This document shows positions 1-64,000 of a stretch of DNA of 64,000 nucleotides, in pieces. The notes beneath the pieces were generated by a model. That model did not search any database and had not been told where the DNA came from. It worked only from the letters and a program-made list of their open reading frames with translations. A program made the translations under genes and the position numbers. The stretch lies in the sequence record LR597658. One strand, given 5' to 3'. Source of the stretch: Escherichia phage VpaE1_ev108. Each line of letters begins with the position of its first letter. Within the stretch, counting starts at the first letter, position 1.

Positions 1-6154: not shown

Positions 6155-6230
6155 GTGGCCTTATCATAAACGGTAATGACCCATGCTGTGAACATGGTCT
6201 ATACGGGTTCAAATCCCGTAGGTCACCCCA
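6155..6230 (+). tRNA. tRNA-His (anticodon GTG)
   Basis: acceptor gtggcct/aggtcac, anticodon stem ccatg/catgg with loop ctgtgaa, T-arm acggg-ttcaaat-cccgt, CCA encoded. Confidence 0.75.
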
Positions 6231-6236
6231 ATTTAT

Positions 6237-6312
6237 AGTCCAAGTAGCTTATATGGTTAAAGCGCGTGTCTGAAAAACATGAGAAGAGGGTTCAAATCCC
6301 ACTGGACTACCA
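6237..6312 (+). tRNA. tRNA-Phe (anticodon GAA)
   Basis: D-arm gctt-atatggtta-aagc, anticodon stem cgtgt/acatg with loop ctgaaaa, T-loop ttcaaat; 1-2 nt register ambiguity at acceptor/T-stem junction. Confidence 0.65.
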
Positions 6313-6328
6313 ATTTCAAAGGTGCTTA

Positions 6329-7063
6329 ATGAAAGAGATGACAGAACAAGGTAAGGAGATTTTTAATCTCTTAAAAACCGGTAAAGGGTTCTCTAACCCA
6401 CTTATTACTGGTGCAGCAGTTCTCGGTGGAACCGTAGCTGCTTCTACATCACTTGTAAGCTCTATTAGTTCTGTAACAGACCCTACAATGAAGGAGAAAC
6501 TTGTTGCTGCTGGACTTACAACAGTCCTTCTAAACAGCTTTACAACAAGCCTTACAAGCACTACAGCAACTACTAAAACTCTGACAGACTACGGTCAAAA
6601 GTCTATTGATGAGTTTTCATCACGTATGCAGGTAGCAAAGGGGTATTCCAATGTTATGGGTGCAGCAGGAGAACAAGTTGGTTGTACACCATTCAGTGGT
6701 ATCATGGGTGTTGCTACAGAGTATGGTCAAAAAGCTATTGACATGATGAACAGTACACTAGATAGTGTTAATGGTGTGTTAAGTGACTTGCAAGATGCTA
6801 TTGATAAGGGTCTTGATACTGTTTCTGATTTAGCTAATCAGGCTGTTAGTAAGATTAATGAAGGTATTTCAAAGATTACAGCTTATGCAGATGAAGTTGT
6901 GCAGATGATTGAAGAAGAAGCTGCCCTTATTGCAGAGTACCTTAAAACGAATATCAATGGGTTCTTAGCAGGTATCTTACCAGACTGGTTTGATGATGCC
7001 TGTAAAACTGGTGTAATTGACACTATTGCAACACCAGAAATGAAGAGCGCATTACAGAAATAA
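6329..7063 (+). CDS. hypothetical protein (Thr/Ser-rich N-terminal region, coiled-coil C-terminal region)
   Basis: ORF track 6266..7063 begins at a GTG inside tRNA-Phe; first ATG after the tRNA with a weak RBS is 6329, giving 244 aa. Confidence 0.65.
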   Translation: MKEMTEQGKEIFNLLKTGKGFSNPLITGAAVLGGTVAASTSLVSSISSVTDPTMKEKLVAAGLTTVLLNSFTTSLTSTTATTKTLTDYGQKSIDEFSSRMQVAKGYSNVMGAAGEQVGCTPFSGIMGVATEYGQKAIDMMNSTLDSVNGVLSDLQDAIDKGLDTVSDLANQAVSKINEGISKITAYADEVVQMIEEEAALIAEYLKTNINGFLAGILPDWFDDACKTGVIDTIATPEMKSALQK

Positions 7064-7064
7064 T

Positions 7065-7157
7065 GGAAGATTAACCCTAAAAGGTAAGGGAGCAGTTTGC
7101 TAAACTGCCAGTAGCTGAGAAATCGGTGTACCAGTTCAAGTCTGGTATCTTCCTCCA
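7065..7157 (+). tRNA. tRNA-Ser (anticodon GCT), long variable arm
   Basis: 93 nt; perfect acceptor ggaagat/atcttcc, anticodon stem gcagt/actgc with loop ttgctaa, long variable arm, T-arm accag-ttcaagt-ctggt, CCA encoded. Confidence 0.8.
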
Positions 7158-7161
7158 ATTT

Positions 7162-7237
7162 GAATCCGTGACAGAAATGGCTATGTGCCTGTCTGCAAAA
7201 CAGGTTTATAAGGGTTCGAGTCCCTTCGGATTCTCCA
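7162..7237 (+). tRNA. tRNA-Cys (anticodon GCA)
   Basis: perfect acceptor gaatccg/cggattc, anticodon stem cctgt/acagg with loop ctgcaaa, T-arm aaggg-ttcgagt-ccctt, CCA encoded. Confidence 0.8.
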
Positions 7238-7274
7238 AGTTATTTTACTCTCTCTCAATTAAAATAATAATAAT

Positions 7275-7334
7275 GCCCTGCTATAAGTATTCTTCCTTTC
7301 GCTACCGAAGAGTATTTTTAGACAGGGCTTTTTT
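7275..7334 (+). terminator. long hairpin plus T-tract; likely terminator at end of tRNA array
   Basis: gccctg ... cagggc stem with internal imperfect hairpin, followed by tttttt. Confidence 0.55.
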
Positions 7335-7399
7335 ACAGAGTTATACTTTATAAGAAGGCTTATACAGTATGTCTCTGACGTACATTGTGGTTTCTCCTT

Positions 7400-7423
7400 G
7401 ACGGTCTCTGTGCCGTCTTTTTT
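7400..7423 (+). terminator. rho-independent terminator
   Basis: gacgg-tctctgtg-ccgtc followed by tttttt; immediately upstream of the RBS of 7460..7660. Confidence 0.65.
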
Positions 7424-7459
7424 AAGGAGAAACATGGTTAATTATTTGGAGAAAACATA

Positions 7460-7660
7460 ATGAGTGAGACCGTTTATAAAGAACTTTATGAAGCTAACAA
7501 AAAGCTAGAATTTATGCAGAATACTATCATGGCAATTGCAGACAGACTGTCTGTAGCAACAGGTATTGATATTAAAGAAGCATCTATGGATGCACTTCTT
7601 GATGCCGTTGATGCAAAGTTCGAAGTTAAGAAAGAAGAGACTGCTACAGACTCTGAATAA
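7460..7660 (+). CDS. hypothetical small acidic protein
   Basis: 66-aa ORF with RBS ggagaaaacataATG; immediately upstream of terminase. Confidence 0.6.
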   Translation: MSETVYKELYEANKKLEFMQNTIMAIADRLSVATGIDIKEASMDALLDAVDAKFEVKKEETATDSE

Positions 7661-7681
7661 TTCTATTTGCGGAGGTGCTTA

Positions 7682-9283
7682 ATGGACTTAAATGCTGTTA
7701 AGCAGAAGCGAGTGGAAGATGTTAGGAAAGTCCTAGCTGGAGAGTTGGGGCTTTCTGATGAAGTAAAAGAAATTATCAAATCATTCGGTAAAGACCCCTC
7801 TAAATTCCTTCCAACTCAAATTCTGACTTTATTAAGATACACACCAGACCAAGTTCGCCTTATCTTTAAATTGATGACTGATAAGAACTATGTAGCCCCT
7901 CAGCCGGGTTCTCAAGAGGTCTTTTTAAATACTAATGCTGACTTGGTTCTCTATGGTGGTGCTGCGGGTGCTGGTAAGACTGCTGCATTGTTAATGGACT
8001 CTTTAAGGTTTATTGACGACCCTAACTATAATGCTGTATATTTCCGTCGAAATACAACACAGTTACAAGGTGGTTTATGGCCTGCTGCAAAGAAACTATT
8101 TGGTAAGTTTGGTGGGGTTCCTCACGAGCAGAAGATGACTATCACATTCCCTTCTGGGGCAACTATCAAGTTTACTTATTTAGAACTTGAAAAACACGCT
8201 GAAGGTCATCAGGGTATTGAATACTCAGCTATTTACTTTGACGAAGGTACACACTTCTCTGCTTCACAGATTTCATACCTACAAACCCGTCTACGTTCTG
8301 GTGCTGAAGGTGATTCATACATGAAGATTTCTATGAACCCAGACAGAGACCACTTTATTTACGATTGGGTAGAACCTTTCTTAGATGAAGAAGGTTATCC
8401 AGACCCTGAAAAGTGTGGTCGTATTCGTTGGTATGTAATGAATGATGGTGTGATGGTTTCTGATTGGGAGAGAGACAAGATTCTTGAAATGTTCCCTCTT
8501 GAGATTCCTCAAACATACACCTTTATCTCTGGTACGATTGATGATAACCCAATCCTTGACTTCTTAGAACCTAAGTACCGTGGTAAGTTGGAAAACAACA
8601 CCCCTGTAAACGTTGCAAGACTTCGTTTCGGTAACTGGAAGGCTCGTGCAGAAGGTTCAAACTACTGGCAAAGACAATGGTGTGAGATTGTTGATTCACT
8701 CCCAGAAGATGTATTTGATGTTAGAGCATGGGACTTAGCAGCAACTTTACCATCTGAGATTAACCCTAATCCAGACTGGACAGCAGGTGTTAAGATGGGT
8801 AAATCTAAAAAAGACGGTTGCTATTATATCATTGATGTAGTAAGATTTAGAGATAGACCCTCTGGAGTCGAAACACAAATTAATTTGACTGCTGAAAGTG
8901 ACGGTAAGCGAACTGGTATTTTTATCCCTCAAGACCCAGGCGCTGCTGGTAAATCCTACGCAACATCCCTCATCAGGAAACTTGCCGAGAAAGGTTATCG
9001 AGCAAGAGCTAAACCAACAAATAAAGATAAAGTTACCCGATTTGCGGGGTTTTCTGCTGCTTCTGAAGCTGGACTTGTAAAAGTCTTGAGAGGTAGTTGG
9101 AATGAAGCTTACTTCCAAGAACTTGAAGGCTTTTGTGGTGATGGTAAAACTAAAGATGACCAAGTGGATGCTACCAGTGATGCTTTCAACAGTCTTAACG
9201 AAGTTAAATTATTCAAGCCACCATCAATGGGTGCTCACACAGACTTAGTGAGAGGAAACCCATATGAGGGGCTTAGACGTTGA
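7682..9283 (+). CDS. terL: terminase large subunit
   Basis: Walker A LYGGAAGAGKTAALLM; ATPase plus nuclease architecture; ATG 7682 follows RBS ggaggtg (track start 7667 is TTG). Confidence 0.85.
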   Translation: MDLNAVKQKRVEDVRKVLAGELGLSDEVKEIIKSFGKDPSKFLPTQILTLLRYTPDQVRLIFKLMTDKNYVAPQPGSQEVFLNTNADLVLYGGAAGAGKTAALLMDSLRFIDDPNYNAVYFRRNTTQLQGGLWPAAKKLFGKFGGVPHEQKMTITFPSGATIKFTYLELEKHAEGHQGIEYSAIYFDEGTHFSASQISYLQTRLRSGAEGDSYMKISMNPDRDHFIYDWVEPFLDEEGYPDPEKCGRIRWYVMNDGVMVSDWERDKILEMFPLEIPQTYTFISGTIDDNPILDFLEPKYRGKLENNTPVNVARLRFGNWKARAEGSNYWQRQWCEIVDSLPEDVFDVRAWDLAATLPSEINPNPDWTAGVKMGKSKKDGCYYIIDVVRFRDRPSGVETQINLTAESDGKRTGIFIPQDPGAAGKSYATSLIRKLAEKGYRARAKPTNKDKVTRFAGFSAASEAGLVKVLRGSWNEAYFQELEGFCGDGKTKDDQVDATSDAFNSLNEVKLFKPPSMGAHTDLVRGNPYEGLRR

Positions 9284-9299
9284 TAGCTAGGTGAGAAGA

Positions 9300-10766
9300 A
9301 TGGCAGAAATTACAGAAACACAAGAAAGCTTACCACCATTTAGAATGGGTGAAGTAGGTTCTTTGGGTCTGAAGGTTAAGAATGGAAGAATCTATGAAGA
9401 ACCTCGTCAGGCACTAAGGTTCCCTGAAAGTATTAAAACTTTCCAATTAATGATGCGTGACCCTGCTGTAGCAGCATCTGTGAATATTATTAAGATGTTT
9501 GTCAGAAAAGTCAACTGGAGATTCGTACCTCCAAAGGGAAAAGAGCAAGACCCTAAAATGCTTGAAAGAGCAGACTTCTTTAATTCTTTAATGGATGACA
9601 TGGAGCATGATTGGGCAGATTTTATTAACTCTGTAATGTCATTCTGCACTTATGGGTTCTGTGTTAACGAAAAGGTTTATAAGAAACGTCAGGGTAAAAA
9701 AGGAAAGTACCAGTCAAAATTTGATGATGGTCTAATTGGGTGGGCTAAATTACCAATCAGAAACCAGTCAACACTTGATAAGTGGTATTTTGACGAAGAC
9801 TTTAGGAAAGTTACTGGTGTTAGACAGAATCTGAGAAATGTTTCACATATTGCTGGAGCAATTAATCTTGGAGAAAGACCTCTAACAAGAAAACTTCCAC
9901 GAGCTAAATTCATGCTGTTTAAGTATGACGATGAATATGGAAATCCAGAAGGTCGTTCACCACTACTTAATGCTTATGTACCGTGGAAATATAAAGTACA
10001 GATTGAAGAGTATGAGGCTGTTGGCGTTTCAAGAGACTTAGTAGGTATGCCAAAGATTGGTTTACCACCAGACTATCTAGATGAAAATGCAGAACCTGAA
10101 AAGAAAGCTTTCGTACAATACTGCAAAACTGTTGTTAACGATATGATTGCTAATGATAGAGCAGGTTTAATCTGGCCTAGATATATCGACCCAGATACTA
10201 AAGAGGATATCTTTGAGTTCTCATTAGTTTCTAGACAGGGTGCTAAAGCATATGATACAGGTTCTATCATTGACAGATATTCCAAGCAAATCATGATGGC
10301 ATTTATGTCGGATGTTCTTGCTATGGGTCAGTCAAAATATGGTTCATTCTCTCTTGCAGATTCTAAGACAAGCCTGTTAGCAATGTCAGTAGATATTCTG
10401 CTGAAGCAAATTAAGAACGTAATTAACCGTGATTTAGTTGCACAGACTTATGCTCTTAATATGTGGGATGATGAAGAACATGTACAAATCACATATGATG
10501 ATATCGAAACTCCAGACCTTGAAGCAATTGGTTCTTATATTCAGAAGACTGTTGCAGTAGGTGCTTTGGAAGTTGACAAAGAGCTATCTAACAAACTTAG
10601 AGAGCATATTGGTCTCCCTCCTGCTGATGAGTCTCAGCCAGTATCTGAAAAGCTTTCTCCAAATAGCCAAAGCCGCTCAGGAGATGGTTATAAGACCGCT
10701 GGAGAAGGTACTGCAAAGACACCTTCAGCGAAAGACCCAAGCACAGCAAATAAGGCAAATAAATAA
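9300..10766 (+). CDS. portal protein
   Basis: about 490 aa immediately after terminase; ATG 9300 after RBS aggtgag (track start 9291 is GTG); Ser/Lys-rich C-terminal tail. Confidence 0.75.
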   Translation: MAEITETQESLPPFRMGEVGSLGLKVKNGRIYEEPRQALRFPESIKTFQLMMRDPAVAASVNIIKMFVRKVNWRFVPPKGKEQDPKMLERADFFNSLMDDMEHDWADFINSVMSFCTYGFCVNEKVYKKRQGKKGKYQSKFDDGLIGWAKLPIRNQSTLDKWYFDEDFRKVTGVRQNLRNVSHIAGAINLGERPLTRKLPRAKFMLFKYDDEYGNPEGRSPLLNAYVPWKYKVQIEEYEAVGVSRDLVGMPKIGLPPDYLDENAEPEKKAFVQYCKTVVNDMIANDRAGLIWPRYIDPDTKEDIFEFSLVSRQGAKAYDTGSIIDRYSKQIMMAFMSDVLAMGQSKYGSFSLADSKTSLLAMSVDILLKQIKNVINRDLVAQTYALNMWDDEEHVQITYDDIETPDLEAIGSYIQKTVAVGALEVDKELSNKLREHIGLPPADESQPVSEKLSPNSQSRSGDGYKTAGEGTAKTPSAKDPSTANKANK

Positions 10767-11266
10767 TGGCTGAAGTTATCTCTATTTCAAATGCTACACG
10801 AGTGCATTCGTATAGAGGTGTTCTTATTATCACTGACAAATTATCTGTAGAGGCTGGCTCAAGGGTCAGCCTTTCAGGTTATGTAAGTGATGGTGGAACC
10901 TCTGACGTTTTCACTATTTGCAGGTTACTTGATGCACCAATGAGTGGAAAACCGTTTATTTTAGGAAATTGTAGTGAAATTGTTAAAATTCCATTTGACA
11001 GTTCATGCCTTTTGGGTGTAAAGTTATATAACTGCGAGAATAAACGTATCAATGTTAATAGCATTGAAGCCGCTTTCATTACCCTCGACACTGCATTTCA
11101 ATCTCCAATGACAGTTAATAAAGAAACAAACAGACTTGAGTACATTTTTTCACAAAATGATTACAAAGTACTTGTCAAAGGTAAAGTATATGATATGATT
11201 GTAAATGTGGTAGATGAATCTGGTAACCATTCAACAGTCCTTAAACAAAAAGTAAGGTTTAATTAA
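10766..11266 (+). CDS. hypothetical structural protein
   Basis: 166-aa ORF, start overlaps portal stop (ATAATGG). Confidence 0.65.
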   Translation: MAEVISISNATRVHSYRGVLIITDKLSVEAGSRVSLSGYVSDGGTSDVFTICRLLDAPMSGKPFILGNCSEIVKIPFDSSCLLGVKLYNCENKRINVNSIEAAFITLDTAFQSPMTVNKETNRLEYIFSQNDYKVLVKGKVYDMIVNVVDESGNHSTVLKQKVRFN

Positions 11267-11598
11267 TGGGAACATTAACTATTGATGGTAAGAATAAAAT
11301 CCTCGCCACGCTAACCCCAACGACTATTATTTTACACAATGTAGACCCAACGGCAGACCCTACAGCAAATAAGGTTACTCAGCCAGTGGCTATTTATTTT
11401 TCTGAACCGGATAATGGCTTAATTGCCTCAGAAGATACAGTTAATATTACTGTTCCAGCTTCTGCAACGGTCTCACACTATAGCTTGTGGGATGCTAACG
11501 ATAAATGCGTGGCAACTGGTGCTCTTAGCAAACCTCAATTCTTTGCTGAAGAAGGTATCTATGTTATCTCTTCAGTCTCTGTAGATTTAAACAAATAG
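11266..11598 (+). CDS. hypothetical structural protein
   Basis: 110-aa ORF, translationally coupled to upstream ORF. Confidence 0.6.
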   Translation: MGTLTIDGKNKILATLTPTTIILHNVDPTADPTANKVTQPVAIYFSEPDNGLIASEDTVNITVPASATVSHYSLWDANDKCVATGALSKPQFFAEEGIYVISSVSVDLNK

Positions 11599-11609
11599 GG
11601 TGAGTAAAA

Positions 11610-12956
11610 ATGAGTTCGAATATCTTCAGACTTGCTGATAGATTATTCAACCAACCTTTACTAGCCACTGAATCATTAGCTCACTCAGCAGCAACTTATG
11701 TGAATAACAGATTGCTGGGTGATGTCCAAGCAGCAGTAAACTTTGATAAACCCAAAGGTGAAGCAAGAAGTCTTTTAAAAGTAAAAGATGACATTGCTAT
11801 TATCCCTATTATGGGTGGTTTAACCCATCGTATGACATTCATTGATGCAATGTGTACAGGTGGATTAAGCTCTTATGAAGGTTTGCGTAGAGGCTTTGAC
11901 GAAGCTTTAGCAGATGAGTCAATCAAGACTATTGTTCTGCACATCGATTCTGGTGGTGGTGAAGCTTCAGGTTGCTTTGAATTAGCACGTCACATCATGG
12001 CTTCAAGAGGCCAAAAGAAAATTATTGCTTATGTAGATGAGTTCGCTTGTTCCGCTGCATATGCTCTTGCATCTTCTGCTGAAGAAATTATTGCATCACC
12101 AGATGCAGATGTTGGTTCTATTGGTGTAATCATGGTTCATCAGGAATTAACTAAGGCATTTGAAAAGAATGGCGTAACAATTAACGTCATCAAAGCTGGT
12201 GAGTTTAAAGGTATGGGTTCACCATTCCAAGCACTTTCAGAAGAAAGCAAAGAAAGACTTCAAAAGAGAATTAATGATACCTACGCAACCTTTACAGGTT
12301 TTGTAGCTGAAGCTCGTAATCTCTCTGAAGAAGCTGTAAAGAATACTGAGGCGAATGTTTATTCTGCTCAGGAAGCTCTTGAACTTGGTTTAATTAACTC
12401 AATCATGTCTCAAGATGATTTCTTAAATTACTTACAAGGTTCTGAAGAGGCTCCTGTAAGTTTAAACGTTAACAATTCAGGTGAAGAAATGACTGAACAA
12501 GAAAAGCAAGAACTAGAAGCTTTGCGTCTTCAGGTTGCTCAAATGAAAGCTAAAGAACAGGAAGCTGCTTTGTCAGATTTGACTAATAAGATTTCTGCTT
12601 CTGCTGAAGCTTTTGGATTTGATGCAAAAGAAGCTGCAACGACTATTTTAGGTGCTGGTCTTGATAACCCTCTGAGTGTTCTGTTTATGAATGCTATGGA
12701 AGGTGCTAACCAGAAACTTAATGAAACTATCGCGTCCCATGCTTCTGCAATGGAAGAAAAAGAATCAGAAATTACCAAGCTGAAAGAAACTGCTGGTGCT
12801 GTTCTTGAACATTCTAATGCTATGGAAGAAATGGGTAATGACGGCGAAGCTGATTTGGTTGAAGAAGAAAAAGAACCAGCTAAGAATGCTTCCGAAGACA
12901 CCGCTGAACAACGCAAACTGGCTCTCCAGAATGCTCTAAAATCTCTTATCAAATAA
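11610..12956 (+). CDS. prohead protease / scaffold fusion (S49 SppA/ClpP-like, lambda gpC-like)
   Basis: 448 aa; N-terminal protease-like region, C-terminal Ala/Glu-rich coiled-coil scaffold-like region; between portal and capsid. Confidence 0.7.
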   Translation: MSSNIFRLADRLFNQPLLATESLAHSAATYVNNRLLGDVQAAVNFDKPKGEARSLLKVKDDIAIIPIMGGLTHRMTFIDAMCTGGLSSYEGLRRGFDEALADESIKTIVLHIDSGGGEASGCFELARHIMASRGQKKIIAYVDEFACSAAYALASSAEEIIASPDADVGSIGVIMVHQELTKAFEKNGVTINVIKAGEFKGMGSPFQALSEESKERLQKRINDTYATFTGFVAEARNLSEEAVKNTEANVYSAQEALELGLINSIMSQDDFLNYLQGSEEAPVSLNVNNSGEEMTEQEKQELEALRLQVAQMKAKEQEAALSDLTNKISASAEAFGFDAKEAATTILGAGLDNPLSVLFMNAMEGANQKLNETIASHASAMEEKESEITKLKETAGAVLEHSNAMEEMGNDGEADLVEEEKEPAKNASEDTAEQRKLALQNALKSLIK

Positions 12957-12967
12957 GGAACACAATA

Positions 12968-13345
12968 ATGGCATATCAAGGTTTTACTAAGTTAGGTAAC
13001 AGAGAACCTCTGAATGATATCATTCTTTGGGAACAGATTACCCCAACAGGCCACTCTCGTAAAGAGTACACTCCACAGGCATCTACAGAGTATCGTGTAG
13101 GTGAAGTTCTGAAAGCAGATGGTACTAAGGTACAAGCTGGAGAAGAAGCCCAAGCAGACTCTGTATGTATCGTTAATTTCTACGCAGACCTGCAACTGTC
13201 TTATCATGGTCAGTTGAAAGTAGTAGGTATCCACCGTGATGCAGAACTGAAAGACCTGCTAACTCTTGAATCAAGCGTTGATGCTACTGAAGTCAAGAAA
13301 GCTCTGGCTGCTAAAGGTATTGATTTCGTACCAACTGGCCTGTAA
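12968..13345 (+). CDS. putative head decoration protein
   Basis: 125-aa ORF directly upstream of major capsid gene (lambda gpD position). Confidence 0.45.
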   Translation: MAYQGFTKLGNREPLNDIILWEQITPTGHSRKEYTPQASTEYRVGEVLKADGTKVQAGEEAQADSVCIVNFYADLQLSYHGQLKVVGIHRDAELKDLLTLESSVDATEVKKALAAKGIDFVPTGL

Positions 13346-13378
13346 TAACAATAATAAGACATTCTGGAGAATTTTACA

Positions 13379-14485
13379 ATGTTGACTAATTCTGAAAAAA
13401 GCAGATTTTTCCTTGCTGACCTGACTGGTGAAGTCCAGTCTATCCCAAATACTTATGGGTATATTTCCAACTTAGGTCTGTTCCGTTCAGCACCAATCAC
13501 CCAAACTACTTTCCTTATGGACTTGACTGATTGGGATGTTAGCTTGCTTGATGCGGTAGACCGTGATAGCCGTAAAGCAGAGACTAGCGCACCTGAGCGT
13601 GTTCGTCAAATCAGCTTCCCAATGATGTACTTCAAAGAAGTTGAAAGCATCACTCCTGATGAAATTCAGGGTGTACGTCAGCCAGGCACTGCAAACGAAC
13701 TGACTACTGAAGCTGTAGTACGTGCTAAGAAGCTGATGAAGATTCGTACCAAGTTCGATATTACTCGTGAGTTCCTGTTTATGCAAGCTCTGAAGGGTAA
13801 AGTTGTTGATGCTCGTGGTACTCTGTACGCTGACCTGTACAAGCAGTTCGACGTTGAGAAGAAGACTATTTACTTTGACCTTGACAATCCTAATGCTGAT
13901 ATCGACGCTTCTATTGAAGAACTGCGTATGCACATGGAAGATGAAGCTAAGACTGGCACTGTAATCAACGGTGAAGAGATTCACGTAGTTGTTGACCGTG
14001 TATTCTTCAGCAAACTGGTTAAGCATCCTAAGATTCGTGATGCTTATCTTGCACAGCAGACTCCACTGGCTTGGCAACAGATTACTGGTTCTCTGAGAAC
14101 TGGTGGTGCTGACGGCGTTCAGGCTCATATGAATACTTTCTACTACGGTGGTGTTAAGTTTGTCCAGTACAACGGTAAGTTCAAAGACAAGCGTGGTAAG
14201 GTTCACACTCTGGTTAGCATTGACAGCGTAGCAGACACTGTTGGTGTTGGTCATGCTTTCCCTAACGTAGCTATGCTGGGTGAAGCTAACAACATCTTCG
14301 AAGTTGCATATGGTCCATGTCCTAAGATGGGTTACGCAAATACACTTGGTCAGGAACTGTACGTATTCGAATACGAAAAAGACCGTGACGAAGGTATTGA
14401 CTTCGAAGCTCACTCTTACATGCTGCCATACTGTACTCGTCCTCAGTTGCTGGTAGATGTTCGCGCTGACGCTAAAGGCGAATGA
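13379..14485 (+). CDS. major capsid protein (lambda gpE-like family)
   Basis: 368 aa; position after protease and decoration genes; composition typical of E-family capsid proteins. Confidence 0.8.
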   Translation: MLTNSEKSRFFLADLTGEVQSIPNTYGYISNLGLFRSAPITQTTFLMDLTDWDVSLLDAVDRDSRKAETSAPERVRQISFPMMYFKEVESITPDEIQGVRQPGTANELTTEAVVRAKKLMKIRTKFDITREFLFMQALKGKVVDARGTLYADLYKQFDVEKKTIYFDLDNPNADIDASIEELRMHMEDEAKTGTVINGEEIHVVVDRVFFSKLVKHPKIRDAYLAQQTPLAWQQITGSLRTGGADGVQAHMNTFYYGGVKFVQYNGKFKDKRGKVHTLVSIDSVADTVGVGHAFPNVAMLGEANNIFEVAYGPCPKMGYANTLGQELYVFEYEKDRDEGIDFEAHSYMLPYCTRPQLLVDVRADAKGE

Positions 14486-14506
14486 TATTCTTAAGGAGGG
14501 TTATGA

Positions 14507-14956
14507 ATGTGTTATACAGGCGACCCAGCCAATAACCCTCTTGATAGAGTAAGAATCCTCTGCACAGACACCAATAATGATGAAATTCTTATTGAACAGT
14601 CTGTGCTAGAGTGGTTCTATCTAGAATCTGGAAAGGATGAAAAGAAAGCAGCCATCAAAGCTCTTAAATATTTACTCTTTCAAGTAGCCAAGATGGGAGA
14701 TGAGAAGGTTGGTGGTGTTTATTTACGTAACTCTTCCAGATTCAAATCTCTGAAAGCTGTTTATGACGACCTTGTTAAAAGCTCTGTTTCAGGACTACCC
14801 TATGCAGGTGGTATTAATCAGTGTGATATTGACATGCGTCGTCAGAATCCTTGCTCTGTCAAGAAATACACAGAATATGGTGATGCTGCCAGATACGAAG
14901 GCAGAGATTACTGCAACCGTGTTAATGGCGTATTTATTATCGAGCGAGATGAATAA
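14507..14956 (+). CDS. hypothetical head completion / connector protein
   Basis: 149-aa ORF with RBS aaggagg 7 nt upstream. Confidence 0.6.
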   Translation: MCYTGDPANNPLDRVRILCTDTNNDEILIEQSVLEWFYLESGKDEKKAAIKALKYLLFQVAKMGDEKVGGVYLRNSSRFKSLKAVYDDLVKSSVSGLPYAGGINQCDIDMRRQNPCSVKKYTEYGDAARYEGRDYCNRVNGVFIIERDE

Positions 14957-15438
14957 TGGTTAAAAGGGTTATTCACCCCGCTAGAGCAAAATTAGTCGGG
15001 GCTATGAAGAACTTGCAAACGGCTAATGCTCAAGTTGGGTATTTTCAAGAACAAGGTCAACATAGCTCTGGTTTTTCTTATCCTGCTTTAATGTATTTGC
15101 AAGAAGTTATTGGGGTTCCTTCAGCTTCTGGTAAAGTATATCGTAGGTTGTTTGAAATCACTATGATGCTAAACAAACAGACCTTGTTAGAGCAGACTAA
15201 GAAGAATCTATATAAGCAACTTAGCAGTCTCAACACAGACCCTTCAAATACCTTAGAAGCATTTGCAAAGAATGCTCAAAAGGCAATTAAAAGGGGTTTT
15301 GGTAATTCTGCTATCCTCCCTCCTAACGCACCTTCCACAGTCAAGAAAAAAGGCTTTAACGCACCTCTTGTTGAGACAGGTGACTTAAGGGATAACCTTG
15401 CTTATAAAATTTCTACTAAGAAGGGTATTAAAAAATGA
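14956..15438 (+). CDS. hypothetical head-tail joining protein
   Basis: 160-aa ORF, overlapping start/stop. Confidence 0.6.
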   Translation: MVKRVIHPARAKLVGAMKNLQTANAQVGYFQEQGQHSSGFSYPALMYLQEVIGVPSASGKVYRRLFEITMMLNKQTLLEQTKKNLYKQLSSLNTDPSNTLEAFAKNAQKAIKRGFGNSAILPPNAPSTVKKKGFNAPLVETGDLRDNLAYKISTKKGIKK

Positions 15439-15836
15439 GACTCTTAAACAGACACAGCTTTGTAGTAAAGCGTAAAGTCTCTGAAGACGGTTATTATAAT
15501 GATGATGGTGATTGGGTAGCTTCACAAGATATTGTAGAGGTTAACTGTAAAGGTAATATCCAGCCATATATCAAAGGTTCTGTAAAGAATGGTACACAGA
15601 TTGCTTTACCGGAAGGTATTAGACTAACCGATACAAGAATCCTGTATACTACATATAAACTTAGAACTTCAGATGATGTAGAGTGGAATGAGTCTGATAT
15701 TGTTATGATTGATGGTCATGAGTATGAAGTATTTATGACTATGGATTGGTCACAGCAATTAGCCCATACATCCCATTATGAATATATCATTATTAGAAGG
15801 GATAAAATGAATGCAGTTAGAAACAGCAGAACTTGA
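15435..15836 (+). CDS. hypothetical head-tail joining protein
   Basis: 133-aa ORF, 4-nt overlap with upstream gene. Confidence 0.6.
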   Translation: MRLLNRHSFVVKRKVSEDGYYNDDGDWVASQDIVEVNCKGNIQPYIKGSVKNGTQIALPEGIRLTDTRILYTTYKLRTSDDVEWNESDIVMIDGHEYEVFMTMDWSQQLAHTSHYEYIIIRRDKMNAVRNSRT

Positions 15837-16410
15837 AAAAGGTCTAGTTAGAACCTTAGTGGATGTTATTGGTCACAGATTAGCTCGTGATAAAAATAAT
15901 AGACCAAACGTAATTAGAGCTTACCCTTCTGATAACTCAAATGACAAAGGTTTAAAACCTGACCAGCCATTTATTACCGTATATTGTCAAGATGCTGCAA
16001 CACCTTATGGTTGGGTTCTTGATAAGTTTGTTGAAGATGATGTAGTTTGTTACAGAATCGCTTTTCAGATTCCTGTATTGATTACGGTAAATGGTAAAGG
16101 TGCTCACAGTATTATGCTTGAGCTTAAACAAAGATTAGAGATGAGTTCAGTCAGAGATTTAATCCTTGAAGAAACAGGAGCTACAGTATTAGACACTGGA
16201 GCAATCCCTAACGATTACACTTATCTCAATACAGATTTCGAAAATTCTGCGCCTCTTGTTGTAACTCTTGTAAAAAACTCAGTCCTGAAAGATGAACGTG
16301 GAAGTATTATTGAGCGTGTCATTGTTGATGGTGAGTTGGTTTATGAAGAAGGGCAAGAGCCACCAGAATATACTATCCATCTAGATGTAGACTCCAAAGG
16401 GGTAAAATAA
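15811..16410 (+). CDS. hypothetical tail completion protein
   Basis: 199-aa ORF. Confidence 0.6.
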   Translation: MQLETAELEKGLVRTLVDVIGHRLARDKNNRPNVIRAYPSDNSNDKGLKPDQPFITVYCQDAATPYGWVLDKFVEDDVVCYRIAFQIPVLITVNGKGAHSIMLELKQRLEMSSVRDLILEETGATVLDTGAIPNDYTYLNTDFENSAPLVVTLVKNSVLKDERGSIIERVIVDGELVYEEGQEPPEYTIHLDVDSKGVK

Positions 16411-17763
16411 ATGTGGAATCCAATTGTTAATGTAGATATTACATTGAACACCGCAGGAACTACAAGAGAAGGTTTTGGTTTGCCACTATTCTTAGCTTCA
16501 ACAGATAACTTTGAAGAAAGAGTGCGTGGTTACACTTCCTTAACTGAAGTTGCTGAAGATTTCGATGAGAATACTGCTGCATATAAGGCTGCTAAACAAC
16601 TTTGGAGTCAGACTCCTAAAGTAACTCAGCTTTATATTGGTAGACGCGCTATGCAGTACACTGTATCAATTCCTGATGAGGTTACTGAGAGCACGGACTA
16701 CTCAATTACTGTAGCTGTCGGTGGGGGAATGTCACAACCATTCCAGTACACCTCACAAGGTGAAGATACTGCCGAGAATGTATTACAACAGTTTAAAACA
16801 CAGATTGAAGCTGACCAATCAATTAAAGATAAAGTTTCAGTCAATGTTACTGGTAGCAACGGTTCTGCCACAATGGTCATCTCCAAAGCTGGTGACAATG
16901 ATTTCGTGAAGGTAACCACTACAGCACAAACTGTGTCTATTGCAAGCACAACTGCTGATACAGCGTCAACTGCTCTGGCAGCTATTGAAGCTTATTCTAC
17001 CGACTGGTATTTCATTGCAGCAGAAGACAGAACTCAACAGTTTGTCTTAGCAATGGCTTCTGAGATTCAGGCTCGTAAGAAAATCTTCTTCACAGCTAAC
17101 TCTGATGTAGCAGCACTACAAGGTACAGAATTAAACAGTGCAAATGATGTTCCAGCACAGCTTGCTAAGAGTATGTATACTCGCACAGTTTGCTTGTGGC
17201 ATCACACAGCGGCAGAAGATTATCCAGAGATGGCATATATTGCTTATGGTGCTCCATACGATGCAGGGTCAATTGCTTGGGGTAATGCTCAGTTGACTGG
17301 TGTAGCTGCTTCTTTACAGCCAGCTAATAAGAGACCTCTGACAAGCATTCAGAAGTCAGCTTTAGATGCACGTCACTGTAACTTTATCGACCTTGATGGT
17401 GGTGTTCCAGTGGTTCGTAGAGGGATTACTTCTGGTGGGGAATGGATTGATATCGTCCGTGGTGTTGACTGGTTAGAATCAGACCTGAAAACTTCTCTGA
17501 GAGACTTGCTAATTAACCAGAAGGGTGGTAAGATTACTTATGATGATACTGGTATTACCCGTATTCGTCAAGTCATTGAAACCTCTCTACAAAGAGCAGT
17601 CAACAGAAACTTCCTGTCATCTTACACAGTTAATGTTCCTAAAGCCTCTCAAGTTGCTTTGGCAGACAAGAAAGCTCGTATCCTGAAAGATGTTACCTTC
17701 GCAGGTATCTTAGCAGGGGCTATCTTGGATGTTGACTTGAAAGGTACAGTGGCTTACGAATAA
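16411..17763 (+). CDS. putative tail sheath protein
   Basis: 450 aa; followed by a 148-aa tube-like protein, chaperone pair and tape measure (myovirus order). Confidence 0.55.
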   Translation: MWNPIVNVDITLNTAGTTREGFGLPLFLASTDNFEERVRGYTSLTEVAEDFDENTAAYKAAKQLWSQTPKVTQLYIGRRAMQYTVSIPDEVTESTDYSITVAVGGGMSQPFQYTSQGEDTAENVLQQFKTQIEADQSIKDKVSVNVTGSNGSATMVISKAGDNDFVKVTTTAQTVSIASTTADTASTALAAIEAYSTDWYFIAAEDRTQQFVLAMASEIQARKKIFFTANSDVAALQGTELNSANDVPAQLAKSMYTRTVCLWHHTAAEDYPEMAYIAYGAPYDAGSIAWGNAQLTGVAASLQPANKRPLTSIQKSALDARHCNFIDLDGGVPVVRRGITSGGEWIDIVRGVDWLESDLKTSLRDLLINQKGGKITYDDTGITRIRQVIETSLQRAVNRNFLSSYTVNVPKASQVALADKKARILKDVTFAGILAGAILDVDLKGTVAYE

Positions 17764-17778
17764 TAGAGGTAAATTGGA

Positions 17779-18225
17779 ATGGCTATGTATCAGCAATATT
17801 CCCCTAAAGACGTTGTATGTAGCTGGAATGGTATTGCCATTGAAGGCTTTGCCCCAGACTCATTTTTACGTCTACAGAGAACATCACCACTTATCACACC
17901 AGTTGTAGGTGCAGGTGGTCAGGTTGCTCTGACAAGAAATGCAGACAAGACAGGTACTATTGAGATTGAGCTAATGCAGACTTCTCTCTCTAACCAGATG
18001 CTTTCTGCAATTCAAGCTAAACAAGACAACATGGAACTTGAAGAAGATATCTCTTCTAACTTCGTAATCTACGACCCATCAGGCTCTGTTCTGGCAACTG
18101 GTATTAATGCTTGGTTGCAGGAATTACCACAGATTGAACTTGGGCGTGACCAGAACTCTAAAACTTGGATTTTTGGTTGTGAGAAGCTAGACTACACTTC
18201 TACAATTCCAGCGTCAAGTGTTTAA
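17779..18225 (+). CDS. putative tail tube protein
   Basis: 148 aa; followed by a strong terminator. Confidence 0.55.
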   Translation: MAMYQQYSPKDVVCSWNGIAIEGFAPDSFLRLQRTSPLITPVVGAGGQVALTRNADKTGTIEIELMQTSLSNQMLSAIQAKQDNMELEEDISSNFVIYDPSGSVLATGINAWLQELPQIELGRDQNSKTWIFGCEKLDYTSTIPASSV

Positions 18226-18237
18226 TAAATCCTATAA

Positions 18238-18270
18238 GGGGGAGACTTTAAAAGGTCTTCCCCTTTTTTG
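18238..18270 (+). terminator. rho-independent terminator
   Basis: gggggagac-tttaaaa-ggtcttcccc followed by tttttt. Confidence 0.75.
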
Positions 18271-18298
18271 TTTCTTTTAAAAGTATTAAGGAATCACA

Positions 18299-18697
18299 AT
18301 GAAAACAGAATCTAAAGTAATTAATGGTAAGAAAGTAAATATCGTTCTGCTTGGGGCAAGAGATGGTATTAAGATGTCTATGAAGTTGGGTAAAATTGTT
18401 GTTCCAACCTTTGCACAGATGCTATCAAGTCTGACTGATAAAGATAAGAAAGAGGCTCCAATGGTTCCATTTAAAGAACTTGTTGAAGCTTGTTTTGACA
18501 GAATTGAAGAAATTAACCTTGAAGAAATGGCTACCCTGTTATTTCAAGGGGCAACTGTTGATGACTTCCCACTCAATATTGATACATACTTCCAAGCAAA
18601 CTACGGTGAGTTTATTGATTACTTAGCATTTGCGCTGGAGGCAAACTTCGGAAGTTTTTTCGAAGCAAGCATTTTCAAAAGCCTAACTTCTCAGTAA
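18299..18697 (+). CDS. tail assembly chaperone
   Basis: 132-aa acidic protein immediately upstream of tape measure. Confidence 0.6.
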   Translation: MKTESKVINGKKVNIVLLGARDGIKMSMKLGKIVVPTFAQMLSSLTDKDKKEAPMVPFKELVEACFDRIEEINLEEMATLLFQGATVDDFPLNIDTYFQANYGEFIDYLAFALEANFGSFFEASIFKSLTSQ

Positions 18698-18699
18698 AC

Positions 18700-18938
18700 A
18701 TGGGTAATACTCTACAGACACCACTAACTGATGCTGCTGTAGAGGCAACCTATGAAGAAGCAGACGAGATGAAATTTGTGCTTGCTATTTATGGTATGGA
18801 AGGGTGTAAAGAAACACTTGACCAACTCTTTGCTATGACATTCTCTGATTTATTATCATTGAGACAATTTCTTGAAATTCAGAGGTCGTATAAAGAGGAA
18901 ATTGCTTACAACGAACTTAGAAGAGCAGGAAAAATGTA

Positions 18939-18939
<1 letters not shown>
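18700..18939 (+). CDS. tail assembly chaperone, second component (possible frameshift partner)
   Basis: 79-aa ORF between chaperone and tape measure. Confidence 0.5.
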
Positions 18940-26958
<8,019 letters not shown>

Positions 26959-26960
26959 TA

Positions 26961-28133
26961 ATGGCAGTAGGTGAAATTCAAATTAGTGCCTTGCCTCAAG
27001 CATCCTTACCAATTGACCTTAGTGATATCTTCCATCTTAAGCAGGGTATTGAGGATAAGAGGTGTACTCTTGAGCAATTACTTGCTCCACACGCAAGCCT
27101 AAGAAATAACCCTCATGGTGTTACTAAAACACAAATTGGTTTAGATAATGTTATTAATGCTCTTCAGTTAGTCGCTGCAAATAACTTATCAGATATTGTT
27201 AATGTAGCTGAGGCAAGAGCAAATCTACAGATTATGTCTTCAGAAGAGGTTAATAACCTTGTCCAGCAACATATCAAGGACAAGAGTAACCCACACAATA
27301 CAACTAAGGCACAGGTTGGTTTAAGTAATGTTCAGAACTGGACAACATCTAATCTGTATAACGAAGATGCAGATAAGTATGCTACAGCAAGAGCAGTAAA
27401 TAACTTGTACAAGGCTGTTCAGGCTTCTTATCCAGTAGGTACTATCCATCTTTCTATGAACTCTGCAAACCCTTCCACATACTTAATTTGTGGAGGTACT
27501 TGGGAGTTAGTTTCAAAAGGCAGGGCATTGGTTGGCTATGACTCTGATACAAGACCAGCAGGTTCTGTATTTGGCGCTTCAACTGTCACTTTGTCAGTTA
27601 ATAACATGCCTCAGCACTCCCACTCTGTGTCTCTTAGCGGTGGTGGTCACACTCATAATGCAACTGTGTCAATTTCAGCTTTTGATTATGGGACTAAGAC
27701 TACAAACTCTTTTGACTATGGGACAAAAGCTACTAACACAACTGGTAACCATACACACAGTGTGTCAGGTAACACTAGCACCAATGGTACTCACAACCAT
27801 GATGTGTATCCTAGAGAAAATGATGGCACTGGTAATGCTGTGGCTGACTCTAATGGTGGTGGTGCAAGAAGGACATCAAGGACTTCTAGTGATGGTGCGC
27901 ACTCACACAGCTTTAACGTCACATCTGGTGCATCAGGTGACCACAGCCACACGGTTGGTATTGGTGCTCACAGTCATACAGTTGGTATTGGTTCACATAC
28001 GCATAGTGGCACTGTAACAGTTTCTTCTTCTGAACATACACATAGTGGCAATACAAATAGTGTTGGTGGAGGTCAGGCAGTTAATATTGAACAGCCATCC
28101 TTCGTACTGTATGTATGGCAGAGAACAGCTTAA
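26961..28133 (+). CDS. tail fiber protein with His-box (HxH) repeats
   Basis: 390 aa; C-terminal repeats HSHSVSLSGGGHTHN, GNHTHSVSGNTSTNGTHNHD, AHSHSF, DHSHTVGIGAHSHTVGIGSHTHSG; ends WQRTA. Confidence 0.8.
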   Translation: MAVGEIQISALPQASLPIDLSDIFHLKQGIEDKRCTLEQLLAPHASLRNNPHGVTKTQIGLDNVINALQLVAANNLSDIVNVAEARANLQIMSSEEVNNLVQQHIKDKSNPHNTTKAQVGLSNVQNWTTSNLYNEDADKYATARAVNNLYKAVQASYPVGTIHLSMNSANPSTYLICGGTWELVSKGRALVGYDSDTRPAGSVFGASTVTLSVNNMPQHSHSVSLSGGGHTHNATVSISAFDYGTKTTNSFDYGTKATNTTGNHTHSVSGNTSTNGTHNHDVYPRENDGTGNAVADSNGGGARRTSRTSSDGAHSHSFNVTSGASGDHSHTVGIGAHSHTVGIGSHTHSGTVTVSSSEHTHSGNTNSVGGGQAVNIEQPSFVLYVWQRTA

Positions 28134-28143
28134 TTTCTTTACA

Positions 28144-28165
28144 GGGGCTTTATAGCCCCTTTTAA
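28144..28165 (+). terminator. rho-independent terminator (short T-tract)
   Basis: aggggct-ttat-agcccct followed by tttt. Confidence 0.55.
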
Positions 28166-28179
28166 GAGGAAAATTTATA

Positions 28180-30531
28180 ATGGCAGATTACAAATTGAGT
28201 GAGCTAAACTCAATCGACACAATCCGTTCAGATGACCTTCTTCATGTCAGAGTTAAAAAGAGACCTGAAATGCTGGGTGATGAAGACCGTCGAATGACCT
28301 ATCAAGATTTCTTAACATCTTTTAAGCTTGAAAGATTTGTTCAGATTGCTGGTAGCACTATGACGGGTGACTTAGGAATTGTTAAGCTACTTTACGGTGG
28401 CAAGGCTGTATTCGACCCCACAGGCTCTTCTGAGATTACTGTTGGTGATGTTTTAAAGACTTTTAAAATCAACGCAAACGGCCTTAAACTAACTATTGCA
28501 GACGCTTCAAGGTCGGCAACTGTTTATCATACTTTGAATAAGCCAAGCCCTAATGAACTTGGGATGAGAACTAATGAAGAGAATGACGCAAGGTATGCAA
28601 GACTAGCCGTGAATAATACCTTTAGAGGTACTCAAGCTATCCTCTCTGACAATGAAGCGCTCATTATTAAAAATATCACTCAAGGTGCTCCACTCTATCT
28701 TCGTGGTCAAGATGCAGATGGTACTAACAGATGGTATCTAGGTAATGATAATAGGGGTACAAATAATCTTGTATTGAAGAATGTAAAGTCTGACGTTTCA
28801 ATTGCTATTTTAGAGAATTTGGTGACAGTCAACAGAACTCTTCAAATTGCTGGCCAAGTTCAGCCTTCAAGTTTTGCTAACTTAGATGCTAGGTATTTTA
28901 CCCAGACAGCAGCTAATCAGAGATTTGCGCAGTTAGCTGGCAATAATACATTTAGTGGTTCTAATATTTTCACTAATTTTGTTATTAAGAAGAATGCTAA
29001 TGCTATTACTATTCAAAATGTAGATACAACTGCGGCTTTGTATATCCAAGCAAGGAAATCAGATGGAACTAATAAGTGGTACATTGGTAATGATGGTGAT
29101 GAAAACATTGTAAACATCTATAACTATTTAGCAAAAACACAAATCTCATTAGGTAACACCATTACCATGAGCAGAACAGTCCAAATTGGTGGTCAAGTAC
29201 AACCTTCTGATTGGACTAACATTGATTCTAGATATATTCCGGCAGCCACTTTGAGTAATCTCCCTAAACTTAATGTGTCTAATACTTTTACAAATGTGCA
29301 AACTATTGTATCTAACAACGAGGGTTTGGTATTAAGGAACTTGACACAGGGGCAGCCACTATATATCCGTGGTGTTGATACTGAGAATGTTTCTAGATGG
29401 TGGTTAGGTGTAGGTGGTCCAAACTCTAATGTGGTAACACTTAACAACAACTATTCTGACACTAAAATCTCACTTGGTGGCTCATCAGTAATGACTAATA
29501 AGAGCTTAGCTATTACTGGTCAAGTACAACCTTCTGACTTCTCTAACTTAGATGCTAGATACTATACCCAATCTGCCGCAAACGCAAGGTATATGCTTGC
29601 AAGTATCACTGGTACAGCTTCTGAAAAGGATGGTGATGGTGTTGCATGGGATGCAAAAACAGGTCTTTATAAGGTTACTAACACCACTGGACAGTCTTCT
29701 TCACTTGTATATCACATGTTTTTAGGGACTAGTTCTACACCATCTGCACAATTAAAGTTTTCGTTTAAAAATGGTGGGATGTGGTATAGAACATCAAGAG
29801 ATGCCTATGGCTTCGAAGTTAATTGGTCTAAAGTTTACACGGAAGCACAAAAACCAACCCCTTCAGAGATTGGTGCATACACTAAAGCTGAAACTGACCA
29901 GAAAATTGCAACAGCAATTAGTGACTCTACAGACCTTAACAAAATCTATCCAGTTGGTATTGTAACGTGGTTTAACAGTAATGTTAACCCTAATACAGCA
30001 CTCCCTGGTCTAACTTGGACGTACCTGAATAATGGTGTTGGTAGAACTATCAGAATCGCAGCAGCAAACGGTTCAGATGTTGCTACAACTGGTGGTTCAG
30101 ATTCTGTGACATTAGCTGTTGGTAACTTACCATCACACACTCACAGTTTCTCTGCTACCACTTCATCTTTTGATTATGGTACGAAGAACACTAACAGTAC
30201 TGGTGCACATACCCATTCAGTTAGTGGTACTGCTGCATCTGCTGGGCAACACGCACACAGAATTTCACAGGGTGACAACGCTAACGTTTCATCAGGTAGA
30301 GTCGCATCTTCAAACTCTGCTCAGACCCATGTTGGTTGGACTGAAAATGATGGTGTTCACACCCACTCAGTTAGTGGTACTGCTGCATCTGCTGGTGGAC
30401 ATGCTCACTCTGTAGGTATTGGTGCTCACAGCCACACAGTTAGTGGTAACACTGGTGGTACAGGTTCTGGTTCAGCATTTAGTGTTACTAACCAGTTCTA
30501 CAAGTTAATGGCTTGGGTAAGAACTGCTTAA
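28180..30531 (+). CDS. long tail fiber protein with His-box repeats
   Basis: 783 aa; internal repeated QIAGQVQPS(S/D)F motifs; C-terminal HSFSATTSSFDYGTKNTNSTGAHTHSVSG / GHAHSVGIGAHSHTVSG; ends WVRTA like the upstream fiber. Confidence 0.85.
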   Translation: MADYKLSELNSIDTIRSDDLLHVRVKKRPEMLGDEDRRMTYQDFLTSFKLERFVQIAGSTMTGDLGIVKLLYGGKAVFDPTGSSEITVGDVLKTFKINANGLKLTIADASRSATVYHTLNKPSPNELGMRTNEENDARYARLAVNNTFRGTQAILSDNEALIIKNITQGAPLYLRGQDADGTNRWYLGNDNRGTNNLVLKNVKSDVSIAILENLVTVNRTLQIAGQVQPSSFANLDARYFTQTAANQRFAQLAGNNTFSGSNIFTNFVIKKNANAITIQNVDTTAALYIQARKSDGTNKWYIGNDGDENIVNIYNYLAKTQISLGNTITMSRTVQIGGQVQPSDWTNIDSRYIPAATLSNLPKLNVSNTFTNVQTIVSNNEGLVLRNLTQGQPLYIRGVDTENVSRWWLGVGGPNSNVVTLNNNYSDTKISLGGSSVMTNKSLAITGQVQPSDFSNLDARYYTQSAANARYMLASITGTASEKDGDGVAWDAKTGLYKVTNTTGQSSSLVYHMFLGTSSTPSAQLKFSFKNGGMWYRTSRDAYGFEVNWSKVYTEAQKPTPSEIGAYTKAETDQKIATAISDSTDLNKIYPVGIVTWFNSNVNPNTALPGLTWTYLNNGVGRTIRIAAANGSDVATTGGSDSVTLAVGNLPSHTHSFSATTSSFDYGTKNTNSTGAHTHSVSGTAASAGQHAHRISQGDNANVSSGRVASSNSAQTHVGWTENDGVHTHSVSGTAASAGGHAHSVGIGAHSHTVSGNTGGTGSGSAFSVTNQFYKLMAWVRTA

Positions 30532-30538
30532 TCCCTTG

Positions 30539-30567
30539 TTGACTGATTGTTAAGATGGTGTTAATAT
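30539..30567 (+). promoter_or_regulatory. sigma70-like promoter TTGACT-17-TAATAT
   Basis: TTGACT 30539-30544, 17-nt spacer, TAATAT 30562-30567; overlaps inverted repeat agatggtg/caccatct. Confidence 0.6.
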
Positions 30568-30610
30568 TCTTTATGGGTATTCTCACCATCTTGGCTGATG
30601 AGGTGATTAA

Positions 30611-30805
30611 ATGCCTACAATCCTAGCAATTCTTCTAAAAAATCTAGGTAGCTTCTTCTGGAAACTCATTTTATCCCTCCTAAGTGAATACATGATTGAG
30701 AAAGTGTTCTTTAAGCTTGCAAGATACCTTGCGAGTAAAACAGACACACCTATTGATGATGAGTTCGTAGATAACTTAGAAAAAGCTTTTAAGGGGGAGA
30801 AATAA
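30611..30805 (+). CDS. small membrane protein (holin-like candidate)
   Basis: 64 aa; hydrophobic N-terminus ILAILLKNLGSFFWKLILSLL then charged tail. Confidence 0.5.
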   Translation: MPTILAILLKNLGSFFWKLILSLLSEYMIEKVFFKLARYLASKTDTPIDDEFVDNLEKAFKGEK

Positions 30806-31177
30806 ATGAAGTGGCTAGAGGAAGCTTTTAAAAATAATATTGGTGCAATTGTAGTTGGTATTTTTAGTGTTATTGGGATGTATACCACTATGCAAGTTTC
30901 AAGTGGTAAACAAGAAGTGTCTGTCACAACAAAGTTACAGCAGCTAGATAATTATTCCAAAAGTAACTATTCAGCTATTCGTGATTTACAGTCTGACATG
31001 AGACTGATTCAGCTAGGGATGGAGAACCAGAAAGTTCAGTTAGAGAATGTTAAGGGTGAAAACGCAAAACTTACCAAAACTCTTGATAAATTCTCTGACA
31101 GTGTGAATAATCTGGCTCAATCAGTATCAGCCCTCCAAGCTATTACTGAGAAGAACACAAAGAATACTGAAAAATAA
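30806..31177 (+). CDS. membrane-anchored coiled-coil protein (spanin/lysis-associated candidate)
   Basis: 123 aa; N-terminal TM helix IGAIVVGIFSVIGMY then coiled-coil. Confidence 0.5.
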   Translation: MKWLEEAFKNNIGAIVVGIFSVIGMYTTMQVSSGKQEVSVTTKLQQLDNYSKSNYSAIRDLQSDMRLIQLGMENQKVQLENVKGENAKLTKTLDKFSDSVNNLAQSVSALQAITEKNTKNTEK

Positions 31178-31181
31178 AATT

Positions 31182-31214
31182 TAAGGCTCCTTTTTACGGG
31201 AGCCTTTTTTGTTT
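31182..31214. terminator. bidirectional rho-independent terminator between convergent gene blocks
   Basis: aaggctcc-tttttac-gggagcctt with T-tract downstream and A-tract upstream. Confidence 0.7.
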
Positions 31215-32113
31215 TACTTACCTACTGACAGAGGTGCTTCAATCTTCCCTGCATGTTGGTAGTTGTTAATGCCACCAATAAAATCACTTGCAGTAAGATG
31301 TTTTAAGTCACTTAAAGTGTTAAGTGGTAGCCCAATCTCAAAAGTAGGTGCATGGAACTCTTCATTGTTCATCAGTTCATAAACCTGCTTCATATGGTTA
31401 TGATAAATCTGAGTATCTCCAAAGACACCTATCAAGTATCGTGGAGTGTATCCAGTCATCTTACAAAGAACTTCTAAGATGAAGCCATAAGACGCAATAT
31501 TAAACGGAAGTCCTAAAAAGGTGTCTACAGAACGCTGATACCATTGTAAGTCAACTTCACCTTCATTAGTGATATAAATCTGAAACAGAACATGGCAAGG
31601 TGCTAAAGCCATCGAGTTAGCTGAAATATCTGCTGCATTCCAAGCATTAACAAGCATGTAACGGTCTGTGATATCACCTTTCATCTTCGTTACTAAGGTT
31701 TCTAACTGGTCTACAACACAACCATTATGACCCTCAAAGTTTCTCCACTGAACCCCGTAGATTCTACCACCTGCATCCTCTAACCAGTCTTGTTCAGAGG
31801 AATAATTAGAGCTTAACCAGCGTTTAAAATCATCTGACCAGATAGTCCAGCGTTCCCCATCATTTTCACCCCAAGTACGGTAACGAAGTTCACCAAGCTT
31901 ATTCTCACCGTTCAGGAACCATAAAGCTTCCCCAATAACTTGCCGTGTAAACACCTGTTTAGATGTTAAGAGTGGAAAACCAGTACGCATATCAAAGCGA
32001 AACTGTGGTGGAGCAAATGCAGAGATAACATCTCCAGTTCTTGTAGTACGCAGTTCACCAACGGATAAAACATGGTTCAGGATATTTTTGTAACTTGTAT
32101 CTGCTTGTGACAT
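31214..32113 (-). CDS. thyA: thymidylate synthase
   Basis: 299 aa; catalytic-Cys motif ALAPCHVLFQIY. Confidence 0.8.
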   Translation of the reverse strand: MSQADTSYKNILNHVLSVGELRTTRTGDVISAFAPPQFRFDMRTGFPLLTSKQVFTRQVIGEALWFLNGENKLGELRYRTWGENDGERWTIWSDDFKRWLSSNYSSEQDWLEDAGGRIYGVQWRNFEGHNGCVVDQLETLVTKMKGDITDRYMLVNAWNAADISANSMALAPCHVLFQIYITNEGEVDLQWYQRSVDTFLGLPFNIASYGFILEVLCKMTGYTPRYLIGVFGDTQIYHNHMKQVYELMNNEEFHAPTFEIGLPLNTLSDLKHLTASDFIGGINNYQHAGKIEAPLSVGK

Positions 32114-32114
32114 A

Positions 32115-32660
32115 TCAAAAGTGTCCTTTTACTTGTGGAACATAAATTTCAAAGGTTGCTTTACCATCCTCTGATGGTTTTGACTGTACCTTTGTAAATA
32201 CACGGTTATCATACAGCTTCTCAAAGAAGTTTTCAAAAGGTAAATACACAGTGGCCTCTTCAGTAACTTTATGGAAAACTGTATGGAAAACTACACCAGC
32301 ATATGGTAAAGCATTGACAAGGACACCTGCACCACCAATTACAAAGATATCTTCATCAATAGAGCTATCGAGATACTTCAAAAATGCTCCAAAGGATTCT
32401 TTGCTGGCCTTAGCATACATTACCTCATCTTTGCCAAAGTCTATGCCTAAGTATGGTACAGAGTTTGTTAAGATGAGGTTTGCACGTTCTGGTAAAGGTT
32501 TACTACCCAGAGTCTTGAAAGTCTCATTCCCCATTACTACTAAGTTGTTTTTAGTGAGTCTCTTAAACTCTTGCATATCCTGTTTATGTCGAGGCCACGG
32601 CATACCAGTTGGAGTACCAAACTCCCCATTTTCACCACTTGCAAAGATTAATTTAATCAT
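32115..32660 (-). CDS. dihydrofolate reductase
   Basis: 181 aa; N-terminal MIKLIFA...G motif; adjacent to thyA. Confidence 0.7.
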   Translation of the reverse strand: MIKLIFASGENGEFGTPTGMPWPRHKQDMQEFKRLTKNNLVVMGNETFKTLGSKPLPERANLILTNSVPYLGIDFGKDEVMYAKASKESFGAFLKYLDSSIDEDIFVIGGAGVLVNALPYAGVVFHTVFHKVTEEATVYLPFENFFEKLYDNRVFTKVQSKPSEDGKATFEIYVPQVKGHF

Positions 32661-32917
32661 TTTGTAAATCCTTTCTTAATGAACCAGTTGATAACATTCT
32701 TCACAGCTTTATTGCTATGGTAGATTAAGTGTGGTGTAGGTTGGTATGAACCATAAGCCCAGAAAGCAATGATTTCATTACATCCTGTACACCTTGTACT
32801 CTCTTCAGCAATATGACCGTTGACTATTTCACTTACCTCGCCTTGTAAGTCTGTACACCCACAATGTGGGCATCGGATAGGTGTTCCATCAGACTCATAG
32901 CAGTGTTCAATTTTCAT
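32657..32917 (-). CDS. small zinc-ribbon protein
   Basis: 86 aa; CPHCG ... CTGC pairs. Confidence 0.6.
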   Translation of the reverse strand: MKIEHCYESDGTPIRCPHCGCTDLQGEVSEIVNGHIAEESTRCTGCNEIIAFWAYGSYQPTPHLIYHSNKAVKNVINWFIKKGFTK

Positions 32918-33433
32918 CTATTTAACCTCAAAAACTGGCTCAAGAACCAATATAAAGTCTACACAGTCATCTTCTTCATCCAGAATACCATCAAAGTTCT
33001 TAGGAACGAAGTCGAAGAGGCTCATCACAAAGCAGTCAGAAGTGACCTTGATAGTTCCTCCCATGTTCTCTACAGTTAACACTGTACGACTTTCTTTTAC
33101 CTCCCTCAGAAGATTACCCACAAAGTCATCTAAGAAGTACTTCATTAGTGACTTAAAACCTTTAGGATAATCTGTACCAGAGTATGTTTCAATCTGAGGC
33201 ACAAGCTTAACATTTATACTAGTCTTTGTTAAGAACGTGTTAGAGAACATACTATCAGGTAACTTACAAACACTCTTTCCAGTACCTTCATGTTCAATCT
33301 CAACAAAACCAGCTTCGTCGCCACATGTAACTATTTTAAAAGATGCTTCATTCTCATACTGTGAAGCCATAAACTTTTTAAGCATCTCTTTAAGGAAATC
33401 TGCATGAGCATCTTGTAAGTAGATATCAATCAT
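32918..33433 (-). CDS. hypothetical protein
   Basis: 171-aa ORF coupled to neighbours. Confidence 0.6.
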   Translation of the reverse strand: MIDIYLQDAHADFLKEMLKKFMASQYENEASFKIVTCGDEAGFVEIEHEGTGKSVCKLPDSMFSNTFLTKTSINVKLVPQIETYSGTDYPKGFKSLMKYFLDDFVGNLLREVKESRTVLTVENMGGTIKVTSDCFVMSLFDFVPKNFDGILDEEDDCVDFILVLEPVFEVK

Positions 33434-33446
33434 AGTTAATCACCTA

Positions 33447-33806
33447 TTATGGGAACAAACACTTAATGTCATCGTTTTTGAAAACGAAACTTGTGTAGTT
33501 ATGACCATCAACATCCAACCAAACAGCCTGAACATCTACACCATCAAGATTCTGGTAAAGCTCTTTGATGAAGTGGTCTTTCACAATCTGGCTACTAGTG
33601 GTTTCCAGCTTGATGTTTGAGATTGCTGAACCTACAGCCATATAGCCCATGACACGTTTCTTCTCAGTGTGCTTAATCTTACCATCTTTGTAAGCCATAA
33701 TGAGATTGGAGAGAATCTTCACACCATAATACTTTTCAAGGTGAGTTGGTACGCCATAAAAGCCTAATGCGAAGTTTTCAGAGTGGATAATGTTTTCACG
33801 TTTCAT
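33447..33806 (-). CDS. hypothetical protein
   Basis: 119-aa ORF. Confidence 0.6.
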   Translation of the reverse strand: MKRENIIHSENFALGFYGVPTHLEKYYGVKILSNLIMAYKDGKIKHTEKKRVMGYMAVGSAISNIKLETTSSQIVKDHFIKELYQNLDGVDVQAVWLDVDGHNYTSFVFKNDDIKCLFP

Positions 33807-33807
33807 A

Positions 33808-34137
33808 TTAATCTGCCAACCTTAAATTGAAATTAACACCAAATTTTTCACATACTTCCAACATATACTCAAGGGAGACGTTACCAGTGAGATGGATTAT
33901 GTTGGATACACGAGCCTGAGAGATACCACAAATTTTAGCAACTTGCTCTTGAGAAAGACCTCTGGATTTAATCTCTCTCTTAAAACGATGTGCAACGAAG
34001 TCTCTCATTTCGTCTACATCCATTGGACAAATATAACTCTCCATTTCAGCCTCTCTATCAGCCTCCCAATCATCTTGTGGGGCATAAGGGTCAAAAACCT
34101 CATTCATCTTTCTTCTTCCGTTTGCGTGAAGTGTCAA
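33808..34137 (-). CDS. helix-turn-helix DNA-binding protein (XRE/Cro-like)
   Basis: 109 aa; HTH-like segment LSQEQVAKICGISQARVSNIIH. Confidence 0.6.
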   Translation of the reverse strand: MTLHANGRRKMNEVFDPYAPQDDWEADREAEMESYICPMDVDEMRDFVAHRFKREIKSRGLSQEQVAKICGISQARVSNIIHLTGNVSLEYMLEVCEKFGVNFNLRLAD

Positions 34138-34312
34138 TCAATGAATCTATGTTTGTAGCCCTAACCTTTTCACGTTCATCATTAAGATAATCATCAAGAG
34201 CCTTTTCAATCTGTGAATCATCTTGACAGATAACTGTAAAGACTGTAAATCCGTCTGTATCGTCAATTATCTTACCATAACCGCTTCTGGGATGTAACTT
34301 TTTAAGAGCCAT
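34100..34312 (-). CDS. hypothetical small protein
   Basis: 70-aa ORF overlapping downstream gene start. Confidence 0.45.
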   Translation of the reverse strand: MALKKLHPRSGYGKIIDDTDGFTVFTVICQDDSQIEKALDDYLNDEREKVRATNIDSLIDTSRKRKKKDE

Positions 34313-34313
34313 A

Positions 34314-34697
34314 TCAAATACCTGTGCAGCTTCTATTTTCTAAGAAATACTCCACACCATACATAGCTTTTTGCATCAAATCTTCTTTAAACTGAATACG
34401 ATGATTGAGCATAGTCTGTACATCAATATCGTCATGGTGTTTCTCTTTAATACTTGCAGATTGCAGGAAATACTCTGCAAGAACACGATACTGGTAGTCA
34501 GTCACCTTATCGGTCATCTCTGTCAAAGACTCTTCAGAGATTGGTTTAAGTAGCTCACCATTAGCTAGGGCAACACCTTTTACAATCTGGCAAGTGTCTT
34601 CTGGAACACCTGATAAGTCCACATTTGGAAGTTCTGTTGCATTGACTGGTAAATTCATTGCCATAACCATTGCAGCAGCTAATAAAATCTTTTTCAT
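34314..34697 (-). CDS. secreted/periplasmic protein with signal peptide
   Basis: 127 aa; N-terminus MKKILLAAAMVMAMNLPVNA. Confidence 0.65.
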   Translation of the reverse strand: MKKILLAAAMVMAMNLPVNATELPNVDLSGVPEDTCQIVKGVALANGELLKPISEESLTEMTDKVTDYQYRVLAEYFLQSASIKEKHHDDIDVQTMLNHRIQFKEDLMQKAMYGVEYFLENRSCTGI

Positions 34698-34741
34698 AAT
34701 GACCTCAAAGTTATATTAAATTTTGTATTACATTGAGTATA

Positions 34742-34770
34742 AAAATAAGCTATAACACCTGACTTGTCAA
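34742..34770 (-). promoter_or_regulatory. sigma70-like promoter (TTGACA-17-TATTTT) for 34314..34697
   Basis: minus-strand TTGACA = plus tgtcaa 34765-34770; -10 = rc of 34742-34747. Confidence 0.45.
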
Positions 34771-34830
34771 CAGATTTTATAGCTTATTTGGCAGATTTTT
34801 TATAAGGCTACTGCCATCCTTCCATACATT

Positions 34831-34880
34831 ACCTTACCACACCTAACCATACCTAACCAAACTACACCATACAATACCTT
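34831..34880. repeat. phased pentanucleotide array, about 10 units ACCNN (minus strand NNGGT)
   Basis: ACCtt ACCac ACCta ACCat ACCta ACCaa ACtac ACCat ACaat ACCtt; G-free on plus strand. Confidence 0.8.
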
Positions 34881-34881
34881 G

Positions 34882-34945
34882 TTAAAAGACCCTTTTAAAG
34901 ACCTTTTAAAAAGGTAAGTCTCATTTTAATGTAGCTGAGACTAAC
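34882..34945. repeat. conserved module TTAAAAGACCCTtTTTAAAGACCTTTTAAAAAGG plus hairpin gtctca/tgagac (copy 1)
   Basis: module recurs at 35014-35046 and 36272-36305; hairpin recurs at 36310-36333. Confidence 0.75.
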
Positions 34946-35010
34946 TACCCACACCAGACCCTACCTTACCACACCAGACCTCACCCTACCCCACCATACC
35001 GTATACTACC
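34941..35010. repeat. phased pentanucleotide array, about 14 units NNNCC
   Basis: ctaac taccc acacc agacc ctacc ttacc acacc agacc tcacc ctacc ccacc atacc gtata ctacc; contains 10-mer acaccagacc twice. Confidence 0.8.
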
Positions 35011-35013
35011 TCA

Positions 35014-35046
35014 TTAAAAGACCCTGTTTAAAGACCTTTTAAAAAG
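35014..35046. repeat. conserved module copy 2
   Basis: ttaaaagaccctgtttaaagaccttttaaaaagg. Confidence 0.75.
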
Positions 35047-35066
35047 GAGCCTCCGAAGAGGCTGCC
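35040..35066 (-). terminator. rho-independent terminator for 35075..35515
   Basis: minus strand gcagcctc-ttcg-gaggctcc followed by ttttt. Confidence 0.65.
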
Positions 35067-35074
35067 TAGTCAAC

Positions 35075-35515
35075 TTAGAAAGGTTTTCTACGTTGCTTGT
35101 TAATGTTAGCTTTCATAGCAGCTAAATGGTTTTGCTGTTCAATCAGTCGTGAACGTTCTTGATGACTAAGTGCCATAGTGTTCACATTCTCAATTGCTTG
35201 AGTGGCTTGCTTTAAAGCACGACCAATCTTACCAGACATTTTGCGTTTTGCAATAGTTGCTTGATGCTTAGGTTCAACCAAACGATAACCAACACCCATT
35301 GAAGCAACCAGATAAATCTTCTCTTCTTTAAGAAGTTTCTCAATAAACTTCTCAAGTCGGTTTAGACGTGTAAGTGCATAAGCCTTCATTTCATCTTCGT
35401 ACTTAACAATGTCACCTTGATAAGTTGGCTTCACAATACCTAAGAAGGTGTCCATCTCGGAATGTGATACAGTGTCACCGTAACTAAACTTTGCTGCTAA
35501 TGCTTTTGTATTCAT
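35075..35515 (-). CDS. hypothetical protein
   Basis: 146-aa ORF; basic C-terminus. Confidence 0.65.
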   Translation of the reverse strand: MNTKALAAKFSYGDTVSHSEMDTFLGIVKPTYQGDIVKYEDEMKAYALTRLNRLEKFIEKLLKEEKIYLVASMGVGYRLVEPKHQATIAKRKMSGKIGRALKQATQAIENVNTMALSHQERSRLIEQQNHLAAMKANINKQRRKPF

Positions 35516-35517
35516 AA

Positions 35518-36123
<606 letters not shown>

Positions 36124-36202
36124 TTAGTTGATTGTTAAGTTGTTTGTAAAGAACCCTCAACAGAAGACTCTTTAGAAACTTGGTAGATTTTTAACGTGGC
36201 TA

Positions 36203-36270
36203 CTACCATCCACCCATACTTTACCTAACCAAGCCGAACATCACACAACCAGACCGAGCCGCACCCCGCC
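36203..36270. repeat. phased pentanucleotide array (NNNCC)
   Basis: ttacc taacc aagcc gaaca tcaca caacc agacc gagcc gcacc ccgcc. Confidence 0.75.
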
Positions 36271-36271
36271 T

Positions 36272-36337
36272 TATTAAAAGACCCTCTTTAAAGACCTTTT
36301 AAAAAGGTAAGTCTCATTTTAATGTAGCTGAGACTAA
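36272..36337. repeat. conserved module copy 3 plus hairpin
   Basis: ttaaaagaccctctttaaagaccttttaaaaagg then gtaagtctcattttaatgtagctgagactaac. Confidence 0.75.
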
Positions 36338-36340
36338 CTA

Positions 36341-36430
36341 CCCATACCCTACTTTACCTTACCGTACAGTACTTTACCCGACCACACCGGACAATACTTA
36401 ACCCTACCTCACCCGACCGGACATCACTTA
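36341..36430. repeat. phased pentanucleotide array, about 18 units AC(C)NN
   Basis: ACCct ACttt ACCtt ACCgt ACagt ACttt ACCcg ACCac ACCgg ACaat ACtta ACCct ACCtc ACCcg ACCgg ACatc ACtta. Confidence 0.75.
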
Positions 36431-36490
36431 AAAACCCTTTTCAAAGACTCTTAAGTGATGCTGGTGAGTACCCGTTGGTTTATGATGCTC

Positions 36491-36518
36491 AGTATACTCA
36501 CCAAATTTTCTATGTCAA
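36491..36518 (-). promoter_or_regulatory. sigma70-like promoter (TTGACA-16-TATACT) reading into the repeat region toward 35518..36120
   Basis: minus-strand TTGACA = plus tgtcaa 36513-36518; -10 TATACT = rc of 36491-36496. Confidence 0.5.
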
Positions 36519-36674
36519 CAACTTTTATAAAAAAGTTCTGATAGCTATATGCGTCACGAAACAAAAGATTGTAAACAAGACACCCATTGCAAAAGATGTG
36601 TCCAAAAGCTTACTTGCAACGTATGACAATACAAAGACAACCAGTATAAATAGAATGACTGTACTGAACATAGT

Positions 36675-37775
36675 TTACTCATAATCCCTAATAACTAGCC
36701 CTACAGGAAACTGTAAAGAACCTTTACGAGTCATCTTCTGGAACTGAACAGTTAAAGGTTTCCCGATAAACTCTTCAGGATGTTCAGCAAGATACTGTTT
36801 CTTCTCGTGTGTAGTTTTCCATGAAACATCTACAAAGACGTTAGGAAGAGTCTCTACAACGAACTTGCCATGACCACGCTTATCGGTCTTTACACCAGTC
36901 ACTTTAAACTCTTCAGTGTGCATCTTCTTGTGCTTAATCAAGAAGTATGAACGGTGACAACACTCATAGAAGGAGTCTTCAGAGATTGAACGGTACATTG
37001 CACCTTCAAACTTAGCTTCAACCCACTTATCATGAGCTTCATCAAACTCTTCCCAAGAATTTACACGGATAGTCTGTACAGGAACCACTCTACAGGTATC
37101 CCCAATCTCAACAATGGGTGAGTTATCAATAACTTCACGACGCTCAGGCCAAGATTTTGAATTGTCACAGATATCATACCAGTAGAATTTAAGAAGGTGA
37201 CGGTCTGGATTGTCAGCATTCTTAATCATAGAGACAATATCTTCTAAGTCCCAACCATGAGCATAAATCTCACCATCAAAGTCTTCAACTTGTGGATGTA
37301 ATTTAAGCAACAAAAGCAAATCTGGAATTAGTTCTGCTGGAACGTTGTAAACAGTATTCTCACGAGAATAAGCTGTGAAGCTAACTGAATCAGCATCTCT
37401 TGAAATTCTACAACGAACACCATCAAGTTTTGGTTGAGCATCAGCAGGAAATTTCAAATACTTTGCATGACTAACCTTTGCAGCATCATGAGCAAGCTGT
37501 ACACCTACCTTCTCAGTATTCTGTGCAGACTCTTTTGTGTAAGCATAACCTTTACGGTCAACTTGCTTTTTATACTTAGCAGCAACTTCAAAGAGGGCTT
37601 GCTGTTCAGCATTACGCTCATTCTTTTTACCGATGTTTTTAGGCTCTGCTGTATACTCTTCAAACATCATCTTGCCATTTTCTTTACCGTAGGTTGTAAT
37701 AACTTTGTCACCTACAGCAACGCATGACCAGACGTTGAAAGAGCCATCTTTATTTTGTTTGTACAGAATTGTCAT
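36675..37775 (-). CDS. ATP-dependent DNA ligase
   Basis: 366 aa; adenylation motif I KLDGVRC (KxDG). Confidence 0.8.
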   Translation of the reverse strand: MTILYKQNKDGSFNVWSCVAVGDKVITTYGKENGKMMFEEYTAEPKNIGKKNERNAEQQALFEVAAKYKKQVDRKGYAYTKESAQNTEKVGVQLAHDAAKVSHAKYLKFPADAQPKLDGVRCRISRDADSVSFTAYSRENTVYNVPAELIPDLLLLLKLHPQVEDFDGEIYAHGWDLEDIVSMIKNADNPDRHLLKFYWYDICDNSKSWPERREVIDNSPIVEIGDTCRVVPVQTIRVNSWEEFDEAHDKWVEAKFEGAMYRSISEDSFYECCHRSYFLIKHKKMHTEEFKVTGVKTDKRGHGKFVVETLPNVFVDVSWKTTHEKKQYLAEHPEEFIGKPLTVQFQKMTRKGSLQFPVGLVIRDYE

Positions 37776-37978
37776 TTTCTCTTACCACCAATCTCTACGT
37801 CGATAACTTGAACATCGCCAGCAACATCAAACTTATGTATGATGCTTTCCACAGTATAAGTCCAACCATCAATGCGAACCATCTCACCTTCTCGTGGAAC
37901 TATTGGATTACGTTGAGCTACAGTTGTAGTGGAGTGAACAACATCATAACGATAGATATAGTTTACTAATACTTCCAT
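37772..37978 (-). CDS. hypothetical small protein
   Basis: track ORF 37772..38077 overlaps the lipoprotein gene; internal ATG at 37978 with RBS gaggt gives 68 aa without overlap. Confidence 0.45.
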   Translation of the reverse strand: MEVLVNYIYRYDVVHSTTTVAQRNPIVPREGEMVRIDGWTYTVESIIHKFDVAGDVQVIDVEIGGKRK

Positions 37979-37988
37979 CGTTAAAACC

Positions 37989-38246
37989 TCACTCAATAAC
38001 CGTAGTATGTGATTGACCATTTTTGCCATAGCTATAAGATGTTGTTGTTTGAGAGTTTGGGCATCTGACAACAACAATATCTCTGCTTATAGCATCACCA
38101 TTGAGTTTGTAGATTTTGCAGTCTTGCATCTCTGGAGGGAGGCTGTAAGAAGCATCTTTGTTTTCATAAGATGGGTTGCAGCCAGCCAGAAAAATTACTC
38201 CAAGTGCAACCATTGCTTTCACACAACTCTTAACCTTATTGTTCAC
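37989..38246 (-). CDS. small lipoprotein (superinfection-exclusion candidate)
   Basis: 85 aa; signal peptide and lipobox VIFLAGC; two further Cys in mature part. Confidence 0.65.
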   Translation of the reverse strand: MNNKVKSCVKAMVALGVIFLAGCNPSYENKDASYSLPPEMQDCKIYKLNGDAISRDIVVVRCPNSQTTTSYSYGKNGQSHTTVIE

Positions 38247-38378
38247 GATAGTCTACCTCTCTGTATGTTTTTAAATAGTGAGTGATGAGTTCTGGTAATT
38301 CACTACGTTTAACGTTTGAACGAAGAAGTGTCCAGTCAAAACCTTTACCAACCCTTCCCCAGAGACTGTACATTTTCT

Positions 38379-38612
38379 TCATAGCAACTCCAGAATATCA
38401 ATACGTTCGCCTTTGAGTACTCCAGTACGGTCTTTTGCAATCTTACCGTCAACGATAAGGATGTGTGTAGACCTTAAAGCATCGTTGTTAAAGGTTTTTA
38501 CGAACTTGCTAGGCATGACTACAATGGACATCTCCTGAATTAACTCTGGAGTGTAGCAGTTATCATGAAGTTGCTGAATAACGTCTGCAAGTGTCATTTT
38601 TGATGTCTCCAA
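38379..38612 (-). CDS. hypothetical protein
   Basis: 77-aa ORF. Confidence 0.5.
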   Translation of the reverse strand: METSKMTLADVIQQLHDNCYTPELIQEMSIVVMPSKFVKTFNNDALRSTHILIVDGKIAKDRTGVLKGERIDILELL

Positions 38613-38803
38613 TACTCAATGTCAATAAGTTCTTGTGCAATGCTTTTAAGGTTACCTTTCAAGAAAACCTTCTCAGAACCTGAAAGAGATGAATTGTCAA
38701 TTAACCTGTTCATTCTCTCAAACAACTTCTGCTTACGATTTTTGATAGTCTCCTTTGAAGCACCTTTCATCATTGCTGCATGGGTTCTTCCACGATGGCT
38801 CAT
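38594..38803 (-). CDS. hypothetical basic protein
   Basis: 69-aa ORF. Confidence 0.5.
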   Translation of the reverse strand: MSHRGRTHAAMMKGASKETIKNRKQKLFERMNRLIDNSSLSGSEKVFLKGNLKSIAQELIDIEYWRHQK

Positions 38804-38854
38804 AATCCCTCCTATACAAGATGTAGTATAAGGTACTCTTCCCTGAGCACCTTG

Positions 38855-39370
38855 TCAACTTAGTTTTGCAAACTCTCCGTGGAGTTTAATAGCAGCTTCA
38901 CAGTAAGCTTTATGGGCTTCTTCTTCTGTTGTGTATGTTCCTATATGTATGGTCTTGCCATTATGGTTAATCTGGGCTATCCACTTACCAGACTTGCTTC
39001 TACTTGTGCCTTTTAAGTTTTTTGATGTTCTAGGTTGTCTCCTATTAGACATGTTCTGCTCTTTTGTGGCCTCTCTTAGATTGTCCCAAGCGTTATTCAA
39101 ACCATCTCCATCTTTGTGGTCAATGTGTTTATCAGGCCACTTACCTGTCATCCAGAACCAAGCAATTCGGTGATTGCCTGTCCTGTATCCTAAAATCTGT
39201 GTGTGCATATACACACCAGACCTTGTGCGCTTAATTGCTCCGGCTTGGCTTCCAATAACCACCCTACTACTATGTGGAGGTCTGCCAATCCATGTTAAGA
39301 CCCCTGTTTCGGGGTCATAATCTAACCAAGACTTTAACTGTTCATGTGTGAATCCACAATCTCTCATCAA
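38855..39370 (-). CDS. HNH homing endonuclease
   Basis: 171 aa; HIDHKDGDGLNNAWDNLREATKEQN; paralogous to 61126..61617; sits immediately after the polymerase gene. Confidence 0.75.
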   Translation of the reverse strand: MMRDCGFTHEQLKSWLDYDPETGVLTWIGRPPHSSRVVIGSQAGAIKRTRSGVYMHTQILGYRTGNHRIAWFWMTGKWPDKHIDHKDGDGLNNAWDNLREATKEQNMSNRRQPRTSKNLKGTSRSKSGKWIAQINHNGKTIHIGTYTTEEEAHKAYCEAAIKLHGEFAKLS

Positions 39371-42066
39371 TGCACCTCATACCAGCTCTTACCAACCTTA
39401 CCTGTGCCAGTTACAAGCGTCTCACTCTTCAAACCTAAATTCTTAGATGCCTGACCATACATCCAGTCAGTTATGGCTTTAACTTCTTGAGTCATACTTT
39501 CTGGGCATTCCCAACTGTTTTCATCGTGGTATGCCAGCAAAAGCCTAGCACCGATTGCTGGTTTTCGTCCATTTAATTTTGTCAACCCTTCTTCACATGC
39601 TCTTCTACAAGCAAGGTTAATTGCCTCATTTTGAATCTGAGCCTCCGAACCCATAAGCAAATAATTCAATAACTTATGTGGAGATTTACACCACAACCAA
39701 GCTCCAGCAACCTTTACGAAGCCCCCTTTAGAGATTGCAGCGGTCTTACCAAACACCTCTTCAAGTGCCTTTTTAGTTGCTTTGTAGTCAGCTTCCAAGT
39801 CATCTAGCAGCTTCTTAATTTTAGGCAAACGAATAAAGTAAGTCTGTTTAGTCAGTGCACCTTCCTGAGTAGTTGCAGCTTTAATCGTCTTAGCAAACTT
39901 CTCATCACCTGCACCGAACAGCAGTGCATAGATACCATTCTTAGCTTTCTTACGGCCTTTGCTAATCTCATGGAGAAGGTTCTCATCCTGAGTAGCTCGA
40001 CAAGTCAAGATATCCTGCTCATCATTCAAGCTAAAGTAAATACTGTTCAATGTATGTGCATCAGTCCCTGAATAGACAACGTACAGGTCATTCTCAGAGT
40101 CATAGCGAAGGTACTTATCAATCTCTGGGTTCAGGTACTCATCAAAATGTTTGCAGTAATAGCGTCCATCTTCTTGACGAATGAACTCAATTTCTTCTTT
40201 ACCTTGCGTTACCGCTTTGGTGAAGTCTTTATCACCCATAAAGTTACAAAGAAGAACTAGCTGGGCTGAGTTCATATCTACAGAGACAACGTTAGTACCT
40301 TCCTCACAAATCCATACTGCCCTCATTGGTTCTCCATAGACAGCAGCACCAGACGGTACGTTTACAATACCATACTGTGTCATACGTCCAGTTGAAGTAC
40401 CAAACACCATTGCACCAGCACTAAGGCGACCATCAGGACGAATCTGGTTAAGCCAACCTTTTTCATCATCCTTTGAGTTCTCAATAGTTCTGCGTCGGTG
40501 CATCAAAGTATAGTACTTAGCAATCTTCTGTCCAAGCTCACCTTCAATCGTATCATAAGATGATTCAGTAAGTTTTGGTGAAGTACGGATTAAGCAAGGT
40601 TCAAGCAAATCTGTGTATTTCTTCACAGACCAGTTATGCTCGATGTACTGTACACCTTCATGTTCAACATAACTCAAACCACACCGCTCAACCATTTCCT
40701 GCCACTTAGGATGCTTTGTAATCATCTTTTTATTGTCTTTGAAACGACAAACTTTGACAGGGCGACCATCTGAGTCTTTCTTGTAATTCCAGTCATCTGG
40801 AACCCAACCAACTGATTTCAAGTAGTCTTTAACAACTGCTACCTGAGTCATACGAGAAACTTCAAACTCAATTGGTGTATATGGCGCATCAATCAAACCT
40901 GTGTAGCGACTTGACTCAAGTTCAAAGTGGTTAACAACGTGGCTGTTATAGTACTTCACAGTTTTGACTGTTTTTACTGGTTTCCAGTCTTTGCATTTCT
41001 TACCAATCTTTGCGTTCAACTCATTGCAAATTGCACGAGCATCCTTCATTGCTACAAAACCCTCCTTGTACTCTTCACCAGTTACAGAGTTGGTTGGCGT
41101 ATAGCAATTTCTCTTTTCAATGTTAAAAATCTTTGTAGTTGGCTTACCAAATGGTTTGATTTCGTATGTCTGCATCTCACCATTACGTACCTGCTGACGA
41201 TACTTTGTCTTAGGGTACTTGGTAATTCTTTTCAGTCCATCTGCATGACCAAATGTTTCAACATACTCATTCCAAGCTTTTGCAAACTCTTCTCCAGTGA
41301 CTTTACCTTTGGTCTTAATAGTTGGAGGTAGATGTGGTTCAACCTCTGAAGCAAGCTCATTAGTCAACTTGTCAAGCTCCTTTACATGGAACTCCATAAG
41401 CTCTTTATCAGCTTTCCAACCATTGATAGCTTGTTGACTCATCCAGAAAGATGTTTCTTTAGCTCGCATGTAAGTTTCATAAGTGTCTATACCACACTTC
41501 TTAAGCTTGAGATACTCGTTATCAAGTGCCCGTTTAGTTTTGGCGTTAATACGTATATCTTCTACAACACGAGTGAAGATTTCTGCATTCCACACACCCC
41601 AATGCTCAATCTCTGGTTTACGAACACCAACACGAGCACCCCATGCAGCCAAACCATGAGCACCTTTATAGCCCTTTGGAGTTGGTCTATCCATCCACTG
41701 AACACGAGACTGGATAAGAGAATCCTGAAAGAAATTACTCCACGGTTTACACTTTGGATTATCAAAGTTCCATAAATCAGGTGCAATGTGATTGAAAACC
41801 CACCAGTCATAACCGAGACCATTATGGATGCAAAGACGTTTTGCCTTTAACGCAAACTCAATACCTTCACGTAAGCCACCCTTAATGTACTTGGTATACT
41901 TGTGACCGAGGATAGGCTCATCTGTAAAGACCCATACAGGCGGCTCTTCATCGTCAGATTTATAGTCTGCGAAAGCCATTACGTGCACTTTAGTGAACTC
42001 AAGGAGTAAACCATCAGTTTCTGTATCACCAACTAAATGTAAGTTTTTAAAATCTACGTTTTCCAT
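39367..42066 (-). CDS. DNA polymerase, family A, with 3'-5' exonuclease domain
   Basis: Exo I VGDTETDG; motif A SVDMNSAQLVLL; motif B RKKAKNGIYALLFGAG; motif C LLAYHDE; likely start is M11 (ATG ending 42066) after RBS gagggag; track ORF extends to 42096. Confidence 0.85.
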   Translation of the reverse strand: MENVDFKNLHLVGDTETDGLLLEFTKVHVMAFADYKSDDEEPPVWVFTDEPILGHKYTKYIKGGLREGIEFALKAKRLCIHNGLGYDWWVFNHIAPDLWNFDNPKCKPWSNFFQDSLIQSRVQWMDRPTPKGYKGAHGLAAWGARVGVRKPEIEHWGVWNAEIFTRVVEDIRINAKTKRALDNEYLKLKKCGIDTYETYMRAKETSFWMSQQAINGWKADKELMEFHVKELDKLTNELASEVEPHLPPTIKTKGKVTGEEFAKAWNEYVETFGHADGLKRITKYPKTKYRQQVRNGEMQTYEIKPFGKPTTKIFNIEKRNCYTPTNSVTGEEYKEGFVAMKDARAICNELNAKIGKKCKDWKPVKTVKTVKYYNSHVVNHFELESSRYTGLIDAPYTPIEFEVSRMTQVAVVKDYLKSVGWVPDDWNYKKDSDGRPVKVCRFKDNKKMITKHPKWQEMVERCGLSYVEHEGVQYIEHNWSVKKYTDLLEPCLIRTSPKLTESSYDTIEGELGQKIAKYYTLMHRRRTIENSKDDEKGWLNQIRPDGRLSAGAMVFGTSTGRMTQYGIVNVPSGAAVYGEPMRAVWICEEGTNVVSVDMNSAQLVLLCNFMGDKDFTKAVTQGKEEIEFIRQEDGRYYCKHFDEYLNPEIDKYLRYDSENDLYVVYSGTDAHTLNSIYFSLNDEQDILTCRATQDENLLHEISKGRKKAKNGIYALLFGAGDEKFAKTIKAATTQEGALTKQTYFIRLPKIKKLLDDLEADYKATKKALEEVFGKTAAISKGGFVKVAGAWLWCKSPHKLLNYLLMGSEAQIQNEAINLACRRACEEGLTKLNGRKPAIGARLLLAYHDENSWECPESMTQEVKAITDWMYGQASKNLGLKSETLVTGTGKVGKSWYEVH

Positions 42067-42126
42067 TTTTACTCCCTCTAAAATCATTAACCTCATACAT
42101 TACTGCAAAAAATTATAAAAAGCAAG

Positions 42127-42160
42127 TTGACAATGTACTTGACAAGGTGTTAATCTTTGC
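42127..42160 (+). promoter_or_regulatory. tandem TTGACA boxes with conserved CTTGACAAGGTG 12-mer in divergent intergenic region
   Basis: agcaagTTGACAatgtacTTGACAaggtgttaatct; near-identical to 79-119. Confidence 0.5.
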
Positions 42161-42323
42161 GAAGTGGGTTTTTACTTAAAAGGTTACTTAACAGTTTAAC
42201 TATACAGATACTTTAAAACTCTTAAAAGATTATTTAATAGCTTTTAAAAAGCTTTAAAGTATAACGTATAGAATACGTTAAGATAAAAGATTAAAACTTA
42301 ATAGTTACTTAAAAGAGGCTTAC

Positions 42324-42746
42324 ATGCAGAAAATGTTTGTTCACCCAGACATAGCTGACTTTGTTAGAGCTTTGCAGAAGTTGGAAGAACTTGACATTGC
42401 TGCTCAACGGGAATATGCTCACCATCACAGGAGAATGGTTGATATACAACATGAAATAGAGTTGGCTGAAAACTATGAAGATGACTTAAAATGCTCTGTA
42501 TTTGAGCATATGAAAGATGTTGCTACAGCTAGACGTAAAGCTAAAGACACAGTTGCTTTACTAGATTCTCTTAAAAAGAGGTTGCAAAGTGGTACAGACC
42601 TGTGTAATCTAGCGTCACTGATTAATGATGTTGAAACTTCTTGGGATAGACATTACTATCCACGTTCTGAAAAGACACTTGACTTTTCTTCATCCGAAAA
42701 CTTAAAATGTTCTAGAAAGAAACTTAACCAACTGAGAGAGAAATAA
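42324..42746 (+). CDS. hypothetical protein
   Basis: 140-aa ORF. Confidence 0.65.
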   Translation: MQKMFVHPDIADFVRALQKLEELDIAAQREYAHHHRRMVDIQHEIELAENYEDDLKCSVFEHMKDVATARRKAKDTVALLDSLKKRLQSGTDLCNLASLINDVETSWDRHYYPRSEKTLDFSSSENLKCSRKKLNQLREK

Positions 42747-42747
42747 T

Positions 42748-43560
42748 ATGAATACCAATGTAGAACAAATGCTTGAAGAAAAAGGTATTGACGAAGCATT
42801 CTTAATCAATGCCGTAGAAAGCATGGCTATGATTCTTCGTGGAAACAACTATACAGAACAGTTTATGCCTGCAAGCTATAACCTGCCTAAAGACAAGTCT
42901 GATAACGGTGCTTTTGCAGAACAGGTTAATATGATGCTGTGTGACAAAACACTTGCTTTAGCATCTATTGTTGTAGGTGTTGATGCTCTTGCAGAGTTCA
43001 TTTTTTATGAGATGCAGAAAAATGACTATATTGCCATGACCTCTGAAGAAAAAGACTCGCTACTGCTCTTAGGTTATGATGAGCTAGTTAACCTATTAAT
43101 TTCGTCAACGAGTGCTGTTATGGCTGCTCTTGAGAAGCGCATGGAAGAGAAGCTTTCACGGTATGAAAAACTTGATTGGGGTGTAGAGGAATTAAACCCA
43201 CGAATCAAAGAGATTATCCAGCAAACCAAAGATTCTTTGGAAGAAGCTGTAAAAAATGATTCTGTAGCTGACATAGAGCCACTTCAGGTGAAAGTTGCAT
43301 TGATGATTCCAGCCATCTCCACGATGATGAATATCGTTGCACTAATCCAGCTTTCACAGATGATGGGCACAAGCATTGAGTTCATTGAGAGTATGACTGG
43401 TGGTGTGAGTATGCAAGCAATCAATGATGTTCTGGTGAGCATTGGTGCTTCAATCATTGAAGAGAAGCTGCGCATTAACTTTGGTGATGATTTTGTGAAG
43501 CAAATCTCAGCTATGGCTGAAAAAGAGTATTCACAGACTAATACTGACCAACTGCACTAA
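42748..43560 (+). CDS. hypothetical protein
   Basis: 270-aa ORF coupled to upstream gene. Confidence 0.65.
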   Translation: MNTNVEQMLEEKGIDEAFLINAVESMAMILRGNNYTEQFMPASYNLPKDKSDNGAFAEQVNMMLCDKTLALASIVVGVDALAEFIFYEMQKNDYIAMTSEEKDSLLLLGYDELVNLLISSTSAVMAALEKRMEEKLSRYEKLDWGVEELNPRIKEIIQQTKDSLEEAVKNDSVADIEPLQVKVALMIPAISTMMNIVALIQLSQMMGTSIEFIESMTGGVSMQAINDVLVSIGASIIEEKLRINFGDDFVKQISAMAEKEYSQTNTDQLH

Positions 43561-43577
43561 GTCTTTATAAACCTTAC

Positions 43578-43603
43578 AAGCCTCCTTAGTTGGGGGCTTT
43601 TTA
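43578..43603 (+). terminator. rho-independent terminator
   Basis: aagcctcc-ttagtt-gggggctt followed by ttttt. Confidence 0.6.
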
Positions 43604-43621
43604 GTAATTAAGGGAGATAGA

Positions 43622-44365
43622 ATGAGTAATATTATCGCATTTACTGGAAAGGCACGTTCTGGAAAAGACACCTCATGTTCTATTGTGAAGAACATCTTAG
43701 AGGATGAGCACGGCTACAATGTTGCTGTAATGGCCTTTGCAGACAACCTTAAACTGTCTGCATCAAAGATATTTGACCTGACTTGGAATGACCTGTATGG
43801 TGAAACTAAAGAGACTCCGCAGGTATTTGACTTATCATATCATGAACTGATGTTTAAAGTTACGGAAGCTATGGAGTTCACCTTCAGGGATGAACGTTAC
43901 CATATGGACTTCAAGCTTATGTCAGAGTTAACCGGACGATTAATCATGGAGCTTAAGAAGGTTGCTAAACCGACTCTATTGACACGTCTGGGGTTTAGCA
44001 AAAAGTATAAATTCTCATCAAGACAAATTCAACAGATTTGGGGTACTGAAGTTGTCCGTAAAGTAATGGGAGACAAGTTCTGGTCTAAAGACCTTGAAAA
44101 AAGAATGGTTAGATTCTATGAAAGTTGCTCACTTAGAAATCAATATGGTTTTGTCTTAATCAGTGATTTAAGATTTGACTCTGAAGCTGAGTGGCTGAGT
44201 AGATTTGCACACCAAACTATTGAAGTAAAAAGAGACAATGTGGATAAGATTTCATCACACGTTTCAGAAAATGGGCTATCCACCAAATATGAGCGTGACA
44301 TTATTCATAATAATGGTACTCTTACAGACCTTGAGAACAAGCTAAGAGCCATCATTAAAGTTTAA
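43622..44365 (+). CDS. deoxynucleoside monophosphate kinase (T4 gp1-like)
   Basis: 247 aa; N-terminal P-loop IIAFTGKARSGKDT. Confidence 0.6.
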   Translation: MSNIIAFTGKARSGKDTSCSIVKNILEDEHGYNVAVMAFADNLKLSASKIFDLTWNDLYGETKETPQVFDLSYHELMFKVTEAMEFTFRDERYHMDFKLMSELTGRLIMELKKVAKPTLLTRLGFSKKYKFSSRQIQQIWGTEVVRKVMGDKFWSKDLEKRMVRFYESCSLRNQYGFVLISDLRFDSEAEWLSRFAHQTIEVKRDNVDKISSHVSENGLSTKYERDIIHNNGTLTDLENKLRAIIKV

Positions 44366-44373
44366 AAGAGAGA

Positions 44374-44574
44374 ATGAAGATGAGAGTAAAAGACAATTTT
44401 AAAGTTATTGACCACCGTTTAGTGGAACTCTCATCTCTTTCCAATGAGGTAATGATTGAACGTCTTAAGAGAGTTGAATCACGAAGGAAAGAGATTGCAG
44501 ATGAAATTCATGAACTGGACAAGATTGAAAATGGATTGAAGGCAGAACTACAACGAAGAGGTGCTAATGTCTAA
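44374..44574 (+). CDS. hypothetical small coiled-coil protein
   Basis: 66-aa ORF overlapping primase start. Confidence 0.5.
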   Translation: MKMRVKDNFKVIDHRLVELSSLSNEVMIERLKRVESRRKEIADEIHELDKIENGLKAELQRRGANV

Positions 44575-46552
44575 AGGTCGTAAATTGAAAGAGGCTGGTC
44601 AGTTTGTTGGTCATTGCGCATGTCCACGTTGTGGTTCATCAGATGCTGGTTCAATCTATCATCATGACGATGATTCTTATTCAATGACTTGCTTTAGTTG
44701 TAACAAAGGTTTCCCAGAGTGGGATTTTGATAAAGGACAAATCGTGAGCACTTATTCTACTGGTTCAGACAATAAAAACCGTGCTTTCCGTGGAATGGAC
44801 TTAGAAGATGTAAAAGAAAACCTAGAAGCAATGGACTTAAAAGACAGGAAGATTCCTGCAAAAGTTCTTGAGCGTTTAGGTATCAAGGTTGACATTGACA
44901 GTGATGGTGAAATTGATGCGCATTTCTACCCAACTTACAAACGCAATGAAGATGGCAAGCTAGAGCATGTTGGCTACCGTGTTCGTCACCGTTACCCAGA
45001 AGACCATCCAAAAGAGCACCTACGTGGTAAGTTAAAAGACTTTTCTGGTGGTGTTGGAGACATTAAAGGTGAGCTGGCAATGTTCGGTTCATGGATTGCT
45101 CCAGAAGGTGGTAACCGTCTATTCATCTGGGAAGGTGAGATGGAATGTGCGACAGCAATCTATATGACTTCTCTTGCGATTAAAGACAAGTCTCGTCGTA
45201 AGAATTACTGTCACGTATCTGTTCCATCAGGTGCAAACATCAAGTCTATCAAAGATAACTATCAGTACATTACATCCTTTGATGAAATTTACTTGTGCTT
45301 TGATAACGATGAAGCAGGTGCTAAAGCCACTAAAGAGGCTGCTGGTATCCTCCCTATTGAGAAGGTTCGTTTATTCCAGTACCCAGAGGGTGTAAAAGAC
45401 CTTAACGAGTGGTGGACAAAGTTCTATAAAGAGAAAGATACAGTTCTGGAAGGATTTAAGCAGCGTATCTACAATGCACCTCGTTACTGTCCTGCTGGTA
45501 TCAAGAACTTCGCAGATGGTTTTGAGGCAATGAAGAATCGTGGTCAGATTCCATTGATTCCTTTCCCAGAATCTTTCGGAGATTTGAACAGACTGACTTA
45601 TGGTGGTTACGGTTTAGGTGAGATTACAACTCTGGCAGCACCATCTTCAGTGGGTAAATCTGCATACACTCGTGAAATGATTTATACTGCTTGGAAAGAT
45701 ACCGATTACAATATTGGTGTAATTCCTGTAGAGGATACCTATGAAGAGTTGATGGAGATGCTCTGTGCAATCCACCTGAGCAAGCAGATTTCTGAGATTC
45801 CTTATGACGAACGTGATTGGGATGAATTGAAGGAAGCACACGCAGAACTATCTAAAGGTCGTCGTATCCACATCGTAGACCATCAAGGGGCAATTGACCA
45901 AGATAACTTGCTGGAGTTTGTTGACTATCTTGTTAACAGCTTGGACTGTAAGATTATTATTCTTGACCCTATTACGTTGGCTCTGTCACGTTCAGATACT
46001 GATGAAGAGGAAGTTTTATCTGAGCTATTGCGTCGTTGTAAACGCTACCAGTATGCACAGGTAAACGTCTGTCACGTTCGTAAAAGTGCAGGTGGTCAGA
46101 AGGCTAACTCCGAAGGTGGAGATATCTCTGAAGAGGATATTAAAGGCTCTGGTGCGTATTTCCAGATTTCTATGAACAACATTCTGTTAATGCGTAACAA
46201 GGTTGACCCAGACCCTGTTAAGAAAAACTTGACAAAAATCAAGTTAACTAAGTGTCGTCGTCACGGTAAGTCAACGGGTATTGCTGGTCATACTTGGTAC
46301 AATCCAGATACAGGACGTCTCATTAAAGCATCTGGTTGTGGAGTTGACATTGATGGCGCAGCAGAAAATATTCGCCAACAGTTTGGTATTGGTGAAGCTG
46401 AAGACCATTACGATGACTCTTTGCCACATTATGAGGATGAAGTGTTTGACCGTGAGACTGGTGAAGTCTATACTGAAGAGCAGCGTCAAAGCTCAACGAT
46501 TCCACCTGTATTAAGTGAGGATGCAGATGACTGCCCATTCGAAACTGAGTGA
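44561..46552 (+). CDS. DNA primase/helicase (zinc-binding primase plus DnaB-like helicase)
   Basis: 663 aa; N-terminal zinc finger CACPRCGS ... CFSC; Walker A APSSVGKS. Confidence 0.8.
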   Translation: MLMSKGRKLKEAGQFVGHCACPRCGSSDAGSIYHHDDDSYSMTCFSCNKGFPEWDFDKGQIVSTYSTGSDNKNRAFRGMDLEDVKENLEAMDLKDRKIPAKVLERLGIKVDIDSDGEIDAHFYPTYKRNEDGKLEHVGYRVRHRYPEDHPKEHLRGKLKDFSGGVGDIKGELAMFGSWIAPEGGNRLFIWEGEMECATAIYMTSLAIKDKSRRKNYCHVSVPSGANIKSIKDNYQYITSFDEIYLCFDNDEAGAKATKEAAGILPIEKVRLFQYPEGVKDLNEWWTKFYKEKDTVLEGFKQRIYNAPRYCPAGIKNFADGFEAMKNRGQIPLIPFPESFGDLNRLTYGGYGLGEITTLAAPSSVGKSAYTREMIYTAWKDTDYNIGVIPVEDTYEELMEMLCAIHLSKQISEIPYDERDWDELKEAHAELSKGRRIHIVDHQGAIDQDNLLEFVDYLVNSLDCKIIILDPITLALSRSDTDEEEVLSELLRRCKRYQYAQVNVCHVRKSAGGQKANSEGGDISEEDIKGSGAYFQISMNNILLMRNKVDPDPVKKNLTKIKLTKCRRHGKSTGIAGHTWYNPDTGRLIKASGCGVDIDGAAENIRQQFGIGEAEDHYDDSLPHYEDEVFDRETGEVYTEEQRQSSTIPPVLSEDADDCPFETE

Positions 46553-46622
46553 TAGTTATAAAAGAGAGGGGTTCACACCCTTCTTTGAAGAAAAAAGTTT
46601 AAATAAATTTCAGGAAGAGTGT

Positions 46623-46651
46623 TTGACAAAGATTGATAGGTTCTATAGAAT
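46623..46651 (+). promoter_or_regulatory. sigma70-like promoter TTGACA-17-TAGAAT
   Basis: TTGACA 46623-46628, 17-nt spacer, TAGAAT 46646-46651. Confidence 0.6.
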
Positions 46652-46802
46652 GCTCTACATGAAATGTGATGGAGGTGTTGAGGTAGAAGAAAAGTTCCAT
46701 CACAGTATTATCACAGTCACTATTACTATACCTGAACATAATATTGGTTGGCTGTTTATAATGAAAGAAAATGTGTTTGAATATCAAGTATATCGGAGAA
46801 TA

Positions 46803-46952
46803 TCATGAAACACTCTAAAGCATTTGAAAAAGTTTTTGGGGATTCCTTAAAAGCCACTGCTGGAAAACCAGCAAAATACTATGAAGAAAAACGTGTAAGA
46901 ACTGGAAAAACTGCACGTAAAGCAGCTTCTAAAGATAAGCACAACTTCCAGT
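46803..46952 (+). CDS. small Lys-rich basic protein (49 aa), absent from ORF track
   Basis: ATG 46803 after RBS ggagaatatc; MKHSKAFEKVFGDSLKATAGKPAKYYEEKRVRTGKTARKAASKDKHNFQ; below the 60-aa cutoff. Confidence 0.5.
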
Positions 46953-46959
46953 AATTAAT

Positions 46960-46988
46960 GTTTGACAATAGAGTATCAACAAATTAGA
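46960..46988 (+). promoter_or_regulatory. sigma70-like promoter TTGACA-17-TAGAAT
   Basis: TTGACA 46960-46965, 17-nt spacer, TAGAAT 46983-46988; upstream of 47027..47884. Confidence 0.6.
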
Positions 46989-47026
46989 ATTGGTACTCTT
47001 CATAAATTGAGATAGAGGTTTAAATA

Positions 47027-47884
47027 ATGTCTAAAGTTGTTAAAATGAAAGCTCCGGTAGAGAAGTACAATGGTACTGAACGTCAAACTCTGCGTTACCT
47101 TCTGAAAGATGTTTGGTTTTATTACCTGAACACTTCACCACGTCCGGGAAAAGGTAAATCCATTGATAAGAAATTCCCAGGCAAAGACTGCAACTACAGT
47201 GTTTCAATTCTGGCAGAAGATGGTAACAAGCTGTTTAAAGAGTTTACTAAGTCTAAGAAAAACCCAGAAGGTTGGGATAAAGTTACTACTGAAGCAGTTG
47301 ATGCAGATGACTTCGAAGAGAAGTTTGGTTGCAAACCACCATTTGAAGCAGACACTTACTACATCTTGAAAGTAAGTCGTGCAGCAGCTTATAAAGATGG
47401 TGCTGTGTGGACAGCTAAACAGTCATTCCCTGTAATGCTGATTGAAGAAGTAAATGGTAAGCGTGTAGCTGTTAAACAGCCGATGAAGAAAATCAAAGCT
47501 CAAGCATCTGATAAACATGAAGATGACAAGAACTATGATGTAATTCATCCAGATATTGCAGTTGGTAACGGTTCTTTTGGTAGTGTGATTCTTTCTACTC
47601 ACTTCTACACTTTTGAGAACAATGTTCTGACAAAACCTATTCAGGAACAGTTTATCATTGATACTCTTGTACCTTACACTGGTGGTAACGGTGCTAACGG
47701 TGAACCTGAACTGGATGAAGACGAACTGGCTATGCTTGGTCTTGATGGTGTCGAAGATAACGGTGAAATCACTGAAGAAGACGCAACAGACCACAAACCT
47801 TCGAACGATTCTGATGATGGCGATGACGAAGACTTGCCAGACCCAGATGACGAAGAAGATGAAGACTTCGATACAGAAGATTAA
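47027..47884 (+). CDS. putative single-stranded DNA-binding protein with acidic C-terminal tail
   Basis: 285 aa; C-terminus DDGDDEDLPDPDDEEDEDFDTED; sits between primase-helicase and RNase H-like gene. Confidence 0.45.
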   Translation: MSKVVKMKAPVEKYNGTERQTLRYLLKDVWFYYLNTSPRPGKGKSIDKKFPGKDCNYSVSILAEDGNKLFKEFTKSKKNPEGWDKVTTEAVDADDFEEKFGCKPPFEADTYYILKVSRAAAYKDGAVWTAKQSFPVMLIEEVNGKRVAVKQPMKKIKAQASDKHEDDKNYDVIHPDIAVGNGSFGSVILSTHFYTFENNVLTKPIQEQFIIDTLVPYTGGNGANGEPELDEDELAMLGLDGVEDNGEITEEDATDHKPSNDSDDGDDEDLPDPDDEEDEDFDTED

Positions 47885-47901
47885 TCTCTAAAAGTTACTT
47901 T

Positions 47902-47930
47902 AAAGCCCTGTACTTAGTATGGGGCTTTTT
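47902..47930 (+). terminator. rho-independent terminator
   Basis: aaagccc-loop-ggggcttt followed by ttt. Confidence 0.6.
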
Positions 47931-47946
47931 CATATGGAGAGCCATA

Positions 47947-48987
47947 ATGGAGAAGTACACATTAACAAAACTTCCCGATTCAGTTACACATGTTTTTATT
48001 GACTCTGACAGTATTGCCTATAAAGGTGCTTGTGTAGTTGAGAAAGCAAAATATAAATACGTCAATAAACTCACAGCAGAAGAATCTGAGCCATTTGATA
48101 ATGCGAAAGATGCTGCAAGATGGTTAGCAGACCAGAGAATCCTTGTGGAAGAGCTTGGCCTGACATTTGATGAAGATGAATGGGAAAGACAGACTTGGAA
48201 AGAAGCTAAGAGTGAAAAAGAAGCTATCATGGCTACTCAACAGGTTCTTCAGGAATGGCTTAAGGTGGTTGGTAAAGAGAGAACTTGGGTAGGTTATTTA
48301 ACAGAGAAAGGTGTACATAAACATAAAGACATTAAAGGTCTTGAGCACCAATATCAAGGTAACCGTAAAGATGCTGTCACACCAACGCACTTAGTTGCTT
48401 GTCGTGAGTATCTTCTGTCAAGACCAGAGTTCAAACTCTTAAGGGGAGGCTTCGAAGCCGATTCAATCGTAATTGCTAAAGCTGAAAAGATGGGTAAGAA
48501 AGCTGCTCTTATGAGTATTGACAAAGACCTTCGACAAGCTGAAGGGACTTATTGTATTGATATGACTTATGAAAAATCACCACTAATTTTTATTGCTGAC
48601 AATAATGTTGGTGATATCTGGGATTGTCCTATCAAATCAAAACCAAAAGCTGCAAAAACAGTTGGTGTAGGTTTTAAATTCTTGTGTTATCAGGCTGTTG
48701 CTGGAGATAATGCAGACAACTACTTCGGCCTAAAAGGTGCTGGTAAAGTAGCTGTGATGAATGCTTTAGAGGGTAAAGAGACCTACAAAGAGTGTCTTGA
48801 TGCTATCTATGAACTTTATGCTAAAAAAGACTCTTATACCTATGTGTCATGGGATGGACAGACTATTACAAAGACACCATTAGAGTTAATGGAACAGCAT
48901 TTTTTCCTAGCTTATCAAGAGAGAAATCCAAAAGATAATTTCTCTTTTAAGAAATATAATTGGGAGCCGTGTATGAATGAAGATTAA
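47947..48987 (+). CDS. 5'-3' exonuclease / RNase H (FEN family, T4 RNase H-like)
   Basis: 346 aa; motifs HVFIDSDSIAY, FEADSIVIAKAEKMGKK, AALMSIDKDLRQ in T4 RNase H order. Confidence 0.6.
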   Translation: MEKYTLTKLPDSVTHVFIDSDSIAYKGACVVEKAKYKYVNKLTAEESEPFDNAKDAARWLADQRILVEELGLTFDEDEWERQTWKEAKSEKEAIMATQQVLQEWLKVVGKERTWVGYLTEKGVHKHKDIKGLEHQYQGNRKDAVTPTHLVACREYLLSRPEFKLLRGGFEADSIVIAKAEKMGKKAALMSIDKDLRQAEGTYCIDMTYEKSPLIFIADNNVGDIWDCPIKSKPKAAKTVGVGFKFLCYQAVAGDNADNYFGLKGAGKVAVMNALEGKETYKECLDAIYELYAKKDSYTYVSWDGQTITKTPLELMEQHFFLAYQERNPKDNFSFKKYNWEPCMNED

Positions 48988-49474
48988 AGGATTTGGCAAT
49001 TGCCCTACCTATGGTCATTGGGTATCTTTATGCGGGGAAGTTGACCCCACTAAACATTTTGGTTTTGTCTATTTAGTACACTGTAAGAAAACCGGACAAT
49101 ATTATATAGGAAAGAAACAGTTTAATAGCGTGACAAAAAGAAAAGTTGCTGGGAAGACTCGTAAGAAGGTAGTCACTAAGGAAAGTGATTGGATGACTTA
49201 CGAGACTTCTTCTGAGTATATCAAAAAAGATATTGAAAGCTTTGGAAAAGAATCTTTTGACTTTTATATTATTCAAACCTACTACACAAAAGGTGGCCTA
49301 GTCTATGGTGAAGCAAACCTTCAACATAAATTCGATGTAATGACAAAAAGGATTGACTCGAAGCTCAGACTCTTCTACAATGCCAATATCGCAGCAATTA
49401 AGTTTATTACTAAAGAAACTTATGAAGATGCTGAAAAAAGAATCCATAAGGTAATGAAAGCAAACTGTGCTTGA
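48977..49474 (+). CDS. GIY-YIG domain endonuclease-like protein
   Basis: 165 aa; N-terminal FGFVYLVHCKKTGQYYIGKK (GIY-YIG-like). Confidence 0.55.
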   Translation: MKIKGFGNCPTYGHWVSLCGEVDPTKHFGFVYLVHCKKTGQYYIGKKQFNSVTKRKVAGKTRKKVVTKESDWMTYETSSEYIKKDIESFGKESFDFYIIQTYYTKGGLVYGEANLQHKFDVMTKRIDSKLRLFYNANIAAIKFITKETYEDAEKRIHKVMKANCA

Positions 49475-49480
49475 TAACTA

Positions 49481-49744
49481 TTGAGAGAGAATAAAATGTT
49501 TAACAAAAGCAAAGCTGTGAGTCATGTAGCAAAAGTTGACAGCAAGATTGAAGAACTTGAGCGCATTCTTGCAAATGCTAGAGAATCAATAATTAAAGAA
49601 GTTGAAGCTGTTGAATCACAAATGCAGCACCTAATGCTTAAACGCCAAGAGCTACGTGAGCATCTAGAATATATTGAAACACGAGAGCTAAAGGTTAACA
49701 GATATTTTAAGGAGTCCAAATGTTTAACTCAAGAGAATCAGTAA
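49481..49744 (+). CDS. hypothetical coiled-coil protein
   Basis: 87-aa ORF. Confidence 0.5.
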   Translation: MRENKMFNKSKAVSHVAKVDSKIEELERILANARESIIKEVEAVESQMQHLMLKRQELREHLEYIETRELKVNRYFKESKCLTQENQ

Positions 49745-50475
49745 AAAACTGGAATCTTCGTTGTGGAAAAACTCAAAAACAACCTTACAGTAATGAGTAT
49801 TGGGAATCTTTGAAATCTCAATCTCTGTGTATGCTTGAAGAAGCAAAAGAGCTTGTAAAAGCAATTGAAGAGAAAGACCCCATTGAGACACTGGATGCTC
49901 AGGCAGATTTACAATATGTTCTTGACGGTTTGATTTACCTGTCACAACATGACCATAACGGTGCTATGGAAGCTGTTTGCCATAATAATGACCTGAAGTA
50001 CACAGATGACTATGAAGAAGCTTTAAAACGTCTTGCAGACATTGAAAAGCGTACTGGTCAAGAGTGTGTTATCAGAATGTCAGTAGTTGATGGTAAAGAG
50101 TGGTATGCGATTGTCCGTGCAGCCGATGGGAAGATTATGAAGCAATCAAATCTCCCTAAAGTACAGCTTGGTGAATACATTGTAGAACTTGAAAGCCAAG
50201 AACTTTTTGTGGTAGTATCTGAGACATGCGTTATCTGCAAAGGTATTGTAGGTAGCTTAAAGGATTTGGGTGTAGATGGTTTTGTAGAAGTTAATCCAAT
50301 TACCTCTAAAGCAGATAAAGATTTCTGTAAAGAGAATGGACTATGGATTGCAGATATTATCTACTATGATGGTGAGCAGTTCCATGTAACCTCATACCCG
50401 AAACTGAATTATGATGCTAATAACCTGAAGTGTTGGTTAAAAGGGGTTGGTTATAATGGATTCACAGAACATTAA
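49720..50475 (+). CDS. hypothetical protein
   Basis: 251-aa ORF. Confidence 0.6.
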   Translation: MFNSRESVKNWNLRCGKTQKQPYSNEYWESLKSQSLCMLEEAKELVKAIEEKDPIETLDAQADLQYVLDGLIYLSQHDHNGAMEAVCHNNDLKYTDDYEEALKRLADIEKRTGQECVIRMSVVDGKEWYAIVRAADGKIMKQSNLPKVQLGEYIVELESQELFVVVSETCVICKGIVGSLKDLGVDGFVEVNPITSKADKDFCKENGLWIADIIYYDGEQFHVTSYPKLNYDANNLKCWLKGVGYNGFTEH

Positions 50476-50779
50476 TAAAGAGGGTGTGGCTCAGAAGAGC
50501 CACTTCTCAAACTACAATATTTCTATGACGGTGTTTATGAATGACCCGTTACTAGAAAAGTATGGTGAGACTCCAGATACACTTCTGGACAATGAACAAG
50601 TTTTAAAAGCAGTCCTGTACAAATATGGGATTGATATTGAGAAAGAATATTCTTTTGAAATCTGCCAACACAGGAATACTTTCGGTAAAGTTGTGATGGC
50701 TCCGCTCTTTATGGGTGTAGAAAGGACTGACTACGGTTGGTTATATCTAAAAAGAAACTTGGAGAAATACCGTGTCTAA
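50447..50779 (+). CDS. hypothetical protein
   Basis: 110-aa ORF. Confidence 0.5.
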   Translation: MVIMDSQNINKEGVAQKSHFSNYNISMTVFMNDPLLEKYGETPDTLLDNEQVLKAVLYKYGIDIEKEYSFEICQHRNTFGKVVMAPLFMGVERTDYGWLYLKRNLEKYRV

Positions 50780-51110
50780 AGCAAAAAAGCTATCTTATGA
50801 TGACATTATCTCAGGTGCTAAGTTAGGTGTTGACAGCATCGGACAAGACGTTAAGCACGGAGACACAGTTATGTACTGTGATGACCGAAGAGGGAGAAGT
50901 GCAATCTTGTTTGGAAGAATTGTTTGCAAGATGCGAGGTAATTACGTTGTTGCAGACATGGATGTGAACGTTACACAAAAACTTGAAAAAATTATGGATG
51001 ATAATACATCATCATGGTTCTCCCTTAACTGTATGCACGCATCGTCAATCACAAAAGTAAGTGATAAGTTTTACGATATGTGGCAGAATGAGCAAATTTT
51101 CAAGATTTAA
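50772..51110 (+). CDS. hypothetical protein
   Basis: 112-aa ORF. Confidence 0.55.
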   Translation: MSKAKKLSYDDIISGAKLGVDSIGQDVKHGDTVMYCDDRRGRSAILFGRIVCKMRGNYVVADMDVNVTQKLEKIMDDNTSSWFSLNCMHASSITKVSDKFYDMWQNEQIFKI

Positions 51111-51114
51111 ACTA

Positions 51115-51138
51115 GGGAGCCTCTTCGGAGGCTCTTTT
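51115..51138 (+). terminator. rho-independent terminator (UUCG tetraloop)
   Basis: gggagcctc-ttcg-gaggctc followed by tttt. Confidence 0.7.
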
Positions 51139-51156
51139 CATCTGTAGGATTCAAAA

Positions 51157-53391
51157 ATGATTAAGACAATTAAAAAATCAAACGGTACAGTAGTAAGCTT
51201 TGACCCAGAAAGATTGAATAAATGGGCATCATGGGCAGATAAGCGTGGAATTATCTGGTCAGAAGTCACTATGGAAGCCATGAAGCGTGTCTATGAAGGT
51301 TGCACTACAAAAGAGATGCACCAAGCCATGATTGATGTTTGTGTTGATAAACAAACTCAAGAGTACTCAGACATGGCTGGACGACTGCTTTTGGGTATTA
51401 TCTACAAAGAAGCCTTTGGAGGCTTTACTAAGGTTCCTACGCTGATTACCTTCGTTAAAAATATGGAGAGAGCAGGACTTTGGGAGAAGATGGACTATTC
51501 ACAGGAAGAGCTTGAATACCTGCAAGGTTACATCGTGCACTCAAAAGATATCTCTTACGGCTATGCAGTATTGAAACAGTTCAGAGACAAGTATGGTATC
51601 CGTGATATTAAAACGGGAAGACTGTTTGAGTCACCACAATTTATGTTTATGGGTATGGCTATGAAAGCCTTTGAGAAGCAACCAAAGCACCGTAGACTGC
51701 AAGATGTTATTAAGCTGTACACTTACCTATCTGACCTGAAGATTAACGCTCCTACACCTTATCTGAATGGTTTAAGAGCTACTAAATCAGGTTATGCGTC
51801 ATGCTGTTTGATTAAGGCAAATGATACTGCTGAATCACTTGGTATTGCTGCAAAGGTTGCTTATGATATGACTACAAAGCAAGCTGGTATTGGTATGCTG
51901 ATGGAGACTCGCACTATTGGTGATGGTATCCGTCAAAATACTATTGAGCACATGGGTAAGCTACCTTATTACAAGCTTGTACGTTCATCTGTAGAGGCAA
52001 ATAAACAGAAGAGCCGTGGTGGTTCAGCTAATAACTTCTACACTGCTCTAGACCCGCAGATTGAAGATTTACTGCGTTTGAAGCACCCTACAACGGTTCC
52101 TTCTAAACGCATTAACGAGATGGACTACTCATTCGGCACAAACGATTATTTCTGGCAGTGTGTTCAGTATGATACAGATTGGTTGCTATTCTCTTACAAA
52201 GATGCACCAAAACTCTATGACATGTTCTACACAGCATCTGCTGATGAGTTTGCTATGGCAGTTGGTCATGCAGCACATTCAGGTGTTAAGCACAGACGAG
52301 TCAAGGCTCGTGAAATTGCTAAGCTGTTTATTCAACAGCGTTATGCTACAGGTCGTGTGTATCCATTCTTCACTAACAACGCAAACACACATACACCATT
52401 TAAAGAGCCTTTGAAGATGTCAAATCTTTGTATGGAAATTGTGTTGCCAGTGTATGGTTTTGAGAAAGAGACAGACCTTTACAGAGACGATGCTGTGAAA
52501 GAGGATGGTGAGGTGGCTCTTTGCTTCCTAGCTAGTTTGGTTGCAGGGAGAATTTCAGAAGATGAATACGCTGACGTTGCTTATTATGCTCTTGCAATGG
52601 TTGACTCCGTTATTGACCTTATGGATTATCCGTATCCGTCGATGCGCAACCATGTTCAGAAGCGTCGTTCTGTTGGGATTGGCCTTACAAATGTGGCTCA
52701 TTACCTTGCGAAGAACTACGTGAACTACTCTTCACGAGCAGGTAAAACGAAACTTCATGAACTGGCAGAGATGCACTCTTACTATCTGCATGAAGCCTCT
52801 CTGAGACTTGCTAAAGAGCGTGGCGTTCCAGAGTACATGAAGTTCACTAAGTATCCTGAAGGCTGGGTTCCTCCAAAGACAGCTAACAAGAAGATTGATG
52901 ATAAGCATGATGCAAAACTAAGATATGATTGGGATGACTTAGCACAACGTATCAAAGAAAACGGTGGCATCCGAAACTCTGTACTTGAGGCTTATATGCC
53001 TAATGAGAGTTCTTCACTGGCAACTAATACGACAAATGGCTTGTACCCAATTCGTGACTTTATTTTAACTAAAAAGTCTGCAACTGGTAACGTGCTGTTT
53101 ATTGTTCCAGATTATGAAGAGTTGAAGTATGTATATGAAATTGCTTGGGGTATTGACACCTTTGACCTGATTGATTGTTATGCAATTGTTCAAAAGTTCA
53201 CTGGTCAAACTATCTCTTCAGATTTCTATGTTGACTACGCAAAAGCTAAGAAGGTATCATTGGCTCAAGCTTTGAAGTACATGATTTATGCCAACTCGGT
53301 AGGTATGAAAACCATGTACTACCTTAACAGTCGCATTGGTGTAGGTAAATCTGCACTGCAAGATGCTTATTGCGAGGGTTGTGGTGTTTAG
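51157..53391 (+). CDS. nrdA: ribonucleotide reductase class Ia large subunit
   Basis: 744 aa; N-terminal ATP-cone-like region; upstream of nrdB. Confidence 0.85.
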   Translation: MIKTIKKSNGTVVSFDPERLNKWASWADKRGIIWSEVTMEAMKRVYEGCTTKEMHQAMIDVCVDKQTQEYSDMAGRLLLGIIYKEAFGGFTKVPTLITFVKNMERAGLWEKMDYSQEELEYLQGYIVHSKDISYGYAVLKQFRDKYGIRDIKTGRLFESPQFMFMGMAMKAFEKQPKHRRLQDVIKLYTYLSDLKINAPTPYLNGLRATKSGYASCCLIKANDTAESLGIAAKVAYDMTTKQAGIGMLMETRTIGDGIRQNTIEHMGKLPYYKLVRSSVEANKQKSRGGSANNFYTALDPQIEDLLRLKHPTTVPSKRINEMDYSFGTNDYFWQCVQYDTDWLLFSYKDAPKLYDMFYTASADEFAMAVGHAAHSGVKHRRVKAREIAKLFIQQRYATGRVYPFFTNNANTHTPFKEPLKMSNLCMEIVLPVYGFEKETDLYRDDAVKEDGEVALCFLASLVAGRISEDEYADVAYYALAMVDSVIDLMDYPYPSMRNHVQKRRSVGIGLTNVAHYLAKNYVNYSSRAGKTKLHELAEMHSYYLHEASLRLAKERGVPEYMKFTKYPEGWVPPKTANKKIDDKHDAKLRYDWDDLAQRIKENGGIRNSVLEAYMPNESSSLATNTTNGLYPIRDFILTKKSATGNVLFIVPDYEELKYVYEIAWGIDTFDLIDCYAIVQKFTGQTISSDFYVDYAKAKKVSLAQALKYMIYANSVGMKTMYYLNSRIGVGKSALQDAYCEGCGV

Positions 53392-53446
53392 TTTTAATAA
53401 CTATGAGGGTCGTAAAAGACCCTCTAAAAATAACTTTGGAGAGACC

Positions 53447-53704
53447 ATGAAAGATTTAATAGAAAAACATGAGCGACCAATATACTTGCTCTACAAACCC
53501 CGCAAAACATTGTACTATGTGAGCAGCACAGGTATCATGATAAAGCAGAATGATGACTTATGGGTCACTGGAGCCTCTTACATCTCTACAGCAGACGGTA
53601 AAATCTACGCAAGACCTTATGAGATGTTCAACAAAGAAAATTGGGAAGTTTTAGACAGAAAACAAGCCTTAGAAATGATAAAGAAAGGAGAAATCACGCT
53701 ATGA
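53447..53704 (+). CDS. hypothetical small protein between nrdA and nrdB
   Basis: track ORF 53363..53704 overlaps nrdA; in-frame ATG 53447 after RBS ggagag gives 85 aa. Confidence 0.45.
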   Translation: MKDLIEKHERPIYLLYKPRKTLYYVSSTGIMIKQNDDLWVTGASYISTADGKIYARPYEMFNKENWEVLDRKQALEMIKKGEITL

Positions 53705-54774
53705 TTAACCAGCACCCAATCTTTTTAGGTGGTGAGAGAAAAACTTTTGACTCACTTAATAAACACTACCCAAAAATCTTTGAACTTTATAAACAACAAA
53801 AAGCACAAGACTGGTCAGAAGATGAGTTCCCTTTTGAACAATCACGTCTTGATTTTGAGAGTGTCCCAGCATCAATGTCAGGTGTAATGCTTGAGATTCT
53901 TAAGTGGCAGTGGGAAGCAGATACTCAAGTTGCTAAGAGCTTGGCATTTGCCTTTGCACCATTTATCTCTGATGACATCTATGCAACTGCAATTATGAAG
54001 CAGTCTGAGATTGAAAACCTACATGCCCTTACTTACTCAGAGATTGTAAGGCAATGTATTAAAAACCCTGAAACAATCTTAGATGAGATTAACCAGAATG
54101 TTGCTGTGCAAGACCGATTAAAAACTGTGAATCGTGTTCTTGAAGAATTACTGGATGAAGGTATAAACTATCGTCTGAGTTATGTGCGTGATTCACTTCT
54201 GGACAAAGACCCTTTACACTTCCATAAAGTGATTCTGAAAGGGCTGTTTGCAGTGACTGCACTTGAAGGTATATCTTTTATGGCATCCTTTGCATGTACT
54301 TTTGCACTTGATGCTCAAGATAAATTTCAGGGTATTGCCCAAGCTGTGCAGAAGATTATGCTTGATGAAATCCTTCACACTAAAATTGATATTGAAGTTT
54401 TAAAAGAAACTTTAAGAGATGATGAGTGGCAGAAAGCTTTTCAACAAATTCTTCCAGAGATTAAAGTAATCTTAGATGAAGTAGTTGAAAGTGAAGAGAA
54501 ATGGTCGTATTATATCTTCTCCGAAGGACGTGCTGTAGTTGGCCTAAATACAAAGCTTCTTCATGAGTGGGTTTACTATAATGCTGCCCCACTGTATGAT
54601 ATGTTTGGCATTCCCAGAGATTTTGTAGCTCCTAAAGAACCACCTTTGAAGTATATGATTAAGAAGATGGAAATTGATAAAGAGCAGAATGCTAATCAGG
54701 AGCAACAGAACGGTGCGTACTTATTGAATACTGTTGTAGATGATTTGAATAGTGGATTTTTAGAGGTTCCTTAA
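53701..54774 (+). CDS. nrdB: ribonucleotide reductase class Ia small subunit
   Basis: 357 aa from ATG 53701 (MINQHPIFL); track start 53641 overlaps upstream ORF. Confidence 0.8.
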   Translation: MINQHPIFLGGERKTFDSLNKHYPKIFELYKQQKAQDWSEDEFPFEQSRLDFESVPASMSGVMLEILKWQWEADTQVAKSLAFAFAPFISDDIYATAIMKQSEIENLHALTYSEIVRQCIKNPETILDEINQNVAVQDRLKTVNRVLEELLDEGINYRLSYVRDSLLDKDPLHFHKVILKGLFAVTALEGISFMASFACTFALDAQDKFQGIAQAVQKIMLDEILHTKIDIEVLKETLRDDEWQKAFQQILPEIKVILDEVVESEEKWSYYIFSEGRAVVGLNTKLLHEWVYYNAAPLYDMFGIPRDFVAPKEPPLKYMIKKMEIDKEQNANQEQQNGAYLLNTVVDDLNSGFLEVP

Positions 54775-55016
54775 TGACTTATGTAATTTACTCCAAAACT
54801 GGATGCCCTCAGTGTGAGACTGCAAAGAATTTTGCAAAAGCTCGTGGTATTGACCATGTTGTGAGAATGTTAGGGCAGGGTTATGAACTGTCAGACCTGA
54901 TGGATATTGCACAGATGCCAGTTCGTCAGATGCCATTCATCATGAAAACTGATGGGCAAAACCTAAAACCTGTTGGTACGCTACAGAATTTTATGGCAGA
55001 GGTGAATAATGCTTAA
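54774..55016 (+). CDS. glutaredoxin-like protein (NrdH-like)
   Basis: 80 aa; CPQC active-site motif near N-terminus. Confidence 0.7.
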   Translation: MTYVIYSKTGCPQCETAKNFAKARGIDHVVRMLGQGYELSDLMDIAQMPVRQMPFIMKTDGQNLKPVGTLQNFMAEVNNA

Positions 55017-55215
55017 ACGCATTTGGGAAGGTTTGGTTGTTGATGCACCAGCTATTGTGATTGGTATGCTTATCGTTAACCTATTTACTGATTTTGAACA
55101 AGGTTCATTGTTTGGAGCCATGTTACTATGGGTTATCTTTGAAATATTAGAGATACAGTTAGGCATCACTGAAAAACTAAGAAAACTCGTTTCAAAGTTT
55201 TCTAAAAAGATTTAA
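55009..55215 (+). CDS. small membrane protein
   Basis: 68 aa; hydrophobic helices. Confidence 0.45.
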   Translation: MLKRIWEGLVVDAPAIVIGMLIVNLFTDFEQGSLFGAMLLWVIFEILEIQLGITEKLRKLVSKFSKKI

Positions 55216-55221
55216 AATGAA

Positions 55222-55245
55222 AGGGTCTCTTCGGAGACCTTTTTA
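55222..55245 (+). terminator. rho-independent terminator (UUCG tetraloop)
   Basis: agggtctc-ttcg-gagacct followed by ttttt. Confidence 0.7.
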
Positions 55246-55263
55246 GCATGTAAAGGGGCAATA

Positions 55264-57408
55264 ATGAACAAAGTACAGATTATTAAAAAGAATGGCTCAC
55301 TTGAAGAACCTGATATCAAAAAAGTTTTAGCAGCAGTAACTAAGTCAGCTAACAGGGTTGGATATAAAGAACTCCCACCAGATGTTACCCAAGCTCTTGA
55401 GTCAGCATTTATGAGGATTCTGGTAAAGTCCACTAAGCAGAATAATTTACTCATCTCAGTCAATGATATTCACAGCATTGTTGAGGGTGCTTTGGCAGAA
55501 GTCAATCACGAGATTTATGAGTCTTACTCAACATATAGAAATTACCGGAAAGAGGTTGCTCAAAATTGGGATGAGCTTTACCAAAAGACTAGAGACACGC
55601 TCTTCTTAGGTGACCGTGAAAACGCTAACTTTGACAGCAGTTTAATTTCTACAAAAGGTTCAATTATTCGTGGTTACCTGACTAAAGAAATCTTTAAGCA
55701 GTACCATTTAACACCAGAGGAACTTGAAGCCATTGAAAAAGGGTTTATCTATATCCACGATTTAAGAGACCTGATTTTTGGCGGCATTAACTGTTGCTTG
55801 TTTGACATTGGTAAAGTACTGAAAGGTGGCTTTGAGATGTCTGGCATCGAATACTGTGAACCGAAGTCTGTGCTGTCAGCCTTACAGGTTATTGGTGATG
55901 TAGTTCTTTCAGCAACTGCACAGCAATTTGGTGGTTTTACTTTAGCAGAGATTGATAAGGTACTCATACCGTATGCTAAGAAGTCTCTACGCTATCATGC
56001 TGAGAAAGCAGCATCTTATGGTATTCCTAAAGAACATTACCACAATTATGTCATGGAGCAGCTACAGATTGAACTGACTCAAGGTTTCCAGTCACTTGAA
56101 ATGAAACTAAACACTGTACCTTGTAGTCGTGGGGATTTTGCATTTACAACTTTAACATTTGGGTTGCTCGACTCAGATATGTCTAATGAAGACAACCGAC
56201 TACAATACATGATTGCAAGTACTCTCCTAGATGTCCGTATGAATGGACAAGGTAAGAGCAAGAAGCCTGTTGTATTCCCTAAACTGGTTTATATTTATGA
56301 CCAGAAGAGACATAATGAGAATATCTGTCAAGGCCACCTGTACAGTAAAGCTATAGAGTGTTGCTCTAAAGCGATGTATCCAGATTTCTTAAGTGTATCT
56401 GGTCATGGTGCTGTAGCAGAGGCTTTTGAGCGTTCTGGCAAGGTTATTTCGCCGATGGGTTGCCGAGCGTTCTTATCTCCGTATCTTAACGAGAATGGGG
56501 AAGAGTTCTACGTTGGTCGTGCTAACATTGGTGCTGTATCTTTGAACTTACCAATGATTTACCAGTATTCTAAAGAGAATGGTTTAGATTTCTGGAAAGA
56601 GCTTGATAAGTACCTAGAGATGATTCGCAGCTTCCACAAGAAACGCTACGAAATGATTGCTAATATGCCAGCAAGTTCTAACCCTCTTGCATTCACACAA
56701 GGTGGTCTGTACAAAGGGACTAAGAAACCTACTGACAAGGTTGGTTGGGATATCGTGAAGTCCTTCACAGCTTCTTTTGGGGTTACTGCTCTTGATGAAC
56801 TGTCTGTTCTTGCTGAAGGTAAACGACTTCATGAAGTTGGAAGATATAGTTTTGCATACGATGTTCTGGAATACATCAACATGAAAACTGAAGAGTTTAA
56901 GAACGAAGATGGCTTCTTGTATGCGGTATATGGTACTCCAGCAGAATCACTTTGTGGAACTCAGTTAAAACAGTTCAGAGATATGTTTGGCGTTATTAAA
57001 GGTGTCTCTGACAAGGAATACTTTACAAACAGTTTCCATATGAATGTTGCAGCAGACATCTCACCATTTGAGAAGCAGGACTTAGAAGAGCCATTCTTCC
57101 ATATCTGTAGAGGTGGCAGAATCCAGTATGTAAGGGTAGCTAACCCAGAAAACTTAACAGCACTTAAAAGTTGTATTACCAGAGGGATGTTGAAGGGTTT
57201 TTATCAGGGACTTAACTTTGACTTAGCAATCTGTGAACATTGTGGTAACAGACCAAAGGCTGATGTTGAAGAATGTGAGGTTTGCCATTCACATGATATC
57301 TCTGTGATTAACAGGGTGTGCGGGTATCTTGGGTGGACCAAGATTAAAGGTGAATCCCGAATGAACGATGCAAAAATCGCTGAGATTCGTGATAGAGTCT
57401 CTATGTAA
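55264..57408 (+). CDS. nrdD: anaerobic ribonucleoside-triphosphate reductase (class III)
   Basis: 714 aa; N-terminal ATP-cone-like; C-terminal Cys cluster CEHCGN ... CEVC and glycyl-radical-like VINRVCGYLGW. Confidence 0.8.
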   Translation: MNKVQIIKKNGSLEEPDIKKVLAAVTKSANRVGYKELPPDVTQALESAFMRILVKSTKQNNLLISVNDIHSIVEGALAEVNHEIYESYSTYRNYRKEVAQNWDELYQKTRDTLFLGDRENANFDSSLISTKGSIIRGYLTKEIFKQYHLTPEELEAIEKGFIYIHDLRDLIFGGINCCLFDIGKVLKGGFEMSGIEYCEPKSVLSALQVIGDVVLSATAQQFGGFTLAEIDKVLIPYAKKSLRYHAEKAASYGIPKEHYHNYVMEQLQIELTQGFQSLEMKLNTVPCSRGDFAFTTLTFGLLDSDMSNEDNRLQYMIASTLLDVRMNGQGKSKKPVVFPKLVYIYDQKRHNENICQGHLYSKAIECCSKAMYPDFLSVSGHGAVAEAFERSGKVISPMGCRAFLSPYLNENGEEFYVGRANIGAVSLNLPMIYQYSKENGLDFWKELDKYLEMIRSFHKKRYEMIANMPASSNPLAFTQGGLYKGTKKPTDKVGWDIVKSFTASFGVTALDELSVLAEGKRLHEVGRYSFAYDVLEYINMKTEEFKNEDGFLYAVYGTPAESLCGTQLKQFRDMFGVIKGVSDKEYFTNSFHMNVAADISPFEKQDLEEPFFHICRGGRIQYVRVANPENLTALKSCITRGMLKGFYQGLNFDLAICEHCGNRPKADVEECEVCHSHDISVINRVCGYLGWTKIKGESRMNDAKIAEIRDRVSM

Positions 57409-57418
57409 AACTTGACAA

Positions 57419-57457
57419 GGTGATGTGGGTCTTGATAGGCTTACATCACCTTTTTTA
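57419..57457 (+). terminator. rho-independent terminator overlapping a CTTGACAAGGTG box
   Basis: ggtgatgt-loop-acatcacc followed by tttttt. Confidence 0.7.
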
Positions 57458-57562
57458 TTGGATGTTAGATATGGCAGAGAGTATTATTGGGTTGTTCATA
57501 GGTTCTGTCTTACTAGGGTTCTTTTTAGGACTCTCTTATTGTGAATTGAAAGGTAAGTTAAA

Positions 57563-57763
57563 ATGTTTAAGATATCAAAAGCGTTGATATACATACTCCA
57601 TATTCTAGTCTTCTTCTTTGGGGTTAGTGTTATGGTATGGGGTTTTTCAGACCCACAATGGGGTTTCTCATATCATGGTCAGATGGATTTATGGTCATGC
57701 TTCAAACCATTTTTAGGGTTAGTCATAGCATTCAGTGCATTACCAACTAAGGTGAAATTATGA
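57563..57763 (+). CDS. small membrane protein
   Basis: 66 aa; two hydrophobic helices. Confidence 0.45.
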   Translation: MFKISKALIYILHILVFFFGVSVMVWGFSDPQWGFSYHGQMDLWSCFKPFLGLVIAFSALPTKVKL

Positions 57764-58155
57764 TTAAGTTGAGCCAAAAACAGTTAGAGTGGATTAAAGA
57801 TTATGCCTTAGAGTGTGGCTCTTGTGAAAAGAATCACGTAAGATACTCAACATTCCACACGGTCTTCACATTGTATATCGGCGACAATGTTCTAAGTGAT
57901 TCTGTAGAAGATGGTGTAGCATTGCCTAATGAATTGCTTGACAAATTAGCTGTAGTCACTGGAACTTGGTCTGAAGAAGATGGTCACGAACTATCTGATG
58001 ATGTTGTCTTCTACAGTCTTGAAAACATCATGAATCCAGAGTACATTATGCTAATGACTTGCGCACAAGATTGTGTACCATTACAAAACTTCATTAAAGA
58101 GCACTGTGAAGAATTTATTACTAAACAGGTTCCTTGTCAGGTGGTGTTTGAATGA
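57760..58155 (+). CDS. hypothetical acidic protein
   Basis: 131-aa ORF. Confidence 0.55.
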   Translation: MIKLSQKQLEWIKDYALECGSCEKNHVRYSTFHTVFTLYIGDNVLSDSVEDGVALPNELLDKLAVVTGTWSEEDGHELSDDVVFYSLENIMNPEYIMLMTCAQDCVPLQNFIKEHCEEFITKQVPCQVVFE

Positions 58156-58214
58156 GTAAAACAATTCGAAGAAAAGGTTTAAAGAACGTTCATATGTATT
58201 GGTGAGGTAACTAG

Positions 58215-58700
58215 ATGAATTACATGGAGATTAGACCATTTGACACAGCTAATGGTGAAGGGGTTCGTGTAAGCCTCTTCGTAGCTGGTTGCAAGCATCA
58301 CTGTGAAGGCTGCTTTAACAGGGAGTCTTGGAAGTTTAATGCTGGTAAAGTATTTACTTATGCAAACCTCTACGGAATCATCCAGCTAATGGGCGATAAT
58401 GCCGTCAGTGGGTTGTCGATACTTGGTGGAGAACCTCTGGATGATAGAAATATTCAAGAGGTTACAGACATATGCAAACGTGTTAAAACTGTTTACCCAG
58501 AGAAGACTATATGGCTCTGGACAGGTTTTCAACTACACGAAAAGATTCACTTAGACGTGATGAAATATGTTGACGTGGTGATTGATGGTAAGTATGATTC
58601 ATCTAAACCAACAGTTAAACCGTATCGTGGTTCAGATAACCAAAACCTCTGGAGAAAAGAGTACGGATGGCAAGGTGATTGTCAGTGGAGAGCAGAGTGA
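58215..58700 (+). CDS. nrdG: anaerobic RNR activating protein (radical SAM)
   Basis: 161 aa; CKHHCEGC (CxxxCxxC) near N-terminus. Confidence 0.75.
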   Translation: MNYMEIRPFDTANGEGVRVSLFVAGCKHHCEGCFNRESWKFNAGKVFTYANLYGIIQLMGDNAVSGLSILGGEPLDDRNIQEVTDICKRVKTVYPEKTIWLWTGFQLHEKIHLDVMKYVDVVIDGKYDSSKPTVKPYRGSDNQNLWRKEYGWQGDCQWRAE

Positions 58701-58796
58701 TTATTCTGGCAAATGGACTAAGGTATAACTCCAATTGGTATCACTGAAGAAGAACTTCATAAGTCCTGTATTAAACTTTAATGAGAGAGACTAAAA

Positions 58797-59063
58797 ATGG
58801 GAATTTTAGGTAATATGAAAGCTGGATTCTTGAAGGCACTGGAAAAAGCAGCAGCAATTGTTTCTATGACTGGAAAGCAGGTCGGTGTAGATGCTTCAGC
58901 GGTTGCACAGGTTCTTGCAAGCCAAATTGAACAGCAGCCTTACATCTACGTAGGACGTGGTAAAGGTGGTAAGAAACAAGCCCACCGCCAATCTGGTGCA
59001 GCAGCTATTAAACGAGCAGCTAAGAAAGCTCGTAACCGTAAACGTAACAAGAAGGTTAAATAA
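58797..59063 (+). CDS. hypothetical protein with highly basic C-terminus
   Basis: 88 aa; C-terminus KRAAKKARNRKRNKKVK. Confidence 0.55.
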   Translation: MGILGNMKAGFLKALEKAAAIVSMTGKQVGVDASAVAQVLASQIEQQPYIYVGRGKGGKKQAHRQSGAAAIKRAAKKARNRKRNKKVK

Positions 59064-59065
59064 CC

Positions 59066-59386
59066 ATGAGCAAAGTTTATAACACTCGTAAATTACAGAT
59101 TTTCGTACTGTGCCAGTTTATGGCTAAAGAATACAACTTCTACTATTGTGGTACAGGTTTTATTAGCGATGATGATGGCTCGTACCTCCCATTCAAAGAG
59201 GCTGTAAAACTCTTCAATGAAGAGAAAAGTTCTAAGAAAGATATTGAAAAGGTTAAGCTAACCTACAGCAAGAAAGATAAGAAGATTATCTGCCTAGATA
59301 ACTTTGTGAAAGTTACTGGAGAAGCAAAAGAGTTTATGGATGAGAGTGAGATTTCATTCACAAGCATCTTGAAAGTAGCTCAGTAA
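59066..59386 (+). CDS. hypothetical protein
   Basis: 106-aa ORF. Confidence 0.55.
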   Translation: MSKVYNTRKLQIFVLCQFMAKEYNFYYCGTGFISDDDGSYLPFKEAVKLFNEEKSSKKDIEKVKLTYSKKDKKIICLDNFVKVTGEAKEFMDESEISFTSILKVAQ

Positions 59387-59396
59387 ACAGATACTA

Positions 59397-59424
59397 TAAG
59401 GGGACTGTAAAGGTTCCCTTTTTA
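59397..59424 (+). terminator. rho-independent terminator
   Basis: ggggac-tgtaaag-gttccc followed by tttttatttt. Confidence 0.6.
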
Positions 59425-59437
59425 TTTTGGAGGTAAA

Positions 59438-59953
59438 ATGTATCTGTCAAACCTGAAACGTTCGGTTGCAATGTCAGTTCTAAGACTCAGCTTTGATGAG
59501 CGTCAAGAGTTTATAGACTCCCACAAATATGACCCTTCAAATTCTAATCACATGGTTCTTTGGAATCGTGATAACTTCCGTGAAAGAGCACTTGTCCGTT
59601 ATTACCCACACTACACAATAGATAACCTGTATGAATGGTGTGTTGTGAAGAACACCATTGCAACACTGAACAATCTTTGCAGGTATACGGGTAAGCAAAC
59701 ATTTACATTAGGTCATCACAAACCTGTTACAAAAGGTGGTGAACATCACTGTGCAAACTGGTTTATCCAAACTAAAGCTGATAACCAGAAGCAAGGAAAT
59801 AACCTTCTAAGCACCCCTAAGATGACCTATGAAGAGCAAGAGAAATATATCAAAAATAATATGCCAGATGTGCTTGACAACAACTATACAGATTTGGCAA
59901 TATCTCTCCTGTTGAAGTTCGAGACAGTTTATAGGGCAACTTATAATGGCTAA
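59438..59953 (+). CDS. HNH endonuclease-like protein
   Basis: 171 aa; FTLGHHKPVTKGGEHHCANWFIQTKADNQKQGN. Confidence 0.55.
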   Translation: MYLSNLKRSVAMSVLRLSFDERQEFIDSHKYDPSNSNHMVLWNRDNFRERALVRYYPHYTIDNLYEWCVVKNTIATLNNLCRYTGKQTFTLGHHKPVTKGGEHHCANWFIQTKADNQKQGNNLLSTPKMTYEEQEKYIKNNMPDVLDNNYTDLAISLLLKFETVYRATYNG

Positions 59954-60224
59954 AGAAAAGTGGGAGATTTTATCATTAGTTAGCGAAGGTGGTAATGGTT
60001 GTGAGATGTACATGATACGAGGTCATGTTCCAGAACCAATTGCACTTGAGATGGTAAACAATTTTACAGATGGTTCATACAAAGATTTAGGAGAACCAAC
60101 TGTCAAGCAACAATGGGTAAAGCCTGTACCAGACAGCACAGGCAACTGTAGTGTGCTTTATCACGTTGTAGACCCTGCAAAATGCAAATCTGCAATGGCA
60201 GTAACAAACGTAACTTTTGATTGA
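59946..60224 (+). CDS. hypothetical protein
   Basis: 92-aa ORF. Confidence 0.5.
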   Translation: MAKEKWEILSLVSEGGNGCEMYMIRGHVPEPIALEMVNNFTDGSYKDLGEPTVKQQWVKPVPDSTGNCSVLYHVVDPAKCKSAMAVTNVTFD

Positions 60225-60235
60225 GAGAGAAAACT

Positions 60236-61117
60236 ATGAAAACATCTATCCGTGTTACAGTTCATTCACCCACTAAAGGGACTCACGAAGAAGAGTTTAA
60301 CATCATCCAATTCCCTTCTGGTGAGATTGGTGGCCACTTTTCACAAGAGCTTGTTGATTTTACTGCTTATGCAGCATCATCTATTAACAATGTGGTTATG
60401 ATTGTAAAGGGTTATGACAAAGACACACTGTTTGCTGTGGCACTGGCTAAAGAAGCAATTGACGATTTAGTTCCTCATGATTATGCCCTGAAGACTGTCA
60501 TTTTTTACTACTTGCCAAATGCACGATACGACCGTCACATGTTTAAAGGCGACGCAGCAGCTTTAAAGGTTTTTGCTAAACAGGTAAATGCAATGGGATT
60601 TGGTGCAGTCTGTGCAGTTGACCCTCACAGTTATGTACCAGATAACCTGTTTAACTGCTTCCAAAGTATTCCTCAAAAGGAGATTGCAGTCCACTATGCA
60701 AATGACCCTCTAATTGATTACTTAGTAGCCCCAGATGCAGGTGCTTCTAAGAAGATTGCAGAGACTGCTAAAGAGGTGGATAAACCATATATCACAATGT
60801 CTAAGGTGCGTAACCTTAAGACTGGTGAAATTACTGGTATGCGAATCCTTGACGATGTTGATTTGACAGATAAAACTGTCATGATTCTGGATGATATTTG
60901 TGATGGAGGTCGAACCTTCATAGAAGCAGCCAAACATCTTCGTGAAGCAGGTGCAAAACGTGTGGAACTCTATGTAACTCATGGTATTTTCTCTAAAGAT
61001 GTTGAAAACTTGCTTGACAATGGTATTGACCATATCTACACTACAAACTCTTTAGGGGAAGCTAAAGACCGTGGCTTAACACATTATAGCCAAGTTACTG
61101 TAGCAAACCTTGATTAG
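60236..61117 (+). CDS. ribose-phosphate pyrophosphokinase family protein (Prs-like; candidate ADP-ribose pyrophosphokinase of a NAD+ reconstitution pathway)
   Basis: 293 aa from ATG 60236 (track start 60221 is TTG); PRPP-binding-loop-like VMILDDICDGGRTF. Confidence 0.7.
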   Translation: MKTSIRVTVHSPTKGTHEEEFNIIQFPSGEIGGHFSQELVDFTAYAASSINNVVMIVKGYDKDTLFAVALAKEAIDDLVPHDYALKTVIFYYLPNARYDRHMFKGDAAALKVFAKQVNAMGFGAVCAVDPHSYVPDNLFNCFQSIPQKEIAVHYANDPLIDYLVAPDAGASKKIAETAKEVDKPYITMSKVRNLKTGEITGMRILDDVDLTDKTVMILDDICDGGRTFIEAAKHLREAGAKRVELYVTHGIFSKDVENLLDNGIDHIYTTNSLGEAKDRGLTHYSQVTVANLD

Positions 61118-61125
61118 GTAACAGT

Positions 61126-61617
61126 ATGAATAAGGGTTATTTTGAAAGATACCTAATATATGAACCAGATACAGGTTTATTAATTTGGAGAGTAACCCTT
61201 TGCAGTACCGCTATTGCTGGTAATGTGGCTGGCACAAGGTCTAAGAAGGGTTATATCCAAGTCCAGATAAATAAGAAGAGGTACTATGCACATAATATCG
61301 CATGGATTATGTCTGGAGGTGAGATACCAAGTGGATATGAGATAGACCACATAGACCTTGATAAATCCAATAATAAGTTGGAGAATTTAAGACTTAGCAC
61401 AAAGTCACAAAATCAGAGGAATAGGGGTATATACAAGAATAATAAAACTGGTGTGAAGGGTGTAAGTTTTTGTAAACAAACAGGTCTTTACAAAGCAAGA
61501 GTCATGCTTTACCATAAAGAATACTTTTGTGGAAGATTTAAAACGGTAGAAGAAGCAAAAGAAGCTGTAATTAAAAAGCGAATAGAACTTCATGGTGAGT
61601 TTGCAAGACATAACTAA
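61126..61617 (+). CDS. HNH homing endonuclease inserted between the Prs-like and NAMPT-like genes
   Basis: 163 aa; HNIAWIMSGGEIPSGYEIDHIDLDKSNNKLENLRLSTKSQN; paralog of 38855..39370. Confidence 0.75.
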   Translation: MNKGYFERYLIYEPDTGLLIWRVTLCSTAIAGNVAGTRSKKGYIQVQINKKRYYAHNIAWIMSGGEIPSGYEIDHIDLDKSNNKLENLRLSTKSQNQRNRGIYKNNKTGVKGVSFCKQTGLYKARVMLYHKEYFCGRFKTVEEAKEAVIKKRIELHGEFARHN

Positions 61618-61631
61618 GAGAGAGATAAAAT

Positions 61632-63413
61632 ATGAGTAAGTCACTTTACGCAGTACCAGCAGGTCTTAATGCAGATGCTTACAAGGCATCACATATATAT
61701 CAGTATCCAGATGCTACGCAATATCTTATGTTGAACCTGACACCACGTAGTGCTAAATGGTTTAACAGCCCTTTAGCAATTGACGGTGTAGTAGCTTTTG
61801 GTATTCAACGTTTTGTTAAAGATTACTTGATAGACCACTGGAACGCCACTTTCTTTGAACGTGATAAAAAAGAAGCCGTTGACGAAATCTTAGAAGTCAT
61901 GAATGGCGTTCTAGGTAAAGATGCTATCGGTCGAGAGCATTGGGAAGCACTTCACGACTTAGGTTATCTACCAGTTGAAGTATACGCTGTAGAAGAAGGC
62001 ACAGTTGTCCCTATGCGTGTCCCAATGATTGTCTTCCAGAACACTGTTTCAGGTTTCCATTGGGTAGCAGGTTATCTGGAAGATGCTTTCTCTGCTGAGA
62101 TTTGGAAGGCTTGTACCATTGCAACTATTGCATTGCACTACAAACGTATCTGTAAGAAGTGGGCTGACCTTACTTGTGACAACGACTTGCATTTGCCTTA
62201 TCAGTGCCATGACTTTGCTATGCGTGGTATGTCCGGCTTTACTGATGACGCATTTAACGCTGTAGGCCACTTAACCAGCTTTAAAGGAACTGATAGCTTC
62301 CCTGCTGTGTATACGGCTAAACGAATCTATGGACAGTCCTACCCAATCTCTGATATTGGTAGCTCTGTACCAGCCACTGAGCACTCTGTAATGTGTGCAA
62401 ACATTGCTTGGGAAGGTGGTAATGAGTTGATTGAAGAAGAAAGACGCTTTAAAGGTGAGTTACAAACCTTCCGTCGTTTCTTAACAGAAACTTACCCAAC
62501 GGGTATTGCAAGTATTGTTTCAGATACTTATAACTTCTGGAGAACTGTGTCAGAAATCTTACCAGCACTCCGTAAAGAAATTATGGAACGTGACGGTAAG
62601 CTGGTAATTCGCCCTGACTCTGGAGACCCTGTACATATTGTCACAGGTTACAAAGCAATCCACTTAGAGTGTGCTAAAAAGGCTTATTACGAGCACCTAA
62701 GCAAGCTAGAGGCAAGTGATACAATGCTGAACTCTGTCCTGAACATGAAGCTTGAAAACATTAACTATGGTATTGCTGGATGGCTACTGTCAGAAGGCTA
62801 CGAAATGGTTGTTGACAGAGAAGACTTTGAAGTTGCTGATACGGTGATGTTGAAGAATGCTTATATGGTTGGTTCTGCAAACGTTGTAACACGTCCTGTA
62901 GCTGAGATTGATGGGGCTATTAAGACACTGTATAACATCTTTGGAGGAACTATCAACTCTAAAGGTTTTAAAGTACTGGATGAGCATATCGGGCTTATTT
63001 ATGGCGACTCTATCACGTTGGAACGTGCAAACGAAATACTGAAGCGTTTGTATGAAATGGGTTTTGCAAGCTCTAACGTAGTGTTTGGTGTAGGTTCTTA
63101 CACTTACCAGTACATGACTCGTGACACCTTTGCATTTGCTGTCAAAGCAACTCTTGCAAGCATTGGTGGTAAAGAGATTATGCTTGCAAAAGACCCTAAA
63201 ACAGATAGTGGTGTTAAGAAGTCTGCTTTTGGTGGTGTAGCACCTATGTGGGATGGTGAAAATCTGAAAGCTGTAGATGGCTATGGGTTCCAGAGCTTTG
63301 CAGATGCACTTGAACACCCAGCTTGTGCTTTGCGTCTAGTCTTTAGCGACTCTGAGCAGTTCGGTTACACAACTCTTGGTGATATTCGAAATAATATTGA
63401 CAAGCAGCTTTAA
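61632..63413 (+). CDS. nicotinamide phosphoribosyltransferase family protein (NadV/NAMPT-like; candidate nicotinamide ADP-ribose transferase)
   Basis: 593 aa; NAMPT/NAPRT-family size and composition; assignment from sequence recall, not a search. Confidence 0.65.
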   Translation: MSKSLYAVPAGLNADAYKASHIYQYPDATQYLMLNLTPRSAKWFNSPLAIDGVVAFGIQRFVKDYLIDHWNATFFERDKKEAVDEILEVMNGVLGKDAIGREHWEALHDLGYLPVEVYAVEEGTVVPMRVPMIVFQNTVSGFHWVAGYLEDAFSAEIWKACTIATIALHYKRICKKWADLTCDNDLHLPYQCHDFAMRGMSGFTDDAFNAVGHLTSFKGTDSFPAVYTAKRIYGQSYPISDIGSSVPATEHSVMCANIAWEGGNELIEEERRFKGELQTFRRFLTETYPTGIASIVSDTYNFWRTVSEILPALRKEIMERDGKLVIRPDSGDPVHIVTGYKAIHLECAKKAYYEHLSKLEASDTMLNSVLNMKLENINYGIAGWLLSEGYEMVVDREDFEVADTVMLKNAYMVGSANVVTRPVAEIDGAIKTLYNIFGGTINSKGFKVLDEHIGLIYGDSITLERANEILKRLYEMGFASSNVVFGVGSYTYQYMTRDTFAFAVKATLASIGGKEIMLAKDPKTDSGVKKSAFGGVAPMWDGENLKAVDGYGFQSFADALEHPACALRLVFSDSEQFGYTTLGDIRNNIDKQL

Positions 63414-63426
63414 AAGTATATGATAA

Positions 63427-63450
63427 GAGGCTCCTACGGGAGCCTTTTTA
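63427..63450 (+). terminator. rho-independent terminator
   Basis: gaggctcc-tacg-ggagcctt followed by ttttta. Confidence 0.7.
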
Positions 63451-63466
63451 ATTTCTGGAGAAAACT

Positions 63467-63802
63467 ATGAAAATCAAAGAGATGAACATTAACGTTGTCC
63501 TAGAAGAACGTTGGGAAAACATTAAGAAACCTGAAAATGGTCATAAATTCCTTAACAAAATTTTAGTAGCAGCTAAAGAAGAACTAACGGGTAAGGTTGC
63601 AGCAGCAATCACAATAAAGGTTTGTGTAAAGGGTCTTTCAGACAATCACCAATTTGCACTTGACGAGTTTAAAGAAAGCTTCTACAATCCAAACAAACAG
63701 ATGCTTGAAAGTAACTTTGCAGTATCTACAAGTATCGTCCATGACAGAAGCTTTATCCTTTACAAGAATATGAGAGGTGAGTCATGCAAGCATATTGGAT
63801 AG
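63467..63802 (+). CDS. hypothetical protein
   Basis: 111-aa ORF. Confidence 0.6.
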   Translation: MKIKEMNINVVLEERWENIKKPENGHKFLNKILVAAKEELTGKVAAAITIKVCVKGLSDNHQFALDEFKESFYNPNKQMLESNFAVSTSIVHDRSFILYKNMRGESCKHIG

Positions 63803-63960
63803 AAATTTTACTGTCACTTGGTAGTGTAGCAGTATTTGTCTACCTCCTTTGCAAGTACTTTGCAGAGCACAAAAAATGTGACTACTGTAATGGAGAGGGG
63901 TACATAAGGGCAGGATGTTGCCCTATGTGTGGTGGTTCTGGTAAAATGTTTAATAAGTAA
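63784..63960 (+). CDS. small membrane zinc-ribbon protein (58 aa), absent from ORF track
   Basis: ATG 63784 after RBS aggtga; MQAYWIEILLSLGSVAVFVYLL then CDYCNGEG ... CCPMCGG; overlaps upstream stop by 19 nt. Confidence 0.5.
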   Translation: MQAYWIEILLSLGSVAVFVYLLCKYFAEHKKCDYCNGEGYIRAGCCPMCGGSGKMFNK

Positions 63961-64000
63961 TTTAACAGTAAACTGAGAGGAAAGTATTATGCGCATGGTA

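Follow-up and report, generated by a model that had tools for sequence, protein, structure and literature searches.

The locus considered here lies among the replication genes of Escherichia phage VpaE1_ev108 (LR597658), and it raises the question of what a very small protein with a lipoprotein signal does for a lytic phage. The stretch of DNA that was analysed, referred to here as the window, is 64,000 nucleotides long. In a preliminary description of the window, an 85-aa ORF with a signal peptide and an LAGC lipobox was placed at 37989..38246 on the minus strand, and its product was proposed to be a candidate for superinfection exclusion. The ORF is present in the sequence as described. The coding sequence, stop codon included, occupies 37989..38246 on the minus strand and encodes a precursor of 85 aa that is identical to Felix O1 ORF91 (Felix01p170); it reads MNNKVKSCVKAMVALGVIFLAGC up to the cleavage point and NPSYENKDASYSLPPEMQDCKIYKLNGDAISRDIVVVRCPNSQTTTSYSYGKNGQSHTTVIE after it. 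The start codon read from the sequence is GTG, and a Shine-Dalgarno motif, GAGG, is located 9 nt 5' of it at 38256..38259 (minus strand). A second in-frame GTG, at codon 9 (38220..38222, minus strand), could also serve as the start; it is placed near the ATG start of Bas63, Moogle and most relatives and approximately corresponds to the ATG of these homologs (MWK...). The lipoprotein signal is intact with either start.

The signal peptide consists of residues 1-22 (38181..38246, minus strand) and contains the lysines K4, K6 and K10 in the n-region, followed by a hydrophobic core of about 11 residues, A11-A21. The lipobox, L20-A21-G22-C23, is located at 38178..38189 (minus strand), and Cys23 is the predicted lipidated first residue of the mature protein. 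The precursor has the features of a signal peptidase II substrate, namely a charged n-region, a hydrophobic h-region and a lipobox cysteine within a range of about position 15-35. A PROSITE-style lipoprotein pattern, with the lipobox defined as [LVI][ASTVI][GAS]C, was run on every start codon in all six frames of the 64-kb window. The lipoprotein ORF, with either start, was the sole match that has a real hydrophobic core and lies in a genuine gene; the other three matches in the window were antisense noise ORFs. As judged from these sequence features, the product very likely leaves the cytoplasm, is processed by signal peptidase II and receives its lipid at Cys23. The residue at position +2 after the lipobox cysteine is an asparagine (N24). 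By the established +2 rule, Asp at this position predicts retention in the inner membrane in Enterobacteria, and Asn predicts sorting to the outer membrane. The mature lipoprotein is predicted, from this one residue, to be sorted to the outer membrane.

The preliminary description also counted two cysteines in addition to that of the lipobox. This is correct for the mature protein, which contains C43 and C62, but not for the precursor, which has four cysteines (C8, C23, C43 and C62), the fourth being C8 inside the signal peptide. The mature domain covers residues 23-85 (63 aa; 37992..38180, minus strand) and is predicted to contain five β-strands. The AF2 model of the mature part, inferred with the family alignment, is a five-stranded all-β domain of moderate confidence (mean pLDDT 74.6, pTM 0.52), while the model of the full-length precursor is poorer and contains a predicted helix at residues 4-20. 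In the model of the mature part, the first predicted strand begins 3-4 residues past the lipidated cysteine, and throughout the family only 10-12 residues separate this cysteine from the first conserved motif. The short spacing between the cysteine and the domain means that the domain should sit against the membrane surface. With these models as the basis, we predict with high confidence a compact, β-rich domain of about 60 residues that is tethered near the membrane by at most about 10 residues. The C-terminal end (...GQSHTTVIE) is hydrophilic, and there is no C-terminal transmembrane domain.

Two motifs in the mature domain are conserved in the family alignment. One, L36-P-P-E-M-Q-D-C43-K-I-Y46 (38109..38141, minus strand), holds the first conserved cysteine, and the other, V59-V-R-C62-P-N-S-Q-T-T-T-S-Y-S-Y-G-K75 (38022..38072, minus strand), holds the second conserved cysteine and an invariant proline, Pro63. 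C43 and C62 probably form a disulfide that stabilises the mature domain, and the conserved motifs could be structural instead of forming a binding surface. Some members of the family gave weak matches to the zinc ribbon Zn_ribbon_InsA. We take these matches to have arisen by chance from the string “RCPN”, and a disulfide in the periplasm is likelier than a metal site.

The gene is located in a block of minus-strand genes that starts with the DNA polymerase (39367..42096, minus strand), continues with an HNH endonuclease and small ORFs, and has the DNA ligase (36675..37775, minus strand) at its far end. Between polymerase and ligase, the block contains the HNH endonuclease, four small ORFs including the lipoprotein gene, and one more small ORF. 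Immediately upstream is an ORF for a soluble protein of 48 aa (38236..38382, minus strand; phrog_2381), the stop of which overlaps the start of the lipoprotein gene by 11 nt. Immediately downstream is an ORF for a soluble protein of 68 aa (37772..37978, minus strand; phrog_4427), which begins 10 nt past the lipoprotein stop. The overlap on one side and the short gap on the other place the lipoprotein gene within a tightly packed operon. Neither neighbour contains a transmembrane segment, and both are regarded here as operon context and not as demonstrated partners. The position of the gene is constant in the Ounavirinae, in which one strand carries, in this order, the DNA polymerase, in many cases an HNH endonuclease, a few small ORFs, the lipoprotein gene, one or two small ORFs and the ligase. 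The small hypothetical ORFs of the replication block vary, and one ORF of Felix O1 is missing from the VpaE1_ev108 stretch. A scan for promoters and terminators around the lipoprotein gene yielded nothing above the shuffled expectation. Since no such signal rises above background between the gene and its neighbours, and since the position in the block is constant, the lipoprotein gene is most likely transcribed with the replication genes, and it is probably co-transcribed with the whole block from DNA polymerase to ligase. The preliminary description had spoken of an early minus-strand block; the location in the minus-strand block between polymerase and ligase agrees with this, and the timing, early or middle expression, is suggested by the position only. 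The tail-fibre genes (26961..30531, plus strand) are located about 7.5 kb from the lipoprotein gene on the opposite strand, and the genes for thymidylate synthase, DHFR, ligase and others are placed in between.

The source phage belongs to Felixounavirus and shows 97.7% nucleotide identity to Alf5 over the region, for which 258 phage records match. The same gene is present in Felix O1 (ORF91, Felix01p170), Alf5 (ORF091c), Mushroom (gp42), Bas63 (bas63_0042) and Moogle (gp40), and the record label is “hypothetical protein” in all five phages. The protein is 100% identical in VpaE1_ev108, in Alf5 from E. coli, and in Felix O1 and Mushroom from Salmonella. Compared to Felix O1, there are nine synonymous and no non-synonymous differences, in the mature region. 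The dN/dS ratio is 0.06-0.10 against Bas63 and for the Mooglevirus pair ESh20/Moogle; in the comparison with the Mooglevirus phages, dS is saturated and dN is only 0.05-0.08. The gene is under strong purifying selection. We are therefore confident that the ORF at 37989..38246 is a real gene, maintained by selection, in a lytic phage of the Felix O1 type. The two tail-fibre proteins of VpaE1_ev108 and Mushroom are 67-78% identical and their repeats are rearranged. With an identical lipoprotein next to such divergent fibres, it follows that the lipoprotein does not track the host-recognition apparatus.

To which family does the protein belong? It matches phrog_902 with an E-value of 2.9e-18 over residues 2-83, and PF16225, which is DUF4884, is precomputed on every homolog in a large protein collection, including one that is 96% identical. 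With the local Pfam copy, PF16225 was not recovered for any family member scanned, and the assignment is thus based on the precomputed annotation and PHROGs. The version numbers of another Pfam model differ between the local copy and the precomputed source. There is little doubt that the lipoprotein is a member of DUF4884 / phrog_902. A family profile built from 119 members and searched against clusters at 50% identity retrieved at least 1,222 clusters at E ≤ 1e-3, of which 707 at E ≤ 1e-10, and the members range from 71 to 154 aa in length among 150 listed clusters. We fetched 252 proteins that represent family members and close relatives of the lipoprotein. A strict lipobox is present in 239 of these and a near-lipobox in most of the remainder. 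Exactly two further cysteines are found in 211 of the 239 lipobox-bearing proteins. Roughly one-fifth of the latter (47/239, about 20%) have Asp at +2, including the homologs in E. coli jumbo phages (C-D-A), and the membrane at which the protein acts may therefore differ within the family. In the alignment of the 119 sequences, C23, C43 and P63 are invariant, while D42, R61, C62, N64, G74 and K75 are conserved in at least 90% of the sequences. The family motifs can be written as LP.E..DC.IY and VVRCPN..T.T.Y..GK.

The family is present in isolates of Ounavirinae, of Vequintavirinae and their relatives (4MG, CR3 and phiTE), in 350-kb jumbo coliphages and their Erwinia and Yersinia relatives, in Vibrio Demerecviridae of about 100 kb, in Acinetobacter phages of 100-110 kb and in the T4-like phage Acj61. 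For T4-like phages of Aeromonas, such as Aeh1, lipoproteins of similar structure are predicted. No contig among the best 120 of the 1,222 clusters is larger than about 356 kb. All contigs of these best 120 clusters are phage-sized, which suggests that lytic phages, and not bacterial chromosomes, carry this branch of the family. In all contexts seen, the gene is surrounded by early genes for host takeover and replication. A constant neighbouring gene or partner was not observed in six unrelated contexts.

Searches for a function gave few leads. Scans of the VpaE1_ev108 lipoprotein against Pfam, NCBIfam and PADLOC yielded no match, and the Pfam matches of other family members were limited to signal-peptide or sub-threshold noise (Zn_ribbon_InsA, LPAM_1, Lysis_col and LysC). 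Searches of the PDB by sequence and by profile gave no match to a solved chain beyond the signal peptide; the copy searched by profile included the Llp chains 8a60_B and 7qjf_A and may lack the Rtp45 chain of 9RPS. The fold search with the AF2 model returned no informative fold and no match to a solved structure, and the Llp chains were absent among the matches listed. In the literature, no function was found for members of DUF4884, and the family is named there in just two tables, which concern a T1-like phage and Bacteroides (BT_3183).

Four readings other than the one that we favour have to be weighed against these results. The chance that the ORF is dispensable or non-functional, with a fortuitous lipobox, is close to negligible. 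Such a reading would fit the variation among the small hypothetical ORFs of the block, one of which is absent here from the set in Felix O1, but the gene is under strong purifying selection, it is present throughout the Ounavirinae at the same position, and the three cysteines of the mature protein (C23, C43 and C62) are invariant or nearly so in 119 sequences. It is also very unlikely that the protein functions in lysis, whether as an o-spanin, as a u-spanin or as a regulator of spanin or endolysin action. The protein does resemble an outer-membrane lipoprotein of o-spanin size, its neighbour in phage 4MG is labelled “Rz-like spanin”, and some family members show weak, sub-threshold Pfam matches to Lysis_col and LysC. 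However, the 4MG neighbour is only 81 aa long and too short for an i-spanin, and the Lysis_col and LysC matches are far below threshold and mostly N-terminal, covering largely the signal peptide and the lipobox. The Moogle paper describes an i-/o-spanin pair in Felix O1-type phages. We located this overlapping pair in Mushroom at 84161-84671, near rIIB and pnk, whereas the lipoprotein gene was left as hypothetical by the spanin specialists who annotated the pair. The pair of the genus lies outside the part of the genome that is covered by the 64-kb stretch, and the identification of the lipoprotein as the o-spanin was rejected. In a comparison by hhalign, the probability of a match to the Mushroom o-spanin was 0.1%. 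Furthermore, the neighbours of the lipoprotein gene encode soluble proteins without a transmembrane segment, the lack of a C-terminal transmembrane domain speaks against a u-spanin, and the gene is located in a replication operon and not with the late genes.

The preliminary description pointed to small phage lipoproteins that inactivate the phage receptor or block DNA entry. According to published work, T5 Llp and Rtp45, as examples of characterised early lipoproteins of lytic phages other than spanins, are superinfection-exclusion factors. Together with the small size of the lipoprotein and its setting among replication genes, this precedent keeps the protein a candidate for superinfection exclusion, and a block of entry after adsorption is possible by analogy, but the specific analogy to receptor inactivation fails where it was tested. 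A lipoprotein of the Llp, Cor or Rtp45 type would attach, on the periplasmic side, to the outer-membrane receptor that the phage itself uses, and would allosterically keep the receptor-binding protein from binding. The general design would agree, with a small lipoprotein that is predicted to be anchored in the outer membrane, a probable disulfide and a replication-gene operon as in Llp and Rtp45, and one jumbo-phage record names the homolog “lytic conversion lipoprotein”. Nevertheless, this role is highly improbable for the protein studied here. In T5, Rtp and the Drexlerviridae, the exclusion gene adjoins the receptor-binding gene, but the lipoprotein gene (37989..38246, minus strand) does not adjoin the tail-fibre genes (26961..30531, plus strand). 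It does not co-vary with them either, as the protein is 100% identical in phages of different hosts with fibres that are only 67-78% identical. Felix O1-type phages are reported to use the LPS core, and not a protein, as their receptor. The HMM matches Llp over the signal peptide only, the hhalign probability is 1.5% and there is no fold match. The same domain also occurs in phages of Vibrio and Acinetobacter that are unrelated to Felix O1 and, as predicted from structure, in those of Aeromonas. In a table for Henu8 (Hanrivervirus), a Cor protein is annotated near the tail fibre gene and a separate DUF4884 protein elsewhere in the genome. The family profile gave no match in pSf-1, a Hanrivervirus relative, in which only a Cor-like lipoprotein and a u-spanin were found. 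The gene for this 76-aa Cor-like lipoprotein is located two genes past the 3.4-kb gene pSf1_0082, which is hypothetical according to the record and which we take to be the tail-fibre gene. The fourth reading is that the protein takes over the host envelope or counters a defence, with no role in exclusion. It would then inhibit or hijack a conserved envelope machine of the host and aid replication, the possible targets being outer-membrane biogenesis, cell-wall remodelling, vesiculation, an envelope stress sensor or a defence that acts at the envelope. This agrees with the conservation of one domain across hosts with no link to receptor genes, with the confinement of the best 120 clusters to contigs of lytic-phage size, and with neighbours that belong to early host takeover and replication wherever the gene was seen. 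We nevertheless consider it rather unlikely, as no PADLOC model matches, neither the neighbourhood nor the fold indicates a partner or a target, and we know of no precedent for a phage lipoprotein in envelope takeover or counter-defence.

The reading that we tentatively favour, at a probability well short of even, is a receptor-independent protection of the envelope via a conserved envelope target. Much of the probability falls on none of the readings considered here. The domain would bind a conserved component of the envelope at the periplasmic face of the membrane, and not a phage-specific receptor. The infected envelope would thereby be protected from attack by secondary phages independently of their receptor, and this protection might take the form of exclusion after adsorption or of resistance to lysis from without. 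The role would be comparable to that of T4 Spackle or Imm, with homology to neither. A conserved target is suggested because the domain is near-invariant across phages that differ in fibres and hosts, and because it can be recognised in lytic phages that are unrelated to these and infect several Gram-negative genera. Receptor-independent exclusion is favoured because Llp and Rtp45 serve exclusion and because Spackle provides an example of exclusion in the periplasm that does not depend on the receptor. Against this reading stand the Asp at +2 in about one-fifth of the lipobox-bearing proteins, which is a serious complication, the lack of a constant gene partner in the contexts seen, and a structural model of moderate confidence that matches no informative fold. 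A broader version, which is unlikely enough to be called a speculation, is that DUF4884 represents a receptor-independent phage weapon used against Gram-negative bacteria in general. It would dock from the periplasm on a universal envelope machine, such as Bam, Lpt, Lol or a cell-wall enzyme, and either seal the cell against later phages or redirect envelope biogenesis.

The gene of VpaE1_ev108 has been catalogued before: its product is identical to that of Felix O1 and falls under a named DUF. The new finding is that it represents a very large, uniform and unstudied family of lytic-phage lipoproteins, with a genomic logic unlike that of the known exclusion lipoproteins. The interest is thus in the family and not in the VpaE1_ev108 copy, which is an ordinary and already annotated member. 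Felix O1-type phages are used in Salmonella diagnostics and biocontrol, and cross-exclusion, if true, would have to be considered when phage cocktails are designed. Only a few phage proteins, small lipoproteins among them, are known to work on the outer membrane from the inside, and the solved complexes of Llp with FhuA and of Rtp45 with LptDE each showed an unexpected control of an outer-membrane machine. The DUF4884 family exceeds these cases by far in size and distribution, and it is both highly conserved and uncharacterised. If its target is a conserved component of the envelope, it would mark a broadly exploitable weak spot of Gram-negative bacteria and would explain a core gene of the Felix O1-type phages.

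How does the lipoprotein compare with the known systems? Like the o-spanin (Rz1-like), it is a small outer-membrane lipoprotein, as predicted, of a phage of Gram-negative hosts. However, the DUF4884 gene has no adjacent i-spanin, is unlike the o-spanin of the genus in sequence and is located in the replication block. The similarity to T5 Llp is that both are small lipoproteins of lytic phages with a β-rich mature domain of about 60 residues and conserved cysteines, and that both are predicted to occupy the inner leaflet of the outer membrane and to be produced ahead of the late genes. There is, however, no detectable relation in sequence or fold between Llp (PDB 8a60_B, 7qjf_A) and the DUF4884 lipoprotein, the receptor of Felix O1 is reported to be LPS and not a FhuA-like protein, and the DUF4884 gene is neither placed beside the receptor-binding gene nor co-varies with it. 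Rtp45, like the DUF4884 protein, is a periplasmic lipoprotein of about 6 kDa with one disulfide, which is a prediction for DUF4884. It acts at the periplasmic face of an outer-membrane machine, as seen in the Rtp45-LptDE structure (9RPS). The genes for Rtp45 and Cor differ from the DUF4884 gene in that they adjoin the receptor-binding locus and vary with the receptor, neither of which is the case for DUF4884.

T4 Spackle (Sp, gene 61.3) and the DUF4884 lipoprotein are both small, exported proteins encoded among replication genes, early in the case of Spackle and, as predicted from gene position, in that of DUF4884. Spackle is helical and has an ordinary, non-lipoprotein signal peptide. The hhalign probability for DUF4884 against Spackle is 1.9%, and the HMM match covers the signal peptide only. 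In the T4-like phage Acj61, the DUF4884 gene is located in the slot of sp, with the order p058-p057-61.1-61 compared to sp-61.2-61.1-61 in T4, and no Acinetobacter phage is among the organisms listed for homologs of T4 Sp. In Aeh1, there is no gene between 41 and 61.1, and no family member was found in the first 50 kb. The match to the sp slot in Acj61 is a weak lead towards a role in exclusion, being a single case in a plastic region that is not repeated in Aeh1. The action of Spackle does not depend on the receptor, which would fit the distribution of DUF4884.

The start of the lipoprotein gene (window positions 38220..38246, minus strand) depends on the lineage. Lipoproteins of the Felix O1 type begin at a GTG codon and carry eight additional N-terminal residues, while those of Bas63 and Moogle begin at an ATG codon (MWK...). 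The N-terminus of variant P0006, MKKMYSLWG, resembles the upstream 48-aa ORF, and this likeness suggests that P0006 is a fusion with that ORF. Variants P0002 and P0003 contain an N-terminal extension of 46 residues, which may be a gene-calling artefact. Records bearing the names of Staphylococcus or Campylobacter phages, such as that of Campylobacter phage A126 (43 kb), match the Felix O1-type region or protein as well, probably because these entries are mislabelled or contaminated.

The gene content on the ligase side of the lipoprotein gene also varies. Felix O1, Alf5, and Mushroom each have a small ORF of about 193 bp (ORF089c in Alf5, Felix01p166 in Felix O1) that separates the ligase gene from the 68-aa ORF. 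This small ORF is absent from the window, where the 68-aa ORF directly abuts the start of the ligase gene, as seen when window positions 37772..37978 are compared with the related-phage loci L001 (Alf5, 3278..3672) and L002 (1751..2172). Phage LNA1 shares the arrangement in the window, since its match to the window consists of one piece. Directly downstream of the ligase gene, on the minus strand, is an ORF encoding a strongly hydrophobic protein of 48 residues, MFSTVILFILVVFVLSYVASKLLDTSFAMGVLFTIFCFVTHIAIRTFL (36525..36671), which from its sequence likely has two membrane spans. It joins the lipoprotein as a small predicted membrane protein encoded in this minus-strand block, and its counterpart in Alf5 (L001 2026..2172) is annotated as a hypothetical protein.

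On the other side, an HNH-AP2 homing endonuclease (HNH_3, 1.3e-14; AP2, 2e-9) is encoded at 38855..39370 on the minus strand, and its gene shares 4 nt with the end of the DNA polymerase gene. At this location the endonuclease genes of relatives are of other sizes, and Moogle lacks one. The polymerase is encoded by one ORF of 909 aa in the window (39367..42096, minus strand), whereas in Mushroom it is annotated as two CDS about 380 bp apart (L007 25365..28375).

In more distant settings, the genes surrounding members of the DUF4884 lipoprotein family differ. In phage 4MG (L003 2735..3896), the DUF4884 gene has a membrane-protein gene on each side, and the three may represent a small envelope-directed gene cluster. 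One of the flanking products, labelled "Rz-like spanin", has a single membrane span and, at 81 aa, is not long enough to be an i-spanin; the other, of 215 aa, contains several hydrophobic segments and has a charged tail rich in Lys, Glu, and Ala. In the jumbo coliphage fEgEco12, the DUF4884 gene is followed two genes downstream by one for another cysteine-rich small lipoprotein (LTAC-NDD..., 91 aa; L020 3075..3350). This second protein is unrelated to the DUF4884 protein; the record names both "lytic conversion lipoprotein". Turkey3 has an equally long ORF (L005 3620..3895) at the position corresponding to this second gene.

Phage Aeh1 has no gene between 41 and 61.1. The positional slot that the spackle gene (sp, 61.3) has in T4 is filled by the DUF4884 lipoprotein gene in Acj61, a T4-like phage of Acinetobacter, the gene order being p058-p057-61.1-61 in Acj61 (L018 4001..6143) and sp-61.2-61.1-61 in T4 (L019 936..3052).

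Follow-up and report, generated by a model that had tools for sequence, protein, structure and literature searches.

Four nuclease genes of a Felix O1-like phage appear to comprise two mobile HNH cassettes and two conserved core genes

The four nuclease genes flagged in a 64,000-nucleotide stretch of Escherichia phage VpaE1_ev108 (sequence record LR597658; the whole stretch is referred to here as the window) appear, on comparison with related genomes, to split into two mobile HNH cassettes and two conserved core genes. The genome is that of a Felixounavirus, a Felix O1-like myovirus with ~96% identity to published genomes. A sequence-only reading of the window had proposed that all four genes are free-standing homing endonucleases, and each of the four ORFs was found where it had been placed. 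Our results support this interpretation in part, and it is about half right: the two genes for HNH_3-AP2 proteins are polymorphic, but the GIY-YIG gene and the HNH-like ORF starting at 59438 (ORF 59438) are near-universal and syntenic. Presence or absence in relatives, which that reading had named as the comparison able to refute it, separated the genes in the same way, with polymorphism at 38855-39367 and 61126-61617 and near uniformity at the other two. We consider it highly probable that the two HNH_3-AP2 homing endonuclease genes (HEGs) home between related phages, and that the GIY-YIG gene and ORF 59438 are fixed and vertically inherited. The mobile HNH cassettes are real but already known, free-standing HNH genes of Felix O1 having been published in 2010. 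The Felix O1 paper described six such genes (Whichard et al. 2010, PMC3185647), and mobile and fixed nuclease genes were not separated there (PMC3185647).

The two HNH genes had been described as paralogs with a common HNH core, and this was borne out: their products align across the HNH as well as the AP2 part (38% identity over 161 aa, E=5e-27), and each retains an intact DH..N..N motif. With Pfam cutoffs of 24.8 bits for HNH_3 (PF13392) and 33.3 bits for AP2, the protein encoded beside the DNA polymerase gene (the pol site) matched HNH_3 at 1.3e-14 (53.9 bits) and AP2 at 2e-9 (38.1 bits). The protein encoded beside prs (the Prs site) matched HNH_3 at 1.7e-19 (69.6 bits); its AP2 score of 20.9 bits is below the cutoff, and it aligns with its paralog across the AP2 region. 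Both proteins matched PHROG 99 ('HNH endonuclease'), at 4e-64 and 3e-68, respectively. Each cassette is ~500 bp long and is found in ~20-25% of ~250-300 matching relatives, and its presence varies even among the closest of these. Tblastn searches over the whole 64 kb revealed no further member of the HNH_3+AP2 family and no additional homing endonuclease (HE) gene, positions 1-38000 being colinear with the annotated phage ASO1B. Being clearly polymorphic, both HNH ORFs appear to act as free-standing HEGs beside essential genes.

The pol-site gene (38855..39367, minus strand) lies directly downstream of the DNA polymerase gene (39367..42096, minus strand, from annotation in relatives). Translation probably begins not from the TTG at 39370 but from the ATG at 39367, in overlap with the stop codon of pol (TGATG). 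The TGA stop of the gene sits within a conserved TTGACA hexamer, which we note as a motif only, claiming no promoter; scans for promoters and terminators near the HE genes gave nothing above shuffle expectation. Relatives that lack the gene (HE-minus), namely fjerdesal, BPS15Q2, VpaE1_ev035, typing phage 11 and Mordin, align with the window to 38858 and again from 39363, which places the mobile cassette at 38859-39362, 504 bp in place of 2 bp. The allele of the window occurs in 49 records, ~109 others carry different HNH alleles, and many sites are empty; from sampled records, we estimate that ~40% of relatives have no HNH gene here. At least four HNH alleles, 39-52% identical and with common termini, occupy the site, and VpaE1_ev78, ~96% identical over 24 kb, holds a different allele from that of the window. 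The pol site is, as judged from these alleles, a hotspot for HNH genes. The classical homing life cycle predicts some decaying HE remnants. None was found in three relatives with pol sites of intermediate length, every one of which has an intact HNH allele and owes its different length to a separate 200-bp ORF indel. A small ORF near the pol site (38594-38803) is also present or absent among relatives, without any nuclease.

Sequence divergence in the flanking genes, which had been suggested as a check, was found at both HNH genes. At the pol site, identity drops to 70-86% at 39300-40300 versus a background of ~96-98%, so that the HE hotspot is flanked by a divergent pol 3' end (~39363-40300); dS over the last 900 bp of pol reaches 1.54 versus FelixO1. 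The last pol codons are altered as well, the C-terminus reading ..WYEVH before the stop in genomes with the gene (HE-plus) and ..WLEVH in HE-minus genomes. The pol 3' haplotypes do not correspond one-to-one with HE alleles, as ASO1B combines the HE allele of the window with a diverged pol end. More generally, mosaicism is widespread in Felix O1-like genomes, and HE-unrelated troughs occur, e.g. in the 5' part of prs (60300-60700) and at 42900-43100.

The Prs-site ORF (61126-61617) belongs to a cassette at 61116..61617 (plus strand), between the ribose-phosphate pyrophosphokinase gene prs (60221..61117, plus strand, from annotation in relatives) and the nicotinamide phosphoribosyltransferase gene nadV (61632..63413, plus strand). 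HE-minus genomes align to 61115 and again from 61618, and the 502-bp cassette stands in place of ~32 bp containing a terminator-like hairpin, GGGGCTTAAAAGCCCC, followed by T's. It is carried by 63 of ~277 matching records, always at the same site, and the remainder show a clean 1023-bp empty site; the gene is thus absent from ~75% of relatives, among them LF82P3, which is ~96% identical over 24 kb. In Mooglevirus (Moogle) and Suspvirus (SUSP1) the cassette is ~90% identical at the nucleotide level versus a background of ~75%, and its dS versus Mijalis is 0.32, compared with 0.77-1.05 for the flanking genes. Cassette boundaries are the same to the base in two different genera. These comparisons indicate that the Prs/NAMPT cassette crosses genera.

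Substitutions linked to the HE flank this cassette on both sides. The prs stop codon is TAG in 6 pattern-matched HE-plus genomes and TGA or TAA in all 5 HE-minus genomes, codon 2 of nadV reads AGT in all 7 HE-plus and ACT in all 5 HE-minus genomes, and the base preceding the nadV ATG also differs between the two groups. The Mooglevirus pair Mijalis/Maleficent showed the same HE-linked differences at the nadV start. All of these differences span only ~20 bp. Because the next 900 bp of nadV are equally similar regardless of the HE, HE-plus genomes being no more alike mutually than HE-plus versus HE-minus genomes, there appears to be no long co-conversion tract at this site.

A third hotspot for HNH genes is represented in the window by its empty allele (48955..48970, plus strand), at the junction between the GIY-YIG gene and the gene upstream of it, which is labelled exodeoxyribonuclease, 5'-3' exonuclease or RNaseH in relatives. 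In FelixO1, ASO1B, Andreotti and ekra, a ~490-bp HNH cassette is inserted between ...TATAATTG and GGAGCC... and alters the exonuclease C-terminus; a subset of records spans 1989-1992 bp across this region versus 1498 bp in the query. The corresponding junction in the window (~48962/48963, within the last exonuclease codons) has no HNH gene. A divergence trough at 48500-49300 (77-84%, exonuclease 3' end) was observed in three of the four relatives with a local HNH gene, and ekra carries the HNH yet shows nearly no trough (98% at 48500-48900, 90% at 48900).

By analogy with the Seg and Mob enzymes of T4, the HNH endonuclease would, upon co-infection, cut close to the insertion point in a relative's HE-less allele. 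For the pol-site enzyme, the target would probably be the pol 3' end or its downstream junction, and for the Prs-site enzyme the prs-nadV intergenic hairpin or nadV start. Recombinational repair from the HE-carrying genome would then copy the ~500-bp cassette with a short flank, and the carrier would be immune, since the insertion and linked substitutions would destroy the target.

We infer cleavage, the target sites and homing by the HNH enzymes from comparative genomics, and it might be argued instead that both are ordinary accessory genes whose patchiness arose by repeated deletion or generic recombination. Small ORFs nearby (e.g. 38594-38803) do come and go without a nuclease, and the mosaic troughs at 60300-60700 and 42900-43100 are unrelated to the HEs. 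However, this explanation is very unlikely in view of cassette boundaries that are base-identical in different genera, junction substitutions that are perfectly HE-linked, several unrelated alleles of one nuclease family at one site, and a Prs cassette much less diverged between genera than its flanks. In addition, an established HEG family has this HNH_3+AP2 architecture (PMC10448857).

We also considered whether the HNH proteins might be directly useful to the phage, as a weapon against competitors or a helper in packaging or replication, with mobility being secondary. Every HNH copy sampled is intact and evolves under purifying selection (dN/dS 0.12-0.19), translation of the pol-site gene is coupled to that of the polymerase gene, and phage HEGs that benefit their carrier have been reported recently (PMC13096335). 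Nevertheless, we think direct benefit unlikely to be the main explanation: the proportions of relatives lacking the pol-site or the Prs-site gene are large, and neither gene is near the terminase, unlike packaging-associated HNH genes. Because so many relatives do without them, neither HNH gene is needed for growth. Homing between relatives is the reading that we retain for both cassettes.

The GIY-YIG gene (48977..49474, plus strand) behaves differently. Its identification as GIY-YIG-like was upheld by a Pfam match to SegE_GIY-YIG (1.5e-28), and the conserved catalytic Tyr, Tyr, Arg, Glu and Asn are present. The gene is in the same place in 257 of 298 matching records, including Mooglevirus and Suspvirus, with divergence equal to the genome background; the remaining matches are to distant genera in which the aligned part is the GIY-YIG gene itself. 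No presence/absence polymorphism was found among the 298 records, and dN/dS was 0.03-0.04, on a level with pol and nadV. The catalytic profile of 123 residues covers residues 21-138 of the 165-aa protein, whose C-terminus is modelled as one helix, and no other Pfam domain that might provide a separate C-terminal DNA-binding region was found. Many records label the gene 'NAD synthetase'; we reject this name, as no such domain was detected. Altogether, it appears to be a single-domain, SegE-family nuclease gene fixed in the core of the Ounavirinae rather than a mobile cassette.

ORF 59438 (59438..59953, plus strand) had been described as a third HNH-like gene after nrdG. Its HNH-like character is supported, at the profile and motif level only, but its position needs correction, as two small ORFs (58797-59063 and 59066-59386, the latter DUF7390) separate it from nrdG (58215-58700); a terminator-like hairpin (59398-59420) lies just 5' of it. 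The protein has no above-threshold Pfam match; it belongs to PHROG 3500 (function unknown; 7e-93) and weakly matches PHROG 2214 'HNH endonuclease' (7.5e-7). The invariant family motif, of probable ββα-Me type, is TLGHH..GG.HH..NW.IQ..DNQ.Q, and the family profile matches a bona fide HNH/HNH_5 protein over its HNH motif (E=9e-5). The NCBIfam IscB HNH region gave E 0.008. Its top Foldseek matches are mostly HNH domains, none significant (E of 0.1 or above). PDB sequence searches with both fixed proteins and their family profiles returned nothing useful. For ORF 59438 the only matches, to Staphylococcus protein A repeat designs, were dismissed as spurious: they involve a short segment at the N-terminus, every segment taken alone has E >1, and repeats inflate the summed score. 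The structure models of the two fixed proteins were of modest confidence (pLDDT 72 and 68), with no significant fold match.

ORF 59438 occupies the same place in 238 of 274 records, including Mooglevirus and Suspvirus, with ~74% nucleotide identity in other genera. Where it is missing, which is rare, a larger deletion has taken neighbouring genes as well, and presence/absence polymorphism at the fixed site was not encountered among the 274 records. With a dN/dS of ~0.13, the ORF looks like a fixed, near-core orphan gene of nuclease fold in Felix O1-like phages, and not a mobile cassette. Because inter-genus divergence of both fixed genes matches the genome background, we conclude that they were probably inherited vertically.

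This pattern bears on whether all four genes could still be selfish HEGs, with the GIY-YIG gene and ORF 59438 swept to fixation in the Ounavirinae and still purely parasitic. The GIY-YIG protein is indeed a member of SegE, a family of phage homing nucleases, its best fold matches (none significant) are I-TevI and a GIY-YIG restriction enzyme, and many GenBank records name it 'GIY-YIG homing endonuclease'. ORF 59438 has an HNH-type motif, and both genes lie between metabolic genes, a HEG-like placement. However, a fixed HEG with no empty targets left should decay, which the low dN/dS of the GIY-YIG gene does not reflect; the divergence of both genes points to vertical descent; outside its catalytic profile, no DNA-binding domain could be detected in the GIY-YIG protein; and no clean empty sites were seen, ORF 59438 being lost only together with a neighbour. 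We therefore regard pure parasitism of the fixed pair as unlikely. Most likely, both proteins once were homing nucleases, or are related to such enzymes, and are now kept for a function in phage DNA metabolism. More tentatively, they may be domesticated descendants of homing nucleases with a core role in all Felix O1-like phages, the GIY-YIG gene serving as an anchor beside which mobile HNH genes repeatedly land; this is a possibility to which we give somewhat less than even weight. Under domestication, candidate roles would include supplying the adjacent nucleotide-salvage genes by nicking or degrading host DNA, or the processing of replication or recombination intermediates.

Our results confirm that, in Felix O1-type phages, small-scale differences in gene content and local recombination boundaries stem mainly from HE cassettes. 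This is relevant to phylogenies and to the engineering of therapeutic and diagnostic phages of this type, and otherwise has little importance beyond housekeeping. Two annotation problems emerged, namely the 'NAD synthetase' label of the conserved GIY-YIG gene and the label 'HNH endonuclease' on the DUF7390 ORF. The clean empty/occupied allele pairs with few linked substitutions are ready substrates for mapping the recognition sites of the two HNH-AP2 enzymes, and homing-nuclease domestication could reasonably be studied in the two fixed genes. No biochemical characterisation of Felix O1-type HNH proteins was found in the literature searched.

Free-standing HEGs of T4 belong to the Seg GIY-YIG and Mob HNH families. 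They are intergenic and lie by essential genes, cut the HE-less allele nearby, co-convert flanking markers and are polymorphic. The HNH genes of the window are likewise intergenic and polymorphic, but differ in HNH subfamily and DNA-binding module, and the SegE-family GIY-YIG gene, unlike T4 Seg HEGs, is not polymorphic. Typical Seg proteins also have a C-terminal DNA-binding region, which is absent from this protein. T4 endonuclease II (EndoII; DenA) is a short GIY-YIG enzyme of a single domain that serves the phage itself. It and the GIY-YIG protein of the window are alike in being small, without a separate DNA-binding domain, and encoded by a core gene among nucleotide-metabolism genes of a virulent phage; we considered a direct link, for which PDB searches gave no sequence or fold match, and the likeness is one of functional analogy only.

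Felix O1 belongs to the same genus and has the same loci; of its six HNH genes, ORF95, ORF106 and ORF128 are the relevant ones here. The gene at 61126-61617 is orthologous to ORF128 (90% aa identity), and ORF95 occupies the same pol-downstream site, where the window has another allele (40% aa identity to ORF95). The GIY-YIG gene and ORF 59438 have their Felix O1 orthologs in ORF107 and ORF125, respectively, and ORF106 is absent from the window, whose exonuclease/GIY-YIG site is empty. HNH-AP2 HEGs are known to be concentrated around genes for polymerases and ribonucleotide reductases and to mark recombination boundaries (PMC10448857). The 'IPA-HNH' HEGs of vibriophage ICP1 likewise combine an N-terminal HNH with a C-terminal AP2 DNA-binding part (Barth et al. 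2023, PMC10448857), and they too are free-standing, by polymerase and nucleotide-metabolism genes and at the boundaries of recombination tracts (PMC10448857). The HNH proteins of the window match the canonical Pfam HNH_3 profile directly, whereas those of ICP1 are too divergent for that profile (PMC10448857).

Over the 24 kb around the nuclease genes, the window shares 94-96% identity with many Felixounavirus genomes already in print (these are Felix O1-like myoviruses of the subfamily Ounavirinae); this stretch is matched by 280 phage records, with at least 80% of the stretch covered in 213, and the gene order of the window is that of Felix O1. The minus strand carries, in order, DNA ligase, small ORFs, an HNH gene and DNA polymerase, and the plus strand dNMP kinase, primase/helicase, exonuclease, a GIY-YIG gene, MazG, nrdA/B, nrdD/G, small ORFs, prs, an HNH gene and nadV. 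The window also holds a 26-tRNA gene array at 2263-7237 (ARAGORN), colinear with the annotated tRNA region of ASO1B.

All four nuclease ORFs named by the sequence-only reading are present. The HNH genes at 38855-39370(-), which adjoins DNA polymerase (39367-42096(-)), and at 61126-61617(+), between prs (60221-61117) and nadV (61632-63413), matched Pfam HNH_3 (1.3e-14 and 1.7e-19, respectively), with an AP2-type domain C-terminal to it in each (2e-9 in the former; 20.9 bits, under the cutoff, in the latter), and both belong to PHROG 99 ‘HNH endonuclease’. They are paralogous, as proposed (38% identity across 161 residues, E=5e-27), and are the only members of the HNH_3+AP2 family in the 64 kb. 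The start of the polymerase-site gene is most likely the ATG at 39367. The gene at 48977-49474(+) matched SegE_GIY-YIG (1.5e-28), while the ORF at 59438-59953(+), hereafter ORF 59438, matched no family in a Pfam search. The latter has the invariant motif TLGHH..GG.HH..NW.IQ..DNQ.Q and matched PHROG 2214 ‘HNH endonuclease’ (7.5e-7); a search of 1.84 billion proteins with the profile of its family recovered no more than 18 cluster representatives, among which is a bona fide HNH/HNH_5 protein on whose HNH motif the profile aligns exactly. The motif and the two matches therefore weakly support the label ‘HNH-like’, which is fair. ORF 59438, placed after nrdG by the sequence-only reading, has two small ORFs between it and that gene.

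To see which relatives carry each ORF, it was searched, together with 500 bp on either side, against about 50,000 phage records. The HNH gene between prs and nadV was found in 63 of 277 matching records, the others having a span of 1023 bp versus 1492 bp in the query; searched alone, this cassette again gave 63 records, with one copy each, invariably at the same position. The polymerase-site allele of the window occurred in 49 records, and about 109 others matched over the final 65-143 nt only, because they carry other HNH alleles there; in many records this site is empty (1014 versus 1516 bp). Even the nearest relatives differ: LF82P3 is 96.2% identical across 24 kb, yet lacks the prs-nadV cassette; VpaE1_ev78 is 96.3% identical, and its polymerase-site allele is only 47% identical in protein to that of the window; in LF82P5, by contrast, the polymerase-site cassette is 100% identical to that of the window. 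The GIY-YIG gene kept its position in 257 of 298 records, and its other matches were to distant genera, e.g. Erwinia phages, where the aligned piece was the gene itself. ORF 59438 was present in 238 of 274 records, Mooglevirus and Suspvirus among them with nucleotide identity of about 74%, and its rare absences were due to larger deletions (BPS17L1 lacks the neighbouring ORF as well). Thus, the interpretation of all four genes as homing endonucleases was partly supported: it is right for the two HNH_3+AP2 genes, which are patchy among relatives, and not for the GIY-YIG gene or ORF 59438.

The GIY-YIG protein (165 aa) retains the hallmarks of its family (GFVY, an 11-residue spacing to YIG, R62, E112 and N135), and a Pfam search found no domain besides the catalytic profile; its dN/dS of 0.03-0.04 is as low as those of the polymerase and nadV. 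The structure model of the ORF 59438 product (pLDDT 68) has a strand-strand-helix element around the motif, and its top Foldseek matches were nearly all HNH domains (Cas9 HNH, Gme HNH nickase, IscB, McrA), at E of 0.1 or more; dN/dS was about 0.13. Both therefore behave as vertically inherited genes under selection. A selfish endonuclease, once fixed, should decay; we infer that these two are retained or domesticated nucleases. The least ordinary reading, on which both are domesticated enzymes of the homing type that now serve a core function, we regard as possible rather than probable.

Several annotations in this region deserve comment. The name ‘NAD synthetase’ given to 48977-49474 (RefSeq, PHROG 447) appears unfounded, SegE-type GIY-YIG being the only domain found. 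The N-terminal stretch of ORF 59438 (aa 11-56; window 59438-59605) resembles the B-domain repeat of Staphylococcus protein A (LSFDERQEFIDSHKYDPSNS); this likeness is probably due to chance, as single stretches each had E >1 and repeat designs in the PDB inflated the summed score. The annotation of VpaE1_ev78 (22236-23021 of the fetched locus) joins the homologs of ORF 59438 and of the ORF after it (59946-60224) in a single fused gene of 786 bp. In wV8, BPS17L1 and Danish wastewater phages, the 106-aa ORF at 59066-59386 bears the label ‘HNH (homing) endonuclease’; Pfam gave only DUF7390 (1e-16) and no HNH signal, so the label is probably a propagated mis-annotation.

Cassette boundaries at both mobile sites were determined to the base from local alignments of 23 fetched loci. 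At the polymerase site, the cassette spans 38859-39362 (504 bp) and stands in place of 2 bp in genomes without it. The start codon of the endonuclease overlaps the stop codon of the polymerase (TGATG), an arrangement suggestive of translational coupling, and its stop TGA lies inside a TTGACA hexamer also found in genomes without the cassette. The polymerase ends in WYEVH* where the cassette is present and WLEVH* where it is absent. There are at least four HNH alleles at this site (the window/ASO1B/Andreotti/NBEco004 type, FelixO1 ORF95, VpaE1_ev78 and ekra/Alf5), 39-52% identical in protein, which is about the same distance as paralogs from other sites; some are nearly identical to one another over the initial ~78 nt and the final 66-143 nt, around a middle that cannot be aligned. 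ASO1B has an allele 98% identical to that of the window and a diverged polymerase end, and the breakpoints therefore lie at the endonuclease boundary, as described in other phages by Barth et al. (PMC10448857).

A 69-aa ORF just downstream of the polymerase-site endonuclease (38594-38803), which has no family match, is itself variably present among relatives, being absent from typing phage 11, PC79-13, vB_SeBD_211 and LF110P1. In BPS15Q2 (Felixounavirus; locus positions 2566-3328) and PC79-13 (Suspvirus; 2346-2828), an ‘endonuclease VII’-like ORF, 98.8% identical between these two genera, interrupts the DNA polymerase gene; the polymerase gene of the window is intact.

The second cassette spans 61116-61617 (502 bp); genomes without it have, in its place, a terminator-like hairpin of about 32 bp, GGGGCTTAAAAGCCCC and then T’s. 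Codon 2 of nadV is AGT in 7 of 7 genomes with the cassette and ACT in 5 of 5 without; prs ends in TAG in six of those seven, the ones where the pattern matched, and in TGA or TAA in all five without. This pattern is repeated inside the genus Mooglevirus (Mijalis versus Maleficent). Such linked substitutions are the expected signature of either a disrupted target or a short co-conversion tract. Between the window and Mijalis, the endonuclease had a dS of 0.32, as compared with 0.77 (prs) and 1.05 (ORF 59438); in SUSP1 and Moogle, nucleotide identity of the cassette is about 90%, where the background is about 75%, and Pectobacterium phage Arno18 has a 56%-identical homolog upstream of nadV. This lower divergence between genera than that of the neighbours, together with the Arno18 homolog, points to horizontal movement of the cassette to the same target. 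The sampled endonuclease copies were all intact, with dN/dS of 0.12-0.19.

Divergence in genes flanking the endonuclease sites, which the sequence-only reading had proposed to look for, was found in a 200-bp sliding comparison of the window with five full-length relatives (background about 96-98% identity): the polymerase 3' end forms a trough of 70-86% at 39300-40300. A second trough (77-84%), at 48500-49300, covers the 3' end of the exonuclease gene and the 5' end of the GIY-YIG gene in FelixO1, ASO1B and Andreotti. These three carry an HNH cassette of ~490 bp (ORF106 in FelixO1) at ...TATAATTG|GGAGCC..., corresponding to a window junction at about 48962|48963, and the window has no HNH cassette at 48955-48970; it therefore represents the unoccupied state of a third HNH hotspot. 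The cassette changes the last ~10 exonuclease codons (FelixO1, ASO1B, Andreotti, ekra). Two alleles occur there, only 53% identical in protein; in ekra, which has another allele than the above, the trough is nearly absent (98% at 48500-48900, 90% at 48900). Sharp troughs (71-84% versus about 96% background) also occur at the prs 5' end (60300-60700) and at 42900-43100, with no link to endonuclease presence nearby. In Andreotti (19445-20276 of its locus), nrdD is split in two by an insertion, presumably an intron, with a different homing endonuclease; nrdD of the window (55264-57408) is uninterrupted.

Previously, six free-standing HNH endonuclease genes were described in Felix O1 and inteins were ruled out (Whichard et al. 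2010, PMC3185647), and later genome papers noted that homing endonuclease number varies within the genus (PMC8300805). HNH plus AP2 is an established family of homing endonuclease genes that clusters near polymerase and nrd genes (PMC10448857), and GenBank records already annotate these same genes. Together with the identical copy in LF82P5, the six Felix O1 genes, this family and these annotations mean that the finding is already known, in kind and in instance. To this, our analysis adds the distinction between two mobile genes and two fixed ones, the base-precise limits of the cassettes and the substitutions linked to them, and the third hotspot, which is empty here.

Follow-up and report, generated by a model that had tools for sequence, protein, structure and literature searches.

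The window analysed here is a 64,000-nucleotide stretch of DNA from Escherichia phage VpaE1_ev108 (sequence record LR597658). On its + strand, a first-pass annotation had drawn attention to an open reading frame (ORF) for a basic protein of 49 amino acids (aa), which lies at 46805-46954 and whose translation was borne out exactly. The same annotation took the ORF to be unannotated, which is wrong: it is a CDS in the public records of wV8 (gp111), Alf5, Felix O1 (FelixO1p245, ORF103), SUSP1 (AVU07_agp053) and Moogle, it carries an annotation in >200 GenBank records, and it belongs to PHROG 4424, a family of 'unknown function' of which the window gene is a member without any difference (phrog_4424 profile, E = 7.4e-36, residues 1-49 on positions 1-49 of 49). 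The proteins of wV8 and Felix O1 share 100% identity with that of the window, and in Felix O1 the product of ORF103 is listed with 49 aa and a pI of 10.2. The 701 bases around the ORF match 243 phage records (wV8, Felix O1 and other Felixounavirus among them), with the best nucleotide matches at 99.1% identity to E. coli O157 typing phage 1 (ECTP1) and vB_EcoM_Alf5, and the window was therefore assigned to a Felix O1-like myovirus genome (Felixounavirus). The order primase-helicase, gp110, 49-aa gene, 285-aa gene is the same in wV8, Alf5, Felix O1, SUSP1, Moogle, Arno162 and L039, and an exonuclease follows the 285-aa gene in the neighbourhood that the window shares with the FelixO1p245/wV8 gp111/agp053 family. 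By sequence and synteny, the 49-aa gene is thus already known and annotated as a hypothetical protein.

The gene lies at the end of a unit headed by a T7 gene 4-like primase-helicase gene (44567-46552, + strand), whose product terminates in an acidic stretch with the final residues CPFETE. Between this gene and the 49-aa ORF there is no intergenic gap; the space is occupied by a conserved 93-aa ORF on the same strand (46527-46808; wV8 gp110, FelixO1p246, SUSP1 agp052, here gp110), which belongs to PHROG 4982 (phrog_4982 profile, E = 2e-50). The gp110 ORF begins within the primase-helicase gene, with an overlap of 26 nt, and its own stop overlaps the start of the 49-aa ORF in an ATGA sequence (46805-46808, + strand) of the kind that marks translational coupling. 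The ribosome-binding site claimed earlier for the 49-aa ORF is present as a Shine-Dalgarno sequence, GGAG, at 46795-46798 (+ strand), inside the C-terminal YRR codons of gp110 and 6 nt ahead of the ATG. All Felixounavirus, Suspvirus and Mooglevirus sequences retain CGGAG at this place, and Arno162 and the metagenomic relative L039 have GAGG; the ATGA overlap is conserved in the three genera, and is replaced in the latter two by a stop and a start 1-4 nt apart. The same four bases, with a Shine-Dalgarno sequence within the last codons of the upstream gene, are found in coupled overlapping gene pairs of phage and bacterial operons; in the present case the coupling is read from the arrangement of the genes, and a candidate internal promoter, described below, could also give a transcript without the start of gp110. 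Since the conserved stop-start overlap points there, the 49-aa gene is best placed at the end of the primase-helicase/gp110 unit, as its final cistron, and its protein would be translated by coupling to gp110. A fusion of gp110 and gp111 by frameshifting was considered and rejected, as a TGA at 46778-46780 closes the 49-aa frame nine codons before the ATG; no slippery heptamer was seen, on reading the sequence, in the 27 nt between this TGA and the ATG.

Several predicted transcription signals surround the pair. Inside the primase-helicase gene, at its 3' end, lies TTGACC-17-TATACT (46446-46474, + strand, 10/12 matches to the sigma-70 consensus), which corresponds to 'P102' as predicted for Felix O1 by Whichard et al., who screened intergenic sites only (PMC3185647 section 2.5). 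Just past the stop of the 49-aa ORF, an intergenic promoter motif for the 285-aa gene (TTGACA-17-TAGAAT, 46962-46990, + strand) is conserved in every Ounavirinae lineage examined, in the forms TTGACA/TTGCAA-17-TA(G/A)(A/G)AT and with an inverted repeat bracketing it in each. In the window this repeat (AGAGTATCAA...TTGGTACTCT, 46970-46999) forms a hairpin with a 10-bp stem and 2 covarying pairs, which brackets the spacer and the -10 element. The unit is closed after the 285-aa gene by a Rho-independent terminator (47902-47930, + strand) that is annotated as a terminator in wV8. Within the first 5 min, Felix O1 transcribes the flanking ORFs 101 and 105 (PMC3185647). The RT-PCR table published for this phage lists ORF104 as positive and marks ORF102 and ORF103 'NT' (not tested). 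A search of the literature for transcription-start, RNA-seq, ribosome-profiling or proteomic data on Felixounavirus found none.

The two small genes are inherited together. Felixounavirus, Suspvirus, Mooglevirus, Arno162 and L039 carry both gp110 and the 49-aa gene, and Enterobacter phi63_307-like contigs and Erwinia Kolesnikvirus carry neither. Where the pair is missing, the 285-aa gene begins ~100 nt past the primase-helicase stop, and the conserved promoter and hairpin lie between the two genes in the same arrangement as in the window. This joint presence and absence across Ounavirinae indicates that the two genes form an accessory cassette, inserted where the primase-helicase unit ends. 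The record counts agree with this: the 49-aa peptide is found in ~262 records, gp110 in ~256, to which the divergent Arno group has to be added, and the 285-aa protein in ~301. The gp110 proteins can be aligned from end to end in five lineages, among them an unannotated homologue in Arno162 that has a GTG start (L005, 890-1183). Within the genus, the two halves of gp110 differ in their rates of change: the N-terminal half is conserved (dN 0.02, pS 0), whereas the C-terminal half is hypervariable (dN 0.13, pS ~0.33). A PDB profile match of gp110 to the anti-CRISPR protein AcrIIA4 was not significant (E = 0.15; hhalign probability 14%) and is recorded as a lead only.

The first-pass annotation had named conservation of the reading frame in relatives as a check on the 49-aa ORF, and on this point the comparison is favourable. 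A tblastn search with the 49-aa peptide returned ~262-264 phage records, in Felixounavirus, Suspvirus, Mooglevirus and four Pectobacterium phages of the Arno162-like group, and the frame was intact across 35 loci, with the exception of one frameshifted database variant (P0008). The start, the Shine-Dalgarno sequence and the length of the ORF are conserved in the four lineages, as is the core SKAF.KVFG.S[LM].AT.GK.A..[YF]..KR[VI]RTGKTAR, down to 57% identity; the final 5-11 residues are variable. Among Felixounavirus sequences almost all changes in the ORF are synonymous, with 0 non-synonymous changes in most sequences. Between genera, synonymous divergence over codons 1-41 is saturated (dS 1.1-3.0) and dN is 0.07-0.15, corresponding to an omega of 0.03-0.10, which indicates that selection acts on the amino-acid sequence. 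Given that both the frame and the peptide are conserved under strong purifying selection, the ORF is, by sequence comparison, a genuine gene for a small basic protein.

The encoded protein is hydrophilic (GRAVY -1.27) and strongly basic (pI 10.2, net charge +8.7), is devoid of any hydrophobic segment, and contains an invariant basic stretch, KR-R-GKTAR. AlphaFold, run with the family alignment, predicts three short helices (residues 5-18, 23-32 and 36-47) at low confidence (mean pLDDT 66), the amphipathic N-terminal helix being the best modelled. The sequence has no match at E <= 1 in Pfam, NCBIfam or PADLOC, and a Foldseek search of the model against the PDB gave 0 matches; among known nucleic-acid-binding, host-takeover and anti-defence families, no significant profile or fold match was found in Pfam, NCBIfam, PADLOC or the PDB. 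When 5.8 billion proteins were searched by words, and 1.84 billion representatives exhaustively by profile, Ounavirinae-type proteins of 45-49 aa were all that emerged, apart from one odd match in the profile search (P0019, 202 aa), which is a tandem-repeat artefact. The best PDB profile match, to a protelomerase (E = 0.83), was attributed to chance, and a reading of 'RTGKT' as a Walker A motif was rejected because the glycine spacing is unfit.

Of the explanations that compete with a cassette member expressed from the upstream unit, the one that survives best is the original proposal, namely that the ORF is a stand-alone early gene with a strong sigma-70 promoter of its own at 46623-46651 and that its product is a host-takeover or nucleic-acid-binding factor. 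The promoter part of this proposal stood only in half. The motif TTGACA-17-TAGAAT is indeed present on the + strand (TTGACA at 46623-46628, TAGAAT at 46646-46651; 11/12 matches, an optimal 17-nt spacer and an A/T-rich stretch upstream), but that it belongs to the 49-aa gene is not established, as it lies within codons 33-42 of the conserved coding gene gp110 and 153 nt before the 49-aa start codon. Motifs of this class are enriched in the window: on the + strand there are 4 sites with at least 11/12 matches compared to 1.3 +/- 1.2 in shuffles (~3-fold), and 19 sites with at least 10/12 compared to 9.0 +/- 2.9, with three of the 19 clustered within 550 nt around the 49-aa ORF. These counts favour the proposal as regards the class, yet any single site could be a chance occurrence.

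Conservation of the motif is divided in the same way. It is invariant in 18 of 18 unique Felixounavirus sequences, and Suspvirus and Mooglevirus keep TTGAC[T/G]-17-TAAAGT in the same register, with A2 and T6 retained, even though the residues encoded there differ (YRM in the window, CKV, GKV or AKV in these two genera). The rare Leu codons at the motif are also invariant, TTG (14% of Leu codons) at the -35 element and CTC (6%) just past the -10 element. TTGACA itself encodes the Leu-Thr of the conserved gp110 sequence 'ECLTKI'. Against the promoter, the Suspvirus and Mooglevirus version matches the consensus at 9/12 positions, and Arno162 offers only an 8/12 match; and third-position diversity around the motif is no lower than in neighbouring segments, with no clear constraint at the nucleotide level. 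This half of gp110 is not saturated for synonymous change, and retention of the motif is therefore weak evidence. A terminator stands directly ahead of the dNMP kinase/primase genes with no consensus promoter behind it, which makes secondary promoters plausible (PMC3185647). Weighing these observations, we regard the motif, at somewhat less than an even chance, as a working secondary promoter. It could give the 49-aa gene more independence from the upstream operon, but even a working promoter at this position would yield a transcript that includes the 3' half of gp110, and the ATGA overlap speaks for joint expression of gp110 and the 49-aa gene. As a whole, with a SUSP1 orthologue that has no phenotype (see below) and a product that has no similarity to known takeover factors, the stand-alone early gene is an unlikely reading.

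Functional data are available for the SUSP1 orthologues from a transcriptome-wide CRISPRi-ART screen that targeted every annotated CDS (PMC11879866). Blocking the translation of agp053, the orthologue of the 49-aa gene, gave a fitness of -0.06 (p = 0.59, 4 guides) and was scored 'Not Fit' (PMC11879866 supplementary file 16), with individual guides scattering from -2.6 to +2.2, the latter value from an excluded guide (PMC11879866). The gp110 orthologue agp052 was likewise Not Fit (fitness -2.83, p = 0.98), whereas the two genes that follow were both Fit (PMC11879866): agp054, the orthologue of the 285-aa gene (fitness 2.8, p = 3e-7), and agp055, the exonuclease (fitness 1.87, p = 0.005). A single guide against agp054 lowered the plaque count from ~1-2e10 to ~5e5-5e6 (PMC11879866). 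The primase-helicase gene itself was Not Fit in this screen, that is, false negatives occur (PMC11879866). Because the screen misses true essentials, the result for agp053 indicates no evident requirement on the laboratory host and leaves dispensability unproven.

The nearest functional analogy for the 49-aa gene is provided by T7 genes 4.3 and 4.5, and it is one of position only. Like the 49-aa gene, these lie immediately downstream of a T7-type primase-helicase gene, their products are small and basic (gp4.3, 70 aa, pI 10.0; gp4.5, 89 aa, pI 9.9), they are annotated as 'not essential', and they have a secondary promoter, phi4.3, in front of them. Homology was rejected (hhalign probability 0.4% for gp4.3 and 0.3% for gp4.5). 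The arrangements also differ, in that phi4.3 is intergenic and specific for T7 RNA polymerase whereas the Felix O1-like motif resembles sigma-70 sites and is intragenic, and in that the 49-aa gene forms a coupled-type pair with gp110, unlike T7 4.3 and 4.5. Small accessory genes embedded in the T7 replication region are inhibitors of host factors, which speaks for the stand-alone reading considered above. T7 gp4.5 has been reported to act on the host factor Lon.

Taken together, the 49-aa gene is already catalogued and is probably the second member of a two-gene accessory cassette, which it forms with gp110 and which is appended to the primase-helicase gene at its 3' end. It would be translated from the early primase-helicase transcript or, alternatively, from a shorter one starting at the sigma-70-like motif inside gp110. 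Judged from their arrangement and co-occurrence, gp110 and the 49-aa protein may jointly constitute a conditionally dispensable accessory factor, in which the basic segment of the 49-aa protein would bind a polyanionic partner, either nucleic acid or an acidic protein surface. As the fast C-terminal half of gp110 fits host-facing proteins, we lean slightly to a host-directed role over one at the replisome. A more elaborate version, which we regard as improbable, combines these elements into a previously unrecognised two-component module: the invariant basic peptide would be the effector that clamps a polyanionic target, the fast-evolving C-terminal half of gp110 would direct the module to particular hosts or regulate it in a host-specific way, and an intragenic sigma-70 promoter of the module's own would allow expression independent of the primase-helicase message. 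Candidate targets of such a module would be host nucleic acid, an acidic host protein involved in defence or takeover, or the acidic F-x-T-E tails discussed next.

Those tails are the basis of an alternative in which the cassette serves replication, the peptide and gp110 binding the F-x-T-E acidic tails of the helicase and of the 285-aa protein and thereby tuning their exchange on the polymerase. The gene does sit in a replication module of T7 type, flanked by the helicase gene and the SSB-like gene, and the two flanking proteins both end in strongly acidic tails with a terminal motif that co-varies between lineages (helicase/285-aa protein: CPFETE/DFDTED, GFQTE/GFQTE and IPFRTE/VPFKTE), to which a peptide with a charge of about +9 would be complementary. 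The argument is, however, purely one of charge complementarity and gene position. Phages without the cassette, Kolesnikvirus and the phi63_307-like group, keep the helicase and SSB tails, which indicates that the replisome does not need the cassette, and agp053 has no phenotype in SUSP1 whereas the adjoining agp054 and agp055 are 'Fit'. We give this replisome role only a small probability. That the ORF encodes no functional protein at all, and arose by chance, regulates as an upstream ORF whose peptide does not matter, or is conserved as an RNA or DNA element, would fit its very short length, the lack of a knockdown phenotype and the low-confidence structure model, but is very improbable: the omega values essentially exclude it, start, Shine-Dalgarno sequence and length are kept in four lineages, a search of the region against Rfam gave no credible match, the terminator-like hairpin on the minus strand inside the ORF (46857-46874), tried as an RNA element, is not conserved in other genera, and the ORF cannot be a leader ORF for the 285-aa gene because a promoter lies between them.

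The gene is ordinary and matters little, being already in GenBank and PHROGs and having an orthologue whose knockdown in SUSP1 is without fitness effect. What the present analysis adds is the purifying selection on the protein, its co-inheritance with gp110 as a probably coupled pair, and the placement of the promoter motif inside gp110. If it is true that the pair acts on a host factor or a host defence, it would be another small accessory effector in a widely used group of Salmonella and E. coli phages.

The neighbouring 285-aa acidic protein, which lies outside the cassette (47027-47884, + strand; Felix O1 ORF104, SUSP1 agp054), is the more useful by-product. In T7, the helicase gp4 ends in ...DTDF and the single-stranded DNA-binding protein (SSB) gp2.5 in ...DGDF, an arrangement like that of the helicase and 285-aa tails and one of which the shared tail motif is the hallmark, and both T7 tails dock on the polymerase. 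The 285-aa protein has no match in Pfam or among PDB sequences, hhalign against T7 gp2.5 gave a 25% probability over 25 columns, and the AlphaFold model is unusable for the fold (pLDDT 39.6). The orthologue agp054 is essential in SUSP1, where it was called completely hypothetical (PMC11879866). Given the tail motif that co-varies with that of the helicase, and its essentiality in SUSP1, the 285-aa protein is a good candidate SSB of the phage and a probable analogue of the T7 gp2.5 type; the tail motif thus gives a testable assignment of this protein as a phage single-stranded DNA-binding protein.

A shared C-terminal motif, F-x-T-[ED], follows an acidic run in both the primase-helicase and the acidic 285-aa protein. 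We compared the 285-aa gene (window 47027-47884) and the 3' end of the primase-helicase gene (46480-46552) with their counterparts in six loci of related phages (L003, L004, L005, L037, L039 and L040), and found that the motif co-varies across lineages, such that the helicase and 285-aa tails form the pairs CPFETE/DFDTED, GFQTE/GFQTE and IPFRTE/VPFKTE. These paired tails mirror those of gp4 (...DTDF) and gp2.5 (...DGDF) of phage T7. The 285-aa protein is probably the phage SSB. Direct comparison of T7 gp2.5 with the 285-aa protein yielded only 25% in hhalign, and the AlphaFold model of the 285-aa protein failed (pLDDT 39.6). In the CRISPRi-ART knockdown screen of phage SUSP1, the homologue of this protein, agp054, is scored 'Fit' and is described as completely hypothetical (PMC11879866).

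The intergenic region 5' of the 285-aa gene contains a TTGACA-17-TAGAAT promoter motif (within window 46962-46999), the spacer and -10 element of which are flanked by an inverted repeat, AGAGTATCAA/TTGGTACTCT. Both the motif and the repeat are kept in every Ounavirinae lineage examined (L003-L006, L028, L033, L034, L037, L039 and L040), including those that lack the cassette of gp110 and the 49-aa gene (gp111), and the stem of the repeat includes two covarying pairs. No T-run was found 3' of the repeat at window 46962-46999. The repeat could be an operator, or else an RNA hairpin at which the transcript from upstream is terminated or processed. Further upstream, a good intrinsic terminator, CTCCTTAGTTGGGGGCTTTTT (window 43582-43601), lies about 20 nt 5' of the dNMP-kinase gene, which heads the primase-helicase gene string. 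No consensus promoter was found 3' of this terminator, so that expression of the string must depend on read-through or on internal promoters.

A TTGACA-17-TAGAAT motif within gp110 (window 46623-46651), an intragenic promoter candidate, is accompanied by two rare leucine codons, TTG at codon 33 and CTC at codon 43 (window 46623-46655), which account for 14% and 6%, respectively, of Leu codons. The TTG codon, which sits at the -35 element, is invariant in all 24 unique gp110 sequences from three genera, and the CTC codon, directly after the -10 element, is invariant in 23 of the 24. An ATG in the gp110 frame (46659-46661), present only in Felixounavirus, is located 8 nt past the -10 element, so a transcript that starts at the candidate promoter could encode the C-terminal half of gp110 with almost no leader. 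This half (codons 45-93, window 46659-46805) is hypervariable, even among members of Felixounavirus (dN = 0.13, pS about 0.33), and adjoins the near-invariant 49-aa gene; in the same Felixounavirus pairs, the N-terminal half of gp110 shows zero synonymous changes. Possible causes of this hypervariability are an arms race, a relaxation of constraint and a recombination boundary.

Between the primase-helicase gene and the small basic gene of Pectobacterium phage Arno162, we identified an unannotated, GTG-started 97-aa ORF (L005 890-1183, equivalent to about 75664-75957 of MK290737.1) whose alignment with gp110 spans both proteins in full, with about 18% identity, which indicates that the cassette is complete in this phage too. 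Guides against agp052, the SUSP1 homologue of gp110, were strongly depleted, with a gene fitness of -2.83 (PMC11879866, supplementary files 16 and 46). The direction of this depletion is opposite to that of essential genes, and no discussion of it by the authors was found in the passages of PMC11879866 that were covered. The gp110 profile (alignment A5) weakly matched the anti-CRISPR protein AcrIIA4 (PDB 5vw1_B and 5vzl_C) over 42 columns spanning a helix and three strands; this likeness is not significant (hmmsearch E = 0.15, hhalign probability 14%) and is retained as a lead only.

Among database records, P0008, an NCBI variant of the 49-aa protein from an 85.8-kb contig, shifts frame past residue 35, at the run of A in GGAAAAACT (window equivalent 46904-46910), and its last 15 residues are unrelated to those of the 49-aa protein. 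Either this is a sequencing error, or the variant is natural and can dispense with the C-terminal third. Two GenBank records labelled 'Campylobacter phage A132/A126' (MG065664.1 and MG065668.1) and one 'Staphylococcus' record match this Felixounavirus region at 98.7% identity, and are probably contaminant or mislabelled assemblies.

Follow-up and report, generated by a model that had tools for sequence, protein, structure and literature searches.

A Felixounavirus locus that very probably encodes the NARP1 counter-defence pathway, with a putative HNH homing endonuclease gene between the two enzyme genes

Phage pathways that rebuild NAD+

Osterman et al. discovered NARP1, which consists of Adps and Namat, in genes 79-80 of coliphage Bas63 (bioRxiv 10.1101/2024.02.11.579819). 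When these genes were deleted, the phage became sensitive to SIR2-HerA, and ADPR-PP was seen only if genes 79-80 were combined with an active defence system. The rescue of NAD+ by Bas63 NARP1 was independent of the host's pncC or nadR. In the same study, purified Adps from the Bacillus phage SPbetaL1 used ADPR, and a Prs-type control reaction gave no product; for SPbetaL1 Namat, the substrates in the assay were ADPR-PP, PRPP, or a mixture of both. A Namat homologue was found near adps in 97% of the Adps clade, and no phage was found with both NARP1 and NARP2. SPbetaL1 Namat strongly prefers ADPR-PP over PRPP, and Namat keeps some activity for converting PRPP to NMN in vitro (PMC12774641).

Three other systems are relevant. 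NARP2 (Nampt/NadV and Nmnat/NatV, as in the Vibrio phage KVP40) also relies on a NAMPT-fold enzyme to rebuild NAD+ against NAD-depleting defences, but it takes a route through PRPP and NMN, needs Nmnat, and has no Adps. Two extended forms of NARP1 have a third gene within the operon: NARP1-AP (Adps, the Macro-domain phosphatase Adpp, and Namat; bioRxiv 10.64898/2026.01.28.702374) and NARP1 that contains RyDEP (bioRxiv 10.64898/2026.05.28.727677).

The locus is orthologous to Bas63 genes 79-80

We analysed a stretch of 64,000 nucleotides, which we will call the window. The window is collinear with Bas63 (JohannRWettstein, MZ501086.1) across all 64 kb, and it is an ordinary Felixounavirus. We found no exact match to the window in the database; the closest genomes are 96-97% identical. 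The features of the locus are:

59398..59420, + strand: hairpin followed by a T-run, terminator-like (pattern match from a consensus scan)
59438..59953 (171 aa) and 59946..60224 (92 aa), + strand: two open reading frames between the upstream hairpin and adps
60236..61117, + strand: adps (Prs family), 882 nt, 293 aa, with the stop codon TAG at 61115-61117
61118..61617, + strand: HNH cassette, comprising an 8-nt leader and the 163-aa reading frame
61126..61617, + strand: HNH reading frame (HNH_3), 492 nt, 163 aa
61618..61631, + strand: namat RBS region, GAGAGAGATAAAAT, on the right side of the HNH insertion
61632..63413, + strand: namat (NAMPT family), 1782 nt, 593 aa
61636..61733, + strand: HNH-linked haplotype block of about 100 nt (namat nt 5-102)
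63425..63448, + strand: hairpin followed by a T-run, terminator-like, directly after the namat stop and identical in Bas63

The listing of open reading frames agrees with the first-pass annotation on the coordinates of the three genes, all on the + strand. It opens the Prs-like frame at TTG 60221. For adps we use ATG 60236, which is preceded by a Shine-Dalgarno-like run (GAGAGAGA) and agrees with the start annotated in Bas63. From the adps stop to the namat start is 514 nt, and the HNH reading frame is the only gene in between, with gaps of 8 nt to adps and 14 nt to namat.

The family assignments of all three predicted proteins are well above chance. The Prs-like protein matches Pribosyltran (1.8e-11) and Pribosyl_synth (4.2e-10) from Pfam, phrog_619 (6e-97), and TIGR01251 (122.6 bits). 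The middle protein matches HNH_3 (1.7e-19) and phrog_99 (2.9e-68), and the NAMPT-like protein matches NAPRTase (6.7e-35), NAMPT_N (4.5e-6), phrog_448 (1.6e-201), and NF006629 (471.6 bits).

The lengths of adps and namat are exactly those of Bas63_0079 and Bas63_0080, and the flanking genes match as well. Genus, genomic position, neighbours, gene lengths, and downstream hairpin are all shared, and the locus is the positional orthologue of Bas63 genes 79-80, the operon where NARP1 was discovered. As in most of the Adps clade, namat is in the vicinity of adps. The window differs from Bas63 in three ways: Bas63 has a 45-nt adps-namat spacer with a GC hairpin, and the window has a 500-nt HNH cassette; the N-terminal part of adps belongs to another lineage; and an HNH-linked haplotype occupies the first ~100 nt of namat. 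The order adps then namat is also that of NARP1 from SPbetaL1 and from another Bacillus phage, FADO.

Overall, we are confident that this is a NARP1 counter-defence operon of Felixounavirus with an HNH homing endonuclease gene between the enzyme genes. From the sequence alone, the first-pass annotation had proposed that a Prs-like and a NAMPT-like enzyme rebuild NAD+ from ADP-ribose. This is the published NARP1 mechanism, at a locus orthologous to the one where it was described, so the two-enzyme reading is correct but not new. By analogy to the published work on Bas63 (in vivo) and SPbetaL1 (in vitro), the window's genes would have the same enzyme activities and the same anti-defence phenotype. 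That is, defences such as SIR2-HerA, Thoeris, DSR1/2, SEFIR, and similar systems would split NAD+ into ADP-ribose and nicotinamide. Adps would move pyrophosphate from ATP to ADP-ribose, which yields ADPR-PP, and Namat would swap the pyrophosphate for nicotinamide to form NAD+, with no NMN intermediate and no NMNAT. The HNH gene would be outside the pathway, as an insertion in the adps-namat spacer that displaced a conserved hairpin and kept the namat RBS.

The operon appears to be intact despite the insertion

The hairpins at 59398..59420 and 63425..63448 probably mark the 5' and 3' ends, respectively, of the transcription unit to which NARP1 belongs. The GAGAGAGA element precedes namat in loci with and without the HNH gene alike. 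Because the insertion kept the RBS of namat, adps, the HNH gene, and namat are probably co-transcribed between the two hairpins. The two reading frames between the upstream hairpin and adps have counterparts in Bas63 (genes 77-78) and match phrog_3500 and phrog_4726, but neither has a match in Pfam. (The 171-aa frame also has a weak match to an HNH phrog.) These are candidate members of the pathway.

Where the window has the HNH cassette, relatives without the HNH gene have a spacer of about 30 nt that contains a hairpin. The hairpin's 6-bp GC stem is invariant in 11 of the 12 HNH-minus loci, which are from several lineages, and its z-score is -1.9. Since the stem is invariant, covariation does not argue for or against the hairpin. 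We also considered a canonical intrinsic terminator, which is not supported: just four T follow the stem, and our scan did not call it.

The loss of this conserved stem could alter expression, and the two cistrons are now separated by an extra reading frame of 492 nt. The insertion might thus have crippled the operon, by a polar effect or by altered stoichiometry, and left NARP1 weakened or inactive. We think that this is very unlikely. The adps and namat reading frames are intact, namat retains its RBS, and the displaced hairpin fails the terminator rule that we applied. Also, 63 records and some more distant lineages have kept this arrangement, with adps and namat intact, which argues against a loss of function.

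The Prs-like protein is probably Adps

The protein is 78% identical to Bas63_0079, without gaps (511 bits). With phmmer, it is more similar to SPbetaL1 Adps (87 bits) than to E. coli Prs (47 bits), and the reciprocal search agrees. In alignments, the overall identity is 28% to SPbetaL1 Adps versus 24% to E. coli Prs; across the SPbetaL1 and FADO proteins, the identity is 27-28%. For TIGR01251, which is a broad model, its score of 122.6 bits lies among those of validated Adps (96-139 bits) and far from that of E. coli Prs (423 bits). By synteny, phmmer, and TIGR01251, the predicted protein belongs to the phage Adps lineage and not to cellular Prs. (We rejected membership in phrog_619 as a way to tell Adps from Prs; E. 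coli Prs matches this family too, with 193 bits.)

Two loops are informative. In SPbetaL1 Adps, mutations identified K162 as the catalytic lysine of the flexible loop, equivalent to K197 of B. subtilis Prs (bioRxiv 10.1101/2024.02.11.579819). In the window this residue is K190: KVRNLKTGEI aligns with SPbetaL1's KQRNFHTGEI. The pattern K-x-R-N-x-x-T-G-E-I is common to the Adps of the window, SPbetaL1, and FADO, and is absent from E. coli Prs. The other loop is the PRPP loop. In Prs, this loop has the form D-D-x-x-D-T-[AG]-G-T and binds the 5-phosphate of ribose-5-phosphate. Instead of the DDMIDTGGT of E. coli Prs, the window has DDICDGGRT, so that DTGGT becomes DGGRT and the threonine is replaced. 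This threonine is also replaced in the Adps of SPbetaL1 (DDLSSFGGT) and FADO (DDLSSYGGT), and its replacement may well have structural consequences.

Namat has the clamp motif for ADPR-PP

The NAMPT-like protein is 97% identical to Bas63_0080. In a search of the PDB, its best match is SPbetaL1 Namat (9w5w/9w5x, 434 bits), as compared to 180 bits for Xcc Nampt and about 145 bits for human NAMPT. At the 20 ligand-contact positions from the SPbetaL1 crystal structures, it has the same residue as Bas63 Namat in all 20 and as SPbetaL1 Namat in 16. The catalytic core, which is common to Nampt, is present: F195, D221, R327, and H251 (in ATEHSVM) correspond to F189, D215, R306, and the catalytic histidine of SPbetaL1 Namat.

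The diagnostic clamp motif of Namat is GSX-Phi-X-Phi-X-Phi-TRD (PMC12774641). The window has G488-S-Y-T-Y-Q-Y-M-T-R-D498 (GSYTYQYMTRD) in the helix of this clamp, which confers selectivity for ADPR-PP. The third Phi is methionine, as in Bas63; asparagine or valine is more common. A second part of the clamp, a loop, provides the residue that stacks on adenine, which is either arginine or else follows a lysine or tyrosine (PMC12774641). Reading from the sequence, the window has K42-W43 (in TPRSAKWF) and Bas63 has TPRSDKWF, so both have lysine and an aromatic residue. SPbetaL1 and FADO share the clamp motif and the catalytic core of Namat, as well as the Adps loop with the catalytic lysine, but their clamp loop has arginine instead of Lys-Trp. 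Relative to the crystallised form of SPbetaL1 Namat, the window's protein has insertions of 15 amino acids (259-273) and 77 amino acids (351-427). The longer insertion has no Pfam domain, even at E = 10.

A Nampt would prefer PRPP, lack the adenine clamp, and have Nmnat alongside. Here the clamp motif is present, the neighbouring gene encodes Adps, and Nmnat was not found, which also distinguishes the locus from NARP2.

Classical NAD+ salvage is highly unlikely

Could the locus encode classical salvage instead? The Prs-like protein would make PRPP, the NAMPT-like protein would make NMN, and the host's NadR or PncC/NadD would complete NAD+. The GenBank product names (ribose-phosphate pyrophosphokinase and nicotinamide phosphoribosyltransferase) imply as much, the Pfam and NCBIfam names concur, and the Prs-like protein narrowly clears the cut-off of 113 bits for TIGR01251. 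We consider this highly unlikely. The orthologous operon of Bas63 rescued NAD+ in a host without pncC and nadR and made ADPR-PP; the Prs-type reaction yielded nothing with SPbetaL1 Adps; and Namat has the clamp motif. The window's Adps is also far below the cut-offs of all of the Prs-specific models in NCBIfam other than TIGR01251. Its best scores are 104 bits for NF002095 (cut-off 296) and 91 bits for NF002320 (cut-off 297), and E. coli Prs scores 533 bits for NF002320. A true Prs, which would have overturned the first-pass reading, fits neither these scores nor the replaced threonine.

The other component that salvage might call for is an NMNAT. The first-pass annotation saw no NMN adenylyltransferase or Nudix partner in the window, and our Pfam scan of the 20 unassigned ORFs of at least 130 amino acids found no NMNAT/cytidylyltransferase-like or NUDIX domain in them either. 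The other large ORFs of the window are collinear with Bas63 genes. About 23 kb of this genome are outside the window. In the Bas63 reference genome, the annotation lists neither an NMNAT nor a Nudix enzyme, and a scan of 10 Bas63 proteins that are unassigned and encoded beyond the region of the window gave no NMNAT or Nudix domain.

The middle gene behaves like a homing element

The middle protein scores 69.6 bits for HNH_3, versus a gathering score of 24.8, and it has a weak match to AP2 (4.5e-4, under the gathering score). The gene has no counterpart in Bas63. About a quarter of relatives have it: 63 of ~258 phage records and 6 of 28 IMG/VR loci. Across the 28 loci, the insertion junctions are identical in every case, which corresponds to a single conserved site, with the gene always in the place of the spacer hairpin, and the reading frame is intact in 7 of 7 copies. 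The genomes of Felixounavirus are known to vary in their homing endonucleases (PMC8300805). A paralogue of the HNH protein (38% identity) is encoded beside the DNA polymerase gene.

From genus to genus, the HNH gene has diverged less than its flanks. It is 99.6% identical to its counterpart in phages whose whole locus is ~95.6% identical, and its nucleotide identity to two distant HNH-plus loci (L027 and L028) is 90%, against a background of 82-84%. The start of namat shows the same pattern. The haplotype block is 91-92% identical between the window and L027/L028, compared to 82-84% farther downstream. In an HNH-minus locus from the same genus (L011), the block is just 76% identical to the window, compared to 92% downstream. 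Nucleotides 1-105 of namat travel with the HNH gene, and the association of this 5' haplotype with the gene's presence is significant (P = 0.005, Fisher exact test).

The linkage of the HNH gene to this ~100-nt haplotype suggests co-conversion. The block is probably a tract of co-conversion, a group of polymorphisms that shield the target site, or both, and the endonuclease's target may lie in the 5' end of namat. The first-pass annotation had taken the HNH gene as a hint of mobile-element traffic, which the presence or absence of the gene at one site, its conservation above the flanks, and the linked haplotype bear out. We conclude that the middle gene probably encodes a free-standing homing endonuclease, a selfish element. 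In T4-like phages, free-standing homing endonucleases (seg and mob) undergo "intronless homing", in which flanking markers are co-converted. They are similar in that the endonuclease gene is intergenic, is present or absent at one site, has diverged less than the flanking sequence, and has a linked haplotype in the flank, with mosaic recombinants; unlike for seg and mob, the cleavage activity, homing, and target of the window's HNH protein are putative, as predicted from sequence.

It is extremely unlikely that the middle gene acts as a third working part in an extended form of NARP1: there are precedents within NARP1 operons (Adpp and the RyDEP glycosidase), and the reading frame is intact, tightly packed, and has more synonymous than non-synonymous differences, but its only domains are HNH_3 and the weak AP2 rather than Macro or RyR, it is missing from Bas63 (where NARP1 works) and from about three quarters of relatives, it has a paralogue elsewhere in the genome, and its conservation above the flanks and linked haplotype are how homing elements behave. 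Nor did we find a Macro or RyR gene nearby. NARP1-AP is defined by a Macro-domain gene (PF14519, PF01661, or PF20016) at most two genes from NARP1, and hmmscan, which is less sensitive than the HHpred of that study, had no Macro match with E ≤ 0.01 in five ORFs: the three just upstream of adps (starting at 59066, 59438, and 59946), the HNH gene, and the first ORF downstream (starting at 63467). A Pfam scan of the neighbouring ORFs did not find a RyR accessory gene. The Bas63 genome does encode a Macro-domain protein, about 15 genes away from NARP1.

Two old lineages of adps

Over the first 170 residues, Adps of the window and the validated protein of Bas63 have an identity of just 68%. Within Felixounavirus, the N-terminal half of Adps falls into two allelic lineages, with ~70% nucleotide and 68% amino acid identity between them against a background of 91-97%. 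Of the codon differences between the two types, 55 are non-synonymous and 52 are synonymous. The experimentally validated Adps of Bas63 is of the minority type, and the window's Adps is from the other lineage. The two lineages are old. The diverged allele is not linked to the HNH gene (the window's type is found with and without it), and neither type was imported from the neighbouring lineage (L027-L035), to which both are 72-78% identical.

The split might be due to a host factor that detects or inhibits Adps and imposes diversifying selection, or else the types might differ in the range of their substrates. We view this as unlikely, but if true, it would be an additional and undescribed layer in the NAD+ arms race. 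In a related vein, the homing endonuclease may move the adjoining namat allele between genera.

Implications

NARP1 lets phages reverse the depletion of NAD+, which is a very common strategy of bacterial immunity. The pathway is already published, and the window's instance adds no new biology to it: the operon and the genus are those in which NARP1 was discovered. The GenBank names for these proteins, in ~258 records from Ounavirinae, should be changed to Adps and Namat. Because the HNH gene interrupts NARP1 in about a quarter of genomes, searches for operons that require strict adjacency should allow for one intervening gene. The population signature of the HNH gene is a small addition to what is known about NARP1, and at this locus for counter-defence, the 5' haplotype of namat provides a natural case of what is probably homing with co-conversion.

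The NARP1 locus and its counterpart in Bas63

The adps-namat locus of Escherichia phage VpaE1_ev108 is the published NARP1 system, a two-enzyme pathway by which phages rebuild NAD+ (Adps plus Namat). It is already known, and it lies here in the genus of its discovery, Felixounavirus. The ORF listing, together with Pfam and PHROGs matches, bore out the three genes, the families and the positions given by the first-pass annotation, and all three ORFs have the same orientation.

Features of the NARP1 locus
59398-59420: hairpin plus T-run, 5' of the unit (a pattern match, not proof of a transcript end)
60236 (ATG)-61117 (stop), + strand: adps, Prs family, 293 aa
61126-61617, + strand: HNH endonuclease gene, 163 aa
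61632-63413, + strand: namat, NAMPT family, 593 aa
63425-63448: hairpin plus T-run, 3' of the unit (a pattern match, not proof of a transcript end)

The Pfam matches were to Prs/phosphoribosyltransferase for the adps product (1.8e-11), HNH_3 (1.7e-19), and NAPRTase/NAMPT for the namat product (6.7e-35); the corresponding PHROGs matches were at 6e-97, 2.9e-68, and 1.6e-201. A ribosome-binding element (GAGAGAGA) precedes the ATG of adps at 60236, and one of the same type lies upstream of namat. The two hairpins enclose adps, the HNH gene, and namat, preceded by two uncharacterised ORFs of 171 and 92 aa, and the downstream hairpin is identical in Escherichia phage JohannRWettstein (Bas63, MZ501086.1). 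The 171-aa ORF (59438-59953, + strand), two genes 5' of adps, has a weak PHROG match to HNH endonucleases (7.5e-7) and, as judged by eye, an HH...N...-type motif. It corresponds to Bas63 gene 77, and this conservation means that it is no presence/absence element.

The adps-HNH-namat locus matches 258 phage records, nearly all from Felixounavirus or other Ounavirinae, with hosts in Escherichia, Salmonella, Shigella, and Citrobacter; the top matches are 95-97% identical. The entire window is collinear with Bas63 (positions 1-7459 match Bas63 79639-87100, and positions 7460-64000 match Bas63 1-56391). Just five short stretches of the window have no counterpart there, and the HNH cassette (61114-61617) is exactly one of them. 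Adps and namat have the same lengths as Bas63_0079 and Bas63_0080 (882 and 1782 nt) and identical neighbors. The proteins align without gaps, with 228 of 293 residues identical for Adps (78%) and 575 of 593 for Namat (97%). Elsewhere, a 1.2-kb stretch at 35048-36268 (- strand) is absent from Bas63 and holds two ORFs (146 and 200 aa), neither of which has a Pfam match. The product of a 251-aa ORF at 49720-50475 (+ strand) matches the MazG-like PRA-PH (nucleotide pyrophosphohydrolase) domain at 26.7 bits (the gathering score is 21.3).

NARP1 was discovered with Bas63 genes 79-80 by Osterman et al. (bioRxiv 10.1101/2024.02.11.579819). In that study, Bas63 lacking both genes was sensitive to SIR2-HerA and NAD+ collapsed; host pncC and nadR were not needed for the rescue of NAD+ by Bas63; and ADPR-pyrophosphate (ADPR-PP) was seen only in the joint presence of both genes and the defence system. 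Purified Adps from the Bacillus phage SPbetaL1 converted ADPR and ATP to ADPR-PP, and purified SPbetaL1 Namat converted ADPR-PP and nicotinamide to NAD+ (bioRxiv 10.1101/2024.02.11.579819). The first-pass annotation had proposed that a Prs-like and a NAMPT-like enzyme would rebuild NAD+ in this way, and orthology with Bas63 indicates that it was right.

Adps and Namat as distinct from Prs and Nampt

We considered whether the genes might instead encode classical NAD salvage, with a genuine Prs and with an NMNAT encoded elsewhere. PHROG membership does not separate Prs from Adps. TIGR01251, a Prs model, gives 423 bits for E. coli Prs and 123 bits for the window's Adps; validated Adps proteins reach 139 (Bas63), 106 (SPbetaL1), and 97 bits (the Bacillus phage FADO). 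For all of the other, more specific Prs models, the window's Adps is far under the cut-off. As its match, phmmer ranks SPbetaL1 Adps (87 bits) above E. coli Prs (47 bits), in agreement with the reciprocal search. The loop around the catalytic lysine (K190 in the window), K-x-R-N-x-x-T-G-E-I, is common to Adps proteins and is not in E. coli Prs. Also, every Adps that we examined has another residue in place of the threonine of the Prs loop DTGGT (DGGRT in the window). These model scores and residues suggest that the protein is not a genuine Prs.

Namat is likewise closest to its NARP1 relatives. In a search of PDB, it scored 434 bits to the SPbetaL1 Namat structures 9w5w and 9w5x; the scores to Nampt from Xanthomonas and to mammalian NAMPT were 180 and about 145 bits. 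(The 9w5x sequence, taken from the alignment, is 100% identical to SPbetaL1.) These structures and the "selectivity clamp" for ADPR-PP were described in 2026 (PMC12774641). At the published ligand-contact positions, the window's Namat is the same as Bas63 Namat at 20 of 20 and the same as SPbetaL1 at 16 of 20 (the substitutions are R40K, S190A, A362S, and F392Y). The diagnostic helix motif is GSYTYQYMTRD, and the clamp loop has K42-W43, which agrees with the arrangement given for Bas63, a lysine plus the next residue (PMC12774641). Unlike the crystallised SPbetaL1 protein, Felixounavirus Namat has two extra insertions, neither of which has a Pfam match or is discussed in the structural paper (PMC12774641):

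62406-62450 (aa 259-273): 15-aa insertion, shared with Bas63
62682-62912 (aa 351-427): 77-aa insertion, shared with Bas63

As the first-pass annotation had noted, the window shows no NMNAT or Nudix partner: none of its 20 unassigned ORFs of at least 130 aa has such a domain. Neither do ten unassigned Bas63 proteins encoded beyond the window's region, and the Bas63 annotation lists none. No phage in the preprint's survey had both NARP1 and NARP2, the Nampt/NadV plus Nmnat/NatV pathway (bioRxiv 10.1101/2024.02.11.579819). Because the tests for Prs are negative, no NMNAT was found among these proteins, and no phage of that survey had both pathways, the two conditions that the first-pass annotation named as refuting its reading both fail.

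Bas63_0095, annotated as a "putative phosphatase", lies about 7 kb past the end of the window in the collinear genome (Bas63 63278-64063; 25279-26064 in the Bas63 stretch L003). It carries a Macro domain (PF01661; 32 bits, with a gathering score of 22) and weakly resembles OARD1/TARG1 and coronavirus macrodomains. It is conserved at full length in 257 records, which is roughly the set of Ounavirinae that carry NARP1. The published survey for a NARP1-associated ADPR-1''-P phosphatase (Adpp) searched no farther than two genes from NARP1 and would have missed an unlinked Adpp-like enzyme. Since the Macro domain is common in unrelated phages (2796 records), we view Bas63_0095 as a lead only.

The HNH gene between adps and namat

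The HNH product matches HNH_3 (69.6 bits) and, under threshold, AP2. Its DNA is in 63 phage records, versus about 258 with the locus, and the gene is present in 6 of 28 IMG/VR loci. In all loci that lack it, the adps-namat spacer contains a GC hairpin (GGGGCT-N4-AGCCCC, with a 6-bp stem; for example, L003:15629-15673), then ATTTT, and then the ribosome-binding site of namat. In all loci that have it, the adps stop is TAG, and the hairpin's exact place is taken by the 492-nt ORF with a leader of 8 nt, with the namat ribosome-binding site retained. In 11 of 12 loci, which span several Ounavirinae lineages, the displaced stem has the same sequence and the loop is variable; we found no covariation in the stem across the 12 loci. 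The hairpin does not satisfy the terminator rule, which leaves it without support as a canonical intrinsic terminator.

The cassette is more conserved than its flanks. It is 99.6% identical to phages whose full locus is about 95.6% identical, and about 90% identical in nucleotides (88-92% for amino acids) to the IMG/VR loci L027 and L028, whose Adps and Namat share only about 75% identity with the window's. Furthermore, all loci with the HNH gene, distant ones included, have a common haplotype at nucleotides 5-102 of namat. Across this segment, the window is 91-92% identical to L027 and L028 (82-84% downstream) and just 76% identical to the allele without HNH from its own genus (92% downstream). 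Three loci without the gene have mosaics of both haplotypes, the association of haplotype with HNH is significant (P = 0.005, Fisher exact test), and the ORF is unbroken in 7 of 7 copies, in which synonymous changes outnumber non-synonymous ones. Taken together, the distribution, insertion site, conservation relative to the flanks, linked haplotype, mosaics, association, and ORF integrity point, on sequence grounds, to a free-standing homing endonuclease, and they form the classical footprint of one that has probably co-converted its downstream flank. The displaced hairpin or the initial ~100 nt of namat probably holds its target site. Felixounavirus genomes are known to vary in their homing endonucleases (PMC8300805).

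Because accessory genes with Macro (Adpp) or RyR (RyDEP) domains occur inside other NARP1 operons, we also considered the HNH product as an accessory enzyme. We rejected this because of the domains that it contains, the population pattern, and the lack of the gene in the functional Bas63 operon.

The window has two further free-standing endonucleases: an HNH_3 plus AP2 protein encoded next to the gene for DNA polymerase (38855-39370, - strand), which is 38% identical to the HNH protein of the NARP1 locus, and a SegE-like GIY-YIG protein (48977-49474, + strand). Also, nrdD (55264-57408) is one unbroken ORF of 714 aa, while the Bas63 annotation joins it from two pieces and places a homing-endonuclease gene within the intervening sequence, which is a further mobile-element polymorphism between the two phages.

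Two alleles of adps

The 5' half of adps (60236-60745) falls into two deep allelic lineages within Felixounavirus, with 69-71% nucleotide identity and 68% amino acid identity between them; 55 of their codon differences are non-synonymous and 52 are synonymous. Unlike this half, the 3' half is 91-94% identical. Import from the lineage of IMG/VR loci L027-L035 does not explain the split, and we found no linkage of the split to the HNH gene. The simplest reading is relaxed constraint on the N-terminal domain of Adps. The minority type is that of Bas63, which is experimentally validated, and this split alone separates the window from the experimental evidence. Along with the co-conversion signature of the HNH gene, it is a minor addition to what was known of NARP1.

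Follow-up and report, generated by a model that had tools for sequence, protein, structure and literature searches.

The cysteine-rich domain of DnaJ/Hsp40 proteins (PF00684; PDB 1exk) is built from four CxxCxGxG motifs with two zincs, and it works within proteins that also carry a J domain, a G/F region and C-terminal substrate-binding domains. Stand-alone fingers of this type occur, for example, in the following two proteins. Anti-TRAP (RtpA) of Bacillus (PDB 2bx9, 3ld0) is a soluble protein of about 53 residues, without a membrane helix, which folds as one DnaJ-like four-cysteine zinc hairpin, assembles into oligomers (dodecameric particles in 3lcz) and works purely by protein binding, its target being TRAP. 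The plant thylakoid protein FIP combines one membrane anchor with a C4 finger of two CXXCXGXG repeats and has no J domain; its finger lies on the stromal side, and FIP acts by binding the membrane protease FtsH5 (PMC5915565). The phage counterpart, ORF 131 of Felix O1, was listed in the 2010 genome paper as 'CHP, membrane protein (1 TMD)' of 58 aa, with 39% identity to a protein of phage JSE (PMC3185647). Our search of the literature on phage proteins that combine a transmembrane (TM) helix with DnaJ-like fingers found no functional study, only genome-annotation mentions and an insert in the DNA polymerase of HMO-2011.

Here we analyse the end of a 64,000-nucleotide stretch of Escherichia phage VpaE1_ev108 (LR597658; the whole stretch is henceforth referred to as the window), where an earlier note, made from the sequence alone, had proposed a 58-aa membrane zinc-ribbon protein on the plus strand. 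An ORF of 58 codons is present exactly where the note had placed it, running from ATG at 63784 to TAA at 63958–63960, with the translation MQAYWIEILLSLGSVAVFVYLLCKYFAEHKKCDYCNGEGYIRAGCCPMCGGSGKMFNK. We consider it highly probable that this gene is the orthologue of Felix O1 gp131 and that it encodes a bitopic inner-membrane zinc-knuckle protein acting as a membrane-tethered binding module.

A known phage gene in a conserved gene order

The window is Felix O1-like phage DNA (Felixounavirus): its last 701 bases match Felixounavirus LF82P1 at 100% identity and share 95–97% identity with over 200 Escherichia, Salmonella and Shigella phages of the Felix O1 type, Felix O1 included. The gene itself is already known and annotated, as ORF131/gp131 in Felix O1 and in hundreds of relatives. 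The window protein was found at full length in 212 phage records at an identity of at least 90% (range 91–100%), differs from Felix O1 ORF131 at 2 residues (96.6% identity) and matches PHROG 3931 over its whole length (residues 1–58 on profile positions 1–59 of 59; E 1.5e-33). Within this felixounavirus family the position, the 19-nt overlap with the upstream ORF, the hydrophobic helix and the two CxxCxGxG motifs are the same as in the window. Beyond it, orthologues were found in Mooglevirus, Suspvirus and Pectobacterium phage Arno18, and a homologue in RB49/JSE (Krischvirus), located after nrdH rather than before rIIA as in the window phage.

Every annotated relative inspected has the gene on the plus strand, under labels that vary from record to record: 'hypothetical membrane protein' in the Felix O1 RefSeq entry (as ORF131), 'membrane protein' in CRP22 and others, COG0484 (DnaJ-class Zn finger) in the FSL SP-107 record, and 'heat shock protein; DnaJ-like, contains cysteine-rich domain' in Mushroom. 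The plus-strand gene order in the window is prs, an HNH homing endonuclease, nadV, the 111-codon ORF, the 58-codon ORF and the start of rIIA (Table 1), in agreement with the earlier remark that all neighbours lie on that strand. The arrangement nadV, (111-aa ORF), this gene and rIIA, all on one strand, recurred in all four Ounavirinae groups examined.

Table 1. Features at the end of the window, with coordinates in the window and the basis of each assignment.
Feature	Coordinates	Strand	Basis
Candidate sigma-70-like promoter, TTGACA-16-TATGAT, 11/12 matches	63397..63424	+	Consensus match
Terminator-like hairpin and T-run after nadV	63425..63448	+	Conserved; annotated terminator in Mordin
Upstream 111-aa ORF (Felix O1 ORF130, PHROG 4262)	63467..63802	+	59–65% identity across genera
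Shine-Dalgarno region GAGAGGTGAG	63772..63781	+	GAGG core 6 nt ahead of ATG
Protein-coding gene, 58 aa and stop	63784..63960	+	Orthologue of Felix O1 ORF131/gp131 (NP_945023); PHROG 3931
19-nt dual-coding overlap, end of 111-codon ORF and start of 58-codon ORF	63784..63802	+	ORF coordinates
Hydrophobic helix, predicted single membrane anchor, codons 5–23	63796..63852	+	Hydropathy; AlphaFold
Two CxxCxGxG motifs, 6 residues apart, codons 32–53	63877..63942	+	Invariant Cys/Gly; profile match
Minus-strand 60-aa ORF, read as non-coding antisense shadow of the gene and the rIIA start	63814..63996	-	pN/pS 3.0; stops
rIIA start, continuing past the window end	63989..64000	+	Position set by annotated rIIA in Mushroom, CRP22 and EcSzw_1

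The surroundings of the gene vary in content. The homing-endonuclease-like ORF between prs and nadV (HNH/AP2-type, 163 aa, 61126–61617 on the plus strand) is an insertion that is missing from the prs/nadV junction of Sf19 and EcSzw_1; Arno18 also has a homing endonuclease upstream of nadV. A variable insertion site separates the nadV terminator from the 111-codon ORF; FSL SP-107 has an extra small ORF of 114 aa there (L041 468–812) and Mordin one of 72 aa (L005 1969–2187). Three diverged examples from RB49-like T4-type phages each show the homologue in an 11-nt overlap with the 3' end of the gene before it, which is a glutaredoxin-like nrdH in the first (region L008 2236–2653), an ORF with a faint Glutaredoxin match in the second (region L038 3742–4177) and an unannotated ORF of 91 aa in the third (region L039 255–699); this arrangement may hint at a link to redox or nucleotide metabolism. 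T4 rIIA.1, which lies directly upstream of T4 rIIA, was considered as an equivalent of the gene and rejected, its translation having neither a hydrophobic helix nor cysteines.

Some copies depart from the common form. Three of them (P0011, P0015 and P0017, e.g., in Escherichia phage phiWec177) are frameshifted 63-aa versions, of which the first has lost the second CxxCxGxG motif and the other two have lost both, so that the gene may be dispensable or these few records may contain sequencing errors. Felix O1-type copies of about 91% identity were also found in a record named 'Staphylococcus phage SA1' (GenBank GU169904, 120084–120257) and in two 'Campylobacter' phage records, and such names of unrelated hosts suggest mixed or mislabelled assemblies. 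Within the window, a scan of all six frames for CxxC...CxxC paralogues yielded no second ORF combining a TM helix with CxxCxGxG; the sole other small CxxC match, an 86-aa ORF at 32657–32917 on the minus strand with a zinc-ribbon pattern (CPHC...CTGC), has no hydrophobic helix and is unrelated.

Coding strand and expression signals

The ORF track available to the earlier reader offered a different gene at this position, i.e., a minus-strand ORF of 60 aa. That ORF does exist as an open frame, and a 60-aa cut-off, which lists it while hiding the real gene of 58 aa, probably explains why the track showed the spurious antisense ORF only. We compared the two strands in 26 felixounavirus copies from GenBank and IMG/VR, 23 of them distinct. 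Among these 23 sequences, 29 of the 42 variable columns fell on codon position 3 of the plus frame (binomial P 2.4e-6). Counted as codon differences from the window copy, variation in the plus frame comprised 196 synonymous and 55 non-synonymous changes, with a Nei-Gojobori pN/pS of 0.088 that was unchanged when the 19-nt overlap was left out, versus 12 synonymous and 234 non-synonymous changes and a pN/pS of 3.0 in the frame of the minus-strand ORF. The plus frame is thus under strong purifying selection.

Comparison across genera gave the same picture. The plus frame was the sole frame without internal stops in Mooglevirus (Sf19, Mordin), Suspvirus (EcSzw_1), Arno18 and Krischvirus GEC-3S, and again in two metagenomic relatives. 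The earlier note had preferred the plus strand and had named frame conservation in relatives as the check, with conservation of the minus frame as the outcome that would speak against it; what we found is the opposite of that outcome, the plus frame being kept and open across genera. We attach next to no probability to the idea that the minus-strand ORF is a real gene, or that both strands code. In its favour, this ORF stays open in three other distinct close relatives besides the window and has a weak, sub-threshold Pfam match to DUF6358 (E 0.016). Against this stand its pattern of substitution, a stop at its codon 8 in most of the distinct felixounavirus sequences (17 of 21), the closure of all minus frames in the other genera, the position of its start within the coding start of rIIA and the plus-strand orientation of the neighbouring genes. 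These sequence comparisons identify the plus-strand ORF as a true coding gene, with the minus-strand ORF as its antisense shadow.

Given an in-frame TGA two codons upstream, the ATG at 63784 is the earliest possible start. The ribosome-binding site (RBS) reported by the earlier reader is present as GAGAGGTGAG, with its GAGG core 6 nt before the ATG; a GGAG/GAGG element at equal spacing is retained in five other phage groups, and the site is annotated as the RBS of the small gene in Mushroom and Mordin. The reported overlap with the upstream ORF was also recovered, at a length of 19 nt, as the 111-codon ORF stops with TAG at 63800–63802, and it recurs at this length in Felix O1, Sf19, Mordin and EcSzw_1. 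Both the tail of the upstream protein (CKxIG*) and the start of the small protein (MQxYWxE) are conserved across genera in this dual-coding segment, so constraint on the other frame may account for part of the conservation at the N-terminus of the small protein. Translation of the small gene would start from its own Shine-Dalgarno element within the end of the upstream ORF, to which it is probably translationally coupled. The 111-aa protein had no match in Pfam or NCBIfam, the sequence relatives found for it were close ones only, and its AlphaFold model was poor (pLDDT 59). Arno18 lacks this ORF; there the small gene, with its own RBS, comes directly after the hairpin.

A candidate host-type promoter for the 111-codon ORF, the 58-codon gene and rIIA was recognised by its near-consensus match (Table 1). 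It directly adjoins the nadV hairpin, which would therefore contain the start point of its transcript. Mooglevirus and Suspvirus retain this promoter and hairpin as well as the RBS of the small gene. Co-transcription of the small gene with the 111-codon ORF and rIIA/rIIB from this promoter seems probable to us. The Felix O1 genome paper does not include this promoter in its list (PMC3185647). In the RT-PCR analysis of Felix O1, transcripts of ORF130 and rIIA were maximal at 25 min and were assigned to the middle class (PMC3185647). An Rfam scan of positions 63300–64000 returned nothing near any gathering score.

Predicted membrane helix and zinc-knuckle motif

The single TM helix described in the earlier note corresponds to a hydrophobic stretch at residues 5–23 (mean Kyte-Doolittle 2.1), and hydropathy showed such a helix, about 19 residues long and close to the N-terminus, in all of 11 homologues. 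For the cysteines, the note had given the pattern CxxC...CCPMC. This pattern is present, although it is less specific than the two copies of CxxCxGxG that we found at C32–G39 and C46–G53, separated by a spacer of 6–7 residues across homologues, and it includes an extra cysteine (Cys45) that is not conserved. By contrast, C32, C35, G37, G39, C46, C49, G51 and G53 were invariant in 12 homologues from across the genera. Codons 32–53 are predicted from this motif to form one four-cysteine zinc site, and 'membrane zinc ribbon' was a fair description of a protein that is more exactly a DnaJ-type CxxCxGxG zinc knuckle.

Profile and structure comparisons both pointed to the DnaJ finger and to Anti-TRAP. 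The family profile aligned with both halves of the cysteine-rich domain of E. coli DnaJ (1exk; E 2.7e-7) and weakly with Anti-TRAP (E 0.045), and it matched some 2000 CxxCxGxG proteins in a library of 1.8 billion proteins, among them other small proteins of 55–110 residues with an N-terminal helix and a finger. Together with the full-length conservation in 212 records, the 1exk match puts the cysteine pattern beyond chance. The Pfam family DnaJ_CXXCXGXG (PF00684) was matched at profile positions 34–65 of 65 only and scored 18.3 bits, below its gathering cut-off of 32.7, as is expected for half a DnaJ zinc domain. Other finger families also fell short of their thresholds, namely DUF5351 (PF17302; 19.9 bits against 27) and the Anti-TRAP families PF15777 (11.7 against 32 bits) and NF058604 (14.4 against 65 bits); a DnaJ family match likewise lay under its curated threshold. 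No J domain was matched in Pfam or NCBIfam, the 58 residues being taken up by helix and finger. The AlphaFold model (pLDDT 72) consists of a helix at residues 3–28 followed by a small knuckle, and a Foldseek search of the PDB with it returned four matches, i.e., three Anti-TRAP chains and the DnaJ cysteine-rich domain, with E-values of 0.37 to 3.3 that are not significant because the domain is so small. The Anti-TRAP chains superposed with an rmsd of 0.6–1.4 Å over 23–26 residues (E 0.37–0.85), the best of them at 0.6–0.8 Å over 23–24 residues and 39–42% identity, which makes Anti-TRAP the best structural match.

The C-terminal hairpin of the phage protein, of about 25 residues, would have the fold of one zinc centre of the DnaJ domain, and of Anti-TRAP, and is predicted from its motifs to bind one zinc through its four cysteines. 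It shares with DnaJ the pair of CxxCxGxG motifs. In contrast to DnaJ, it has two such motifs and a single predicted zinc centre, lacks the J domain, the G/F region and the C-terminal substrate-binding domains, and is membrane-anchored. Given the missing J domain, the half finger and the score below cut-off, we regard the label 'heat shock protein' as an over-annotation. Anti-TRAP resembles the phage protein in motif spacing and differs in lacking the helix, and we know of no TRAP-like target in enterobacteria. The mature architecture of FIP is that of the phage protein, with the stromal side corresponding to the cytoplasmic side; FIP is, however, a eukaryotic protein with a transit peptide and is reported as restricted to land plants (PMC5915565), and the likeness is one of architecture only.

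Topology and possible roles

Taken as a whole, the protein would be a 58-residue bitopic inner-membrane protein with its N-terminal helix as the anchor. Since the N-terminus has no positive charge, the short N-terminal tail is most likely periplasmic and the zinc knuckle cytoplasmic. The juxtamembrane stretch, which is basic in the window phage and in Krischvirus and acidic in Mooglevirus and Suspvirus, varies in charge between genera and makes the positive-inside rule ambiguous here, so that this N-out/C-in topology is not secure. By analogy with Anti-TRAP and FIP, whose stand-alone DnaJ-type fingers bind proteins, we infer a protein-binding role for the membrane-tethered knuckle, in preference to an enzymatic or hole-forming one.

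Two rival readings have to be weighed against this one. We think it very unlikely that the protein is a holin, or another membrane protein of lysis timing that makes the inner membrane permeable to the endolysin. Its small size, single membrane helix and charged C-terminus are those expected of a holin, and it adjoins rIIA, historically tied to lysis phenotypes; the Felix O1 genome paper, on the basis of such protein features, counted gp131 among five holin candidates because no holin gene adjoins the lysin there (PMC3185647). The genome announcement of Mushroom, however, describes a separate T4-like class-III holin together with spanins, and the gp131 orthologue is annotated in that genome as a DnaJ-like cysteine-rich protein. 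The gene sits in a block of nucleotide-metabolism genes and rIIA behind a host-type promoter, without linkage to lysis genes, transcripts of the adjacent ORF130 and rIIA reach their maximum at 25 min and not late, and in the RB49-like T4-type phages its homologue lies near nrdH. T4-type phages generally have a T-type holin, and described holins are not known to have an invariant zinc-knuckle motif. The holin idea of 2010 for gp131 is thus unlikely.

It also seems improbable, if a little less so, that the cysteine-rich domain lies in the periplasm, or that it is a redox-active CxxC module engaged in thiol-disulfide exchange rather than a structural zinc site. The Krischvirus-type overlap with the 3' end of the glutaredoxin-like nrdH would fit such a role, as would the acidic juxtamembrane region in Mooglevirus and Suspvirus; with the charge-based topology ambiguous, a periplasmic, disulfide-bonded domain keeps a small probability. 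Oxidoreductase activity of DnaJ is cited in a passage of PMC8262869, and is credited to Tang and Wang (2001) in a passage of PMC5915565. On the other side, the zinc-binding fold typically has the glycines that are invariant here in CxxCxGxG, and the gene of the window phage adjoins rIIA and not a redoxin. The N-terminal flank contains no lysine or arginine in nearly all homologues, and a flank of this kind disfavours an N-in/C-out signal-anchor.

For the membrane-tethered binding module, we can name candidate partners only tentatively, and that the knuckle is an adaptor for one specific inner-membrane partner of the kinds below is a conjecture to which we give a small but real chance. In one version, the protein would anchor or regulate the RIIA/RIIB complex; protein and complex are probably expressed together in each of the four Ounavirinae groups examined. 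RIIA is annotated as an Hsp90/GHKL-type ATPase and is membrane-associated without an obvious anchor. In the other, suggested by the analogy with plant FIP, it would bind and modulate the host protease FtsH.

The main value of these results is as an annotation check; the gene itself entered the records with the deposition of the Felix O1 genome and its publication (2010). What the gene adds to the biology of these phages is a conserved, membrane-anchored mini zinc finger, probably co-expressed with rIIA, that is common to Felix O1-like and RB49-like phages and makes a reasonable, if non-urgent, target for work on rII biology or on small phage membrane proteins. If either version of the adaptor proposal were true, the protein would offer a first molecular entry point to a conserved phage function of the early or middle period.
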